This document shows, in pieces, positions 1 through 64,000 of a stretch of 64,000 bases of DNA (its first letter is position 1; the number at the start of each line of letters is the position of its first letter). Source of the stretch: Sphyrna mokarran. Taxonomy: Eukaryota. The translations under genes were made by a program, and so were the position numbers. The stretch is from positions 102,672,001 through 102,736,000 of the forward strand of contig JAGIQG010000009.1 in assembly GCA_024679065.1 (NCBI GenBank), read 5' to 3'. A model generated the notes under the pieces. The model worked only from the letters and a program-made list of their open reading frames with translations. It ran no database searches and was not told the origin of the DNA.

Positions 1-1349
1 CTGTTGTGGGCAAGGTATTGGAGAGAATTATTAGGGATAGGATTTATAGTTATTTAGAGAGAAATGAATTGATTGGGGATAGTCAGCATGGTTTCGTGAA
101 GGGTAGGTCATGCCTTACTAACCTCATTGAGTTTTTTGAGAAAGTGACCAGAGAGGTGGATGGGGGGTAAGGCGGTTGATGTAGTATATATGGACTTTAG
201 TAAGGCGTTTGATAAGGTGGCCCATGGAAGACTTCTACAGAAAATGCAGATGTGTGGAATAGAGGGTGATTTAGCTAATTGGATAGGAATTGGCTGGCAG
301 ATAGAAGACAGAGGGTGGTGGTTGATGGGAGATATTCATCGTGGAGTTCGGTGACAAGTGGTGTGCCTCAGGGGTCTGTTTTGGGCCCCTGCTGTTTGTA
401 ATTTTTATAAATGATCTGGATGAGGGTATTGAGGGATGGATCAGTAAATTTGCAGATGACACTAAAGTCGGTGGAGTGGTAGATAGTGAAGAGGGTGTTA
501 TAGTTTGCAGAGGGACTTGGACAAGTTGCAGAGCTGGGCCGAGAGGTGGCAAATGGAGTTTAATGTGGAAAAGTGTGAGGTAATGCACTATGGCAGAACT
601 AATAAATGTGTAGAGTATAGGGCAAATGGTAGGATTCTTAGTAGTCTAGATGAACAGAGGGATCTTGGTGTGTATGTGCATCGATCCCTGAAAGTAGGCA
701 GTCAGGTCGAGAAGGTTGTTAAGAAGGCATATGGAGTCTTAGCTTTTATTGGTAGGGGGATTGAATTTCAGAGCCGCAACGTCATGTTGCAACTGTACAA
801 AAACCTAGTGCGGCCGCACTTGGAGTATTGTGTGCAGTTCTGGTCCCCACAGTATAAGAAAGATGTGGAGGCATTGGAGAGGGTACAGAGGAGGTTTACC
901 AGGATGTTGCCTGGTATGGAGGGCAGGTCTTATGAAGAGAGGCTGAGGGATTTGAGGTTGTTTTCATTAGAAAGGAGGCGGCTAAGAGGGGAACTAATCG
1001 AAACATATAAGATGATTAGAGGTTTAGATAGGGTGGACAGTGATAGCCTCTTTCCTAGGATGGAGAAAGCTAGCACGAGGGGACACAGCTTTAAATTAAG
1101 GGGTGATAGTTATAGGACGGATATCAGAGGTAGGTTCTTTACCCAAAGGGTGGTTCGGAAGTGGAATGCCCTGCCTGCGGAGGTTGTAGATGCGCCAAGT
1201 TTGGTGGCGTTTAAGAGGTTAGTTGATAAGTATTTGGAAGAGAAGGGAACGGTTTAGTTTGGAGGGGCATTGCTTTTTATATTGGTCGGTGCAACATCGA
1301 AGGCCGAAGGGCCTGTTCTGTGCTGTAATGTTCTATGTTCTATGCTCTA
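1..1349 (+). mobile_element. CR1 LINE, ORF2 reverse transcriptase 3' part with tail
   Basis: [49 protein letters not shown]; frameshifted; (TGTTCTA)n tail at 1328-1349. Confidence 0.96.
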
Positions 1350-1535
1350 AACCCATGTTTCTTCCCTCAGTCAAAATCCTGAAACTCCCACGCTAATAGC
1401 ACTATGGGTGTACCTACACCAAATGGACTGCATCAGTGCAAGAAGGCCATAGACCACCACCTTCTCAGGGAAATTAGGGGTGGGCAATAAATACTGGCCT
1501 AGTCAGTATTGTCCACATCCCATTACTGAATTAAG
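1350..1535 (+). mobile_element. LINE 3' end (CR1/L2-type) sharing its tail with the SacSINE-type SINEs
   Basis: caccaccttctcagggaaattaggggtgggcaataaatactggcc; related pieces near 17205-17370 (+), 44245-44760 (-), 58540-58760 (-), 60330-60660 (-). Confidence 0.65.
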
Positions 1536-1934
1536 TAAATCATAATGACTTGTTGCATAAACTTCAGCATGTTATAAACCAAAATATGATATAATTGATA
1601 TCTCTGCATAACTTAAGACAATGATTAGATTGTGAAAGTTTAACCACTTTATCTTGTTCCAATTTGCTTAATCACATTACTTAACAACCACTCCTAACAA
1701 TCGCGTTTTGACATTTTCCACAATAAATTGTCATTCTTTGCAACATAGTCTTGGTAATAAAAGAAAAATAACAACATAAAAAGTTCATAAAAAATTATTG
1801 AACATTGTGTGGGTTTTCTTCTGACACCCTTTCCTCAACAACTTGTATTTATGCAGCAACTTAATGTGGTAGAACTTCACAAATTGTTTCCTCTGATTAT
1901 TGTCTTAACAGTAAGCTGTAACCAGAGATATTGT

Positions 1935-2235
1935 AACAAAGAAACTAGAAGCAAGAGTAGGCCATTCAGCCCCAATTGCTCTGCAATTAATTTTGATCAT
2001 GGCTGATCATCAAATTCAATTATCCTGATTCCCGTTTCCCCCCATATCCCTTGATCTCCTTAGCCCAAGAGCTATATCTAATTTCTTATTCAAATCACAC
2101 AATGTTTTGGTCCCAGTGACTTTATGTGGCAGTGAATTCCACACATTCACCACCCTCTGGGTGAAGAAATTTCTTCTCACTTCAGTTCTATAAGGTTTAC
2201 CCCATATCCTCAAAAAATGACCCCCTCGCTCTGGA
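1935..2235 (-). mobile_element. CR1 3' fragment
   Basis: RTEVRRNFFTQRVVNVWNSLP; similar short fragments near 6210-6470 (-), 8185-8510 (-), 9885-10310 (+), 11945-12310 (+), 21700-22120 (-), 48840-48970 (-). Confidence 0.85.
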
Positions 2236-2917
2236 CTATTGAGACAAAGTTGGTGAATTTATGGGGATGGGGTTTACATGTTTTCTTAAAAGAGATGGCG
2301 AGATTTGTGAGGAATTTCCAAAGCTAGCCAACCACCTGTGAACAACAGTATCCGATAGGGATCAACCCATTTCCACAGTAACCAAACTGGAAAGACATAC
2401 CCACTGAATAAAGCAAGCCAACAGGAAGTTAGGGGTGCTATCAACACCTCCCAAGGATCCACAATTAATGCATCTCACTCCATCAATGTAGAAGTTTGAA
2501 TCCTGAGTGAGTTAGCACCTGACCTAACAAACTTTGGTTTGTGGTTGTGGTCATGTCGGGGTTAAATGCCATCTTTCCCCGATCAATCTGTGTAATTTGG
2601 ATGTTAATAGGAGAATATGCAAACTCCATGCAGGCTGTCATCTAAGGCCAATAATTGAACCTGGGTTTCTTATCATTAGAGTGAGGGTGTCAATTGAAAA
2701 TTACCCAGCGGCAAAGGGTGATATTGTCACAGGACTAGTAATCCAGAGAACCAGATTCTGGGGACCTGGGTTCAAATCCTACCATGGTAGATGGTGGAAT
2801 TTGAATTCAATGCACGTCGAGAATTAAATGTCTAACGACGACCATCAATCAATATCATAAATCTAGAATACCTTTTACCAAAAGAAGTCTACCATCCTCA
2901 TTTGGCCTGGCTGCCCT

Positions 2918-3360
2918 TGGCATAGTAATTAGCATTGCTGCCTCACGGCGCCAGAGACCTGGATTCAATTCTGGCATTGGGTCACTGTCTGTGTGGAGTT
3001 TGCACATTTTCCTTGTGTCTTCATGGGTTTCCTCTCACCGTGCAGAGATGGTGGCATAGTAATTAGCACTGCTGCCTCACAGCGTCAGGAACCCAGGTTC
3101 AATTCCGATCTCAGATCAATGGCTGTGTGGAATTTGCACGTTCTCTCTGTGTCTGTGTGGGTTGCCTCCGGGTGCTCCAGTTTCCTCCCACAGTCCAAAG
3201 ATGTGCGGGTTAGATTGATTGGCCATGCTAAATTGCCTCTTCATGTCCCAAGATTTGTAAATTAGGGGGGTTAGCTGGGTAAAATGTATGGAGTAGTGGG
3301 GATAGGGACTGGGTGATTGTACTTGGTGCAACTCAATGGGCTGAATGGCTTCTATGATTC
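2918..3360 (+). mobile_element. HE1-type tRNA-derived V-SINEs (tandem), CR1-type tail
   Basis: Pol III A/B-box head, V core ..cccacagtccaaagatgtgc..ggccatgctaaattg, GATTCTAT tail; roughly 30 full or partial copies, e.g. 6635-6950 (-), 7176-7490 (-), 19883-20168, 20838-21143 (-), 25836-26165, 33319-33645, 36490-36800 (-), 43165-43430 (-), 45900-46215, 46655-46965, 51115-51435, 52592-52900, 54165-54465, 56028-56338 (-), 57335-57618 (-). Confidence 0.9.
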
Positions 3361-3370
3361 AAAGTTTCAT

Positions 3371-3766
3371 GATGTGGAGATGCCAGTGTTGGACTGGGAT
3401 AAAAGTCTCACAACACCAGATTAAGGTCTAAAGTTTATTTGTAGCAAACACCATTAGCTTTTGGAACTGGCTATTCCTTTGTCAGGTGGGTGGGAATTCT
3501 GATCACAAACAGGGCATATAAAGACACAAGCTCAATTTATATGAATAATGATTGGAATACTGAATAATTGGAATAATGATTGGATTAATTAACTGTAAAG
3601 ACTCACATTTCAATCATTATTCATGTAAATTGAGTTTGTGTCTTTTTACGCCCTATTTGTGATCAAAACTCCCACTCACCTGACAAAGGAACAGCCAGAT
3701 CCAAAAACTAGTGGCTTTTGTTACAAATAAACCTGTTGGACTTTAACCTAGTGTTGTGAGATTGCT
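3371..3766. mobile_element. Penelope pLTR-derived inverted-repeat insert
   Basis: Inverted arms of about 155 bp; TSD ttc(a/g)aagtttcat at 3358-3370 and 3767-3779; decayed hammerhead motif near 3675-3712. Confidence 0.8.
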
Positions 3767-4083
3767 TTCGAAGTTTCATTTGCAAGTTAGATGGATTGGC
3801 CATGCTAAATTGATCCATAAAGCAGGATTTTCCAATTGGAAAATCCCACCTAAGGTTAACGAGCCTTTGAATTGTTCTGTCTCGCCCGCAATAATTCCAT
3901 CGTGGGTGGGCAAGAAAATTCCGCCCTTAGAGTCAAGGATATTAGCAAGGTAAATACGTGGGGTTACAGGTTAAGGGCCTGTGTGGGCTTGTTGTCAGTG
4001 CAAGCCTGACGGGCTGAAAGACCTCATTTTGCACTGTAGGAATTCTATGACTTTATGATACATATGATTTCAGATCATAGGAA

Positions 4084-4145
4084 TGTGGTTGCTCTTAAAT
4101 GACAGGAAGTTAGAAAAGTGCAATAAATACAGGCTTCCCTATAAA
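4084..4145 (+). promoter_or_regulatory. Possible promoter cluster (RUNX, ETS, TATA-like)
   Basis: TGTGGTT 4084-4090, ACAGGAAGT 4102-4110 and TATAAA 4140-4145 in non-repeat DNA about 300 bp upstream of the candidate leader; short motifs, may be chance. Confidence 0.2.
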
Positions 4146-4449
4146 TGAAAGTTGCTTTATTTGTTCACACTTTCTCTGTGTGTTTCTACAGAAAGTGTGT
4201 GATTCACACAAAGGTTAATTTGAGGTTTTAAAAAAAAAGACCTATATATTGAGATGTCTGAAGTGAAGGGTAGGATTGTCTCAGCAGCTGTGATAATTTC
4301 CACTGGATGTTAGGGGCTACAACAGTGTATGGGGCACCCTTGTAGGGTGCTGTAGGTGTGGCACTTACTGCTACCCAGTTACATAGAGCAGGCTGCAATT
4401 TGTTTATAAATATCACAGTCTGAAGTGAAGTTCATGTTGGGTTTTTCCA

Positions 4450-4504
4450 ATGTTATGCAATGCCTCTCAGCATTTTTCCTGCTTTTTGTGTTATTTGTTG
4501 GCAG
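4450..4504 (+). CDS. Candidate leader exon of gene A, copy 1 (GC donor)
   Basis: MLCNASQHFSCFLCYLLA + G|gcaagc; phase 1, compatible with the 11164 acceptor. Confidence 0.3.
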
Positions 4505-4965
4505 GCAAGCAAAAGTTGTCATTGTATCACTTGTTTTTGAACAAATTGTGAATCAGGTTACATATCTGGTAAATGGGAATTTGGCTTCAACAATCTAAAC
4601 TCAGTGGCACAGTAGTTAGCACTGCTGCTTCACAGGGACCCAGCCTCAAGACACTGTCTGTCTGTGTGGAGTTTGCATATTTTCAACGTATCTGCATGGG
4701 TTTCCTCCGGGTGCTCCGGTTTCCTCCCACAGTCCAAAGATGTGCAGGTTAGATGGATTGGTCATGCTCACTTGATCTCTAGGCCAGGGTTTTCCAGCCG
4801 CATTCACCCAAGACTAGAAAATCCTGCCTGAAGTTTGAATTGTCCTGGCCTGCCCGCAGCGATTTCCCCTGTAGGTTGGGTACTGCGATGTGGCACTTAC
4901 AGCCACCTAGTTACACAAAGCAGGCTGCCATCTGTTTCTGGATATCCCAGCCTGGAGTGAAGATC

Positions 4966-5026
4966 ATGTTTGGTTCTCAGATGTTATGCAGTGCCTTCTC
5001 CTGCCTTTTGTATTATTTGTTGGCAG
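4966..5026 (+). CDS. Candidate leader exon of gene A, copy 2 (GC donor)
   Basis: MFGSQMLCSAFSCLLYYLLA + G|gcaagc; splicing to 11164 gives ...LLADG/RKNVFG, an A-x-G signal-peptidase-like site. Confidence 0.35.
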
Positions 5027-7524
5027 GCAAGCAAAGGTCATCATTGCATCACTTGTTTTTGAACAAATTCTGAAATGTTCGATATCCGGTAAACGGGAAT
5101 TCCGCTTCAACAGTCCCAGACTTAGTGGCACAGTAGTTAGCACTGCTGCTTCACAGGGATCCAGCCTCAAGTCAATGTGCAAACTGTGGAGTTTGCACAT
5201 TCTCAGCGCGTCTGCATAGGTTTCCTCCAGGTGTTCTGGTTTCCACCCACAGTCCAATGATGTGCAAGTTAGGTGGATCAGCCATACTGAATTGCCCTTT
5301 CGTGTCAGGGGATGAGCAGGGTAAATATGTGGGGATGGGGCCTAGATCAGTTCAGGCTCAATGGGCAAATGGCCTCCCTATACTCTGTCAGCATCTACGA
5401 CCCTAATCTTTAAGGCCCTTATCCGTCAATACATTTTGTGCTTGAAAGGAAGCTGTCAAGTCAGTGGATTTTATTTACACCTGTAGAAAGTTCATTGAAC
5501 TTTTATGTCAATGAGAATGTCTTCTCTGGCACTTCAGGAGGTGTTTCAGTTTGACTCCACAAGGAGAAAAATCAGCTCAGCTTGGAGCCCCATTTGAAAA
5601 TAGTTTTTCAACTCAGTCCAAGGTTTAAAAAAGTACATTTTGGAATGGATTTCTCACCATTTGTCATACCTTAACTGCCCATCTTAATGCTATCTTATCA
5701 AATCTGTTAATCATTGTAAATTATCAATTAGTTCTTCCCTCAGTCTTATAACTGGAATAATTTAGGCCCATCCTTTATAGGCATGAGGAGATAGTGGTGC
5801 ACCACGGGGAAGAGAGTTTCAAAGATCCTGATTTCTCATTTCAATTCTCCAATCCATAGTTTGAGACCATGGGCTAAATCTAACTAAAAATTGGCAGAAT
5901 GTTGTCTTCAGCAAGGAAAGCGACATGTTTTACTCCAGATCATAGGATACGGTGCCAAAAAGATAATCAAGGGCAGGTGTTTCACTTATCGTACAAGAGC
6001 TGGTAAAACTCAGGTGCACAGAGATCTGATCGCCCCAATCAAAACCTGAGTAAATCCACCCCCCACCATCCCAAGTGGTCTAAGGTGTTCCCCTACCCGC
6101 CTTTGATCAGAGTTGTCACTTTTCTATCCCCCTTCCACTGCAGAGTCACAGTTTGAGCTAGCACTCACTTCCACCCACTCAAAACAGCCTTTGCTGGCAG
6201 TCTCAGCTCCATAAGAACTAGGAGCAGGAGTAGGCCATCTTATTGAATGCTCTGCCATTTAATAAGACCATGGTTGACCTTTTCATGGTCTCAGCTCCAC
6301 TTACCCGCCTGCTCACCAAAACCCTTAATTCCGTTACTGTTCAAAAATTTATTTTTAAAACATTCAATGAGGTAGCTTCAACTGCTTCACTGGGCAGGGA
6401 ATTCCACAGATCCATAACCTTTCTGTGAAGAAGTTCCCCCTCAACTCAGTCCTAAATCTGTCCCCGCTTCAAGCTGCGAAATGATACCAAAATGAATGAT
6501 AGTGGTTTTATTTCATTCGTTATCAGTAAGATTAAGAGGTATGAAAGTTTGTTTCCTTTAAATCCTGGATAGATTACCACACAACTGCACACAGCTGTTG
6601 TGTCCTTGGCATAGTCATACATGCAATCATACACTCCCTATGGTGCAGAAGGAGGCCATTGAGTTTGCACCCATGACAATCCCACCCAGATCCAATCCCC
6701 AAAACCCCACATATTTACTCTACTAATCCTTCTAAGAAACACATCCCGGGACACTAGGGGTAATTTAGCATGGCCAAATAACCTAACCTGCACATCTTTG
6801 GATTGTGGGAGGAAACTGGAGCATCCAGAGAAAACCCACACAGACACATGGAGAATGTGCAAACTCCACACAGGTAGTGACCCAAGCCAGGAATCAAACC
6901 CAGGTCTATCGAGCTGAGAGGCAGCAATGCGAACCACTGTGTCACCGTGCTGCTCAGTTGTTCAGTCAATGTGCAATGTAGATATATGGTCCCTCCACCA
7001 GCTCATATTTCCACAATGGTTCATCTGCAGAATGGCCCTGAATCTCTTGGTCAAACATATCACAAATGCCTTGTGATGTCTTTCTAACATCTTTAAAATA
7101 CTGCAAAGCCTTTGGAGACCAATTTAACCTCAAGCTATGATTTGAGTTCAATTCCAATAGATGCTGTATACCAATCATAGAACACTATACTGCAGGAAAA
7201 CGCCGTTTGGTCCATCGAACCTGAACCAACAATTCCACTCAAGCCATATCCCCATAATCCCACATATTTATCCTTGCTAATCACCCAAACATTGAGAGGC
7301 AATTCAGCATATCCAATAAACCTAACCTGCACACGTTTGGAGTATGGGAGGAAACCAGAGCACCAGGAGGAAACTCATGTAGATACAGGGAGAACATGCA
7401 AACTCCATACAGCTTGACCCAAGGCAGGAATCGAACCCGGGCCTCTGGCATTGTGAGACACTGTTCGAACCACTGTGTCACTGTGCTGTCCTTCTGTACA
7501 CTCAGGCCTGATCACAATTTCATA

Positions 7525-7665
7525 ATGTAGAGATGCCGGCGTTGGACTGGGGTAATCTCAGTAAGAAGTCCGGCAACACCAATTTTAAATCCAACTGATT
7601 TATTTGATAGTCAAATAAATCAGTTGGATTTAAAATTGGTGTTGCCAGAACTCTTACTGAGTTTA
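7525..7665. mobile_element. Penelope pLTR-derived hairpin insert
   Basis: Arms 7557-7607 and 7611-7661 with a 3-nt loop; TSD cac(a/t)atttcata. Confidence 0.8.
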
Positions 7666-10508
7666 CACTATTTCATACCCTGAATGTCATCTGTATTTTT
7701 ACTATTATGGGAGTGTTATTAGTTAATTATCATTTCAATGCTAGTGATTAGTAAAAGTCAGGAATATATGTCATTCAGCTGATTGAGATTCAAAGCATTA
7801 TTGTCTTCTCTGCCCTGTATTGGTGTCTGGAATTTTACAAATGGTTTTCACACAGCAGTCTCTTTTCATGCACATTAAATTTCTACTGAAGTTTAGTTTT
7901 TACCATTTGGTTCCTTTTAAACATTTAGGATCAATTAATGCACAGACCACAGTTTCCCATCAAGTCATCTCTCAATTACATTTACCCAGGACAAATTGCA
8001 AGGAATGGAAATGTGGTTTAGTACAAAATTCAGTGTAAATGTCAGAAGTTCGAATACAATGTTATAGAGTCGTAGAAGTTTTCAGAATGGGAATAGGCCC
8101 TTTGGCCGAACTTGTCCATGTTCTGGAAGTCCTTTCAAAAGCCAACAGTGCAAAGAATTAAATAATTGTACACTCAATCACAGTAGAGCAAAGAACAGTA
8201 CAGCAAAGGAACAGGCCCTTTAGCCCTCCAAGCCTGTGCCGATCACCTTTATATCCTTCCATTCCCCATTTGTTCATTTGCATATTAAGATAAGTCTTAG
8301 ATATGGCTAATGTAACTCCTTCAACCACCTCACTTGACAGTATATTCCAGGCTGCCACCACCGTCTAGGTAAAAAACTTCCCCTGCACATCTCCCCTGAA
8401 CCTCTCCCCTCCCCCCTCTTATCTTGAACTTGTGCCCCCTTGTAATTGTCATTTCTGCCCTGGGAAAAAACTTCTATCCCTCTCGTAATTTTATACATTT
8501 CCATCAGGTCGCTTGTCGGTGTTTAAATTAGTTTTTATGTTATCAAGAAAACTGATATAGTGATTTCCAGTATTCTTAACGTGAAAGCATTTGGTGGGGG
8601 TTACAGTTACTCAGTGAATGGTCCCTTCTTCCAAGCAACCCTGTAAAATAAAACATAGAAGAGTTTATTTAGCTCGTTTTTAGTGACACCAATAGTAGCT
8701 GATAATAAAACCATTGTAAGATCTTTGGAAACTACATGAAGCTGACAAGAAACATGAAGGACTTGAACAAAGCCACCCTAGACATCTTGATTACTGACCT
8801 GGGTTTAACCTCGTTGTCTCTCACCAGCTCCCTGTAATATTTGCCTGTTTGTGCAGACTTAGACTGTTCTTCCCCTACTCTGAGCTGTCTGTTGATGGGT
8901 TGTACACAACAGTTGCCTTTGCAGGGACGCAATAGAATGTCAAAGGAATCTGATTCTCCAAGGCACTTTTCCCACTATATATACACTGAGTGCCTGTAAA
9001 TCAGAGAGTGAGAGACAGCCAGATTTTTCCATTGCTCCTTTAAGACCAGCAGCTTTCCATGTGGCAGGTTGCATGGGTTTACCAGAATGGTTGTGCTGTT
9101 TCTTTGTTTGTTTTCCTGTATAACTTCCATTCTGCATCACTTCTCACTTTACCACTTATGATTTTGAACACTGCAATCAAATTCCATTTAATTTTCTGTT
9201 TAAAATGAAGGACTCTAGTTTCTAGACTTTCTCCACGTAACTGTAGTCCCTAGTATGGTATTTTAATAAATATTTTCTGCACAATCTCTAAGGCTTTGTC
9301 ATCCTTTTGCAAGTACGGTGCCAAAGTCCAGATCATTAATTTTTATCAAAAAGGAGAGTGTTTCTAATATCTTGGAGAACGGAATATAGTAAAAGTTTAA
9401 AAAGTATTTTATAAAGGTTAACATTAGTTTATATGTCTATTGTGGCTCAATTGTAGGTTTAGTCTTGAGCACAAGAATCTAGACTGACATTCCAGCGTAC
9501 TACTGGGGAAGCTGCACTGTCAGATGTATACTGGTGTTAAATACAAACCCACGTTGGCTACTTACATATCCTATTTACAACAGTGGCTACACTCCAAAAA
9601 GTACTCCATTGGCAGCAAAGTGCTTTGATAGATCTGATAATTGTGTCAAATATCATGTAACTTCCACTCTCTCTTAATTCCTCCTTGCTTTCGTATTTTA
9701 TTTCTGGAGTAATAAAATTTTAAAACCGCTGTCAAATGTTCAAAGATTTCTGTACATATATCTCTATGTTTCTCTGTTCTTGCACTCCATTCCAAATTGC
9801 ACTGTTTCATTCAAATTGTCTCTCTATATTCTCCCCAACAAAATGCATCACTTCACACTTCTGTTTGATCATCTACTAAACTTTACTAGGAGGCTACCGG
9901 GACTTGATGATTTGATTTGTAAGGGAGAGCCTGGATAGACTAGAGCTTTTTTCCCTGAACCTGAAGAGTGATCTTATAAAGCTCTATATAATAATGAGGC
10001 AAAGATCAGCGAAATAGTCAACATCTTTTCCCAAATGTAGGGGAGTCTAAAACTAGAGGGCATAGGTTTAAGGTGAATGGAAAGAGATACAAAAGAGTCC
10101 AGAGGGGCAATTTTTTTCACAGAGGGTGGTGAGTGTCTGAAACAATCTGTCAGAGATAGTAGAGGCGGGTACAGTTTTGCCTTTTAAACAGTTATATGGC
10201 AATGATGGGCCAAATGCAGGCACTGGGACAAGCTTAGTAGATTGTACAAAAGATTGGCATTGACAAATTGGGCCAAAGTGCCTGTTTCCATGTTGTAAAC
10301 CTCCGTGAATCTATGCAAAGAATGTAGCTTATTATTTTGGGAACATGTTTGAATCCCGTATAAACAATGAGGCCAAGAGGTGCCCGTGAATAGCTAACAC
10401 CCACATCACTGTTATACCCGAGGAGTTGAACATTCATAGTTTATTCTTTAGGATTTGTGCCTTTGTAAGATATTTAAGGACCACGTATGCACCAAATGGA
10501 ATAGTTGG

Positions 10509-10590
10509 ATGGTTGATGGAAAAGAAAATTTCCCCAACAGTGGAAACATATGCATTATTCTGATGTTTTGTATGCTTTTGTTGTCAAATT
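10509..10590 (+). CDS. Alternative candidate leader exon of gene A
   Basis: MVDGKENFPNSGNICIILMFCMLLLSN + T|gtaaga, phase 1; good acceptor tattctttag| at 10451; 573-bp intron to the IgV exon. Confidence 0.35.
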
Positions 10591-11163
10591 GTAAGATGCT
10601 ATTAGCACAAAGTGGAATCATATTCTGCAAAAAAACATTTTTAGAATTTATTTTATGGGATGTGAGCGTCCCTGGCTAGGCTAACATTTACTGCTGCCTT
10701 TTATGGACATCTGAGGCGGGGGGGTGGTTAAGTGGTATAACATGTTATATTCTACTAATTTGAGGACATGCCCATTATCTCTGTTACTTCTCACCTAACC
10801 AATTCTGTATCTGTTCACCCTCTTTCCCTGGGATTGGCTTTCCTCTTGGAAGGAATAGTTTCAGTCTCTTTCTGCCAGGTGAGAATGGGGGAAGGAGGGG
10901 TGGCGGTGTTAGGGGGATGATAGAGATGGTTTCTGATCCTGTGCAGCCCTTAACCTTACCCTGCTCACTGACTATTTGGTCCCTTACTGTGAGAAGGGGA
11001 GAGAGAGAGAGAGGGAGAGATGTGTCATCCCTTTGTCCTGAGGCACCTAAAGAAGTGGAATCACTGTTACACTATTTGTTGCTTTTTTATATATTTTCTA
11101 AAATTGATGTCAGGATTTTACTGGCACAGCTCAGAAGTTAACTTTCTGTTTTCTGTTTATCAG

Positions 11164-11469
11164 ATGGAAGGAAGAACGTGTTTGGTGCCACTGGTTCCTC
11201 GATGTTACTGGACCCTAAATATGGAGCAGACCTGAACAACAGTGAGGTTATCTGGGAGTTCACTGACAGTGATGGAAAATGTGTTCCTATTTTAGATTAT
11301 GTACCAGGTTACCCGCAAGAGGAACCAAACAAAAACTTTGAATCACGCTTACTATTTATTACATCCAATGGGTCTCTGATGTTGAACAATTTAGAACCCA
11401 GTGACCAAGGTGTTTATACTGTCACTATAGGCAGAGGCTGGAAATGGAGCATCATTTTGAAACTCTTAA
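11164..11469 (+). CDS. Gene A IgV exon (no B-F disulfide)
   Basis: tttatcag|AT...TTA A|gtaagt, phase 1-1, 306 bp; GRKNVFGATGSSMLLDP..IWEF..SRLLF..NGSLMLNNLEPSDQGVYTVTI; C-strand Trp and DxGxY present, canonical Cys absent; same length as paralogous exon 53722-54027. Confidence 0.92.
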
Positions 11470-14400
11470 GTAAGTGCTTTCAATGCTTTATCATTTTGGG
11501 AGTGACAAACATTTCAGGTTATGACTGTTCACTACTTTTCACTACACAATTAGAGAATAGGAACACAAACATTCCAGTCAACCCCTCAAGCCTGTTCTGT
11601 TATTCTATTAAATTCTGGTTGACCTGTCTCGCGCCTGAATTTATCTGTTTTTCTTAGTTAATCTCCTACATCTATTACCCAACAGAAAACAATCTGTTGA
11701 TCTCAGTACATGTAGGCCTCAACTTTACAGCGCTTAATGTGGCACTTATGATATTTATAAATTTGCACCCTGTTTCAGCTTCACAGCTGTGGCTCCCAGG
11801 TCCCAGGAATGACGAGCCTGTGGCTAACAATTGAGGGTTCTGAGTTTGTAACCCATGGAGTTTAGAAGGATGGAGAGGGGCGGGAGGGGTGGTGGGGGAG
11901 GGGTGTGTGGAGTGTGGAGGTGGGAGGATGGGGAAGGGGGTGGATTTCATTGAAACTGACAGAATGCTGAAAGACCTGGACAGAGTGGATGTGATGTTTC
12001 CATTAGCTGGAGAGAGTCAGATCCGAGGGCACAGCCTCAGAGTAAAGGGACAAGCCTTTAGAACCGAAATGAGGGGGGATTTCTTCAGCCAGAGGGTGGT
12101 GAATCCATGGAATTCATTTTCACAGAAGACTGTGAAGGCCAGGTTATTGAGTGTATATAAGACAGAGATAGATAGGTTCTTGACTGGTAAGGGATTCAAA
12201 GGTTATGGGGAAGGCGCAAGAGAGTATAGTTGAGAAAATTATTAGGAATGATTAAATGGTGGAGCAGACTTGATGGGCCACATAGCCTAATTCTGCCCTT
12301 ATATCTTATAGTCTCATTTTGTGGTCTTATGGTTCTAACCTTATGACTCTCTGCCTGTCTTTCTTGGGTATATCTGACCCCCGAATGATCCTGGAGGTGG
12401 AAAAACCCTCCTTTTGATTTTGTGGTCAAAATGTGGCCTGACAGTACAGAGACAGATAGGATGACAGGCAGAGGGAGCAATGGAGCTGAGAAAACAATGA
12501 TATCTGGGTTTTGTGCACCTAGTTTTAAAACACTGAGAGCACAGTCAATATACTATCATCACACTAGGCTCATCTCTTAGCATATCTGTACAGGGGAATC
12601 TCCAACAGTAAACTGCTGGCTGATAAATACCCTCAGACAAATAGCTCACCAGCACCTGGATTGCTAAGCAGATTCAAACTGCAAAAAAGCCTAAAGTTTT
12701 GCGTAGTAATGTGAGTTCAAAAAACAATCATTCATTTTTAACATTATACCTCTGGGAAAAATAGTTCTGATTCTGACAGATCAGGAAGCAATGTCTCCAT
12801 CCACGTTGGACTGGAAACCAACTAATGTAAAAGAAAATTTCCTGAACACATGTCAGAATAGGGTGCAGCAAGTTGGCACAGTGAATAGCACTGCTGCCTC
12901 GCAGCTTCAGGGACCCGGGTTCAATTCCCAGCTTGGGCCATTGTCTATGTGGAATTTGCACGTTCTCCCCGTGTCTGTGTGGGTTTCCTCTGGGTGCTCC
13001 AGTTTCCTCCCACAGTGCGAAATTCATGCTGGTTAGGTGCATTGGCCGTGCTAAATTCTCCCTCGGTGTATCTGAGCAGGCGCCGGAGTGTGATGACTAG
13101 GGATTTTCACATAAATTATTGCAGTGTTAATGTAAACCTACTTGCGACGCTAATAAATAAACTTCAAAGTTAAACTCTTCACCACTTTGCCTTTTACGCT
13201 GTTGTTATCTTAGTTTCCATTCAAGCCCCTGTTTTACACTAAATATTCTTTGCATTTCTGTAAATGTCTCCCTCTATCTCTGTGGTTGTATAATATACAT
13301 TCAGTGGTGTATTAGTACCTGTAATGTTTTTCAGTCTGACCTTAACCCTGGTGGGACACCCTCTCTCCTCCATTACTGCCAACTCTCCATCTTTTTCTCC
13401 TTTCTGGTCTTTGCTGTATCCCAGAGTATTTGCTACCTACTCTTGTCCCTTTTTGACCCAGGTCTGCATTGTCATCAGACAGATTCCCATTTGGCTAGCT
13501 ATGTCTGCACCAACCTATTTACACACTCTAGGCATTCACATAGCTGCAACTAAATATAGCATTCTATTTCCTCTTACTCTGACTCTGCTTTATTATTTCT
13601 TTCTTCAGTGTTATCTCTGTCTCTCCTAAATCTTTGAGCACCTCGGATTTCCTCTTTCATTTTAACTTTTAGTGCCCAATCCCTACTAAGTTATTTTACA
13701 CCCTTACCAATTCCTAATCAGCTGACAGCTCAGACTCCCATAGAAGGATTTATTGTGTTGATAACACAGCTAGGGAGGAGGTGAACAGTTATGATGATCA
13801 ACACTTTTATCTTTGATCTCTTTTGTCAATGGTTTTAATGTTTATTTATACAGGATAAGGTGTTGCTAAGGGATTATACGTTTGGCCATACAAAAATCTT
13901 GTTGGGCAACATTTTTAGAAGTGTTATGCCGAAGAACAATTTTTTTCAATTAAATTTATGATTGTTTCTGATTTGATTTATTATTGTCACACATATTAAT
14001 ATACAGTGAAAAGTATTGTTTCTTGCACGCTATGCAGACAAAGCATACTGTGCGTAGAGAAGGAAATGACAGAGCCCAGAAAGTAGTGTTACAATCATAG
14101 CTAGGGTGGAGAGAAAGATCAACTTAGTGTGAGGTAGGTCCATTCAAAAATCTAATGGCAGCAGGGAAGAAGTTGGTCTTGAGTCGCTTGGTCTGTGATC
14201 TCAGACTTTTGCATCTTTTTCCTCGACGGAAGAAGGTGGAAGACAGAATGTCCAAGGTTCATGGGGTCCTTGATTATGCTGGCTGCTTTGCTGAGGCAGC
14301 AGGAAGTGTGGACAGATTCAATAGATGGGAGGCTGGTTTGCCCGATGGATTGGACTACATTTTTCTCAAGATGGTGCCGGAGTGAGGCAACTTCTTGCAA

Positions 14401-17400
14401 TATGTGCACAGCACACCTTCTCTAACACTGGTAGGTTTTATTGGTAGAGTTTGGATTTGTACAGGGTTTTATCCAGTGGGGGAATGAGCTTAGGAAGGCT
14501 TTGAGTTGGGCATGAGGGGACCTTGGGTATGAGTAAGAAGCATGAGCTGGCATGGGCTGCACAAGAGGCATGGGGGCTGACTGTGCAACGTGAATTAGGA
14601 TGGAGAATATGAGGAGCCATGGAAGGTGGGAGGCTAGCTTGGAGAGTATGAGGGGCAAGGAGGAGCTGGCTGGGGAGACATGAGTTGGCATTTGAAGGTA
14701 TGAAGGATCTTGGGTGGGGGGAGGGGATGAAAGTGGGAAGGGGACGGGTAGTGAGGGGGTGTGATGGGTGATTTTAATTTGATGTGATTTATTGTTGCCT
14801 CCTGTATTAGTATACAGTGAAAAGTGTTGTTTCTTGTGCACTACACAGACAAAATATACCCTTCATAGAGTACATAAGGAAGAAGGAAAGCAGAGGCTTC
14901 AGAATGTAGTGTTACAGTCATAGCTAGGGTGAAAGTTAGAAGCTGAAAATATAAGCAATCTACTGGGCCAAACTCCCAGAGAACTGAAGAGAGCCTTCTA
15001 TCCACCCTGTCTCTGTGCTTCAGTGACCCCTGTCACCACTTCTATCTTGGGGCAATGGGCCCAACTCTTCCCATACTCATTCTCCTCCAGAGCAATGATC
15101 CCACAATTGGGAGGAGGCTCTCTAGCAGTAGCCATGCTGAGCTGTGAAATTTTCCAACTCATGCTGTCTGCCTTAAGAACAAAAATCTGTTTCGCAAGAG
15201 AGAGGGACAAATCAGTCATTAAAATTAGAGGAGGAATATTGAATTAAATGAACACAGTGAAGGAGGAAACTGATTAGCATCCTTGAGGAGTGGCAGTGGC
15301 AAAGTAGAATTGTCACTGGATTGGTTTTCCAGCTACTCACTGTAATGTTCGGGGGATCCAGGTTCAAATCCCAACATGACAGATGGTGAAATTTGAATTT
15401 AATAAAAATCTGGAATTAAAGATTTACTGATGACCAGTTAACCATTGTCAGTTGTTACTAATATCCTTTAGGGAAGGAAATCTATCATCCTTAACTGGTT
15501 TGGCCTACATGTGACTCCAGACCCACAGCAATGTGGTTGACTCTTAACCGCCCTCTGAAATGGCCAAGCAACTTTAAGGAGAGTTAGGGATGGGCAACAA
15601 ATGATGGTCCAGCCAGCGACAATCACTGAAATAAAAAAAACTGGATGAAATGTATCCCTGGCTGCTAAGGAAAGCAAGTGAGGCTCTGACAAATAATTTC
15701 TCAGTCCTCTCTAGCTACAGGTGTGATGATATAGAGATGCTGGTGTTGGACTGGGATAAACCCAGAAAGAAGTCTCACAACACCAGGTTAAAGTCCAACA
15801 AGTTTATTTGATAGTAAATCCGCTAGTTTTTGTCTGATGAGTGGAGAGTTCTAGTCACAAACAGAGCATTTAAAACTTTATACACTCTGTTTGTGACCAG
15901 AACTCTCCACTCATCTGATGAAGGGGTAAACCCCGAAGGCTAGTGGGTTTACTATCAAATAAACTTGTTGGACTTTAACCTGGTGTTGTGAGACTTCTTG
16001 CAGATGTTATGCCAGAGGAATGCTAACTTTGTATTGTTAAGTGAGGAAGAAGGGATAGCCCCACTAATTACAGGCCAGTCAGCCTGATCTCAGAACTTTC
16101 TCGCTCCACAGATGCTGCCAGACCTTTATAGAACTGTTTTTATTTCAGATATACAGCATCCACAGTATTTTGTTTTTATTTTAGTCTGAAGTTGGTGGTT
16201 GAGCAAATCTTTGGGAAAGATTCTGAGAGAATTTCTAAGAAGCCATCTGTTTCTACTGGAAGAATTCTCCATCTTTGTGCATGACGAAAGCTTGGCTGAG
16301 AGCCAAGACTAATAAATATATTAGCACAGCAGGGGAGTCGGTTTTGATGACCAAAGTGAATTGTGAAGAATGCTTGATTTATTTTATGTGAGTTATGTGA
16401 GTCATAGAGATATACAGCACAGAAATAGACCTTTCGGCCAACCCATCCAGACCCAAAAGAGTTCCTAAACTGAACTAGTTCCATTTGCCTGCATTTGGCC
16501 TATATCCCTCTAAACCTTTCCTATCCATGTAGCTGTCTAAATGTCTTTTAAATGTTGCAATTGTACTACCTCCTCTGGCAACTCATTCCATGTACTACCC
16601 TCTGTGTGAAAACGTTGCCCCTCATTTTCCTTTTAAATCTTTCTCCTCTCAACTTAAATCTCTGCCCTCAAAATTTGCACCCCCCTATCCTGCGGAAAAA
16701 CCTTGACTGTTCACCTTATCTTGGCCCCTTAAGATTTTATAAAACTCCATAAGGTCACCCCTCATCCTCCTACGCTCCAGTAAAAAAAGAAGTCTCAGCC
16801 TATCCAGCCTCTACTGAAAGTCCAAACCTTCCAGTCCTGGTAGCATCTTTGTCAATCTTTTTTGCACTCTTTTGAGTTTAACATCATCCTTCCTATAGCA
16901 GGGCAATCAGAATTGTAACTCCAGGTGTGGCCTTACCAAAGTCTTGTATAGTTGTAACATAATGTCCCAGCTTCTGTACTCAGTCCTCTGACTGAAGAAT
17001 GCAAGTGTGCCAAATGCCTTCTTTATCACCCTGTCTACATGTGGCACCAGTTTTAAAGAACCATATACCTGCATCCCCACGTCTCTCTGTTCGACAACAT
17101 TCCTCAGGCCCTTACCGTTAACTGTGTAAGTTCTGCCCTGGCTTGTCTTAGCAAAATGCAAACTTGTTCTTTCTGAGATCTTTTGTCAATGTCACAATGT
17201 TATTTGGACCAAAAAGCTGGAACTCCCTCCCAATGGGTCTTGGAGACCCATTGCTGTGGGTGTACCTACACTAGCAGGACTGCAGCGAATCAAAAATAAA
17301 GCTCATCAAGACCTTCTCAAGGGAAAGTAGTGATAGCAATAAATGCTAGCCTAGCCAATGATCCCATGAAGGAACTAAAGGATGATGGAGGCAGAAAGTG

Positions 17401-20400
17401 TGTTCACAGTTTTAAAGTAATTAGATATGCACACATGTGCCATGAGACTAACAGTTGGAAGGTGATATTAGAATGGATAGTCCTCTGGCCAGCATGGAGA
17501 AGATGGTTGAATGGCTTTATTCTGTACACTATATTTATGTTTCTGTGGCAGAGAGGTGGAGCAGCAGAAGAATTAATGGAGGGAATTTTTTGCGTAACTG
17601 GCTGAAGGCACTAATGGTGGAGTGTAAGAGGTTGGAGAGGAGATGTTAGTTGTGGGGGCGGGGGGGACAGAACTGGGTGTCAGGAAAGGTTTGAAGGACA
17701 GAGGGAGTTTACAGAAATGGAGAGAGTCAAAAAAAATCATAAAAATCATTGAATCCCTGCAGTGCCATTTGGCCCATCAAGCCCCCCAGTCGAGCATCTT
17801 ATCCAGTCCCAACTCCCTATCCCTGTAACCCACACATTTGCCCCACTAATTCCCCCTAATCCACAAATCTTGGGACACTTAAAGGCAATTTAACATGGTC
17901 AACCTAATTAAGTAGTTGATGCGAAAACATTGAATGTATTCAAGAACAGGGAGATATAACACTTTGGGTGAATGAGACCAAAGGTTGGATTGAGTTGGAT
18001 GATCAGGCATGATTGTAGTGAATGGCGCAAAGGGCCAAATAGTCTCCTTCCACTCCTATCTTCTATATTTCTATGTTTCTCACCTGCACATCTTTGGACT
18101 GTGGGAGCACCAGGACAAAACCACACAGATATGGGGAAAATGTGCAAACTCCACACAGTGACCGAAGCCAGGAATCGAACCATTTAAACATTAGGCTGAG
18201 AGTTTTAAGCTCAAGATAATGAGGGTCAAGAGCAAATGCAAGTTGGTGAGGACAGGGTTGACATGTGACTAAGAGATGGTACAGAATAGAAAGTAAACTG
18301 CAAAGTTTCAGATGAGATGAAGGATGGGGTCTTCAGAAGCGGCAAACTGAGCATTAGAATAGCGGAGTCTGGGTATGAGAAAGATGATGGATGAGAATTC
18401 CAGCAGTAGTTAAGGGGAGACAATAGTGGTATTATCACTTGACTATTAATTCTGGGGACCAGGGTTCAAATCCTGCAGCAGCAAATGGTGAAATTTGAAT
18501 TGAATTAAAAAAAAATCTGGAATTAAGAATCTACTGATGATCATGAAGCATTTTCGATTATCAGAAAAACCCACCTAGTTCGCTAATCCCCGTCAGAGAG
18601 GAAATCTGCTCTCCTTACCTGGTCTGACCTACGTGTGATTCCAGAGTCTGAGGCTGAATCGGATCTGTCCTTAGGCAACTAGGGATGGGCAATAAATCTG
18701 ACTAACCAGTGGCACCCATGTCCGACCAATGAATAAAAAAAGCCAGGGTGATGTAGGAGCAGGGTCGGATAATCTTGGAGTTGGACAGCCCTTGTGATCA
18801 TATGAAGGCTTTTTAAGTTCACCTCAGCGTTGATGTGATAATGACGTATGTACCTGTGAAGGACATAGTTCTTATTAGTTGATTATATCAACGTAACGGG
18901 CAGGCTTTTACACACCTCCTGTCATGTTTCGCAGAGGCAGCCCACCATTAGCTTCCAGTCCCACCTTCCAGTCCCACCAGGGTTTCCAGTTCTACGCATC
19001 CCTCCCACCGCTGGGAAATCTGCAACAGGGGTTCGTCGTTCGGTGGGACTGGAAGACCCCACTGGTGAGGACGTTTGGAAAATTCAGTGAGCGGCAATGA
19101 CATTCTCGTGTTCAGACCTGTTAATCTGACCATTTTCCCTCTCCCCACAGAGCCACTGTCAGAGCCTTTCATCAATGTTACCTACGTGTATACCACCATC
19201 AACCTGACCTGTCTGGTATCTGCGGGGAAAGTGAGTTCCACTCAATGGCAGAAGAATAAGAAAATGATCACGAATACTGAACGCTATCGGTTGGTGCAAA
19301 ACAACAGCATGTTGATTATTTCACATGTTACATTATCAGACTGCGGAATCTACACTTGCACCATGGAGAATCCTGTTAGCCAGAAGAACGTTTCCTATCC
19401 TCTTGCAATTTACAGTGAGTCTTGTCTGTCAATCTATTCCATTTATTAGTCAAAAAGGATACAGTACCTAATATTCCTTACACCCTGCCTCACTAAAGAT
19501 GTTAATATTGGAAGAACTTTGTACATTTTCATGATAGCTAAAGGGGGGGAATAAAGATGGAAAATCACAAGTTTGTTTACCCGTATATTTCTAACCATTT
19601 ACCGGGAATGCCAAAGCGGAAAAACCATGTGTGAAAGTTTGCTGTACTGCCGGCCATGGGAATTGCAGTGGGGGGGGTATGGGGGTACGGGGGGTGGGGG
19701 GTGGGGTATCCATGCAGAGATCCGTTGGCTTCGGGTGAGATTTTCCAGTTTTGGGGTGAGCACGGCCAGAAAATCCCACCCCGTATTTCAATTTCACATT
19801 CCAGTGCAGACGGGTCACGCAATCGAGGAACTTGAACATTGGTGCGATATGATACATTCACCTCATCGTGGAGTTGAAGGAAAGCACAGTGGCACGGTGG
19901 TTAGCACTGCTGCCTCACCCTCTAGGGACCGAGTTAAATTTCGGCCTTGGGTGACTGTCTGTGCGGAGTTTTCCCCGGGTCTGCATGGGTTTCCTGCTCC
20001 TCTCATCCTCCAAAGATGTGTGAGTTAGGTAGGTCGGCCATGCTAAATTGCTCCGTAGTATTTGAGGGAATTAGCAGAGGAAATACGGGGATAGAGACTA
20101 TGCGATTGTTGTTGGTGTAGGATCGGTGGACTGAATGGCCTCAGTCTGCACTGTTGGATTCTATGATACGTTGTCGGCAATGAGAGTACTTTCGGCTGTG
20201 TTTAAGTAGATGGAAAGTCACCTTGAAGAGCTGGGGATGGACCCTGAAAGTTGCATTGGAGTCTATGGGGAGATGTTGTATCTCCAAAACTCAAGACCCT
20301 TGATAACTAAAGTGATAAGGAAGAGGAAACCTCAGCTTATAAACCCCTTTCAAAATAGCATAAGTTTAAACTACGTTCTTTATTTCAGGTTTGCATTTTT

Positions 20401-23400
20401 ATGCATCACCATTATCTATCACTGCACTGATAACTGTTGCTGTTGCCTTAATCTTGAAGATCATTTCCTTCTTGAAGGCCAGCTCAAGTAAGACAGATTT
20501 GCTTTTTGCAGAATTTGATGTTGAAACTTTAAAAATGTTACAATTTATTGATGGAGACTCTGTGAAAAATGTAAATATGATGCCTGTGTCATGTCACGTG
20601 CTCCTTTATATCATAGGATCCCTTCAGAAGGAGGTCATTCAGCCCATCAAGCTAGCAGTGACAACAAGCCCACCCAAGCCCTATCTCCGTAACCCCACAC
20701 ATTAACCCTGGGTAATTCATTTCATAGAATCTCAGAATTCTTCCAGTGCAGAAGGCTCCCATTGAGCCTGCACTGACAAACCCTGCTAAGGCACTATTCC
20801 CATAACACAACTTTTTTTTTAGAAAAAAATGGCCTCCTCCTACAGTGCAGGAGGAGGCCATTGGGCCCATTGAGTCTGCACCAACCACAATTCCAGCCTA
20901 ACTGTGTTGCCCACCATAACCCCATGTATTTACCCTGCTAATCCCCCTGACACAATGGGGCAATTTTAGCATGGCCAATTAACCTAACCCGCACATCTTT
21001 TGTAGTGTGGGAGGAAACCAGAGCACCCAGAGGAAACCCACACAGATACAGGGAGAAGTGCAGATTTCACACAGGCACTCACCCAAGGCTGGAATTGAAC
21101 TCAGTCCCTGGAACTGTGAGGCAGCAGTCCTAACCACTGTACCAGCTGAATATATAAATATTCTTGATTCAAATGATGTTAATACAAATTTTCTTATTAT
21201 TCCAGGCTGCAAGTTATTAGAAAATCTACTACAAATTGTGCAGTGTTTGTCTCTCATTGCCATCTCTGGATATTGGATATGGATAGGAGGTACTGGATGC
21301 TCTCCTGTTTCCTTATTTGCGGTTACTAATTATACTTCTACAACACACTAACTGCGTTCCAACGCAGTAAATACCAGTTTAATATGTTACAGACTGAGAA
21401 CTTGGATGAGCTCCAATCTTACCTTGCCAAACGATGAATTTAACCTCAATCAGTTGATTTGTGGACTGGAATCAAATTTTTTTTTGCAAAAGGTCCATTA
21501 AGTTTGGAAATTCTTTCAGAATTCCTTATGGTTCTAAAGAAATTGGAATCAACCGAATAATTTCCACTCATTCTCAATCTTGTGACCCCAGCAATTCCTG
21601 CAGAAATCTATCTATTTTTGACAATCTTCCCACATAAACACTCGTTGGCCCATTCTCCAAGCTTTGTAAAACTATCTCTGATGTTCATCAGCAAAGGGCA
21701 TAGAAACTAGCAGCACAATTAGCCATTCAGCCCTTCAATCCTACTCCACCATTAATTTTGATCATCAACTTAAATATCCGGCTCTCTCCGCCCCCCCCAT
21801 ATCCCTTGGCCTCTTTAGGCCCAAGAGCTATTTCTAAATTCTTCTTGCAATCACAAATGTTTTGGCCTCAACTACATTTTGTGTGGTAGTGAATTCCACT
21901 TATTCACCACGCTCTGGGTGAAGAAATTTCTCCTCACCTCAGTCCTAAAAGGTTTATCCGTTATCCTCAAACTATGATCCCCTACATCTGGATTCCCCCA
22001 CCATCAGGAACATTCTCTCTGAAATCTATCCTGTCTAGCCCTGTTAGAGCTTTATTGGTTTGTATGAGATCCCCTTTCATAGAAATTTATAAATTCCTAA
22101 CAGGATTAGACAGGGAGAATTCGGAAAGAATGATCCTATCTACTCCTACCAGCTCTGCCAGTCTGGCCATGCATGTTTCTGCTAGACCCATTTTAAATAT
22201 TTTCCGCAATTTTAATCCTTCTGCACTCATATTCAAATTGAGCCTTGAGGAATTGAACACTTCTTAAATGTGGAGAGTTCACACGTAACCCCATGTAATT
22301 GTGGCTTCATGACCTGTAGGGTTACAACCTCACTCCATATTAATGTACAGAATTCGATTGTTCATCAGTTATGTTGATCTGTCTCCATCTCACTGCGATC
22401 TGCTCTGGTCCTCACTGCTGGCCCCAAGCTTAGGAATTCTTGCAAGTGTTCCCCTAATTCCATTTCTGTGGCAGAGTAACCTGATTCCCACAGAGAATTG
22501 ACACAAACATCAATGTTCGAAGATGTTTTGCATTTACAAAGGCTCAAGAGAGAGGGGATGGGAGCATTGATCATGGAATCATATGGAATCCCTACAGTGC
22601 AGAAAGAGGCCATTCAATCCATCAAGCCTGCACCGATAAACAACCCTGTCCCCTTAACTCCACATATTTATCATGGATGGCATGATAGCACAATAGGGAG
22701 GCACAGTGGCATAGTAGTTATCACTGCTGCCTTACAGCACCAGGACCTGGGTTCAACTCCCATCTTGGGCTGTTGTCTGTGCAGAGTCTGCATATTCTCC
22801 CTGTGTCTGCATATCCTCCCCATGTTTGCATGGGTTTTCTCCGGGTACTCTGGTTTCCTTCCGCAGTCTGAAAGCCATGCTAGTTAGGTGCATTGGCCAT
22901 GCTAAATTCTCCCTCAGTGTACTGAGACAGGTGCTGGAGTGTGGTGACAAGAGGATTTTCACAGTAACTTAATTGCAGTATTAACGAAGCCTATTTGTGA
23001 CACTAATAGGTAAACTTTTTAAAAAACTTAAAAGTTTAATCCAACTTAGCATATCCAATCCTCCTAACCTGCACATCTTTGGACTGTAGGAGGAAAGCGA
23101 AGCATCTTGAGGAAACACACATGCAGACATGGGGAGAAAATACAAACTCCATACAGACACGCACCCAAGCCAGGAATTGAACCTGAGTCCCAGGAACTGT
23201 GATGCCCCAATGCTGGTTGTGACTGGATCAGCAATCCTGTGGGCTGGGATAATTTTCTGGTGATATAAATTCAAACTTCAGCTGGCATATTTAAATTTAG
23301 AAACTCGACAAATGAGGAGTAAGAAGTCAGACTTTGAAATGATGAACACGAGCTGATAGATAGTGTTGTAAAAACCCATCCAATTTATTTGGAAAGGAAA

Positions 23401-26400
23401 CCTTCCAGCCTTACCCAGTCTGGCTTACATATATCTCACAGACTAACAGAGAAAGGTGATTGACTCTTAATTGCTGTGAGAAATGGCTTAGCAAGCTACT
23501 TATTTCACCTGTTGATAATGGTGAAGCCATGGTTCACTATCACTTTCTCAATGGTAATTAGAATGGTAAGGCAAGCACTTATTGCCCAATGAAGCCTCCA
23601 TCTCCTGAATGAATGAATAAAAAATATTAATCCTTTACCATAATTGGCTTTGTCGTGTTAGTGTCCCCACATTGGTGTTTAGTTGAAATTGGGTGATATA
23701 AGATTGCGTTTTTAATCTTGCCTAAAAACCAGGTCTGAAATGCACCCATTTTCTTGCTCTTTCGGCACTTAGAATTTATTTCTTAAGATTGTGTCCCCTC
23801 TCTTTAATCATTGAATTCAGAAAGCTGAATTCGTACAATCCCATCCGAGACCAAAGGAGAATTCCATTCTCAGAGCTGCCAGTAAACTTCTGGCCAATAT
23901 GTTAAAAATTACTATTTGACATAGAGCAATTTTTATTTCACTCAGCTTTTCTCATCATTATAATCTTAAACTCTGATATAATTCTTGTGAAATACCTTTG
24001 CAACTTCACGTGCACCTTTATCATTTTTATAACTGGAGAAGTGAACAGTATTTGTTAAGTGTGGCATAATCAATGTTTGATAAGTTTCCCATAACATCTT
24101 GGTTGTTCAATTTTAACCCTCTGTAAATGGATCTCAGTTCAATTTTATTAACCTGCATCACTAGTTTTGATGATTTTTGTATACACGAAAATGTATAGTT
24201 TCTCCTGTATCCATTTATTTTCCAAACTTCCTTTCCATTCTGCGACTTGTTCCCTGATTTCAAATTATTTGAGTGTTGTTAAAGGCCGTATGAAAATCCA
24301 AATATTTCATCTCCTACCAACCCTAAGCAATACATGAAAGTCACTACCTCCCATTCTTTTCATGCCTCACATTCTTGAGAGGCGCGGTGGTAATGAATTT
24401 GCAAATGGCAGATATTCTCTCATCTACAAAATTATGTAATTTTATTTATCTTTTGCTTTTTTAATAGGACCTGACAAAAAAATGGTGTTCGTATTGGTGT
24501 TCTTCTGTCTCTTGGCAATACCATCCGTATTTTTGACTTGTAACAGATTAATCATGACTCTGAATGCCACTTGTAAGTTTCAAGATGTTTTTATATCCAG
24601 TATGCAAAAAGCTGATGGTCAATGGTGAGGGGAGGATTGGTGAGATTTGGATCCTATGTGTTAGTCCTCTTGGGTATCAACAATCTAAAGGCACTCAGTC
24701 GACTCCTAACACAAACAACGCTGAACATCATGCATCCAATGCAAGGTCTTTAATTATACAAGGAGAACTCTCCACCAACACTAGATAGCGGAGCAGTTCT
24801 TAGGTTATAGAGAAATAGCTCAGCAGTTACAAATCAGTAACGAGAGAATTTTCACATCTTTCATTTGAAATACATATCCCCCACTGATATCATAGGCCTT
24901 TTGCGCTTTCTTATCCAATAGAAAACTAACCCTTTATTAGCATAATATGTCCCCATTTCTTGCTATTTGGAAATCACCATGATAACTTGTTTCTTTTTCA
25001 TCCTACTATCATGCAGTGTTTATGGAAGAAGGTTTTAGACACACTCACTTATCCTGTTTACATCAGCGTTGGTCTTATTGAAGGCATAACTAAAGGCTGT
25101 GTTTGGCTAATAATCATTTTCCGTTACTGAACAGAGTATTTTTTTGACAATTACGGAACTTTAATTTTCACAGTTGCTGTAACCTAACTTCCACATATGT
25201 TGGCACAAATTTTTGTGCTCTCTAATTGCATGTCATTCCTTCCCAGCTCGCTTTCTGATGTTAATGGACACAGTAGCTGCAACAGGTGAATTCAGTGTGT
25301 TTTGTACATCAGTGTTCCTGTTTGTGAAACCAAAGCTTCAAGCTGGTGAGTGGTCAGTGATAAAATAGGAGCCAGCAAACTAATTCTGAATGTTACATCG
25401 GATCAGGAATTGTCTGATTAGGATTGTGTCATTTTTGCTACATTGTACATTGGAAACTTTTAAACAATTGATGATTCTAGTGCATTTGACCCATTGTGTC
25501 TGTGCTACTTCAGTTTAATCACTCTACTCTGCTGTCTCCTCACACCCTGACTGAGCATTCTGCCTCAAATACTTGTCCAAATTTCCTTCAATATATACAA
25601 TGGTTCCCAGTTCAACAGCTCCCTGTGGGAAAACATTCTATCCTCATGGAATTAATGAATCCCTACAGTACAGAAGGAGGCCATTTGGCCTCTCAAGTCC
25701 AGACTGACAACAATCCCATCCAAGCCCTATTCCTGTAACCTGATAATATTTACCCTGCTACTCCCCCTTACACTGGGGTCAATTTAGCATGGCCACTCAA
25801 TCTAACCCGAACATCTTTGATCTGTGGGAGGAAACGGTGACACAATGGTTAGCACTGCTGCCTCATAGTTCCAGGGATTTGTGTTCGATTCCCGGCTTGG
25901 GGGGTCACTGTCTGTGTGGAGTTTGCACATTCTACCTGCGTCTGCGTTTGAATTTCCATGGGGTGCTCCCACAGTCTGAAAGGAGTGCAGGTTAGATTGA
26001 TTGGCCATGTTAAATTGCCCATTGGTGTCCTGGGATGTGTGGGTTAGATGGATTAGCGGGGTAAATATGCAGGGTTTCAGAGATAAGGTCTGGGTGTGAT
26101 TGTCGTTGGTGCAGGGTCAATGGGCCGAATGGCTGCCTTCTGCACTGTAGTGTTTCTATGATTCTAAACCAGAAGAATGGCACCCAGAGTAAACACATGC
26201 ATTCGTAGACGCGGGGAGACAAACACAGATAGTGACCCAAGGCCAGAACAGAACCCAGGTCCCTGGTGTTGTAAGTCAGCAATGCTAACCACTGTGTCAC
26301 TGTGCCACCACAACCACTTGTGGAAATAAATTTCTCCTAAACTGCCTTTTTAATTCGAGTGGCAAAAATGAATATTTTGAATTACGTTGAGAATACAGTA

Positions 26401-29400
26401 CAGAAACAGACCATCTGGGCTGAAATGGTCTCATTCATTACAAATGCTTCAGTCAAATCTCTCTTCATCCTTTATCAGCTAACTGTTACAGCATAACCCT
26501 TCCATTCCCTCTCACGTGGTTAACCTAAACTTTTTCCTAAGTGTTTTTGATATTGTTCACATTGATGCATTCACTTCAAAATATGACTAAAGAGGTTTCT
26601 TGGGAATTGCATGGAGCCAGAGAGATGGGCAGAGTATTAAATGAATACTCGGTGGATGATGGGATCAAAAAGAAGGAGGTAATAGGGTTCTTGAGAAACA
26701 TTAAGATAGACAAGTCCCCAGCATCTCATGAGTGAGGCAAGGGAGTAAATGTTGGGGCCTTAAAAGAAATCTTTGTATCTTCACTGGCTACAGGGGAGTT
26801 CCCAGAGGATTGGAGAATAGCCAATGTTGTTCATTTGTTAAGAAGGATAACAAGAATAATCCAAGAAATTACAGGCCGGTGAGCCTTACATCTGTCGTAG
26901 GAAAATTATCGGAGAGGCTTTATTCCCACTTGGAAATAAGTGGATGTATTAGTGGGGGGCAACATGATTTTGTGAGGAAGAGATTGCGTCTCATTAACTT
27001 GATTGAGTTTTTTGAGGAAGAGATGAAAATGATGAGGGTAGGGTGGTGGATGTTGTCTATATGGACTTCAGTAAGGCCTTTGACAAGGTCTCTCATGGCA
27101 GACTGGTGCAGAAGGTGAAGTTGCTTGGGATCAGAGATGAGCTGGCAGGGTGTATACAAAACTGGGTTGGTCAAATAAGACAAAGGGAATGGAGGACTGT
27201 GACAAGTGGCATTCCCCAAGGATCAGTGCTGGGAACTTTGCTGTTTGTAATATATAAATGATTTGGGGGAAAATGTAACTGGATTGGTTAGTAAGTTTGC
27301 GGATGACATAAAGGTTGGTGGATTTGCGGATAGTGATGAGGACCATCAGTGGAATTAGCAGGATATAGATCAGTTGGGGACTTGGGCGGAGAGATGGCAG
27401 TTGGAGTTTAATCTGGACAAACGTGAGGTAATGCATTTAGGAAGGTCTAATACAGATAAGAAATATACAGTAAATGGCAGAACCCTTAAGAATATTGATA
27501 GGCAAAGAGACCTATATGTACAGGTATACAAATCACTGAAAGTGGCAATGCAGTTGAGAAGGTAGTCAAGAAGGCATATGGCATGCTTGCTTTCATCAGC
27601 TGGGGTATTGAATTTAAAAATTGGCAAGTTATATTACAGCTTTATGGAAACTTAGTTCAGCCACACTTGGAATATAGTGTTCAATTCTGGTCGCCACACT
27701 ACCAGAAGAATATGGAGGCTTTGCAGAGGGTAGAGAAAAAATTTAATGCCCTCTGTACCAGGTTACCTGGTATGGAGGGCATTAACTATGAGGAGAGGTT
27801 GGAGAAACTTGGTTTGTTTTCACTGGAACGACGGAAGCTGAAGGGAGATCTGACAGATTGAGAGGCATGGACAGAGGGAATAGAACATAGAACATTACAG
27901 CGCAGAACAGGCCCTTCGGCCCTCGATGTTGTGCCGACCAATTAAGAAAAAGCAATGACCCTCTAACCTAAACCATTCCCTTTTCATCCATAAACCTATC
28001 CACGGACCTCTTAAACGCCCCCAAACTTGGCGCATCTACAACTGCAGCAGGCAGGACATTCCATACCCTTACCACCCTCTGGGTAAAGAACCTACCTCTG
28101 ACATACGTCCTAGAACTACCACCCCTTAATTTAAAGCTATGTCCCCTCATGCTAGCTTTCTCTATCCGAGGAAAAAGGCTATCACTGTCCACCCTATCTA
28201 AACCTATAATCATCTTGTATGTTTCAATAAGGTCTCCTCTTAGCTGCCTTCTTTCTAATGAAAACAACCCCAAATCCCTCAGCCTCTCCTCATTAGACCT
28301 TCCCTCCATACCAGGCAACATCCTGGTAAACCTCCTCTGCACCCTTTCCAATGCCTCCACATCTTTCTTATAATGTGGGGACCAGAACTGTACACAATAC
28401 TCCAAGTGCGGCCGCACCAGAGTCCTGTACAGTTGCAACATGATGTTGCGGCTCCAAAATTCAATCCCCCTACCAATAAAAGCCAAGACTCCGTACGCCT
28501 TCTTAACAACCTTATCGACTTGATTGCCAAGTCAGAAGCATTTGCCCAGAATGGAAGAGTAAATTACTCAGGGGCATTGGTTTAAGATGCGAGGGGCAAG
28601 GTTTAAAGGAGATATACGAGGCAGATGTTTTATACAGAAATTATGGGTACCTGGAACTCATTGCCGGGGGCGGTATTGGAAGCGGATGTGGTAATGACTT
28701 TTAAAGGGCACCTTGACAAGTACATAAATAGAATGGGAATAGAGGGATATGGTCCCCAGAAGGATAGGGAGTTTTAGTTAAGTCGGGCAACATGGTCAGT
28801 GCAGGCTTGGAGGGCCGAAGGGCCTGTTCGTGTGGTGTAATTTTCTTTGTTCTTTCAATTCCCTGTTCAATTTCTTGGCGACTAACTTCTATTGATGGAT
28901 TCCATTTGCTCTGCTTGACCTGTGGAGCCATTCCCTCTGTGTCTAACCTATAAAAACCTATCATCGTTTTAAAGGCTTCTTTTGAGGTCACTCCCTCAGT
29001 CTCTTCTTTTCAATAAAAGAGAGACTAATGTTACTCACTTCCCAAATGAAAGCCAGAGGGGGACCCACAGCTTGTCATTCCTATCCCCTGCATTTCAGAC
29101 TGTTGGATCATTTAGCTTTGGCGAATACAGGGAGTGTGAAAGCAGCTGTGTATGGTTCCGAGACCTCAATTTTAGAGCTGGTGTCTTATCATAAAAAAAG
29201 AGACACAAAATGAAGCGTTGGCTCCAGGCCACTCAGCAGTTTGTTCAATTGGTGAACACCGAGGATCAAGAGGGCATAAGAGTAGACATGATGGGCCAAA
29301 ATTGCCTCCTTCAGCACCATAACAATTTTGCGGACCATTGCTAATGCAAAGTGGGAAGAACACTGAGCAGGAAAAAATACCCAATTCAAAAAGGAATGAC

Positions 29401-32400
29401 ACTTGGAAGTTGTTATTTTCTAGTTTAAGCTTAAGTTTATTTATTAGTGTCACAAATAGGCATACATCAACACTACCCTGTGAAAATCCCCGAGTTGCCT
29501 CAATCTGGTGCCTGTTTGGGTACGCTGAGGGAGGATTTAGCCCAGCCAATGCAACTACCCAGCATATCTTTAGAGTGTGGGAGGAATCTGGAGCACCCGG
29601 AGGAAACCCATACAGACACGGATAGAACGTGCAGATTCCGTACAGACAGTAGCAAGTCGAATCCGGATCCCTGGTGCTGTGGGCAGCAGTGCTAACCATT
29701 GTGCTGCCATGCCACCTTGGTTCGAATACAACCAATGGGTGCGATCTTATCACTCATTCATGCCATGCTCCAGCTGCGAGGGAGATGGATAATTTGGCGA
29801 CAAGCCAAATCTCTGTTCACTGCAGTGGGATTGGGGAATCCCGCTGGCAAGAATAATTGGAAGATTCCAGACTCTGGTTTAAGCAAATGTATTCCTGACA
29901 GAGTTATTACTACTTCGGCACCAGATTAATAGAGCATGTTCTGATGCAGTGCATTTTGGACAATGAATTCTATTCATGTAACGTATAATTATATTTTATT
30001 AAATACCAACCCTGCTATTATATATCAACCTTTTTGAATGAACTGTGTTGTGTTATATCATGTCTTATCTCAGTTTTAACTATATTATGATAAGCATTAA
30101 GTTGTGTGCTAATTGGAACTGCACTTTGTAAATTTATATGATGTTATCTATTGCAGGTAATGAATGTGAACCAGTCGACAATCTACAAACAAATCTAATT
30201 TTTACTGCAGTGGTGCCATTCATTTTAGTTTTTATTCTTTTTGCTAGTTGCATCATGTGTAAGTAATGTTGATGTGGTTACAGATTGTATCAAAACTATT
30301 GTAATGCATGCAAAGGACTTTGATTGAGTGAGATTTTCTACTTCACTCACTCTCCACTACAACAGCAGTGTATATTATACCATATTTGCTAACTCATATC
30401 ACTTTGTGTACAATGGCTACCAATACATGTGACAACAATAAATTAAATCAAATCTCTGCCAACCAGCAACCTGGCCTTGGTCCCCAACTGAACTTCATGA
30501 TCCCTGTTGAACTTTGGACTTCTCTCCATGCCACTCACCATCCCCCTCTCCCCCCTGCCTTCTCTCCTGCCACCCCCACCACCCAATTCCCATTCTATTC
30601 TCATTCTGTCTTTTCCAGTCTTATTTTGCTCCTCACTCCCCCCCCTTAATCTGTTGTACTTGATTTCGTTTCCACTTGAAGAATTCGTCTGTCAAACATG
30701 GTACACCCATTTTCTTGTTTTGACATCTCTATCTCCTTCATCACCCATGGATGATGACGTGACGTTCACACCTTGTCAGAACGTCCTTACCCTGTTCATC
30801 TCAAACACCTCTTCCTAAAGATCACCCCTTGTTCCATTGCAATGTTTCCTATCTGTTCTTGGTTCCATTCTACCCTGTCTAGTTCCAATCCCATCACATT
30901 GAAGTTCCAATTTGGAAATATTTTATTCAATTGCTCTTTGCTCTTCTCCATTACTAAACCAGACCTAATGATATGAAAGCCTTTTAAAAGTCTTTTTTAC
31001 TCCATTCTTAAAGTTCCAAATCCTATGCTCAGAGTGGACCTGGTATTCCAAAATCCATTCCTTTCTTGCTCCAAAAACCAAATTCCAATTCCAATTGAAT
31101 CCGACTCACGATGTCCAAAAGAGAGGAAAACAAGATCCAAGCTGATGAGATAAGGCACTGCACCCCTTCTTGGCTTGATCTGATGCTTGATCTAGCCAAA
31201 AGGCCAAGAAGCCTGAAGATATGGTATCATACGATATGAAAGGCTTATAATGTGAAAGGCAAGAACCTTATAATATAGTCATTCTTACCCAACTGTTCCC
31301 ACAAAGGCACTTAGGGAGGAATTTTCACCTCCCATCTGTCAAGGGAAACCTACGCAGACACAGGGAGAATATGCAAACTCCACACAGACTGCCACCCAAG
31401 GTTGGAATTGAACCTGTGTCCTTGGCATTGTGAGACAGCGTGCTAACTATTGTGCCACACTGGTTGCTGACCCTAAGACCAAAGCACGATATCCTCAAGC
31501 ATGGAAATGATGCTCATCTCTTAACAGTTTTTGTGAAATTAATTGGCTACTTTAGCTGAGGGATTGAAATAACTAGGCTAATAAATATAATGGAGTAAGA
31601 GAATTTCATATGACCTGTTCAGCTGGGTGGCGCAGTGGCACAGTGGTTGGCATATTGCCATATAACGCCAGGGACCCAGATTCAACTCCTGGCTTGGGTC
31701 ACAGTTTTTGCGGAGTTTACACATTCTGACTGAGTCTGCGTGGGCTTTCTCCGCGTGCTCCAGTTTCCTTCCACAGTCTGAATGATGTGCTGGTTAGGTA
31801 GATTGGCCGCTCTAAATTCTCCCTCAGTGCACCCCAATAAGCGATGGAGTGTGGCGACTAGGGGATTTTCACAGTAACTTCATGCCTACTCATGACAGTA
31901 ATAAATAAAACGTTAAAAATAACTTAAAACATAGTCATACTATATGGCAAAAATTAAAAGACAACTTGTTTTGTGTTTGAAAGAATTTATGGGCTGTTAT
32001 TTTAATAATCTTTTCTTTGAAAAACCTTTGCTCAGTTCATTCTGTCATTGACACAACTCGTCATATTTGTATGTTCACCACCAACAGATAGAAAATGGAA
32101 GACACGGAGAACTCAAACCCTAACTCCAAACCCAACTGTCAAAGAGGCGGATGAACGTGAATGTACTGTAAGTATTGGTTTAAATGCAGGTGGCAAGTTA
32201 GAAATGCATCTGGGTGTCTGAAACTTTGGTAAATGGACACTTCCCATGTTATTATAGTCCAGAGATGAAATTATGCTTTCATTTTGCTGTTAAAATGTAA
32301 TTTGTAAGGAAATATGGATGTGTTCCTGTATTGAGCAAAATGCATACCAATAGTGCTAGCTGCAGGCAGTACACCTCAGGAATTATTTTTCCTAAATTGT

Positions 32401-35400
32401 GCCCTGTTTAACATTCAACCGGGCAATTAAAATAGTCTGTCACCTTGGTACAGTAAAGAAGCTAAATGGTATGTTGGCCTTTATAGCAAGAGAATTTGAG
32501 TACAGGAATAGGGATGTCTTGTTGCAATTATATAGGGCGTTGATGAGGCCACACTTGGAGTATTATGTACAGGTTTGGTGTCCTTATATGGTGGAGGATC
32601 CCTTAGCTTTAGAAGGAATACAACAAAAGTTTACCAGGCTGATTCCCGGGATGGCAGATCTGTCATATGAAGAGAGACTTAGTCAGTTAGGATTATATTC
32701 ATTGGATTTTAGGAGAGTGAGAGGGAATCTTATGGAAGTTTATAAAATTCTAATTGGATTAGACAGAGTAGATTCAGAAAGAATGTTTCTGAATGGTGGG
32801 AGAGTCCAGAACTAGGGATCATCGTTTGAGGATAAGGGGCACACCTTTTAGGGCTGAGGTGAGAAGAAATTTCTTCACCAGAGGGTGGTGAATCTATAGA
32901 ATTCACTACCACAGAAAGTAGTCGAGGCTGAAAGTTTCGAAAAGAAATTAGATGTAGCTCTTGGGGCTAAAGGGATCAAGGGATATGGGGGAAATAGGAG
33001 AACAGGATATTGAATTTGATGATCAGCCATGCTCAAAGTGAATGGCGGCAGAGCAGGTTGAAGAGCAGAATGCGATTAAATTAATAGCCTAGTGTTTGAT
33101 ACCAATTAAAATTTTATCACCAATTTTCCCTTATCTAATTGCAAAAAGTGCAATTGTAAATTAGGTGCAAAATTGAGAGAAAGGGTAAATACTGAAAGTG
33201 CTGCATTTATACAGAGGATTTATATTGCAATATTAAACACTGTGTATTGCTGCATAGCCCATAATAAAAATATTTAATGTTAATGCTAGACTGCATTAAA
33301 ATTTGAATGATAAAATGCTGGGGCAGCACAGTGGCACAGGGGTTAGCACTACTGCCTCACAATGCCAGGGACACAGGTTCAACTCCTGTCTCGGGTCACT
33401 ATCTGTATGAAGTCTGCACATTCTCCCCGTGTCTGCGCGGGTTTCCTCCGGATGCTCGATTTCCTCCCACAGTTGCAATGATGTGCATATTAGGTTGATT
33501 GGCAATGCTGAATTGACCCTAGTATCAAGGAATTAGCAGGGTAAATGTGTGGGATTATGGGGATGAGGCCTGGATGGGATTGTGGTTGGCGCAGACTTGA
33601 TGGGCTGAATGGCCTCCATCTGCACAGAAGGGATTCTATGTTTATGTCTGAGGAAAATCGATAAGTTTAATATATTATCATCCATAACCCCTACATCCTT
33701 CCAAATAATTTTTACACTAATACAAGATAAATGGAGCAAACAGCCAATGTAAATTTTTAATTTTATAAACACTCCCTAATTTCCTTTTAAACACCTCTGC
33801 CCTAATATCATCGATACTTCTTTAACACTGGAAATGTTCAGGTGTTACAATAAGGACCTGATTATTTAAGATATAAGGTTCCATACCAAATCTCGTTTGA
33901 ATTTTTTTGTGTAGAGTTTACTCAACAGTGAGAGTATATCAGTGGCTACTTCATCTGTGCTGATAAAATGGTTCATACGTTATCACTATTTTTTTTAAAG
34001 ACTTTAACGTTTTGTTGTCCCCAAATCTAAATAAATAGAACTTTCATATTCCTTAACTTTTATTCTTTACTACTAGAGAATCCAGGGGAGGCGATGGTAT
34101 GGTGGCGATGTCGCTGAACTAGCAATTTGGCGATCCAGAATAATGCCCAGGGTCCCAATTTCAATAGGGATCTGGAATCTGGTTCACTAAAGTCATTTAG
34201 GGAAAGAAATCTGCCATCCTTGCCTTGTCTGATCTCCATGTGACCCTAGATCCATAGGAATGGCCTAGCCACCCGGTTCAAGAGCAATGTTTTTCTTCAT
34301 TCATTGGACATGGGCATTATTGGCTGGTCAATTTTCTTTGTCCATCACTAGTTGCCCTTGAACTGAGTGGCTCTGCTAAGCTATTTCAGAGAGCAGTTAA
34401 AGAGTCAACCACATTGCTGTGGTTATGGAGTCACATGTATACATGTTTTCCATTTCAGTTATTCCTGTAGTAGTTACCCAAATCCTGCCATCTGTTACAG
34501 CTATTATATTCCTTTAGTTTGTTATACTTCAAATGGCAAATTGCAAATCATGTTGCAGCAACATAAAAGCTTAGTTAGGCTGCAGTTAGGGTATTTGCAT
34601 GCACTTCTGTTTGCAACAGTACCAAAAGGACATGGATGCTTTGGAGAGAGTGCGAAGAAGGTTCACCAGGATATTACCTGGTCTCGAGACCCATACCCAC
34701 ATCCCATGAACTAAGAGATAAATAGTGGTTCACCAGGAGGATCTTCAAGCCAGGGATTAAACAGGCATTTATAATTAAGATTTAGTTACAAGAAATTAAC
34801 ATATACTAATCAAATATGTACATTTACACAAAAGCTATATTAAAATATCCAATCACAACTGTCAGTTACACCATGCATAACGTAAGGGTATAATTGGCTA
34901 ATTAGAATTTGTGCACATCTATTGAATTGTAATATCACCAAGCATGTATTTCTTTCTACACAGTTGTGAAGTTCTCTTTCTAACCAGCTGTTCATCGACC
35001 TCCCTGTCCCATTGTCTCTTGTTAGAACAGATGCTAGAAGTTGTCAATGTGCATAATTGTGTGTAGTATTATGGCTCTTGATCCTCATATACATCTGCTT
35101 TAGTCAAGACCTGTGGTTTTCTCAGTCTAGGATCTTGCGGTTTATGTGATTTTTAAACTAGTATGATTGTTAACCCTTTCACCATGCTCGTATAGAAAGT
35201 GCCATCGGAAAGGGAATGGGTGTCAAAGGTGACTGAGAAGTGGACTATGTTTTGGAGGGAGCATTTCCTTCAGAATTCTGAATAGGGAGGGCAAAGAAAG
35301 ATCTGTTTACTGGTGGCACCACACTCTGGAGATCACAGAAATGGAAGAGGCTGGTGGGGTGGAAGCTGAGGGCAAGGATATCATATCATGCTTCTGGGAG

Positions 35401-37027
35401 CGAGGAGAAAAAGTGAGACAGAAGTGCAGAAAATAGATTGAACACATAAAGGACCCTGTCAATTATGTTGAGAGGAATCTCGGTTGAGAACAAGTAAGAC
35501 AGATCATAGAAGAAGGCCATTCAGCCCATTAAGTCTGCACTAACAACAATTCCACCCAGGTCCTATCATCATAACCCAATGCATTTACCCTACTAATTTC
35601 CCTGACTCTAACAGACAATTGACCAGGTCAATCCATCTAACTTGTACGTCTTTGGAGCGCAGAAGGAAAACAGAGCACCCACATGAAACCCACACAGACA
35701 TGGGAAGAGACCAGAAGACCGAGACATTAACAGGTTTCAGACTTTTGAACGGACCTACCTCCACATTTAGTTGACCTTTCTCTATACCCTAGCTAAGACT
35801 GCAACATTGCATTCTGCACTCTCTCATTTCTTTCTATATGAATGGTATGCTTATCTGTATAGCGGACGAAAAACAATATTTTTTATTGTATGTTAATACA
35901 TGTGACAATAATCAAATCAAATCAACTCAGGTGTGACAGAGATGGAGAAACTAAGAGAATGGAATAGATTCCTGACAGGAACCTGGGTGTGAGCATAAAT
36001 CGTCAAAGTAGCTGTGAAAATCCATGGGCTTGTGAATGTTAGCTCATAGCCTATCTCCAGAAACAGATGTAGAGAAGCCAAGGAAAGAAAGGGATGGGTT
36101 ACTGATGGGTAACGTGAAGGTGAGACAAAAGTGTAAATTGGGGAAAATAAAGCCAATGAACTCTTCCAGTTCAAGGTGAGAGCAGCGAGAGACATTGGTA
36201 TATTTATCAGTGCACCAGAGAAGGAGGTGAGGAAAGGAGGCCTGAGTAGGACTGCAACAAGGAATGTCCCACCTATCCTTGGCAGGCACGGTTCAGACCC
36301 ATGCAAGTATCCGCACCTTGGAGGAAGTGCATGGATTGGAATGAGAAGTAATTGATGTGAGAATAAGCCCAACCAGGTGGAATAGGGTGATGGCAGTTGG
36401 GGACTGGTTGGTTCTCTAGTCAAAGAAGAAAAGTAGATCTGGTGGGCAGTGGAGGATTAATGAGATTGAATATTTGTAGTGAAAAGAATCATATAGTGCA
36501 AAAGGAGACCATTCATCCCATCAAGTCTGCACCAACCACAGTCTGATTGCAGCCCCATCCCCGTAACCCCAAGCATTTACCGCAGCCTGTCCCTTGACAC
36601 TAAGGGGCAATTTAGCATGGCCAATTCACCTAACCCGCACACCGTTTGGATTGTGGGAGCAAACCGGAGCACCTGGAGAAAACCCATGCAGATGCAATGA
36701 GAATGTGCAAACTCCACACAGCAATGACCCAAGTCAGGAATTGAACTTGGATCCCTGTGTTATGAGGCAGCAGCACTAACCACTGTGCCACACTGCTGCT
36801 CAGAAGAGTAAGGCTCCGAAAAATGGAGATTGTTGAAGCAACAAGGTGAGAGCGTCGGGATAGGAAGGCATCTGTTCACCATGTAGAAACTCACTGCAGC
36901 AATAGGTTTTCTGGGTCTCTTTTATTCAGCTGTTTCTGACACCTTTTTCTCTTTTGTTCCGTAGGAGCTGGTGGTGAAGAGTTGCTCTGAATCTGGTACT
37001 ACTGTTCCTGGTGCAGAAATTGCTTAA
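11164..37027 (+). CDS. Gene A: spliced IgV-IgC2-5TM membrane protein (HEPACAM/CD2-like ectodomain, CD47-like multi-pass domain); 9 coding exons plus an uncertain leader
   Basis: Exons 11164-11469, 19151-19414, 20389-20487, 21206-21289, 24468-24572, 25247-25345, 30157-30258, 32088-32167, 36965-37027 all have AG/GT boundaries with matching phases and join into one stop-free frame (1202 nt incl. TAA; about 415-427 aa depending on leader). Confidence 0.8.
12862..13170 (+). mobile_element. V-SINE subfamily with an alternative 3' tail
   Basis: Same head and core, but tail ..ttctccctc..ggcgccggagtgtg..gcagtgttaatgtaa..aataaataaac; also 22697-23020, 29430-29712 (-), 31625-31910, 38968-39242 (-), 39503-39800, 46242-46522 (-), 49425-49705, 57682-57968. 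Confidence 0.88.
13968..14360 (-). mobile_element. Rex1/Babar LINE 3' fragment
   Basis: KAASIIKDP..HSVFHLLPS, AATAAATCAAATC tail; related copies near 14780-14930, 35740-35920 (+), 51540-51770. Confidence 0.8.
15286..15640 (+). mobile_element. SacSINE1/DeuSINE-type SINE
   Basis: gtcactgga..ggttcaaatccca..agatggtgaaatttgaatt..gggaaggaaatct..gggatgggcaa; other copies 2716-2910, 18413-18740, 23360-23620, 34085-34290, 44925-45265 (-), 59208-59545, 62855-63185 (-). Family name assigned from memory. Confidence 0.75.
15724..15999. mobile_element. Penelope pLTR-derived inverted-repeat insert
   Basis: Arms approx. 15767-15866 and 15884-15999; decayed TSD caggtgtgatg / cagatgttatg. Confidence 0.8.
15910..15947 (+). 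ncRNA. Minimal hammerhead ribozyme motif with one core mutation
   Basis: CTCAT-CTGATGA-A-GGGG-TAAA-CCCC-GAAG-GC-TA-GTGGG; GAAA mutated to GAAG. Confidence 0.5.
16400..17160 (-). mobile_element. CR1 3' fragment
   Basis: KKAFGTLAF..LQLYKTLVRPHLE followed by CR1 3' UTR. Confidence 0.9.
19151..19414 (+). CDS. Gene A IgC2/I-set exon
   Basis: ccccacag|AG...TAC A|gtgagt, phase 1-1, 264 bp; PLSEP..INLTC..QWQK..NSMLII..SDCGIYTCTMENPVS; canonical C-W-C plus an extra Cys in DCG. Confidence 0.93.
20389..20487 (+). CDS. Gene A TM1 exon
   Basis: tatttcag|GT...TCA A|gtaaga, 99 bp; SLHFYASPLSITALITVAVALILKIISFLKASS. Confidence 0.85.
21206..21289 (+). CDS. Gene A TM2 exon
   Basis: ttattccag|GC...GGA G|gtactg, 84 bp; SCKLLENLLQIVQCLSLIAISGYWIWIG; the donor is weaker than the others. 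Confidence 0.72.
24468..24572 (+). CDS. Gene A TM3 exon
   Basis: gcttttttaatag|GA...ACT T|gtaagt, 105 bp; GPDKKMVFVLVFFCLLAIPSVFLTCNRLIMTLNAT. Confidence 0.8.
25247..25345 (+). CDS. Gene A TM4 exon
   Basis: ttccttcccag|CT...GCT G|gtgagt, 99 bp; SRFLMLMDTVAATGEFSVFCTSVFLFVKPKLQA. Confidence 0.78.
26590..28860 (+). mobile_element. Degenerate CR1 ORF2, interrupted by a younger CR1
   Basis: NYRPVSLTSVVGK, DVVYMDFSKAFDKVSH, HLEYSVQFWSP; the sequence resumes near 28531 after the nested insert. Confidence 0.92.
27881..28520 (-). mobile_element. Younger CR1 3' fragment, same subfamily as 1-1349
   Basis: 172-aa ORF very similar to 505-1257; TAGAACA tail repeats. Confidence 0.95.
30157..30258 (+). 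CDS. Gene A extracellular loop + TM5 exon
   Basis: tctattgcag|GT...ATG T|gtaagt, 102 bp; GNECEPVDNLQTNLIFTAVVPFILVFILFASCIM. Confidence 0.82.
31186..31212 (-). pseudogene. U2 snRNA 5' fragment
   Basis: Reverse complement GCTTCTTGGCCTTTTGGCTAGATCAAG versus U2 GCTTCTCGGCCTTTTGGCTAAGATCAAG (1 substitution, 1 deletion). Confidence 0.7.
32088..32167 (+). CDS. Gene A cytoplasmic exon 1
   Basis: caccaacag|AT...ACT|gtaagt, phase 1-0, 80 bp; YRKWKTRRTQTLTPNPTVKEADERECT; basic stop-transfer cluster directly after TM5. Confidence 0.72.
32448..33070 (+). mobile_element. CR1 3' fragment
   Basis: LQLYRALMRPHLEYYVQVWCP..LSYEERL. Confidence 0.9.
35180..36900 (-). mobile_element. Old Penelope-like RT remnant interrupted by SINEs and a Rex tail
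   Basis: PHLLLWCTD..ELEEFIGF..LTFTLPISNPSLSFLGFSTSVSGDRL resembles the PLE RT region (RYIDD..LTFT..LPFLD). Confidence 0.7.
36965..37027 (+). CDS. Gene A terminal coding exon
   Basis: Long pyrimidine tract ...cttttgttccgtag|GAG, phase 0; ELVVKSCSESGTTVPGAEIA-TAA; AATAAA at 38876 and 38952 downstream. Confidence 0.6.
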   Translation, partial: ELVVKSCSESGTTVPGAEIA

Positions 37028-38875
37028 ACTGAGAAAATTATTTCTGGTGAAGAATTTCCCAAAATCTGGGTTTCCCAAACATTTCCAGCTATGGGACACA
37101 TTTGCCCTCCAAAGAGTATTGAAGGATCCCTTGGTAGAAACATCCTTAATGTTTGAACCGATCCATTTCAAAAAACGATTGCTTCCATGTAATGAGTACA
37201 AACTTGCAAAAACCTAATTTAAAAACCAATTTTTTATATGTATGTATTTGCTATAACTTAAACGTTTTCTTGTAAAAATCCTCCTGACCTGAGGCTTTCC
37301 CATTTTCATGGTCTTTCAAAGCTCATCTCATCCACAATTTCTACCTTTTCCTTAACCACTTCTTAATTTAGTTTCTGATCATTCCACTTCCTTCCCTGGA
37401 TTCGATTTCAAACACATACTCTCACAGTCCAAAGATGTGCGGGTTAGATTGATTGGCCATGCTAAATTGCTCCTTAGTGTCAGGGGCTGGCTAGTGCAGA
37501 AGGTCATTCAGCCCATCGAGAATGCGCCAGCAACAATCCCACCCAGTCTCTTCCTATATTCCCAGATATTTACCTTGCTAACCCCCTGACACTAGGTCAA
37601 TTTATCATGGCCAATCAGCCTAACCCGCATATCTTTGGACTGTGAGAAGAAACTGGAGCACCCAGAGGAAACCCACGCAGACATGGGGAGAATATGCGAA
37701 CTCCACACAGACATTCACCCAAGGCTGGAATTGAATCCGGGCCCCTGGGGCTTTGAAGCACCAGTGCCGTAATGCCATTGTCAAGTGACAGTGATCTTTC
37801 TCCATTGCCCCAAGCTTCAGTGCACTCCTCAGCATGCTGGCCTCTGGAATGTGTCAATCTGCAACATTGGTTCAGTGACAACTCTTTGCCTTGATCGGTG
37901 GGGAGAGGTAGTTGGTGCCAATGGATACTGCCCACTGGGCACTCTGGTCCTGCCCACCAAGAGCCTGGTGGTGCCACAATGCTGCAGCATATGGAGGTTG
38001 GGCCTGAGGACCCAAGTTTGAGAAGGCGGGGGAGACAAACAGACAGGAACTTGTGGAAGAGGGGAGGGAATTTGATAACTCTGCAGGGAAGGGATTTATC
38101 GTGAGCAGTAGCAATTGGGGGATTGACTGGTGAGGGCAGTGATTGAGGGGAATGGTTGGAACTCTGCAGGGATGATAATGCAGGGTAGGGGAGGGCTGTG
38201 TGGTGCCTGGGGCAGTGATGGCAGGCATTGGGGACAATGCCTAGGATGGCAATGGGGGAAGTGGGATATCGATTGGAGGAACTGAGCACAGTTCACTGGG
38301 AGATTAGGCTCCTGTGCAATGTGCTCAGCAGCACACCTCCAGCCCCACCAACTGGTGAGAATCACATGGAGGCTCCGTTTTTGCAAAGTGCCATAAATTT
38401 GTATTACTTACCTGATTTGAAAAAAAAAGCAAGAAAACCTACCGTTTGCTCTCCTGTTCGACACTCTCTTTCAGAAAATTCTGCCCACTAATTTGGGTTC
38501 AGAGCAGAGTGTATCTTAAAAGGGACTTGTATAATATTCCAACTTTTCAAGTTCTCCCTTGTTAAAACTACTTTTCCACCGTCTTTTGAGCCACGGTTCA
38601 ATTCTGGGATCTTTCTATTCGGTTACAACACCAATTACACTGATAGTTTTGATATCTTCTAATCCCACTTGTTCAGGATGGGGGAAATATGCTGTCACAC
38701 CCTTAAGATTGATACCCAACATTTCAGACCTGTTTAATTGGTATAATATCTTTACTAAATCAGTCCCTTATCAGTGACTGTATTTAGAAGCTGTTTTTCT
38801 GTGGTTACTCGGAATGGATTATTTTACTTTTAAAACAAAAGGTAGAGTGGTGAAGCTGCTTATCACCTCAAAATC

Positions 38876-38957
38876 AATAAAGTTTACACTGTATTAATGT
38901 GAAATATATCTCAAATAGATAGTCCTTAAAAGTTAGAGAAAGTTTATATCAAATAAA
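38876..38957 (+). terminator. Candidate polyadenylation signals of gene A
   Basis: AATAAA at 38876-38881 and 38952-38957 in unique sequence about 1.9 kb after the stop codon. Confidence 0.3.
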
Positions 38958-40554
38958 GATGCATAACAGTTTACTTATTAGTGTCACAAGTAGGCTTACA
39001 TTAACACTGCAATGAAGTTACTGTGAAAACTCACTCTGGTGTCTGTTTGGGTACACTGAGGGAGAATTTAGCTTGGCCAATGCACCTAATCTTTCAGACT
39101 GTGGGAGGAAACCAGAGAACTCGGATGAAACCTACACAGACATGGGAAGAACATGCAGACTATGCGCAAACAGTAATGCAAGCTGTGAATCGAACCTGGT
39201 TCCCTGATGCTGTGAAGCAGCACTGTGCCACCATGCTGCCCCAAGTGTCTAAAGCATTAGTTTATATAACTAGTCACAAATCCAGTTAGAAACTATTACA
39301 AAGAATATTCATAATGCTTTGTAACAAATTCAATTTGTTTTCCCTGGCATATTACAAATTAAACTAACTGAATGAAGAGTGATGAAGGAATATTTAAAGA
39401 ATATGTTTAGGGTGAATAAGATTGTTGGTCTAGGTGCCTATACAATATTTAATATTCTTCGGTCCCTACAAACAATTTATATTCTTAGGTGTCTGGAGGG
39501 ATTGGCATTGTGGTACAATGGTTCACAATGCCAGGGACCCGGGTTTGATTCCCAGCTTGCGCCACTATCTATGTGGAGTTTGCACATTCTCCCTATGTCT
39601 GCATGGGTTTTCCCCAGGTACTCAGTGTCCTCCCACAGTCGGAAAGATTTGCTGGTTAGGTACATTGGCCATGCTAAATTCTCCCTCAGTGTACCCAAAT
39701 AGGCGCCAGAGTTTGTGGCGAATAGAGGATTTTCACAGTAACTTCATTGCAGTGTTAATGAAAGCCCACTTGTGACACTAATAAATCAGCTTTAAACTTT
39801 AAAACTATTTATTTGTAGGCATAGATATTATGTGATGAATTTTTATGAATTTATTATACGATCATAAAGGGTACACGTGTCAGCTCCATCATGTTAAGAG
39901 AACTGCAGAATATTAAAATGACACAAAATGGATACTAGCCACGTTCCTGGACACAATTTGCTGGCTTAATCACAAGCTTGTGTACAACAGCAGAGACAGT
40001 TACCACAGATACTGGTAGCTGGTACAGCCCATAGTCCAAGGTCTCAGATGGAAGCTAGACATGTCAGATTAGGGAGGACATTCATAGAAAATGATAAGAG
40101 GGGCCACCAGACAAGGAGTATTCTAAACTCAAGGACTCTAGATGGGAGAAAAGATGATAATATTAATGAGGTACCATGAGCTGTATCCATGACATAATGA
40201 ACTGATCACGCACAAGCCCGCTTTATGTAATGTCTTTTTTTACGGGTTATGTAACTAAGTGTATGTAATTTATAATCATTATTGGATAAGGTCCAGCCAT
40301 GATAGACTGTATAAATGTTTGGAAAATGTTATAAGAATAGATATATTTTCTTTATTGGTCAGAGAGAGGCACTGGGCTTCAACAGAAGCCATTGCCACGC
40401 GAACAAAAATAAACAGTTTGATGCGAGGACCAACTCTGAGCGTTGAGTGATTTCTTTGAGAACCTCTCCTACTAACAAAGAACATGGCTGCTGTTATTCT
40501 ACCTCCTCTCCTACTTTTTACATTATTTCTAACTTTCCTTTCTGATGTTTTATT

Positions 40555-41000
40555 GTTTGATTTGATTTATTATTGTCACATGTATTAGAATGGAGTGATA
40601 AGTATTATTTTGTGCTGCACAGGCAAAGAATACCGTTCATAGGAGACAAGGAAAGGAGAGGGTGCGGAATGTAAAGTCATAGCTAGCTTATAGAGAAAGA
40701 TCAACTTAATATAAAGTAGGTTCATTCAGAAGTCTGGTAGTATCAGGGAAGAAGCTGTTCTTGAGTCGATTGCTACATGTTTTCAGACTTTTGCATCTTT
40801 TTCCCAATGGAAGAAGGTGGAAGAGAATATGCACAGAGTCCTTGATTATGCTGGCCGTTTTTCTGAGCACGGAGTCAATGGACTGGGCTTCATAGTTTCG
40901 GTGTTGGCCAGAGCAGGAGACATACCAAGCTGTGATACAACCAGAAATAATTCTTTCTATGCGTTTGTAAACACTGTTGAGGGTCATGTACCAAGAAGTT
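40555..41000 (-). mobile_element. Rex1/Babar LINE 3' fragment
   Basis: ISGCITAWY..FHLLPLGKRCKSLKTCSNRLKNSFFPDTTRLLN. Confidence 0.85.
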
Positions 41001-41038
41001 AGGTCATCTGCTCAACCTCAAAGACTAAGGAAATAAGT

Positions 41039-41207
41039 ATGATGTGGAGATGCTGGCGTTGGACTGGGGTAAGCACAGTAAGGAGTCACAGGAAGAGACT
41101 TCTTATCATGCTTACCCTAGTCCAACACCGGCATCTCCATATCACGGCTACCATCAACATTGCAAACTTTTGGCTCCAAGTAGCAAGGATCTCCAAGACT
41201 TCTTACT
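41039..41207. mobile_element. Penelope pLTR-derived hairpin insert
   Basis: gatgtggagatgctggcgttggactggggtaagca and its inverse; TSD gaaataagt at 41030-41038 and 41208-41216. Confidence 0.75.
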
Positions 41208-43467
41208 GAAATAAGTTTCACAGGGAGCTCTTCAGCAGTTGATCTGAAATGAACTCACGGAAATTACCTCTACGCTTGATTAAAAATCCCAAGATGTCTT
41301 TCTCTGTCAAAACTTGGTTAAGCAGCGTTACATTATGTCAAATACCTCTTCTATTAAAACTGATATTTTATTCAGTTGATCAATTAATATATTTTGATTT
41401 TATGCAAATGAAATCTAATCATTAAACATCAATTTTCCTTTAGGACTCTTTAAGATAAAGAAGAAAGGATTTTGAAAATGTGATAATCACAAGTCCGAAA
41501 ATGTGCAGGTTGGATAGATTGACCATGCTAAATTTCCCTTTAGTGTCAGGGAGACTAACTAGGGTTACTGCATGGAATCTAGGTGAGATTATGGTCATTG
41601 CATTCTTGATGGGCTGAATGGCATCCTTCAGCACTGTAGGATTCTATGATTTAAAGTGGATTTCCTATCCTTCAAACACTAGTGACTGACGTAATCTCCC
41701 AGGCTGAAGAAATTGGGTCAGACATACAGAAAGAATAATTCATTACAGACTAAGTCATGGCTAGCTCAGCTGAAAAGGTAGAAGCATTCATTGCTTTTTA
41801 CTGAATTAAGTAGCTAATCCCTCGACCTATGAATATACAGAGCTGGAGTTTTCATCGACACACAAGGTTGGCAGTGGCACAAGAAAAGAAGTTAACAATC
41901 ACAGAAAGATTATACTCCAACAAAACTTACCAATGAATGAATGAATAAGGATGAGTTTTAATCAGGGAATTTGAAATGGGTAGGTGGGATCATACCAGCT
42001 CACTATGCCCATCAATTAGCGTGGTGATCCTGGAAGATAGCGTGAGAGGCCAAATATCTTTTCAGCCCTGTTTTGCCAGTGAGAACATGCCCAGAAAGGG
42101 CGCAAATCTCATTACTACTAGCTGCCTGTATCTGCATATGTTAGCGGGTCAGGCACGGCTGCTTCCATCCTTCTGGATGCTTCCAATCTCTCCAATGATA
42201 CGTCACGTCAGAGAGAATCACTGCAGTAGCGGAAATCAGATACAATGGCCACAGTAGGGGGGATTGGAGGCCATTGAGGCTTCTGGGCAGTCGGGGCATA
42301 TCTGGACCATATACATTGCCCAGTGGAGCACCGTAAGTGTACCAGGGACAGTGCAAAGGGTTCTATGACAGGGGGTTATGCATGGGGTGAGGGGATATTC
42401 ACAAGCCTATGCAGAGGAGGGACCTATGTAAAGTGGGGAGAGTTTATGCATAGGGAAGAGTTATGTGAGGGGAGGGCAGTGCAGGGGGAGATACTTCTGG
42501 AGGGTCATGCAAGGATGGGTTGCGGAGGGAGTCATGGGGGTGGGGACAGGGAATGTCAGCGGTCTGCCAGGGAACTCATTGGGAGAGTTTGGATGCCTTG
42601 ATGCTGGAGAACAATATCGGTGCGTGGGGTTACAATGCCATAGATGAAGGGGTAGGAGGTCTCCCAGTTCAACAGCAGTTTGGGGCACTTTTCAGAATGG
42701 TGCCTGAGCTCTCTGAAGCCAGCTTCACTGACACCAAACCCCTTCCCATACTAGTGAAAAGCTCCCAAATTATCAAAAAAATAGACAGAGTGCTAGAAGA
42801 GTACAGTGCACAGAGAGCTCCCATTTTCTCACCTTTATGACTCTTCAAAATTTTGGGGGAATTTCATCCCTAACCTAAAATAATTCATGGAAATGCATTT
42901 AGCAACAGGCTTTGACATGAAACATTGTCAAGATGTTATTCAGCCTAACCAAACCACGAAGGGTGGCTGGTAATTCCAATACTTACAAGCTGAAATGGGC
43001 ACTGAGATAACACAGGATTATAGCAGTAACTAGGTGGCAAATAATACTGTAGTGTATAGATACATGCATTTAAGTGGGGGGAATTTAAGATGTAAATCTA
43101 GTTTAAAGTATCTTAGGGAAACCTTGCTGGGGTTCTTCCAATTCTAGGGGCCTGTGGTTAGTGCATAGAATCCCTAAAGGAGACAATTCAGCCCATTGAG
43201 CCTATCCCCATGACATTGTGCATTTACCCTGTTCATCCTTCTGATATTAAGGGTCAATTTGGCATGGCCAATCAACCTAACCTGCACATCTTTTGAATGT
43301 GGGAGGAAACCAGAGCATACAGATGAAACCCATGCAGACACTGGGAGGAAGTGCAAATTCCACACAGTGACCCAATGCCAGAATTGAACCTGAGTCCCTG
43401 GCGTTGTGAGCCAGCAGTGCTAACCACTGAGGCTTCCCAATTGTTGCCACAGCTGACATCACAAGCA

Positions 43468-43719
43468 AAGAACTCAGTAAGAATTTAGCAACACCAATTA
43501 TTAATCCAACCGATTTATTTGATAGTAAAAAAGCGAGCTTTCAACACTCTTGTGTCTTCCTCAGGCAAGTGCAGTGTTCACTGCACTTGCCTGAGGAAGA
43601 CACAAGAGAGTTGAAAGCTCGCTTTTTTACTATCAAATAAATTGGTTGGATTAATAATTGGTGTTGCTAAATTCTTACTGAGTTCTTACCACCCCAATCC
43701 AACGCCGGCATCTTTACAT
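43468..43719. mobile_element. Penelope pLTR-derived near-perfect palindrome
   Basis: 109-bp arms 43468-43576 and 43579-43687, TT loop; TSD catcacaagcaaaga at 43457-43471 and 43720-43734. Confidence 0.88.
43533..43569 (-). ncRNA. Minimal type I hammerhead ribozyme motif (PLE-type)
   Basis: Minus strand: TTGC-CTGAGGA-A-GACAC-AAGA-GTGTT-GAAA-GC-TC-GC; core intact, stem II 5 bp, stem I weak; mirror copy on + at 43586-43622 has a stem II mismatch. Confidence 0.55.
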
Positions 43720-44243
43720 CATCACAAGCAAAGACAGAAATGGACTAAGAACAGTGGCTCCCTCTAAAAGGATGTACTTTTATCCATTGGGGAGTGCTTT
43801 TACCAAATGGGTGATTGTTTTTAAAAAACACTTTCATGAGTTTTGAGCATTTGTGGCAAGGCCAACATTTATTGCCCATCCCAAATTGCCCTTGAGAAGG
43901 TGATGGTAAGCTCCCATTTTCTCACCTTTATGACTCTTCAAAATTTTGGGGGAATTTCATCCCTAACCTAAAATAATTCATGGAAATGCATTTAGCAACA
44001 GGCTTTGACATGACCTTCTTACCATCTAGACCTTCTAGACATGACCAGCTTACCATCACCTTCTCAAGGGCAATTAGGGATGGGCAATAAATGTTGGCCT
44101 TGCCACAAATGCTCAAAACTCATGAAAGTGTTTTTTAAAAACAATCACCCATTTGGTAAAAGCACTCCCCAATGGATAAAAGTACATCCTTTTAGAGGGA
44201 GCCACTGTTCTTAGTACATTTCTGTCTTTGCTTGTGATGATGT
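43716..44243. repeat. 197-bp inverted duplication whose spacer contains a 105-bp copy of 42816-42920
   Basis: 43716-43912 is the near-perfect reverse complement of 44047-44243; 43909-44013 equals 42816-42920. Confidence 0.92.
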
Positions 44244-45803
44244 CCTGAATTGCTGCAGTCCATCTGGTGCAGGGACATATAGTGTTGTGAGAAAAGGTGT
44301 TCCAGAATTTGACCCACCAACAGTGAAGGAACCCATGACACGATTCAAAATTAGGATGGTGCGTGCTTGGGGAGGAGTTTGTAGGTGGTGGTGCCACCAT
44401 TGGGCCTGTTGCTCCATTTCTTCGAAGTACAAGTTGCAATTTGGAAGGTCCTGCCAAGTGGGCATTGATAAGTTGCTGCATCTTGCAGCTCCAACAAAGC
44501 TCAAGAGTCGGATTGAGTTGAATTGCTTTGGTGGCTGAGGAGATGTGAATGGTAATGATCATTGTACAAACATCGGTGAACATCCCTACTTCATGTTGGA
44601 GTGAAGGTCATTGATGAACTAACTGAGGATGGTGAGCCAGGACACTACCCTGAGGAACTCCTGACAGCACGCTCCGGCACTCAGATGGTTGGCCTCCAAC
44701 AAGCTACATGATCTGCCTTTGTGCTAAGTGTGACTCCAACCTGTTGAGAGATTTCCTCTGATTTTTATTGCCCAAAGAGTTGCAGGGGTGAGGAACTTGA
44801 AGGTTTTGGTGCAGAATTAGAATGGTTTCCTGCTTCAGTGTTCTGGAAACTACAGTAGAAGTATCCATTTTGTCTTTATGATGTTTACAGAGGATAAAAT
44901 TGACCAAATCAGTTTAAAAAAAAATGTGCATAGGATATCGGTGTCGCTGGCTGGGCCAATATTTATTGCCCATCCTTAATTATCTGAGGGCAATTGAGAG
45001 TCAACCACATCGTTGTAGTTCTGGAGTCATGTGTAGGACGGACCAAGTAAGAATGACAGATTTCCTTCCCTAAAAGACATTAGTGAACCAGATGGGTTTT
45101 AAATGACAATCGACAATGGTTTCATGGTCGTTGTCAGAATTTTAATTCCAGATTTTTATTCAGTTCCAACTTCACTATTTGCCATGGTGGGATTTGAACC
45201 CGGGTCCCCAGAATATTATCTTAGTTCTCTATATTACTAATCCTGTGACAATATCACTAAAGGGCTGGCAGTGGCAATGGCATTTCACATTCAGAGGCAG
45301 AGTGTTGATTTACAGCACCCACCAGCCTCTCTGCCTTTTTAAATTGTAAAAAGACAATTTGATTGCGAGTGAGGCACTTTCATTGATGCAGTGATGTACA
45401 ATTATGGCCTGGATTTTTTTTGGATGGCAGAACTCCCCCCCCTCCCTTCCCACCCCTCTGCCCTTTGCTCCCCCTCTTTCCTGTGGAATCTCTTCATCAA
45501 GAAGTCTTATCAAGTCACAACATTTTTCTAAAGAGGCTTTCTTGATAGTCCTAGATTGGGCATCATTCTGAAAAATATTTTTGCGCTTTTTCCAATGTGT
45601 CTTTTGTTGCAATATGGAGAAGAGAAATTCTGCACCCAGCGTAGTGCCATCAATAAATTCTAGTACATTACAAAATTTCTGAGCCTTAATTATTTGCGTA
45701 AGTGAAGTGGTCATATTTGAATGGACATCTCTAGATATTTGTTCAGCATGGGGGGTTAAGAGATATGAGTTAAAGGGTAGTAACTAAGAGTTAAGATATC
45801 TGA

Positions 45804-45875
45804 AGGAATATGGCTCAGTGGTAGAGCATTTGACTACAGTTTAAGAGGTCCCCGGTTTAAATCTGAGATCCTCCT
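45804..45875 (+). pseudogene. tRNA-Cys pseudogene (anticodon GCA changed to ACA)
   Basis: 72 nt colinear with vertebrate tRNA-Cys (GCTCAGTGGTAGAGCATTTGACT.CAG...AAGAGGTCCCCGGTT.AAATC); acceptor stem and T-loop mutated. Confidence 0.8.
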
Positions 45876-47228
45876 TTCAGTGTATGATTGGCATGTTTAA
45901 GAGCGGCACATTAGCACTGCTGCCTCAAAATGCCAAGGACATAGTTCAATCCCGGCCTCAGGTGACTTGTCTGTGGAGTTTGCACATTCTCCCCAGGTCT
46001 GTGTGGGTTTCCTCCAGGTGCTGTGGTTTCCTCCCACAGTTCAAAGATGTCCAGGTTAGGTTGATTGGCCAAGCTAAATTGACATTTAATATCAGGAGAA
46101 TTAGTTGGGTAAATACCTTGGGTTTTGGTGATAGGGCCTGGGTGGGTTTGTTGTCGGTGCAAGTTCAATGGGCCAAATGGCGTCCTTCTGCACAATAGGG
46201 ATTCTATGCTTCTATACAGATCAGCCATAATCAGGTAAGTAAGTTTATTTATTAGTCACAAGTATGTTTAATATCAATACTGCAATGAAGTTACTGTGAA
46301 AATCCCCTAGTCACCACATTCCGGCACCTGTTCGGGTACACTGAGGGAGAATTTAGAATAATCGATGCACCTGACCAACAAGTCTTTCAGACTGTGGGAG
46401 GAAACCAGAGCACCCAGAGGTAACCCATGAAGAGAATGTGCAGATTCTGCACACCCAAGCCAGGAATTGAACCCAGGTCCCTGGTGCTGTAAGGCAGCAG
46501 TGCTAACCACTGTGCCACCATGTTGTTTAATGGAATAGGTGGGACAGGTTTCAGTTGTTGAATGATCTATTTCTGTTTCTATATCCAAATATTCTTTTGT
46601 TTCAGTAATAGCAGAGGGTCTGAAGACCCCAGTAGCAATTTTAACCTGAAACTGGGACAGTACAGTGGCACAGCTGTTAGCAGTGCTAGGGACAGTGCCA
46701 GGGACTTGGGTTCAATTCCCAGCTTGGGTCACTGTCTGTGTGGAGTTTGCACATTCTCCCCATGTCGGCGTGGGTTTCTTCTGGATGCTTTGGTTTCCTC
46801 CCACAGTCCAAAGATATGCGGGTTAGGTGTGTTGGCCATGCTAAATTGCCTCTTAGCATCAGGGGGAATACATGAGGTCGAGGGGATGGGGCCTAGGTGG
46901 GATTGTTGTCGATGCCGACTTGATGAGCTGAATGACCTCCTTCTGCACTATAGAATTCTATAATTCTGTGGTCAAAACTGCAAGTTGTAAACCTATAGCT
47001 AAAGGAGACAATTATGGTCACTTTTCAGCAAACAGGAAATACTGACAATTTGGTGTGAAGTTGACTGCAGAATAAAATGAGATTCTGAATCAGAGGCATC
47101 AACTCAATTCTTGCTATCAAACCTCATCCTGGAAAAGGTTTGAATTGTTGATGTTTCCACATGAACAATGGCCAAACAACCCTTCGATTAAACTCAACTG
47201 GAAACACTTGAACAGAATCAGCAACTCA

Positions 47229-47295
47229 ATGCCATTTAAAGGAAATAGAATGTTCGGCTTCTATCTTTTTGCTCCTACTTACTTCATTCTGATTG
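47229..47295 (+). CDS. Gene B leader exon
   Basis: MPFKGNRMFGFYLFAPTYFILI + G|gtaagt; hydrophobic, phase 1, perfect donor; which ATG is used is uncertain. Confidence 0.7.
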
Positions 47296-50200
47296 GTAAG
47301 TGTCTGGTACAATTAAGAATGCTTCAAATTTTATTTAGATTGTGTACGATTTGGTGGAACGATCTGGAATTTATGGTATGTAACAGAACCATCGTTTAAC
47401 AAAATTCATCAACACATTGCTCAATCGTGTTTGCGAATCAAATGAGAACTTTGTTTCATTTGCGTTTTGACGACAATTGAATTTGAAGAAGAAACAATAC
47501 TTTTCACTGTATTCCAATACATGTGACAATAATAAATCAAATCAAATTCCTGAAGCCTAAAAGAATTCTCTGGGGACACAGGTTAAAATCTGTGCAGGTG
47601 GCAGAACTAAATTCAATTGATTATTTTTTAACATCTGTAATTAAAAACTCGTCTCAGTAATTGTGACCTGAAACTATCATTGATTGTTGTAAAAACACTA
47701 AGTCCCATCATTGAATCGTAGCGTTCCTAGAGTACAGAAGAAGACTATTTGGTCTATCGAGCTTGCACCAACAATAATCCTACCCAGACCCTAACCTCAG
47801 GTATTTACCCATGACATGGAAGGGAAATTTAGCACCTAACCAGCATATTTTTCAGACTATGGGAGGAAACCGGAGCACCCGAAAGAAACTGACACAGCAG
47901 TGTTAATCACTGCCATTGTGCCATCCTGTCACATTAAACGTCACGTTAAAATATGTAAAATGCAGTGAATTTTTATTAAGTATTCAACAATTAATCAATT
48001 GCTTATATGTAATAGTTTAAACAATGTAATTACATTTTTTATATTGTCACTTTTCTTTTAGAGAAATTATTATCTCCATCTTTAGCTGCTGTAACACTGG
48101 AAGTGAATCAGAACAGTCTGAATGGAACTGTTGGTCAGTCCATGCTCCTATCCGCCTCATACACAGTCTCAAACTCAAACGGATATTTCAGGATCAAATG
48201 GCTCAAAGCTGAAACTAGAATTGTGGAATATAGATGCCTGTCAAAGACAGGCAACAAGCTCGCTGATTGCAATTATCGCTGGTCAGTACAAGATGACTAC
48301 AGATTTCGGACCGCCCTTTTTCCAGAGAATGCCTCATTGCTGCTGGAGTATTTGCAGCTTAACGATAGCAGGGTTTATGAATTATCCATTAGCCACTCAG
48401 CAGGAACAGAGATGGCCAAGTTTGTGTTAACAGTCAGCCCGTCTCCAGCTACAGAATTGGTAGGTACTTCTTCATGGATGTACTCAATTGTAAAGGCTAC
48501 TTCCAGCAATGATGTATTTATTGAATTTGCAGCGGATCCACATTAAGAATTTATTTCTTGCATTGAGAGCAATGCAAATCTTCTCTGCTTTGTAAAGATT
48601 TTTGGTTTCAGTTTGCAGAATGTCTGTATAAGTTTATTTAATATGTGGTGAGAACATTATATGAGACATGTCAAAATCCAACTACATTTATACAGTGCTT
48701 TAATAGAGTAAAATATCCCAAGTGGTTTTACAGGAGGAATTATCAAACACAATTACCTAAGGATATATTAAATGTATAGCCACCTAAAGCTTGGCCAAGG
48801 GGATAGATTTCAAGGAGGGTCTTAAGGGAGACCATCAGACATAACAGCAGAAATAGGCCATTCAGCCCATTGAGTCTTAGCATCTACCCTGTCAAGCTCT
48901 CTGAGAATTCTATCTGTTTTGATAAGGTCGCTTCTCATTCTACTAAACTCCAATGAGTATGGGCTCAATCTACTTGCCTCACCTCTACTTGGTGGTCTGA
49001 CTAGTGCCTTGTGCAGATGAGAGAGATAGAAAGGCATTCAGGATTAAGGAAGAAAGCCTGGAACTCGGCACCTGAAGGCATTGTTGCCACTGGCTGAAGG
49101 GTTAGAATCGGGTCTGATGAATAGGGCAGAATTGGAGAGCTGTAAATGTCACATCTTATCCATTTTAATCTACTGACCTGATTGGAAAACTATAAGGGGT
49201 CTGGTCGTTTGTGGCCAGATCACTGGATTTAATTCACAATATTCCTCCATCATTCAATTCTTTGTTGATGTATTCAATTCAATTGTAGGAAATGAGCGCG
49301 TTTGTACTAACAGATAAAATACTATTCAGGTCTGATATTAGAAAGCATATTGCCTTAAGAATGTAACTAAACTGAAATTGTTTTTGGTTAGGAGTGAAGG
49401 AAAAAGTCTGATATCCTTCCAGAGATGGCATGGTGGCACAGTGATTAGTAGAGCTGCCTCTCAGCGTTCGGGATCCAGGTTCGATTCCCAGCTTGGGTCA
49501 CTGTCTGTGTGAAGTCTGCAAGTTCTCCCATGTCTGTCTGGATTTCCTCCAGGTTCTCCGGTTTCATCCCACAGTCCGAAAGATGTGCCATACTAAATTC
49601 CCTTTCAGCGTACTCGAACAGAGTGCGGCGACTAGAGGTTTTCACAGTAACTTCATTGCACTGTTAATGTAAGCCTACTTAAGACACCAATGAATAAAGT
49701 TTAAACAAGCACAGTTTGATACTGTAATGGGGACAGTGGGTTTCTATGGATGAAAGGCTAGAAACAACTCAAAATGAATCACTGATTTGATAATTTTACA
49801 GAATAAAAATGCCTTCTGCTGTAACTAATATAGAGCCATTCAATCTTCCTCAGAAGACAACTGTCTGTATCTCTGTGGCCTTGTACTAACTAATCACTAA
49901 AATTGAACAGAAAACTAAATGCACTTCTTTAGGTTTTGCATGAGAAGACAAGAAGTTCACAACTTAAAAACTGCCACATCTGATACTAGGGAGTGAACTG
50001 AGTTATGGAACAAAGAACAAAGAAGAACAAAGAACAAAACAGCACGGGAAACAGGCCCTTCGGCCTAACGAGCCCGCGCCGCCACCCCAATGTTCCCACC
50101 TCTACCCGTGACCCCTGTCCATGTTTATAGATCTATGGATTAAAAACCAAATTTGAGACAATTTAAGGAGAATTTGTTTTGCCAATTAGCCTAAGAGCAC

Positions 50201-53200
50201 ATCTTTGGGATGTGGGAGGAAACCGGAGTACCCGGAGAAAACGGGGGGAATGCGCAAACTCCCACAGACACAGGCCCAAATCCATGTATCTGCACAGCAC
50301 AGCGATCACTGGATACATTCCCATGTCTGATCAGTGCTTGCTGTCAGACATGATTGTTGCAAACCTTTACCTTCTGCATCACCGTTATTAAGCAAAACTT
50401 TCAATATCAAGACCTTCAGCTATAGCCTATGATCATTATGGAATGAATGTAACTAAAAAAAATTCTTCATATTGTAGCAGCTAAATATTAATATTGGGAA
50501 AGGAGGTAAACTTCTTCCTCAACTTTTTTAGTTTAACTTTTGCTACTCAGTTCTTATTTCAGCTGCCTCCAATGCTGTTGTCAGTTCCTGTCAGAACAAG
50601 ACAGATCAAAAGGTTTGCCATAGACATGATAATACATGCCAATGAGGCCACATAAAAAAAGTCGTAACGCTCACCTGATTATAGCCTCTCTTCACTTATT
50701 CTCATGTTATGTTCACACCCCCATGAACGAATATCAGAATAATTATGTTCTTCCTTCAAAACTGAGATTCAATCAAAGAACACAAAAGTGCCATTCAGCC
50801 CAATTTACCTTTTTGAAAGACCTATCTAATTAGCTCCATTCCATTCCAAAATCCCCATAGCCCTGTAAATATTTTCTTTCAAGTACATTTGCAATTCTAT
50901 TTCGAAAGTTACCTTTGAATCTTACCTTATGCCCTTTCAACAGCTAATTTTTTGGACAATTATCTGTGTCTTTTAATTACAGATCCTCCTGCCTTTCTCC
51001 TTATTTACTCTGTCATATCCAAAGCTAATTTCAAACACCTCTATTAAATGCCCTAGTAATCTTTTCTACTCTGAGAACAATCCCAGTTTCTTTAGTGTAT
51101 AACTAAATTCTCGAGGGCAGCACACTGGTTAACACAGCTGCCTCATGGTACTATGGACCCAAGTTCAATTCCCAGCTTGGGTCAGTGTTTGTGTGGAGTT
51201 TGCACATTCTCACAGTATCTGCATGGGTTTCCTTTGTGTGCTCCAGTTTCCTCCCACACTCCAAAGATGGGCAGGGTCAGGTTGTTTGGTCATGCTAAAT
51301 CACCACTTAGTGTCAGAGGGGCTTGCAGGGTAAATACGTGTGGCTATGGGGACAGGGGTTGGGTGGGATTGGGGTAGGTGCAGACTTGATGGGCTGAATG
51401 GCCTTCTTTTATATTGTAGGGATTCTATGATTCTAATCTTTCATTCCGGTCTGTCCCTCTCCTGCGCCCCTTCAATATTTCGATGTCCTTCTTAAATTGA
51501 GGAGTCTAGTTTGGACACAATATTCCAGCTGATGGATTGGGCTACATTCACAACCCTTTGTAGTTTCTTGCATCTTGGACACAGTGGGACCTATACCAAG
51601 CTGTGATACAACTAGAAAGAATGCTCTCTATGGTACATCTGTAAAAGTGGGTGGGAGTGACAATGGACATGCCAAATTTCCTTAACCTCTTGAGAAAAGG
51701 TGTTGGTGGACTTTCTTAACTATAGTGTCAGCATGGAGGGACCAGGACAGATTTTTGGTCACCTGAATACCTGGAACGCACAGACTCCTCACAGATAGTG
51801 ATCCAAGCTTGGAATCAAATGTGGGTCCCTGGCAACTGTGAGGTCATGTTCTACTGCGTCACCTATATAGAATTTGCCACTAATTGAGCTAATATGTAAC
51901 TAAAGAACTTTATTTTCTTGAAGATTAGAATAAAGAGTAGCAGAAACAACAGATGAGGGGAATAGAACTTAAAAGAAGTTTATCTAGAGAAAAGAATTTT
52001 GAGCAAGGCATGAGTGGGACAAGGACATAACATTTATTATTAGTTACCTACAGGCCAACACATATTGCTGTTACCTCACTGCAGAATCAATTTGTTAATT
52101 ATTATTCATTACCAACAATATTTCAATCAATTACTAGGTTATTAGTCTAAATAAACAAACACACATGGCACAAAGGCTATTTTGATAGTTTAAGAAAGTG
52201 GAGGTTCATTTGGAGTACAATTGCTAGTGGCTAAATGGCTTGTATATACTATATAAGAATAATGTTTAACCTGACACTGTTTTATTTGATAGCTGAATGT
52301 GGGTTTGCTGTTTAAAAAGAAAATAAGCATTTCAATAAGTGTCAAGCTCTCCGCCTGTGAATAATGCCTTAATTTAAAAGCACTGAAAATAACTTTAAAA
52401 ATAAACAGAAGTTTTTTTAATTTTGCTGGTGTACAAATGTTTTTTTAAATTAAGTTCAGTATAGTTTCAATGTCCACAGTACCTGTGTATTGAAGAAGAT
52501 TAGCACAATGTAAAAACAGTCTAGCAGGATCTTGCAATGTCAGTTCGATGTTGTAGGTGGGATTTGATCAGCAAAAGAAAGGCAGATCTTTAGGTGGCAG
52601 AATGGTTAGCACTGATCCCTCTCAGTGCTAGGGACCCCTGTTCAATTCCAGCCTCGTGTCAATGTGTGGAGTCTGCACATTCCCCCCGTGTCTGCATGGA
52701 TTTCCTCTGAGTGCTCTGGTTTCCTCCCACAGTCCAAACACGTGCAGGTTAGGTTGATTGGCCATGGTAAATTGACTTTTGTAACAGGGGGGATTAGCAG
52801 TGCAAATATGCAGGGTTACAGGAATAGGGCATGGTGGGACTGTAGTTGGCGCAGATTCGAAGGGCCAAATGGCTTCATTCTGCACTGTAAGGATCCTATT
52901 CTGATTTATACAGTGCCTTTCACTAATACAGGACATTCCACATAATTTGCTGTTGGTAAAATATGTGGGAACATGACTTCTGATGAGTTAGTTTGTTTTG
53001 TGCCATACATTCCTGTTGTGATAGCTCAGCGGCACACCCGTGAGGTTGAAGGCACGTAGGTAGCATGTTTATAGATATTATCACTCACAGCTTTTGTGTG
53101 CCATGAATGACCCCATTCTTTAACCAGTATTTTGTTCTAAATAATGCATAACTATTCACTTCATCCCTCCTGTTCATTATCCAGTAAATATACATCTAAC

Positions 53201-55778
53201 TGTTTATCAAGGTTTTTATTGTTAATTTTACCCAATTCCTGGGAATTGCAACCAAGGTCAATCCAGAACACCAGGGCTGGCTCAAATGTACAGATGAACA
53301 TTGGGTATGGTGACTCCTAGTTAGGCATTCCCATGGACGTAGACATGAATCGCAAATTGTGTATGTTGCCTATCTGGTCCAAAGGCCAAGGACTTCATGG
53401 AACAGCTACAGGGCCCCTGAGGAGGGGAGGGTAAACGGTCAGCAGTTGTGATCCACATTGGAATCAATGAGAGATCAAAATAGGTATGTGGTCCTGCAAT
53501 CAGAATTTGGCAAGCTAGATGAGAATTTAGCAAGCAGAATCTTAAAAGTAATTATCTGTGGAATATATTTTGCTCTTATGTTTATTTTCACATCCTATCG
53601 CAGGGAAACCCATAGTTGTAAATGGCTGGAAAAATTCCAGCTCATGTGTATTTACTTGTAGAATATGTACCCTCATTTACTATTATTTACTTGATTCATT
53701 GTTACTTTTTTTTGATACCAGCTGGAAGTAAAGATGTGTTTGGTGCCATTGCTTCATCAGTTTTACTGGATCCTGAAGTTGAAGGAGATCTTAGCAATAG
53801 TGACATTATATGGGAGTTTCTTGGTAGCAGTCGAAAGGTTATTACTATTTTGGATTATGACCCGATTCACCCTATAGCAGAACCAAATAGACAGTCCAAA
53901 TCCCGTTTGTCTTTTAATGCATCCAGTAGTTCTTTAATGTTAAATGGCTTGAAACCCAATGACCAAGGAGATTATATCATCACTGTAGATGGCAAGAGGA
54001 GAGGAAGCAGAGTTCTGAAACTCATTAGTAGGTAGTTTCAATGCTTTGTTATTTTGAAAGTGATTTGGTATGTGAATTATTCAGCACTGTGCTTAAATTT
54101 AGTATCGAATTTCTGGTTGCGGTCTTTAGACTTGTGCAATGGGATAAACAATTGAAATGACAATTGGGTGGCACAGTGATTAGCACTGCTGCCTCACAGT
54201 GCCAGGGACTAGTGTTCGATTCCAGCCTCGGGTCACTGTATGGAGTTTCTCTCTGTGTCTGCGTGGGTTTCCTCTGGGTGCTCTGATTTCCTCTCACAGT
54301 CAAAAGATGTTTGGGTTGGGTTTAGGTCATGCTAAATTGACCCTACTGTTATTTGAATTAGCAAGGTAAATATGTGGGGTTACGGAAATAGGGCCTGTTT
54401 GGGATTGTGATCGGTGCAGACTTGATAGGCCAAATGGCCTCCTTTTGCACTGTAGGGATTCTATAGATAACAAAAATTGAATGTGACTCTTAGATTTGAT
54501 TTATTATTGTCACGTGTATTGGGATACAGTGAAAAGTATTCTTTCTTGCACTATACAGATAAAACATACCATTCATAGACTACATAGGGAAGAAGGAAAG
54601 GAGAGGGTACAGAAAATAGTGTTACAAGTCTTAGCTAGGGAACAGAGAAAGATCAGTTTAATATGAGGTAGGTCCATTTAAAGGTCTGATGGCAGCGGAG
54701 AAGGAGCTGTTTTTGAGTCAGTTGGTACATGATCTCAGACTTTTTGTATTTTTTCCTGACAGAAGAAGGTGGAAGAGAGAACATCCGGGGTGCATAAGGT
54801 CCTTGATATTGCTGGTTGTTTTTCTGAAGCAGCAGGAAGTATAACAGATTCAATAGATGGGAGGCTGGTTTGCCTGGGTTACTCTCATAACTCATTGTAT
54901 TTTTGTCATTTTTCTGCAATGTTCACAAACCTACTTAATGAATAAACTTTAAAAAGACCGACTTGGGAGCTTGTTGCTCTGAATCAAGTTGCAGTGCAGT
55001 AAAGACAATGTCTTCTACAGAAAAAAGGAAGACAATTCTAATGCGGCCAAGTACAGCCTGTTCTTTTAACCTCCTCTCAACCATCAATTGAACAATATGC
55101 CTAAATCCTGAACAAGTCAGCAAATCGAGCATTACTTGTGGAGAAAAAAAAAGAGTGAATATTTCCGGACAATGGCCTTTCATCTGTTTCTTCATGATGC
55201 CTGATTTATGGAAGGTTTCGAGGATTTTGATGTCTAGCAACTGCAGCATTTTGTTTTGGAAACATAAATTGTTAATGGGAGACAGCAATGATGCCCCCTG
55301 CAAGCTCGAAGGGCAAAATAGCCTGAGCCTGCTCCTAGTTTTGTATGATCTTACAGCTGACAGTCTTTGTAATATAATTATGGCATTGGTAGTTCAGTTT
55401 GGAGTTGTAGAATATTATCAGGTCAAGAACAGAGCTCTTGTTCAGCTAACTACACTAACAGCATGTGAAGCAGTGATGTCCTTTTGCTGTTTTCTGTCCA
55501 TTTCTTCTCTCCCACAGAGCCACTATCAGAGCCTTCGATCAGTATTATCCATCTTAATATCACCATCAAACTGACCTGTCAAATATCTGAGGGAAAAGTA
55601 AGTTCCATTCTGTGGCAAAAAGGCGACAAAATGATCAGAAATGCTGAATACTATTGGTTAATGCAAAACGACAGCGTGTTGATTATATCAGAGGCCAACA
55701 AATCAGATTGTGGAATTTACACTTGCATTGTGGAGAACCCTGCCAGCAGGAAGAACCATTCATTCCCTTTTATTAATG
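47229..55778 (+). CDS. Gene B (5' part): leader-IgV-IgV-IgC2 paralog of gene A, HEPACAM-like; 3' exons not found in window
   Basis: Exons 47229-47295, 48062-48463, 53722-54027, 55518-55778; the last two are clear paralogs of the gene A Ig exons, including conserved intron flanks. Confidence 0.75.
48062..48463 (+). CDS. Gene B N-terminal IgV exon, HEPACAM/GlialCAM-like
   Basis: ttttcttttag|AG; NGTVGQSMLLSASY..IKW..DYRFRTALFPENASLLLEYLQLNDSRVYELSI resembles, from memory, the HEPACAM V domain ([33 protein letters not shown]). Donor is ambiguous: phase-1 TAG|gtactt (48463) or phase-0 TTG|gtaggt (48459). Confidence 0.85.
50005..50280 (-). mobile_element. V-SINE variant with a third tail, (AGAACAA)n on + strand
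   Basis: V core plus a distinct CR1-like tail acaggcccttcggcc with 7-bp terminal repeats. Confidence 0.7.
53310..53560 (+). mobile_element. CR1 ORF1 (SGNH-esterase-like) remnant
   Basis: Frameshifted VCCLSGPKAKDF..VVIHIGINE..RILKVIICG, similar to 61777-62427. Confidence 0.65.
53722..54027 (+). CDS. Gene B second IgV exon
   Basis: gataccag|CT...ATT A|gtaggt, 306 bp; ungapped alignment with the gene A IgV, about 52/102 identical residues by hand count. Confidence 0.92.
54490..54880 (-). mobile_element. Rex1/Babar LINE 3' fragment
   Basis: Same 3' end and tail as 13968-14360. Confidence 0.8.
55518..55778 (+). CDS. Gene B IgC2 exon
   Basis: ctcccacag|AG...AAT G|gtgagt, 261 bp; PLSEP..KLTC..LWQK..SDCGIYTCIVENPAS. 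Confidence 0.92.
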
Positions 55779-56361
55779 GTGAGTCAACCCAGTCTGTCAA
55801 TTCATTTTATTAGTTATGATAAATATTCTGTGGACGTGCCTTGTTGAAGGTGTGTAATGTTGGACTAACATATTTGTCTGTGATCAAACAAAGGAGCAAG
55901 ACAGAAAACAGAGGCTGGGACTGTAATTGGGACTTTCCCGAAGTAGACTCCAACCTTTCCAATCAGCACCAAATAAAAAATCTCTCAGTTTTCCTCAGAG
56001 TACGGACAGGAGCATAATCCATATCTTTCCTATAGTACAAAAAGAGGCCATTCGGCCCATTGAGTCTGCACCAACCACAATCCCACCCAGGCCCTACCCC
56101 TATATCCCTACATATTTACCCACTAACCTACGCATCTCAGGCCATTAAGGGTAATTTTTGGTATAGCCAATCAACCTAACCCCGCACATCTGTGGGAGAA
56201 AACCAGAGCACCCGGAGGAAACCCACGCAGACACGAGGAGAATGTGTAAGTCCCACTCAGACAGTGACCCAAGCTGGGAATCGAACCCAGGTCCCTGAAG
56301 CTGTGAAGTAGCAGTGCTAACCACTGTGCCACCACACCGTCCATGTGAATGATAGAGTCAA

Positions 56362-56605
56362 GGTATGTTGGGATGGAGTGAAGATGGAGTGAGTGAAGGA
56401 GGGAGTGAAGATGGAGTGAAGAGGGAGGAAATGAAAGAGGAGTGAAGGAGGAATGAGGGGGAGGGAGGGAGGGGAGAAGATGGTGTGAGGGGAGGGAGGG
56501 CTGAGTGGGCATGAGGTGAGTGGGCATGGGGTGAGGGGGGCGGAGGGTGAGGAGGGAGGTAGTGGGGGGAAGGGTGAGGGGGAGTGAGCGGGAAGGTTTG
56601 GGGTG
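56362..56605 (+). repeat. Purine-rich low-complexity tract
   Basis: GGAGTGAAG and GGGGAG-like degenerate repeats between two divergent SINE heads; G4/H-DNA potential. Confidence 0.8.
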
Positions 56606-58324
56606 GCACGGTGGCACAGTGGTTAGCACTGCTGTCTCACAGTGCTAGGGACTTGGGTTCAATATCCGGCTTGGGTCACTGTCTGTGTGAATTCTGCACA
56701 TTCTCCCATGTCTGCTTGGATTTCCTCCGGGTGCTCCAGTTTCCTCCCACACTCTGAAAGACGTGCTGAATAGCATGAATTGACTGTGATAAAAATAAGA
56801 TGTGTGGGTTAGAGAGATTAGCGGATAAAGGACCTGTGTGTGTTTGTGATCGGTAAGCTTGATGTAGGGATTATGAAAATAAGTTGACAAGTACTTTTAA
56901 GCCCTTTCACTTATGACTTTTAACAGGGTGTGTTTGGAGGTTGGCAGGAAAGCCCATGGAAATAAACTTCTTGACTTAAATAAGCCAAGAGCTAATTAAT
57001 TCTGCCTTTGACCCAGCATTCTGTCTTCGACAGCCTGCATAGGCAGGATTTTCCAGTTGCGCTTACTCCAAGATCAGAATTTCCCACTTGCCCTTATCAA
57101 CAGACCTTACAATGGTCTGTCAAATTTTCCAGTCCCACTGTTTAACTAAGGTTAAAATCAAAGTCTACCAGACCATTATCCTTACCAAGCTGCTGTACGG
57201 CACTGAATCCTGATTCTGCTATAGGCACCACAACAAAGCTCTGGAAGGCTAAAATACAATCCATGGTTCAAGGAAATGCAATCCTATCAAAAGTAACAAT
57301 TCTGCATTGTCAGATTAAAAACTCTTAGAATTATAGAAGAAGGCCATTCAGTCCATCGAGCCTATACTGACAATAATCCCACACAGACCCTATCCCTGCA
57401 GCCCCATGTATATACCCTGCTAATCCCCCTGACAATAATAATCAATTTAGCATGGTCAATCAACATAACCCAATCTTTGGAATGTGGGAGGAAAGCAGAG
57501 CACCCAGAGGAAATGCATGCAGACATGGGACGAACGTGCAAACTCCACACAAACAAGACTGGATTGAACACTCGTCCAGAGTGCTGTGAGGCAGCAGTGC
57601 TAACTGTTGTGCCACCCCCTAATAATATCTGCACATCTCTGCAATAATGTGGATTGTTCATCATATTATTGCAATTAGCTGAGCACAATGGTTAGCACTG
57701 CTGCCTCACAGAACCAGGGATCTGAGTTTGATTTCCAGCTTGGGACACTGTGCGGAATCTGCACGTTCTCCTCATGTCTGCATGGGCTTACTCAGTGTTC
57801 TGGTTTCCTCCCACAAGCTGAAAGGTGTGTTGGTTAAGTGCATCGGCCATGCTAAATCCTCCCTCAGTATACCCGAACAGAGCCTAGCGTGTGGCAACGA
57901 GTGGATTTTCACAGTAAGTTTATTGCAGTGTTAATATAAGCCTGCTTGTGACACTAATAAATAAACTTAATGTCTGGCTTATAAGTGTCCCAGTATGTGT
58001 TGTATGAAGTTAATATACTATTCACTCCAAGATCTCCGTTGTTTTTTTTAATCTCCGTCGCCAACCCTCTTTCTGTTAAGGAAGCTGACAATGGAATGCC
58101 TTGCAATCAAGATGCAAATTTTCCTTTTCAGTGCAGGCTTGGCCCACAAAAGCACCACGGGCAAACTCAAATGCCTGTCATTCATGATTCCAAATGAATG
58201 GTTCGAAAATGTGCTTGAATTTATATCTGGTGCTCTTAGCAAGTGAAGCTGTGGTGTCTGGCTGCAACTCTGAATGGTTTGCTATTAATTTGGTTATATT
58301 GCTAGCTGTAGTTTCAGAAGTTAT

Positions 58325-58458
58325 GGCCAGAGATTTTCAGGCATTCATGCCCACTGTCGCTGCAAGCAAGGTTGAGAATCTAGTGCTAGACCAAATTTCT
58401 GTTCACTGCAATGGGACCAGAAAACACTGCCAGCATTAACGGCTGGAAAATTCTGCCT
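58325..58458. mobile_element. MITE-like element with GGC.GGATTTTC / GAAAAT.C.GCC termini
   Basis: Imperfect terminal inverted repeats; related pieces near 3820-3926, 4781-4830, 18899-19090, 19740-19780, 29790-29870, 57040-57135, 58808-58937, 59072-59176. Confidence 0.5.
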
Positions 58459-60721
58459 GGATAATCCTGCCCTATGTCACTGTCACCAAAAGTCAAAATG
58501 CATTCATTAAAATAGATCTCTCATGGCGTTGCTTCATTTTTATTTAATATTCATTAATGAGATGTGGGTGTCATTGGCTAGGCCAATATTTACAGCCCAT
58601 CCTTAATTTTTTCCACAAAGGTGTAGTGTGCTGCCTTCTTGAACAACTGCATTCTCCATGTTGCGTGAATATCAACAGTGCTGTTAGGAAGGAAATTCCA
58701 AGATTTTGACCCCCATCAACGATGAAGGAATGGCAGTTTAGGTTTAAATCGGGATGGTTTTATGAGGATTAGATTGCTAAGATATCGTTTCAGACCACAA
58801 ACTCTTTGGCCAGGCTTTTCTGGTCCCACTTGCCCAGGGACTGGAAATTTCCACTCGGTCAATGAACCTTTTGCCAGTCAGTCAAATTATCCTTCCTACT
58901 TGTGACAAATCCTGATGCAACAGGAAGATTTAGGCCTCAAATTTATTGGAGATGGCACAAGCAGCAAAAGACAGGAATTTAAGGATCTTTAATGGTTCTG
59001 ACATAAAAAAAGATGCCCTTAATGAGAGTTCATGTTATTTTTCCAATCTATAATCTGTTGTAAGAATCAAAAGGGTGAATTTTACAGCCCTTCCCAGCAG
59101 ATTTTCCAGTCCCAGCACAAATCAGTGGATTTTGAACTGTCCAGTGCCACCATAACAGGACTATAACATTTTCCCCAAAGAGAAATATATATCAAGTAGC
59201 TGTCTTAGAGGAGGCAGTGGTGTAGTGGTATTGTCACTGGATTAGTAATTCAGAGACCTAGGGTGAGGCCCTGGGGATCCAGATTCAAATACTACCATGA
59301 CAGATGGTGAAATTTGAATTCAATTTTTAAACTCTGGGATTAAAAGTCTCATGATATCAAACCTGTATTGATTGTCACAAAAACCTATCTGGCTCATGAA
59401 TGTTTTTTAGGGAAGGAAATGTGTTGTTCTTACCTGGTCTGGCCTCTAGGTGAATCCAGACTCAATGATGTGGTTCACTCTTAACTGCCCTCAGGGATGG
59501 GAGTTATGGGAAGCCAGCAGTGCCTACATCCCATAAATAAAAAAAGACTATAGTGAGTTTTTCAGCAAATATGCTGTCTAAAACTTAAATTTATGAATGT
59601 GTGTCACTATATCAATTAGAGATAAAGATTATGAGTCATCAGAGCCTGCAGCTTATGCACAAACAGTGTAACTGTTGCCAAGTTTTTTTTCTCTTGGTTG
59701 TACTTTGCATCATGCGTAAGTATTGATCACGGTGTTTCAACACTTGTTTAATGGATACAAACTGCTGTTTGAAGAAATTGTCGCTAATGTGATTTTTTTT
59801 CTCCTTTTGTTCACTATTTGGGACTATTGGGTGGGCATATTGGGATATTCTGTGCTTCTAGGCAGAACTATGTTCTTTTTTCAGATTAGAAACGTGACAA
59901 GCTTTAGGTGTGAAATCTTGTGATGTTGTTTTGTTTTCTGGCACACGAAAGTGGGAAATTTTGGTCAAAATTCTTCATGCTAGAACCTGTTCTTAGAATT
60001 GTATAAAATGAGTGAAAAATATCTTTGACAGCCTGGCAATTCTACAGGGACAAGTTAAGAATTAGGAGGCAGAGTTGGGTAAGATACACAAATAGATATT
60101 GGCGGGGCTGGAAGATCCTGAGATTGGCCAACGGAGAGCTGGAAAATATGCCCTGGGGAAGAGGGGAAGTGTAAGAAAATTCCATTATTTTATTTTACCC
60201 TGGCAACTTTCTTTGTATTTCAACAGTGACTGACAAAGCCATCTTCTGACTGACATGCCCAGCCTGTCCCCACACAAAAATATCACCAAGTTAAAATGAT
60301 TTGTTACTTGGAGATGGATTAGATTGTGGCATTGTTCTCATGTGTCTGCTGCACTAGTTCTTCTTGGTGGTCGGGGGTTTGAAGATTTGGAGAGTTAATT
60401 TTCTGTATGGTATGTTTAGGCGTTGCTGTACACTGTTGGTGGAGGGAGTGGAGGTTTAAGTTGCCAATGAAAGGAGAGCTTTGGATTGTCTTGTATGTTT
60501 GAGCTATTGCTGCACCCATCTAGGAAAGTGAGGAGTTTTGCACACCTTGTACATGACAGAGAGGTATTGGTGAGTCAGGAAGTGTATTACTTGCTGAGGA
60601 ATGCCCAGTCTCTGACCTAACGTACCAAGGAATATCTGTATTTATATGGCTGACCCATGGTCTACAACATCCCCTCATGCTCCCATGAACGACATGAGCA
60701 GGAATCCCTGGCTTGTTTGTG

Positions 60722-61352
60722 ATAAGAACTCAATAAGAATTTAGCAACACCAATTTTAAATCCAACTGATTTATTTGATAGTAAAATTGCGAGCTTTCGA
60801 CACTCTGTGTGTTTGTCAGGCAAATGCAGTGTTCTGGTCTGCAATAGCACACATCAGCACAGACAGTCAGAGATTGCTGATTAGAATGCGAATCCTTACA
60901 TCTAACCTGCTATTCAAGTGTTAAAGTGGCTAACAATGTGTGTGAAGGGGATCCTGAGCATTGGTAGAGAATTGTGTATTTTCTCCAGACAGCACAGTAA
61001 GTGAGGTTTTTTGCTAACCCAGGCAAGTTACGGGGGTTACAGATAGTGTGTCATGAAGCCAAAATCCCTATTAAGACCGTCCTCATGTGTGCGGAACTTG
61101 GCTATCAGTCTCTGCTCAGCGACTCTGCGCTGTCATGTGTCACGAAAGCCCCCTTGAAGAACATTTACCCGCAGGTCGGAGGCCGAATGCCCATGACTGC
61201 TGAAGTGTTCGCCCACAGGAAGGGAACTGTTTTGCCTGGTGATTGCTGAGCAATGCTCATTCATCCGCTGTCGTAGTGTCTGCATGGTCTCCCCAATGTA
61301 CCATGCTTCGGGATATCCTTTCTTGCAACGTATTAGGTAGACAACGTTGGCC
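60722..61352 (-). mobile_element. Penelope-like element 3' end (GIY-YIG endonuclease + pLTR)
   Basis: NVVYLIRCKKGYPEAWYIGETMQTLRQRMNEH..PVGEHF; ends in the pLTR sequence shared with the palindromic inserts. Confidence 0.93.
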
Positions 61353-62690
61353 AATAATCGCCCCCTTTCTATTCCTCAACTCCACCCACAGCAACTCCAC
61401 TCCTAACTCCTCTGTATCATCCTCTCTCTGCACTGCCGTGATGCTCTCCCTAACAATGCCACTCCCCCACTTCTTCTGGACCCTCCTCTGTCACGCCTGA
61501 AACACTTATACCCAGGAATATTCAGTTGCCACTGCTCCCCTTCCTTTAACCATGTCTCCGTCACTGCAACCACATCCAAGTTCCTCGCAAACATTAAGGC
61601 CCTAAATTCATCCGTTTTTCCAGTTACGCTCCTCGCATTCAAACAGACACACTCCAGACCTCCAAGCTCACTCGGAACTTCGTTCTCCCTGGTGTATTTC
61701 TTCTCATCCAAGCTTATTCTACCTCCCATCTCACTCTCTACCGAGCTATCAGTCTCAGCCCCTCCCCCCCTCCATATTAGTTTAAATTCTGCCGAAACAC
61801 TGCAGCTAACCTCCCAGCTAAGATATTCACACCCTTCCCATTTAAGTGTTCCCCATCCCTTCTATACAGGTGCCCTTCTTTCACAAAGACTTCCCAGTTA
61901 TCCACAAATATGAAACCCTCTACCCTACACCAGTCCTTCAGCCATGCATTCAGCTGTAGGATCTTATTTCTCCTGGCTCCGCTATTACCTGGCCCTGGAA
62001 GCAGCCCTGAGATCGCCACCCTGGAGGCCCTGCTCTTCAGCCTACCCCCCAACTCCCTGAACTGCCTTCGTATATCCTCCCTGCACTTCCTTCCTACATC
62101 CTTCTCTCCTACGTGAATAATCACATCCGCCTGGGTCCCCTCACCCTTCAAAATGCCCTCTACCCTGTCAGACACATCTTGCACCCCTGTTCCAGGGAGG
62201 CAAACTACCATCCTGGAGTCCCGCCTTGGACCACAGAAGCGCCTATCTATTCCTTTAACCCTCCCAACCCCCACCACTATCTCCCTTCTAGCCCCTTTCC
62301 TCCCCTTTGAGGTACTCTGGCCCTCCCGCCTTACCTTTTTTACACCTCCGCCCTCGATATTTTGGGGGGGGGCTGCCACCGGGGAAGTCTTTGGACTGTC
62401 TCCCCTCTCTTTTTTCCGCTTCCTCACAGTAATCTACCTGTAAGGGTCAAGTTCCCCCCACTTAGGCTCTGGGTCCGCCACCTTACTCTGCCTCCCTTCC
62501 ATGAATGCCTCCTTCTCCCGGACTAAAAATGCATCTTCCAATCGCCGTTCTAGTTGCTTGACCCGAACCCTCAGATGCTGCAGCTCCAAACACTTGACAC
62601 ATACGTGGTCTTTTGGGAGAGGTCTTGCCTCCAGGAACTCCCACATATGACACTGTACACAGGTGAGGCATCTAAAGGGGAAGTTTCATG
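61352..62690 (-). mobile_element. CR1 5' half: ORF1 (zinc finger, leucine zipper, SGNH esterase-like) and start of ORF2 AP endonuclease
   Basis: CVQCHMW..HVCVKC..LERRL; VVCLPG..VIIHVG..VAISGLLP..YRRDGEHLN; in-frame TAG at 62434; ORF2 CLNARS..DVVAVTETWL..IPGYKCFRRDR. Confidence 0.92.
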
Positions 62691-63257
62691 GCATTTCTCT
62701 ATTAATGCTTGTGACTTATGCCAAGTATAGTTTAAAAAAAGATCAAACAGGCCAGTCCAATAAACAAGGTGAGGTGGAGCGAGGGAGAAGAGATTTGACT
62801 AATTGATTCGTAATTCCACCTGCCTTTCAAAGGGAATTAGATTATTTTTAAAAAATTCTTCATGGGGCATGGCCATCGCTGGCTGGCTAGCATTTATTGC
62901 CCATCCTCGTTGCCCTTAGAGGGCATTTGAAAGTCAACCACACTGATTTGGCTCTGGAGTAACAGGTAGGTCAGACCAGATGAGAATGGAAGATTTTCTT
63001 CCCTAAAGGACATTAGTGAACCAAATGGGTTTTTCGATAATCAGCAATGCTTTCATGATCGTCAGTAATTCCAAATATTTTTATTGAATTCAAATTCCAC
63101 CATCTGCTGAGGCAGGATTTGAACGCAAGTTCCCAGGATATTAAGTGAGTTTTTGGCGAAAATATTACTGAGCCATTGCCTACCCATTAACCAAAGGGAG
63201 AGAATTTTCAGGGGTTATGGGTGGATGGCATTGGGCATTGCTCTGGCAGAGAGAACC

Positions 63258-64000
63258 ATTCCCTATGGACAAGCCCTCCATATACATAGAATTTGCTCAG
63301 ATGAGGAGGATCGTGACAGAAACCTCCAGACACTGAAGGATGCCCTCGTGAGAACAGGATATGGCGCTCGACTCATCGATCGACAGTTCCGATGTGCCAC
63401 AGCGATAAACCGCACTGACCTCCTCAGAAGACGAACACAGGACACGGTGGACAGAGTACCCTTTGTTGTCCAGTACTTCCCCGGAGCGGAGAAGCTACGA
63501 CATCTTCTCCGGAGTCTTCAACATGTCATTGATGACGATGAACATCTCGCTAGGGCCATCCCCACCCCCCCACTTCTTGCTTTCAGACAACCGCACAACC
63601 TCAAACAGATCATTGTTCGCAGCAAACTACCCAACCTTCAGGAGAACAGTGACCACAATACCACACAACCCTGCCACAGCAACATCTGCAAGACATGCCG
63701 GATCATAGACATGGACGACATCATCAAATGTGAGGATAACATTTACCAGGTACACGGTACATACTCTTGCAACTCGGCCAATGTTGTCTACCTAATATGT
63801 TGCAAGAAAGGATGTCCCGAAGCATGGTACATTGGGGAGACCATGCAGACACTACGACAGCGGATGAATGAGCATCGCTCAACAATCACCAGGCAAAACA
63901 GTTCCCTTCCTGTGGGCGAACACTTCAGCAGTCATGGGCATTCGGCCTCTGACCTGCGGGTAAATGTTCTTCAAGGGGGCCTTCGTGACACACGACAGCG
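63258..64000 (+). mobile_element. Penelope-like element, RT C-terminus/linker + GIY-YIG, frame open to window end
   Basis: IPYGQALHIHRICSD..VPFVVQYFPG..PCHSNICKTC..NVVYLICCKKGCPEAWYIGET; no stop seen in about 247 codons; 5'-truncated. Confidence 0.93.

What the first reader, a model, noticed from the sequence alone, without database searches (positions are those of the whole stretch)
11164..37027. Hidden gene for an IgV-IgC2 protein with a five-pass membrane domain: a CD47-like architecture on a HEPACAM/CD2-type ectodomain
Seen: after two Ig exons come five 84-105 bp exons, all phase 1-1 with canonical splice sites, each holding one hydrophobic segment, then YRKWKTRR and a short tail; the joined frame has no stop. 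These short exons are not evident from the ORF track. Known: CD2/SLAM/CEACAM/HEPACAM proteins are single-pass or GPI-anchored, whereas CD47 (and poxviral homologues) is the classic vertebrate Ig protein with five TM segments, encoded by a run of short exons, but with only one IgV. Inference: this is either a divergent multi-Ig branch of the CD47 family or an independent exon-shuffled fusion, possibly an undescribed shark receptor/ligand family. Sequence homology to CD47 could not be shown by eye.
Basis: partly seen in the sequence, partly recalled or inferred. Interest (0 to 1): 0.9.

Follow-up and report, generated by a model that had tools for sequence, protein, structure and literature searches.

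The report
Shark CD2-like protein with five-helix anchor
This is a real gene for a two-immunoglobulin-domain cell-surface protein that crosses the membrane five times, one of a large shark-and-ray gene family that databases list only as uncharacterised and whose layout otherwise recalls only the 'self marker' CD47.

Summary
On the + strand lie an IgV exon, an IgC2 exon and five exons of 99, 84, 105, 99 and 102 bp. All are phase 1-1 with canonical splice sites, and each carries one hydrophobic segment. Then come Y|RKWKTRR across a splice junction, a short tail and a TAA at 37025-37027. Every exon matches, in order, a 465-aa RefSeq protein of Mustelus asterias at 68-84% identity. Eight chance AG..GT hydrophobic frames from the same introns gave no family hit.

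The gene belongs to a multigene family found here only in sharks and rays. RefSeq models exist under names such as 'uncharacterized' or 'HEPACAM-like'. By fold the ectodomain is CD2/CD58/CD48-type.

An extra IgC2 cysteine co-varies with a cysteine in the TM4-TM5 loop, as in the CD47 interdomain disulfide. Homology of the five-helix body to CD47 could not be shown by Pfam, a profile search or fold search.

First-reader notes report the same architecture at neighbouring loci of this genome (s1-887374, s1-887746).

The parts
11164..11469 (+). IgV exon (phase 1-1), CD2-type V domain without the canonical B-F disulfide; one Cys only
   Evidence: Pfam V-set E 2.5e-9; 84% identical to P0159 residues 30-130; splice sites; Cys count
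19151..19414 (+). IgC2 (I-set/C2) exon, phase 1-1, with the canonical Cys pair plus one extra Cys
   Evidence: Pfam I-set 1.2e-12, Ig_3 3.6e-12; 82% identical to P0159 132-218; sequence
19342..19344 (+). Codon of the extra IgC2 cysteine (S-D-C-G), proposed partner of the loop cysteine
   Evidence: Co-occurrence with the loop Cys across 50 family proteins
20389..20487 (+). Membrane exon 1 (99 bp, phase 1-1): linker and helix 1
   Evidence: 81% identical to P0159 220-251, E 9e-12; splice sites
21206..21289 (+). Membrane exon 2 (84 bp, phase 1-1): helix 2, ending in the conserved W-I-W-I-G
   Evidence: 69% identical to P0159 263-288, E 1e-9; 72% to P0160/P0010; tblastn; sequence
24468..24572 (+). 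Membrane exon 3 (105 bp, phase 1-1): helix 3 and a basic inner loop
   Evidence: 70% identical to P0159 291-323, E 6e-11; splice sites
25247..25345 (+). Membrane exon 4 (99 bp, phase 1-1): helix 4
   Evidence: 71% identical to P0159 327-357, E 5e-10; splice sites
30157..30258 (+). Membrane exon 5 (102 bp, phase 1-1): outer loop N-E-C-E-P and helix 5; homologous to the only anchor exon of single-pass paralogs
   Evidence: 82% identical to P0159 359-391, E 6e-14; single-pass P0186/P0187/P0192 anchors hit this region of five-pass members
30165..30167 (+). Codon of the cysteine in the loop between helices 4 and 5
   Evidence: Cys at this column in 43 of 53 family rows; covariation
32088..32167 (+). 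Cytoplasmic exon: completes Y, then RKWKTRR and an acidic stretch; ends in phase 0
   Evidence: 68% identical to P0159 393-417, E 2e-8; sequence; frame
36965..37027 (+). Last coding exon, 20 codons and TAA
   Evidence: tblastn to P0159 429-465; sequence and translation

Best explanation
The stretch is an intact member of a multigene family found here only in elasmobranchs. The proteins have a CD2/CD58/CD48-type ectodomain: an IgV without the usual disulfide, then an IgC2. They are anchored by five membrane helices, N-terminus outside and C-terminus inside, with one helix per phase-1 exon.

Shown:
- the exon structure;
- conservation of all exons in an annotated ortholog;
- the five helices in an AlphaFold model of that ortholog;
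- a charge pattern that obeys the positive-inside rule;
- homology of helix 5 and its stalk to the ordinary anchor of single-pass paralogs.

Inferred: the membrane-proximal IgC2 is stapled by a disulfide to the loop between helices 4 and 5. This would fix the ectodomain on the bundle, as the C15-C245 bond does in CD47.

Inferred more weakly: the protein acts as a cell-cell recognition ligand or co-receptor. It would bind other CD2-like proteins in trans through its IgV face and signal through lateral partners of the helix bundle rather than through its own tail. The tail is short and carries no ITSM, and 46 of 49 family tails also lack an ITIM-like motif.

It works like CD47 in layout, but membership in the CD47 family is not shown.
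For: Exons, phases and splice sites.

Colinear match of all nine exons to P0159 (Mustelus asterias, 465 aa).

Family spread: 187 proteins at E<=0.001 to the IgV exon. Of 107 examined, 62 had 350-520 aa and at least 4 hydrophobic segments. Of 215 fetched proteins, 99 match a profile of the membrane part (23 of these built it). All 30 of the 30 proteins looked up by name that belong to the family are sharks or rays; names agree.

AlphaFold model of P0159: helices 220-249, 257-289, 293-319, 325-356, 367-400, with block pLDDT about 67-89.

Net charge of loops over 49-53 rows: +1.2, -1.0, +2.7, -0.2, and tail +2.1.

Ectodomain fold: CD58 1ccz Z 14.8 rmsd 3.5 over 163; CD48 2ptv Z 14.6 rmsd 1.7 over 94; CD2 1hnf Z 13.5 rmsd 3.1 over 166.

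Cysteines: both present in 40, both absent in 7, loop only in 3, IgC2 only in 0 of 50 rows.

Tails: 0 of 49 with an ITSM-like motif, 3 of 49 with an ITIM-like motif.

CD47 facts: PMC8410850 (passages and section 10); PMC10902115 (passages).
Against: There is no RNA evidence for this copy.

The signal-peptide exon was not found.

The spliced product of this window was never folded or searched as a whole, so topology rests on the ortholog and on per-exon hydropathy.

The cysteine covariation is not significant once relatedness is allowed for: 5 independent pairs, 3-4 going the same way, none opposite, sign test about 0.125.

RefSeq also lists in-frame isoforms lacking exon 1 or exon 2 of the membrane part, which would upset the topology if real.

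The function is entirely inferred; no ligand or expression data were seen.
Confidence: 0.78

Rival explanations
1. The family is a true, very divergent relative of CD47, either a co-ortholog or a sister lineage. The five-helix body and the Ig-to-loop disulfide would be inherited from a common ancestor, and CD47 would have kept one Ig domain.
For: Several features agree with CD47:
- the same topology, with one helix per exon;
- an Ig-to-loop-4/5 cysteine pair, against C15-C245 in CD47 (PMC8410850);
- a glycine conserved in 45 of 53 rows at the helix 2-3 turn, against the conserved G191 at the top of helix III in CD47;
- short tails without tyrosine motifs.

CD47 keeps only 17 of 305 residues between human and the bird/reptile clade, so a blank by sequence is expected.

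Sub-threshold PF08204 hits fall on the IgC2 of 4 of 10 members.

An untested first-reader note places a receptor gene next to BBX on another piece of this genome.
Against: PF04549 was not hit in 10 full proteins at E<=0.1. It was also not among the 25 families listed for the 23 membrane parts at E<=10.

The profile of the membrane part found no CD47 chain at E<=10.

No CD47 or poxviral CD47-like protein appeared in any of the six fold searches that could show the membrane part.

The Ig-side cysteine sits in the E-F turn of a C2 domain, not near the N-terminus of a V domain.

The ectodomain is CD2-type.

The cysteine-bearing stalk and helix 5 are shared with single-pass CD2-like paralogs.
Confidence: 0.25
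2. The main product is an ordinary single-pass CD2-like protein, with IgC2 spliced straight to exon 5. The four extra membrane exons would then be minor, alternative or annotation-driven inclusions.
For: All exons are phase 1-1, so skipping keeps the frame. Single-pass paralogs with a homologous anchor exist. RefSeq lists exon-skipped isoforms in several genes. P0029 (single-pass model) is the close sister of P0189 (five-pass model) in two Scyliorhinus species.
Against: The four extra exons are open, have good splice sites, and are 69-81% identical to the ortholog. Homologs exist in both sharks and rays, which implies long purifying selection on the coded helices. The loop and IgC2 cysteines co-vary, which makes sense only if the bundle is made.
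Confidence: 0.1
3. This particular copy is a recently silenced or unexpressed duplicate within the cluster.
For: No first exon was found. The reading frame stops 25 codons earlier than in the Mustelus model, while the sequence after the stop is still similar. No RNA run could be laid.
Against: Nine exons have no frameshift or internal stop and all splice sites are intact. Signal exons are short and diverge too fast for this search.
Confidence: 0.07

Closest known systems
CD47 (integrin-associated protein) and poxviral CD47-like proteins
   Same: An Ig ectodomain sits directly on five membrane helices, N-terminus out and C-terminus in. A cysteine in the loop between helices 4 and 5 is apparently paired with the membrane-proximal Ig domain. 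The tail is short, variable and free of tyrosine motifs. The membrane part is coded by a run of short exons.
   Different: There are two Ig domains, and both are of CD2 type. No sequence, profile or fold match to the CD47 membrane domain was found. The Ig-side cysteine is at a different place. The linker lacks the S-W-F motif. This is a large, fast-evolving multigene family rather than a single gene.
CD2 family: CD2, CD58, CD48, 2B4/CD244, NTB-A and other SLAM receptors
   Same: It has an IgV without the canonical disulfide followed by a C2-type domain. These proteins give the best structural matches to the ectodomain. The genes lie in tandem clusters. Single-pass paralogs have a homologous anchor.
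   Different: Four extra membrane helices lie between IgC2 and the anchor. There is no ITSM in the tail. Sequence hits to the Pfam 2B4 and SLAM models are weak only.
HEPACAM / HEPACAM2 (the label RefSeq gives many members)
   Same: An IgV-IgC2 ectodomain.
   Different: HEPACAM is single-pass with a long cytoplasmic domain (established knowledge, recalled). The label comes from automatic naming and is not backed by any test made here.

Membership tests
CD2/SLAM family | N-terminal V-set domain lacking the B-F intradomain disulfide | tested here: met
   V-set E 2.5e-9. The exon has a single Cys, which is not at the B or F strand positions.
CD2/SLAM family | Membrane-proximal C2-type Ig domain | tested here: met
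   I-set 1.2e-12, Ig_3 3.6e-12, C2-set 0.047.
CD2/SLAM family | Two-domain fold closest to CD2/CD58/CD48/2B4 | tested here: met
   On the ortholog model: 1ccz Z 14.8, 2ptv Z 14.6, 2dru Z 14.4, 2ptt Z 13.9, 1hnf Z 13.5. Many unrelated Ig pairs score within 1-2 Z, so this ranking is soft.
CD2/SLAM family | Single membrane span or GPI anchor | tested here: not met
   Five helices.
CD2/SLAM family | ITSM (T-x-Y-x-x-V/I) in the tail of SLAM receptors | tested here: not met
   0 of 49 family tails have it. The window's tail exons hold no Tyr beyond the split-codon Y.
CD47 | Five membrane helices after the Ig domain, N-terminus out and C-terminus in | tested here: met
   AlphaFold helices on the ortholog; loop charges; one hydrophobic segment per exon.
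CD47 | Single IgV ectodomain | tested here: not met
   Two Ig exons.
CD47 | Sequence match to the CD47 membrane-region model (PF04549; accession recalled) | tested here: not met
   No hit in 10 members at E<=0.1. It is not among the 25 families listed of 92 matched at E<=10 for the 23 membrane parts, so at most one member could match, and only weakly.
CD47 | Disulfide between the Ig domain and the loop between helices 4 and 5 | tested here: inconclusive
   Co-occurrence of 40/7/3/0 in 50 rows, Fisher 1.2e-6 on rows. With relatedness allowed for there are only 5 independent pairs, sign test about 0.125. No chemistry was done.
CD47 | S-W-F linker loop and G-L-G at the top of helix III | tested here: not met
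   The linker reads L-H-F-Y-A-S-P in the window and carries no S-W-F. A conserved G (45 of 53) exists at the helix 2-3 turn, but within W-I-x-x-E-G. The CD47 motifs are from PMC8410850.
CD47 | Same helix-bundle fold as the solved CD47 structure | tested here: inconclusive
   No CD47 chain appeared. The membrane-only model is poor (pLDDT 63.5, pTM 0.37), the full model's lists are filled by Ig domains, and I could not confirm that the CD47 chain was among those compared.
CD47 | Position next to BBX/IFT57 | not testable with these tools
Only an unchecked first-reader note exists.
HEPACAM | Single-pass with a long cytoplasmic domain | tested here: not met
   Five helices and a tail of about 47 residues.

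The most novel reading that the evidence does not exclude
Sharks and rays keep the ancestral form from which CD47 arose: a CD2-family two-Ig protein on a five-helix body with an Ig-to-loop disulfide. The family would then be the long-missing relative of CD47, whose membrane domain is described as a unique fold with no known kin. It would also tie CD47 to the CD2/SLAM lineage.
Probability: 0.25. Interest if true: 0.85.

Novelty: new variant of a known kind. Interest (0 to 1): 0.62.

Why it matters
[quoted passage not shown] This family is a second, large group of Ig proteins with the same layout and apparently the same interdomain staple, but with a CD2-type head.

If the two are related, the family gives CD47 an evolutionary origin and a set of natural variants for asking what the five-helix body does. 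If they are not related, it is a case of convergence, and it suggests that stapling an Ig domain to a helix bundle solves a general problem of how a recognition domain is presented.

Either way, the family is a candidate recognition system of cartilaginous fish that current annotation hides under misleading names.

Tried and rejected
An exon candidate of my own, 25039-25122 (weak splice sites), had 0 hits in 197 family proteins. It was replaced by 21206-21289, which homolog tblastn revealed.

The signal-peptide exon was sought by local alignment to the ortholog's first 28 residues and by a scan for ATG, a hydrophobic stretch and a phase-1 donor. Only weak candidates came up (for example 4986-5088), and none was adopted.

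Family exons upstream (1-11163) and between the two genes (37100-48000): none at E<0.02.

Membrane exons of the tandem paralog: none at E<0.05. There is only a weak helix-2-like match at 59765-59845 (E 0.14) and an exon-like frame at 59620-59715.

Wider search with the membrane part: the profile search was swamped by hydrophobic words and gave 4 hits. The single-protein region search gave 2 hits among 953 candidates. The Atlas gave no usable hit. None of these says anything about absence.

Fold of the membrane part: the membrane-only model is poor. Its best matches are helical hairpins (Z up to 8.8) and the first five helices of class B/C/adhesion GPCRs (Z up to 8.7, rmsd 5.5-9). Both lie within the tool's stated noise range for helical bundles.

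Ninjurin-2 (E 0.12) and scattered Pfam hits such as MARVEL, EXS and TMEM154, each in one or two members, are taken as chance.

Literature: six searches found no paper on a two-Ig five-pass family in cartilaginous fish. The library holds open-access papers only. The supplementary alignments of PMC8410850, which I did not open, may show how far down the vertebrates its CD47 set reached.

The spliced product of this window was not joined for any search, fold, topology predictor or printout. The whole-protein analyses used the natural RefSeq ortholog instead.
Full report
WHAT IS THERE. Pfam gives V-set E 2.5e-9 for the first and I-set E 1.2e-12 for the second.

After them come five short exons: 20389-20487 (99 bp), 21206-21289 (84), 24468-24572 (105), 25247-25345 (99) and 30157-30258 (102). 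All begin after a pyrimidine-rich AG and end before GT. All are phase 1-1 and open, and each holds one hydrophobic stretch.

The last base of exon 5 and the first two bases of the next exon (32088-32167) form TAT, so the protein reads Y-RKWKTRR. A final exon, 36965-37027, ends in TAA.

IS IT MORE THAN CHANCE? Splice-like hydrophobic frames are common here. My first scan of 19.4-38 kb listed nine such loci, of which three are real exons. I myself first picked a false one, 25039-25122.

The decisive evidence is homology. I searched the IgV exon alone against 1.84 billion representative proteins. That gave 187 hits at E<=0.001. The better ones are proteins of about 390-470 residues with four to six hydrophobic segments after residue 220.

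One of them is P0159 (Mustelus asterias, 'uncharacterized protein LOC144497662', 465 aa; name). It matches every exon of the window in order:
- IgV 84%
- IgC2 82%
- membrane exons 81, 69, 70, 71 and 82%
- tail exon 68%
- last exon 70% over 43 alignment columns, gaps included

As negative controls I took eight chance frames from the same introns. They gave one hit, E 0.12, to a non-family protein among 215. The false candidate gave none among 197.

I never joined the exons into one protein for a search, a fold or a printout. Whole-protein work was done on natural RefSeq proteins instead.

THE FAMILY. Look-ups by name show a large family. The sharks are Scyliorhinus canicula and S. torazame, Mustelus, Carcharodon, Cetorhinus, Heterodontus, Hemiscyllium, Chiloscyllium (two species), Stegostoma, Rhincodon, Heptranchias and Pristiophorus. 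The rays are Pristis, Hypanus, Hemitrygon, Mobula and Amblyraja.

Within a species, the members whose contig was shown lie on one contig of chromosome size. The names are automatic and inconsistent: uncharacterized, HEPACAM-like, CD48-like, CD276 homolog, CEACAM-like, SLAMF9-like, VEGFR2-like.

Among the ten more distant IgV hits that I looked up, the non-elasmobranch ones were a loach, a bird and a coelacanth protein. None of these matched the profile of the membrane part. A local profile of that part matched 99 of the 215 proteins fetched (23 of the 99 built the profile).

So the gene is not hidden in general, because RefSeq models it. Six literature searches, however, found no description of the family (open-access library only).

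STRUCTURE AND TOPOLOGY. An AlphaFold model of P0159 built with 53 family sequences has mean pLDDT 75.1. It shows two beta domains and five helices: 220-249, 257-289, 293-319, 325-356 and 367-400, with block pLDDT mostly 67-89.

Over the family, the net charge runs as follows:
- +1.2 for the loop after helix 1
- -1.0 for the loop after helix 2
- +2.7 for the loop after helix 3
- -0.2 for the loop after helix 4
- +2.1 for the first 20 tail residues

This is the positive-inside pattern expected for N-terminus out and C-terminus in.

The ectodomain's best low-rmsd structural matches are CD58 (1ccz, Z 14.8, rmsd 3.5, 163 aligned), CD48 (2ptv, Z 14.6, rmsd 1.7, 94; 2dru, Z 14.4), 2B4 (2ptt, Z 13.9), CD2 (1hnf, Z 13.5, rmsd 3.1) and NTB-A (2if7, Z 13.4). 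Many other Ig pairs score within 1-2 Z.

The IgV exon has no cysteine at the usual B and F positions, as in the CD2 family (established knowledge).

THE CYSTEINE PAIR. The IgC2 exon has one cysteine beyond the canonical pair (S-D-C-G, codon 19342-19344). Exon 5 has one in the outer loop before helix 5 (N-E-C-E-P, codon 30165-30167).

In the 50 family rows that have both sites, both cysteines are present in 40, both are absent in 7, only the loop cysteine is present in 3, and only the IgC2 cysteine in 0. Fisher's test on rows gives 1.2e-6, but the rows are related. On a tree there are 5 independent contrasts. The partner goes the same way in 3-4 of them and never the other way, giving a sign test of about 0.125.

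I read this as good but unproven support for an interdomain disulfide. CD47 has exactly such a bond, C15-C245 (Cys33-Cys263 in precursor numbering), between its Ig domain and the loop between helices 4 and 5. That bond is needed for ligand binding and signalling (PMC8410850 passages; PMC10902115 passages). A first-reader note on the same stretch (s1-886462) proposed this tether.

ORIGIN OF THE FIVE HELICES. Four short relatives have a single span: P0186 Cetorhinus 'CD2-like', P0187 Carcharodon, P0192 Mustelus 'CD48-like' and P0030 S. torazame. Their stalk and helix (G-x-E-C-x-P...) match the exon-5 region of five-pass members. They are orthologs of each other rather than isoforms of five-pass genes.

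Helix 5 is therefore the family's ordinary type-I anchor. The other four helices form two hairpins, which together leave the topology unchanged, and they lie between IgC2 and that anchor.

In a quick tree of the Ig region (63 rows, none dropped), the single-pass groups are nested among five-pass groups in both sharks and rays. The backbone support is only 84-87 and the root is at the midpoint. The simplest reading is that the five-pass state predates the shark-ray split and that single-pass forms arose by loss or skipping. The opposite direction is not excluded.

RELATION TO CD47. What it works like and what it belongs to are separate questions.

The layout is CD47-like: an Ig domain on five helices, a probable staple, a glycine conserved in 45 of 53 rows at the helix 2-3 turn, and short tails without an ITSM (0 of 49) and almost without ITIM-like motifs (3 of 49).

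Membership failed or could not be decided:
- The CD47 membrane-region Pfam model was not hit in ten members at E<=0.1. It was also not among the 25 families listed for the 23 membrane parts at E<=10.
- The CD47 V-set model gave only sub-threshold hits (13-19 bits against a cut-off of 21) in 4 of 10 members, and these fell on the IgC2.
- A profile of the membrane part found no CD47 chain among PDB sequences.
- Foldseek and VIA-align returned no CD47 or poxviral CD47-like protein.

These blanks are weak evidence. The membrane-only model was poor. The full model's hit lists were filled by Ig domains. The CD47 paper itself reports that its membrane domain resembles nothing else, and that only 17 of 305 residues are shared between human and the bird/reptile clade. 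I put the odds of true homology at about one in four.

WHAT COULD NOT BE DONE.
I worked beside that stretch afterwards.
- The only run found (X1, guessed RNA, contigs) holds 0.11 of the sampled words of 19151-25345. That is close to the 651 of 6195 bases that are exonic, but it could equally reflect repeats.

VERDICT. The gene is a real, apparently intact member of an elasmobranch family that joins a CD2-type two-Ig head to a five-helix, probably disulfide-stapled body. The family is annotated but uncharacterised. It is CD47-like in design, but its kinship to CD47 is open. I rate it a new variant of a known kind, with interest 0.62.

Noticed in passing
window 48082-55774 (+): A tandem paralog with an extra N-terminal IgV (48082-48435, 58% identical to a Chiloscyllium protein), then an IgV at 53724-54026 (51% to this gene) and an IgC2 at 55517-55774 (60%). 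Its membrane exons were not found in the remaining 8 kb of the window.
   Followed up: partly
window 59620-59715 and 59765-59845 (+): An exon-like open frame that ends C-I-M before gtaagt, like exon 5, with local DNA similarity to the 3' end of exon 5. Next to it is a weak helix-2-like match (E 0.14). These may be diverged membrane exons of the paralog.
   Followed up: partly
window 37028-37102 (+): The frame stops at TAA, but the next 25 codons are still about 70% like the C-terminus of the Mustelus model, with a 6-codon insertion that holds the stop. This is either a recent truncation here or a different 3' end.
   Followed up: no
window 20488-20540 (+): The Mustelus model uses a donor 11 codons further on in membrane exon 1. 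The window's read-through is open and similar there, but it has no GT in the right phase.
   Followed up: no
family proteins P0010, P0009, P0011, P0194 and P0166, P0168, P0170: These are RefSeq isoforms that skip membrane exon 1 or exon 2 in frame. With four helices the tail would end up outside. Whether they are real or artefacts is unknown.
   Followed up: no
window 26500-28600, 32399-32815, 11889-12233, 16907-17161 (both strands): Open frames in the introns share a repeated retrotransposon-like protein motif (reverse-transcriptase tail). This was seen only in the ORF list.
   Followed up: no
AlphaFold model of the membrane part of P0159: The best whole-bundle alignments were to the first five helices of class C, B and adhesion GPCRs (Z up to 8.7, rmsd 5.5-9). 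That lies within the tool's stated noise range for helical bundles.
   Followed up: no

Follow-up and report, generated by a model that had tools for sequence, protein, structure and literature searches.

The window, i.e. the whole stretch of 64,000 nucleotides of the hammerhead Sphyrna mokarran that was analysed, holds two paralogous genes with Ig domains on the forward strand, here called gene A and gene B.

Gene structures

Gene A comprises nine exons between 11164 and 37027 (+), all with GT-AG boundaries. Joined, they give a single open frame of 398 residues, which over 415 alignment columns shares 74.5% identity with a protein annotated in Mustelus asterias; the signal-peptide exon of gene A lies ~4.9 kb upstream of the window. 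The layout is an IgV domain, an IgC2 domain, five exons with one helix each and a short tail:

11164..11469 (+), IgV exon, CD2/SLAM/CEACAM type, without canonical disulfide
19151..19414 (+), IgC2/I-set exon, canonical Cys at 19210 and 19357
19342..19344 (+), extra E-F-loop Cys, where the tether is predicted to join the Ig domain, conserved in 95%
20389..20487 (+), TM1 exon, predicted donor; a longer form is annotated in Mustelus
21206..21289 (+), TM2 exon, carrying a near-invariant Trp
24468..24572 (+), TM3 exon, with a conserved Gly at its opening
25247..25345 (+), TM4 exon plus the first half of the second outer loop
30157..30258 (+), TM5 exon, also encoding the remainder of the second outer loop; its homologue in single-pass paralogues is the exon for stalk plus TM
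30165..30167 (+), Cys in the loop that precedes TM5, predicted anchor of the tether on the membrane side, conserved in 97%
32088..32167 (+), cytoplasmic tail 1 exon
36965..37027 (+), cytoplasmic tail 2 exon, to the stop codon

The preliminary description had noted an extra E-F-loop Cys (SDCGIYTC) in the IgC2 of both paralogues and a single Cys (GNECEP) in the loop before TM5. Both observations are correct: the former is encoded at codons 19342-19344 (gene A) and 55709-55711 (gene B), five residues before the F-strand Cys in the sequence of gene A, and the latter at codon 30165-30167, in the motif that starts the last TM exon of gene A. This last exon aligns at the DNA level with the sole TM exon of single-pass neighbours. 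A Cys in the IgV of gene A (11280) was rejected as a bond partner, being private to gene A among the aligned rows.

The exons and candidate exons of gene B are the following:

47250..47295 (+), candidate signal-peptide exon, tentatively assigned from the sequence
48062..48463 (+), candidate first IgV exon, divergent, putatively part of gene B by its phase
53722..54027 (+), IgV exon, paralogous to 11164-11469
55518..55778 (+), IgC2 exon, with the E-F Cys codon 55709-55711 (SDCGIYTC)
59622..59715 (+), damaged last-TM exon, with a Tyr codon (59630) at the site of the stalk Cys and the frame stopped (59669) ahead of the helix

From the DCG of gene B, a multi-pass domain had been expected downstream, with TM exons possibly lying past position 64000. 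This expectation did not hold, as no TM1-4 exons were found in the 30 kb from the IgC2 exon of gene B to the next gene, and in the last exon the Cys is changed to Tyr and followed by a stop (a damaged state on which 2-3 reads of one independent sample agree). With an alternative acceptor two bases upstream, this last exon becomes an open exon of 96 bases with a short hydrophobic end, which resembles the paralogues in its last residues only and has a weak donor score; gene B may make use of this acceptor.

Conservation and joint loss of the two cysteines

In an alignment of 59 homologues (37 effective sequences at 80% identity), the E-F Cys is conserved in 95% and the loop Cys in 97%, and the canonical residues of the D-x-G-x-Y-x-C motif are less conserved than either (Asp 76%, Tyr 83%). 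At the equivalent x position of the V domain, Cys occurs in 0 of the 54 rows with a residue. Besides 5 rows without the last exon, the alignment holds 54 rows that cover both sites, of which 51 keep both Cys, 2 have lost both and 1 has lost the Ig Cys alone. A homologue that keeps the DCG with the loop Cys lost, which the preliminary description regarded as speaking against a tether, is found in 0 of these 54 rows; in a redundant set of 124 proteins, 102 carry both Cys, 6 have lost both, and none combines the Ig Cys with a substituted loop Cys. The proposed co-conservation of DCG and CxP consequently stands for the two Cys and not for the Pro: with the latter just 64% conserved, it is the Cys that forms the conserved element, and CxP was rejected as a motif. 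DCG itself is frequent in repeats of the window and is therefore meaningless outside the Ig exon.

The joint loss in lamniform sharks is specific to the two Cys, since of the 33 columns with a conservation of 90% or more, these two are the only ones in which both lamniform sequences have changed (P about 0.002, ranging from 0.002 to 0.008 over four thresholds, for what is a single event).

Within the hammerhead genome, where exon calls in divergent paralogues are heuristic, the stalk Cys is present in 15 of the 16 genes with an E-F Cys and a found last exon (12 multi-pass, 3 single-pass), and is also missing in 3 of the 6 genes without an E-F Cys (Fisher p 0.046, with genes that are not independent). 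In all 12 multi-pass paralogues with an E-F Cys and a found last exon, the loop Cys is the fourth codon of the last TM exon. Because three single-pass paralogues carry both the E-F and the stalk Cys, the E-F Cys does not predict a multi-pass domain; judged from the sequences, what it predicts is a Cys before the last helix.

Several genes retain one Cys by itself. A seemingly intact paralogue with five exons (C1548:102.86 Mb) bears Gly at the site of the E-F Cys while retaining the loop Cys, and its IgC2 offers no Cys in replacement; the loop Cys alone is likewise retained in a whale-shark gene (P0032/P0110) and in two neighbours of the single-pass type. In gene B it is the E-F Cys that is kept, the loop Cys having gone with the damaged exon. 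Genes with the loop Cys alone would be explained if this Cys paired with itself on another chain, and stalk-Cys dimers are common among Ig receptors. Co-conservation and co-loss in sequence do not separate such interchain bonds (forming a covalent homodimer, or a heterodimer between paralogues) from an intrachain one. Interchain pairing is nevertheless unlikely, as two independent self-pairing Cys would not be required to disappear jointly, as they did in lamniforms, and the two Cys of the single-pass paralogues lie ~25-30 residues apart and are adjacent by Ig geometry.

Topology and the predicted tether

Modelled with AlphaFold2, the Mustelus orthologue shows five long helices, mostly at pLDDT 80-89 (mean of the model 78.9, pTM 0.60); an earlier model from 13 sequences was set aside (pLDDT 52.7, pTM 0.29). 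In the Mustelus model, Cys195 directly precedes strand F (196-203), with strand G at 208-215 and TM1 at 221; hairpin geometry would put Cys195 across from where strand G ends, within a few residues of TM1. The other Cys, Cys361, belongs to the loop joining helices 4 and 5. Folding the IgC2 and the TM domain as two chains gave a score of 0.03, in a run where the alignment was not used, which speaks neither for nor against a tether. The mean number of Lys plus Arg is 2.5, 4.3 and 3.8 for the inner loops and the tail, compared to 0.4 for the first outer loop, and the second outer loop is net neutral. Opposite membrane sides for the two Cys had been put forward as contrary to a tether; the predicted topology places both of them outside.

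The two Cys could also have been conserved for separate reasons and be unbonded, with the E-F Cys buried and the loop Cys, in case of a wrong helix count, cytoplasmic and acylated. In line with this, hydrophobicity is only moderate in TM2 and TM4 of gene A (means over 19 residues of 1.6 and 1.4), and the genes with a single retained Cys fit as well. It is a very improbable explanation, however, considering the five well-modelled helices, the charge pattern (which fits outer placement), and the start of the same exon in single-pass paralogues, which is necessarily an extracellular stalk. Furthermore, the co-loss concerned exactly these two Cys, and Cys columns on the inner side are just 23-53% conserved.

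Thus, given the co-conservation of both Cys from sharks to tetrapods, their co-loss in one lineage and their predicted outer position, it is likely that gene A has the Ig-to-loop tether that had been proposed, i.e. an intrachain disulfide from the E-F-loop Cys to the Cys in the outer loop before TM5. The gene A product would then combine an ectodomain of two Ig domains, CD2/SLAM-like in type, with five predicted membrane helices, its IgC2 being held atop the helix bundle twice, by the link to TM1 and by the disulfide near TM5. The tilt of the IgC2 would thereby be fixed, which could couple ligand binding at the tip of the IgV to the bundle, as described for CD47.

Relation to CD2/SLAM-type receptors and CD47

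Like the CD2/SLAM family (CD2, CD48, CD58, NTB-A) and CEACAM1, the family of gene A has an ectodomain of a V plus a C2 domain and is organised in tandem gene clusters, and with CD2/SLAM it shares, by sequence and fold matches, a V domain without canonical disulfide preceding the C2 domain. The best structural matches of the ectodomain are CD58 (Z 14.8, rmsd 2.8, 167 aligned), a CD48 chimera (Z 14.3, rmsd 3.2, 174 aligned) and NTB-A (Z 13.9, rmsd 3.2, 172 aligned), with CEACAM1b as the top match in Foldseek; since numerous further Ig proteins come within 1-2 Z of these, the CD2/SLAM assignment is one of resemblance. CD2/SLAM and CEACAM1 proteins are single-pass or GPI-anchored, whereas gene A has five TM exons, and thus four helices extra (some of its paralogues being single-pass). 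CD2/SLAM tails carry ITSM or proline-rich motifs, which the tail of gene A lacks, having no Tyr past the membrane edge.

Chicken chB6 (Bu-1) is likewise a CD2/SLAM-like two-Ig protein, known from birds and reptiles and without a clear mammalian homologue (PMC11882424), but it was rejected as the identity of the family because it is, by description, a type I single-pass protein with a proline-rich, SH3-binding tail. HEPACAM and HEPACAM2, from which many automatic names of the homologues derive, also have a V plus C2 ectodomain but are single-pass. The hammerhead gene that we take from its motif to be HEPACAM-like is located on a different contig and carries none of the two Cys.

Members of the gene A family were found in sharks, rays, a caecilian, turtles, tuatara, alligator and birds, all of them named automatically or as 'uncharacterized', and literature searches found no account of the family. 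A profile of the TM region matched 27 proteins in 1.84 billion; the 26 that were looked up are unnamed or Ig-named proteins of sharks, rays, turtles and caecilians. Atlas searches gave no usable match for the turtle TM region and Ig clusters only for the whole protein. Judging by the type of ectodomain, the family may have an immune role.

CD47, a 'don't eat me' marker that binds SIRP-alpha, is the protein from which such a tethered design is otherwise known. It has been described as the sole immune receptor with five passes, the fold of its membrane part having no equal among other proteins (PMC8410850), and its disulfide (C15-C245 in the mature protein, C33-C263 in the precursor) connects a membrane-proximal Ig Cys to the loop before helix 5 (PMC8410850, PMC10902115). 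The gene A family has the same succession of Ig ectodomain, five helices (as predicted, with the N-terminus outside and the C-terminus inside) and short tail as CD47 (and the poxvirus CD47-like proteins), with a Cys in the loop before helix 5. The claim that the tether is the same as that of CD47 holds for the membrane side, where the Cys is in the equivalent loop, but not for the Ig side, where it is in another loop of another type of Ig domain: the E-F loop, compared to eight residues before the B-strand Cys in CD47 (33 vs 41). In addition, the gene A family has two Ig domains (a V without disulfide, then a C2) instead of one IgV, lacks the SWF linker and GLG motif of CD47 (PMC8410850), sharing no more than a Gly at the start of helix 3, and forms multigene clusters in which single-pass and multi-pass members are mixed. 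PF08204 matches only 10 of the 59 members (best E 4.4e-4), compared to 56 for V-set and 59 for I-set.

It is conceivable, though doubtful, that the family is a deep homologue of CD47 (of sister or ancestor type) that inherited the tether, with the Ig-side Cys shifted between loops; this concerns ancestry and is compatible with the disulfide bond. Such an origin would fit the common layout, the Cys in the second outer loop and the conserved Gly atop helix 3 (G191 in CD47, PMC8410850). Moreover, in one whale-shark member the E-F Cys is lost and a Cys is found in the A'-B region instead, although a Cys of the A' region occurs in only a subset of homologues. CD47, which has one helix per exon and the gene of which adjoins IFT57, was not found in the hammerhead genome by tests that are weak for short exons: PF04549 gave one match with stops (E 0.96), PF08204 one weak match in a long open frame elsewhere, and no Ig-plus-TM exon series was found beside IFT57 (160 kb 3' and 40 kb 5'). 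A family match for BBX lay on another contig. Gene A does not neighbour IFT57, which maps to 51.3 Mb of contig C771, whereas the window belongs to C1548. Against common ancestry, the CD47 membrane domain PF04549 matched 0 of 9 TM regions (E up to 10), the TM profile retrieved no CD47 chain from the sequences of the PDB, none of the 26 profile matches looked up is CD47, the ectodomain is a V plus C2 of CD2/CD48 type, and reptiles and birds possess CD47 separately (PMC8410850). As Ig domains filled all four fold search lists, the absence of a CD47 chain among the matches listed does not bear on the membrane fold. With a CD2/SLAM-type ectodomain, a different Ig Cys and no sequence match, the gene A family thus appears CD47-like in architecture while falling outside CD47 as a family, no kinship being detected.

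Single-pass cluster genes are nested among multi-pass genes in the IgC2 tree and look like secondary losses, in a tree where 20 of the 47 inner branches are open and which does not fix the direction of gain or loss of the helix cassette. The ancestral form may have had a short Ig-to-stalk bond, as in the single-pass relatives, which four phase-1 exons of one helix each, placed between the IgC2 exon and the stalk/TM exon, would have turned from a local into a long-range bond. With an even number of helices, the cassette could be gained or lost without changing the frame, the sidedness or the bond.

It seems an even bet that the gene A family is a second ancient family of five-pass Ig receptors, ranging from sharks to birds (the searches found none in mammals), in which a four-helix cassette, independent of CD47, entered a disulfide-closed CD2/SLAM-like stalk and drops in and out while the bond stays, so that it converged on the tether of CD47. 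If true, this shows that a CD47-like tethered architecture can evolve in one step, with an exon cassette inside a disulfide loop as a concrete and testable route to five-helix receptors. The roles of the five-helix bundle and the disulfide could be studied by natural comparison in this expanded family, which shares the layout of CD47 but seems to have its own solution for the tether; sister genes with one or five passes that carry both Cys, and the lineage from which both are gone, can serve as ready-made controls.

Structure of gene A and predicted placement of its two cysteines

Gene A, the predicted five-pass Ig receptor of the window, is located on C1548, a contig of a 2.77 Gb genome, and its exons were read from the sequence as follows:

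11164-11469, + strand: IgV exon
19151-19414, + strand: IgC2 exon
starts at 20389, 21206, 24468, 25247 and 30157, + strand: five short phase-1 exons, each with a single hydrophobic helix
3' of the TM exons, + strand: two tail exons
19342 and 30165, + strand: the two cysteines of the proposed bond

All junctions of this predicted model are GT-AG, and the open frame (398 residues) is 74.5% identical to LOC144497662 of Mustelus asterias, with a match for each exon; the same comparison puts the signal exon ~4.9 kb upstream of the window. The preliminary description had proposed a disulfide, as in CD47, between an extra cysteine in the E-F loop of the IgC2 domain (SDCGIYTC) and one in the loop before the last helix (GNECEP), and both cysteines were confirmed to be present.

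AlphaFold2, run on a 59-row alignment of homologues, gave a model with a mean pLDDT of 78.9 and a pTM of 0.60, with predicted helices at 221-249, 257-289, 293-314, 325-357 and 367-400 (Mustelus numbering). Lys/Arg enrichment follows helices 1, 3 and 5 but not helix 2, and the loop between helices 4 and 5 carries no net charge; this charge pattern places the loop with Cys361 on the predicted outer side. In the model, Cys195 stands just before strand F (196-203). The other strand of this hairpin, G, ends at residue 215; since this is six residues before helix 1, Ig geometry would put Cys195 at the membrane-facing pole of the domain.

Several further features were observed. An unpaired IgV cysteine (11280-11282), not found in the orthologue, might permit covalent dimers. 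The tyrosine of a Y-x-E-L-type motif, present at the tail-exon junction in several homologues (window 32088-37027), is a cysteine in gene A and its Mustelus orthologue, and the tail of gene A ends ~20 residues before that of the orthologue, owing to an inserted stretch that carries a stop. Repeats in the window (1-1300, 26680-27860, 32440-33070, 63290-64000 and many elements of 150-300 bases) comprise pieces of LINE-type reverse transcriptase frames, a frame of Penelope-like type near the end and numerous short interspersed repeats; local inverted duplications are present at 43560-43730 and 43900-44240.

Co-conservation of the two cysteines across the family

As queries, the IgC2 exon and the Mustelus protein gave 2 and 13 proteins, a profile built from nine membrane regions gave 27 and a turtle member 44. 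The sources named for them span several shark orders, two rays, one caecilian, many turtles, tuatara, alligator, tinamou, ducks and goose; none from mammals or bony fish was among the proteins returned by these few, word-limited searches. All names are automatic or "uncharacterized", the Pfam matches are to Ig domains alone, and no description of the family was found in a literature whose subscription journals were sparsely covered. In some annotated isoforms (proteins P0007, P0011, P0012, P0019, P0027, P0033 and P0035) one TM exon is skipped, and the remainder of the chain would then have inverted sidedness; this may be real splicing or annotation noise.

The alignment holds 59 of the 109 proteins then collected, leaving out most exon-skipping isoforms, near-duplicates, a single-pass protein and models without IgC2. 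As five rows miss the last exon, 54 are informative: 51 have both cysteines, two have neither, one has only the loop cysteine and none has only the Ig cysteine. After weighting, cysteine makes up 95% of the E-F column and 97% of the loop column, and a single residue of the membrane region is more conserved than the loop cysteine. In the redundant set of all 124 fetched proteins, 102 have both and six, all from lamniform sharks, have neither; two whale-shark isoforms and three single-pass Mustelus proteins lack the Ig cysteine (the latter with a stalk cysteine displaced by a short insertion), three lack the IgC2 domain and eight the last exon.

The sharpest test of coupling is the lamniform pair of basking and white shark. 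In the remaining rows, 33 columns reach 90% conservation or more; exactly two of these are altered in both sharks, namely the two cysteines (P 0.002 for exactly this pick; 0.002-0.008 over four thresholds). This co-loss is one evolutionary event, though the pair had been named beforehand in the preliminary description.

Paralogues in the hammerhead genome

Related IgC2 exons cluster at 102.2-103.1 and 113.0-113.9 Mb of C1548 and at 123.1-123.4 Mb of contig C771. Profile searches, together with a simple exon finder run on the retrieved sequence, gave 18 genes with the E-F cysteine; the last exon was not found in two, and 15 of the 16 others have a cysteine before the last helix. Twelve of these 15 are multi-pass, with the cysteine as fourth codon of the last exon, and three are single-pass, namely gene F (102.93 Mb; five TM exons are present in its sister at 102.41 Mb) and one each on contigs C668 and C871. 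Among six genes with a TM exon and without the E-F cysteine, the stalk cysteine is missing in three and kept in three (Fisher p 0.046, for genes related to one another). Outside this count are five more Ig genes that lack the E-F cysteine, three of which gave no TM exon. One exon scan had demanded an early cysteine; when seven genes were rescanned without that filter, the same exon was the last or only candidate in the four genes whose last exon had come from the filtered scan.

With five TM exons that look intact, gene E (102.86 Mb) keeps the loop cysteine; its E-F cysteine is replaced by Gly, and its IgC2 has no cysteine that could substitute for it. Genes C and D are single-pass and keep the stalk cysteine without the E-F one; the IgC2 of gene C has two other extra cysteines, and gene D (C1548:102785847-102800560, loci L017-L019), with a frameshifted V exon and the last TM exon alone, is likely a pseudogene. 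Whale-shark P0032 has lost the E-F cysteine and has one in the A'-B region instead. From these exceptions, the loop cysteine is the more constant partner; the Ig-side cysteine can be lost and is perhaps replaceable.

The sixteenth gene is gene B, the paralogue downstream in the window, whose IgC2 groups with that of gene A (support 94/85):

59622-59715: gene B exon of the last-TM type; it and its splice sites align with the corresponding exons of A, C and D

This exon has Tyr for the cysteine and a stop before the helix, and no TM1-4 exon was found in the 30 kb that separate the IgC2 exon from the next gene. The expectation that the DCG motif of gene B predicts a multi-pass domain was thus refuted. 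An assembly error at these codons is unlikely, if thinly excluded, since reads agree over them: 13 reads from one independent DNA sample match a 501-base stretch at at least 99%, with 2-3 covering the altered codons. Most likely, gene B is a copy that is decaying or secreted; because its last exon is damaged, it is weak evidence against the bond. Upstream of its second V exon, a divergent V exon (48062-48463) with two cysteines close together in the C-C' region may belong to gene B or to a separate gene.

Other loci were also observed. A five-TM paralogue (C1548:102484318-102484608; L004, L034) has Tyr at the canonical B-strand cysteine and keeps the E-F, F-strand and loop cysteines. A second, divergent multi-pass Ig group (C1548:113.0-113.9 Mb and C771:123.1-123.4 Mb; L057-L072, L093-L108, L115-L126) carries both cysteines and several phase-1 TM exons, and was missed by the TM profile built on the first group. 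A partial last-TM duplicate at C1548:102654269 (L044), ~11 kb downstream of the intact exon, lacks the cysteine-bearing start. The Mustelus look-alike of gene D (P0033) is annotated with several TM exons. One subfamily (C1548:102635467-102635556, L042; P0008, P0013, P0014, P0021, P0047) has an extra 30-codon exon after TM2, which starts with a cysteine and shows weak similarity to the TM4 exon (E 0.015), and an extra cysteine in the A' region of IgC2. By pattern match in 95 proteins, both occur in five, neither in 89 and the A' cysteine only in one, which is possibly a second tether and possibly a coincidence of one clade.

The proposed tether, its possible history and its likeness to CD47

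Taken with the predicted outer placement, the co-conservation and lamniform co-loss make the disulfide tether between the E-F and loop cysteines of gene A likely. The IgC2 domain would then be held on the helix bundle at two points, by the chain running into helix 1 and by the disulfide to the loop entering helix 5. The last exon of gene A is the same as the stalk-plus-helix exon of its single-pass neighbours, for which the simplest history would be a local E-F-to-stalk bond, followed by insertion between the two of a cassette of four phase-1 one-helix exons. In the IgC2 tree, 20 of 47 inner branches are open and the direction of cassette gain or loss is not set; of the two halves of this history, cassette loss (in genes B, C, D and F) has the better support.

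The best ectodomain matches of the family are CD58, CD48, NTB-A, CD2 and CEACAM1, with many Ig proteins close behind, and chB6 is single-pass (PMC11882424), unlike the predicted five-pass gene A. The layout works like that of CD47, whereas the number and type of Ig domains, the position of the Ig-side cysteine, linker motifs and gene position all differ from CD47, and the membrane domain gave no sequence match to it. In CD47, according to PMC8410850 and PMC10902115, anchoring at two points of this kind determines how the Ig domain is oriented, and removal of the disulfide lowers ligand binding and signalling. By analogy, the tether in this family may likewise set Ig orientation and, with it, support ligand binding and signalling.
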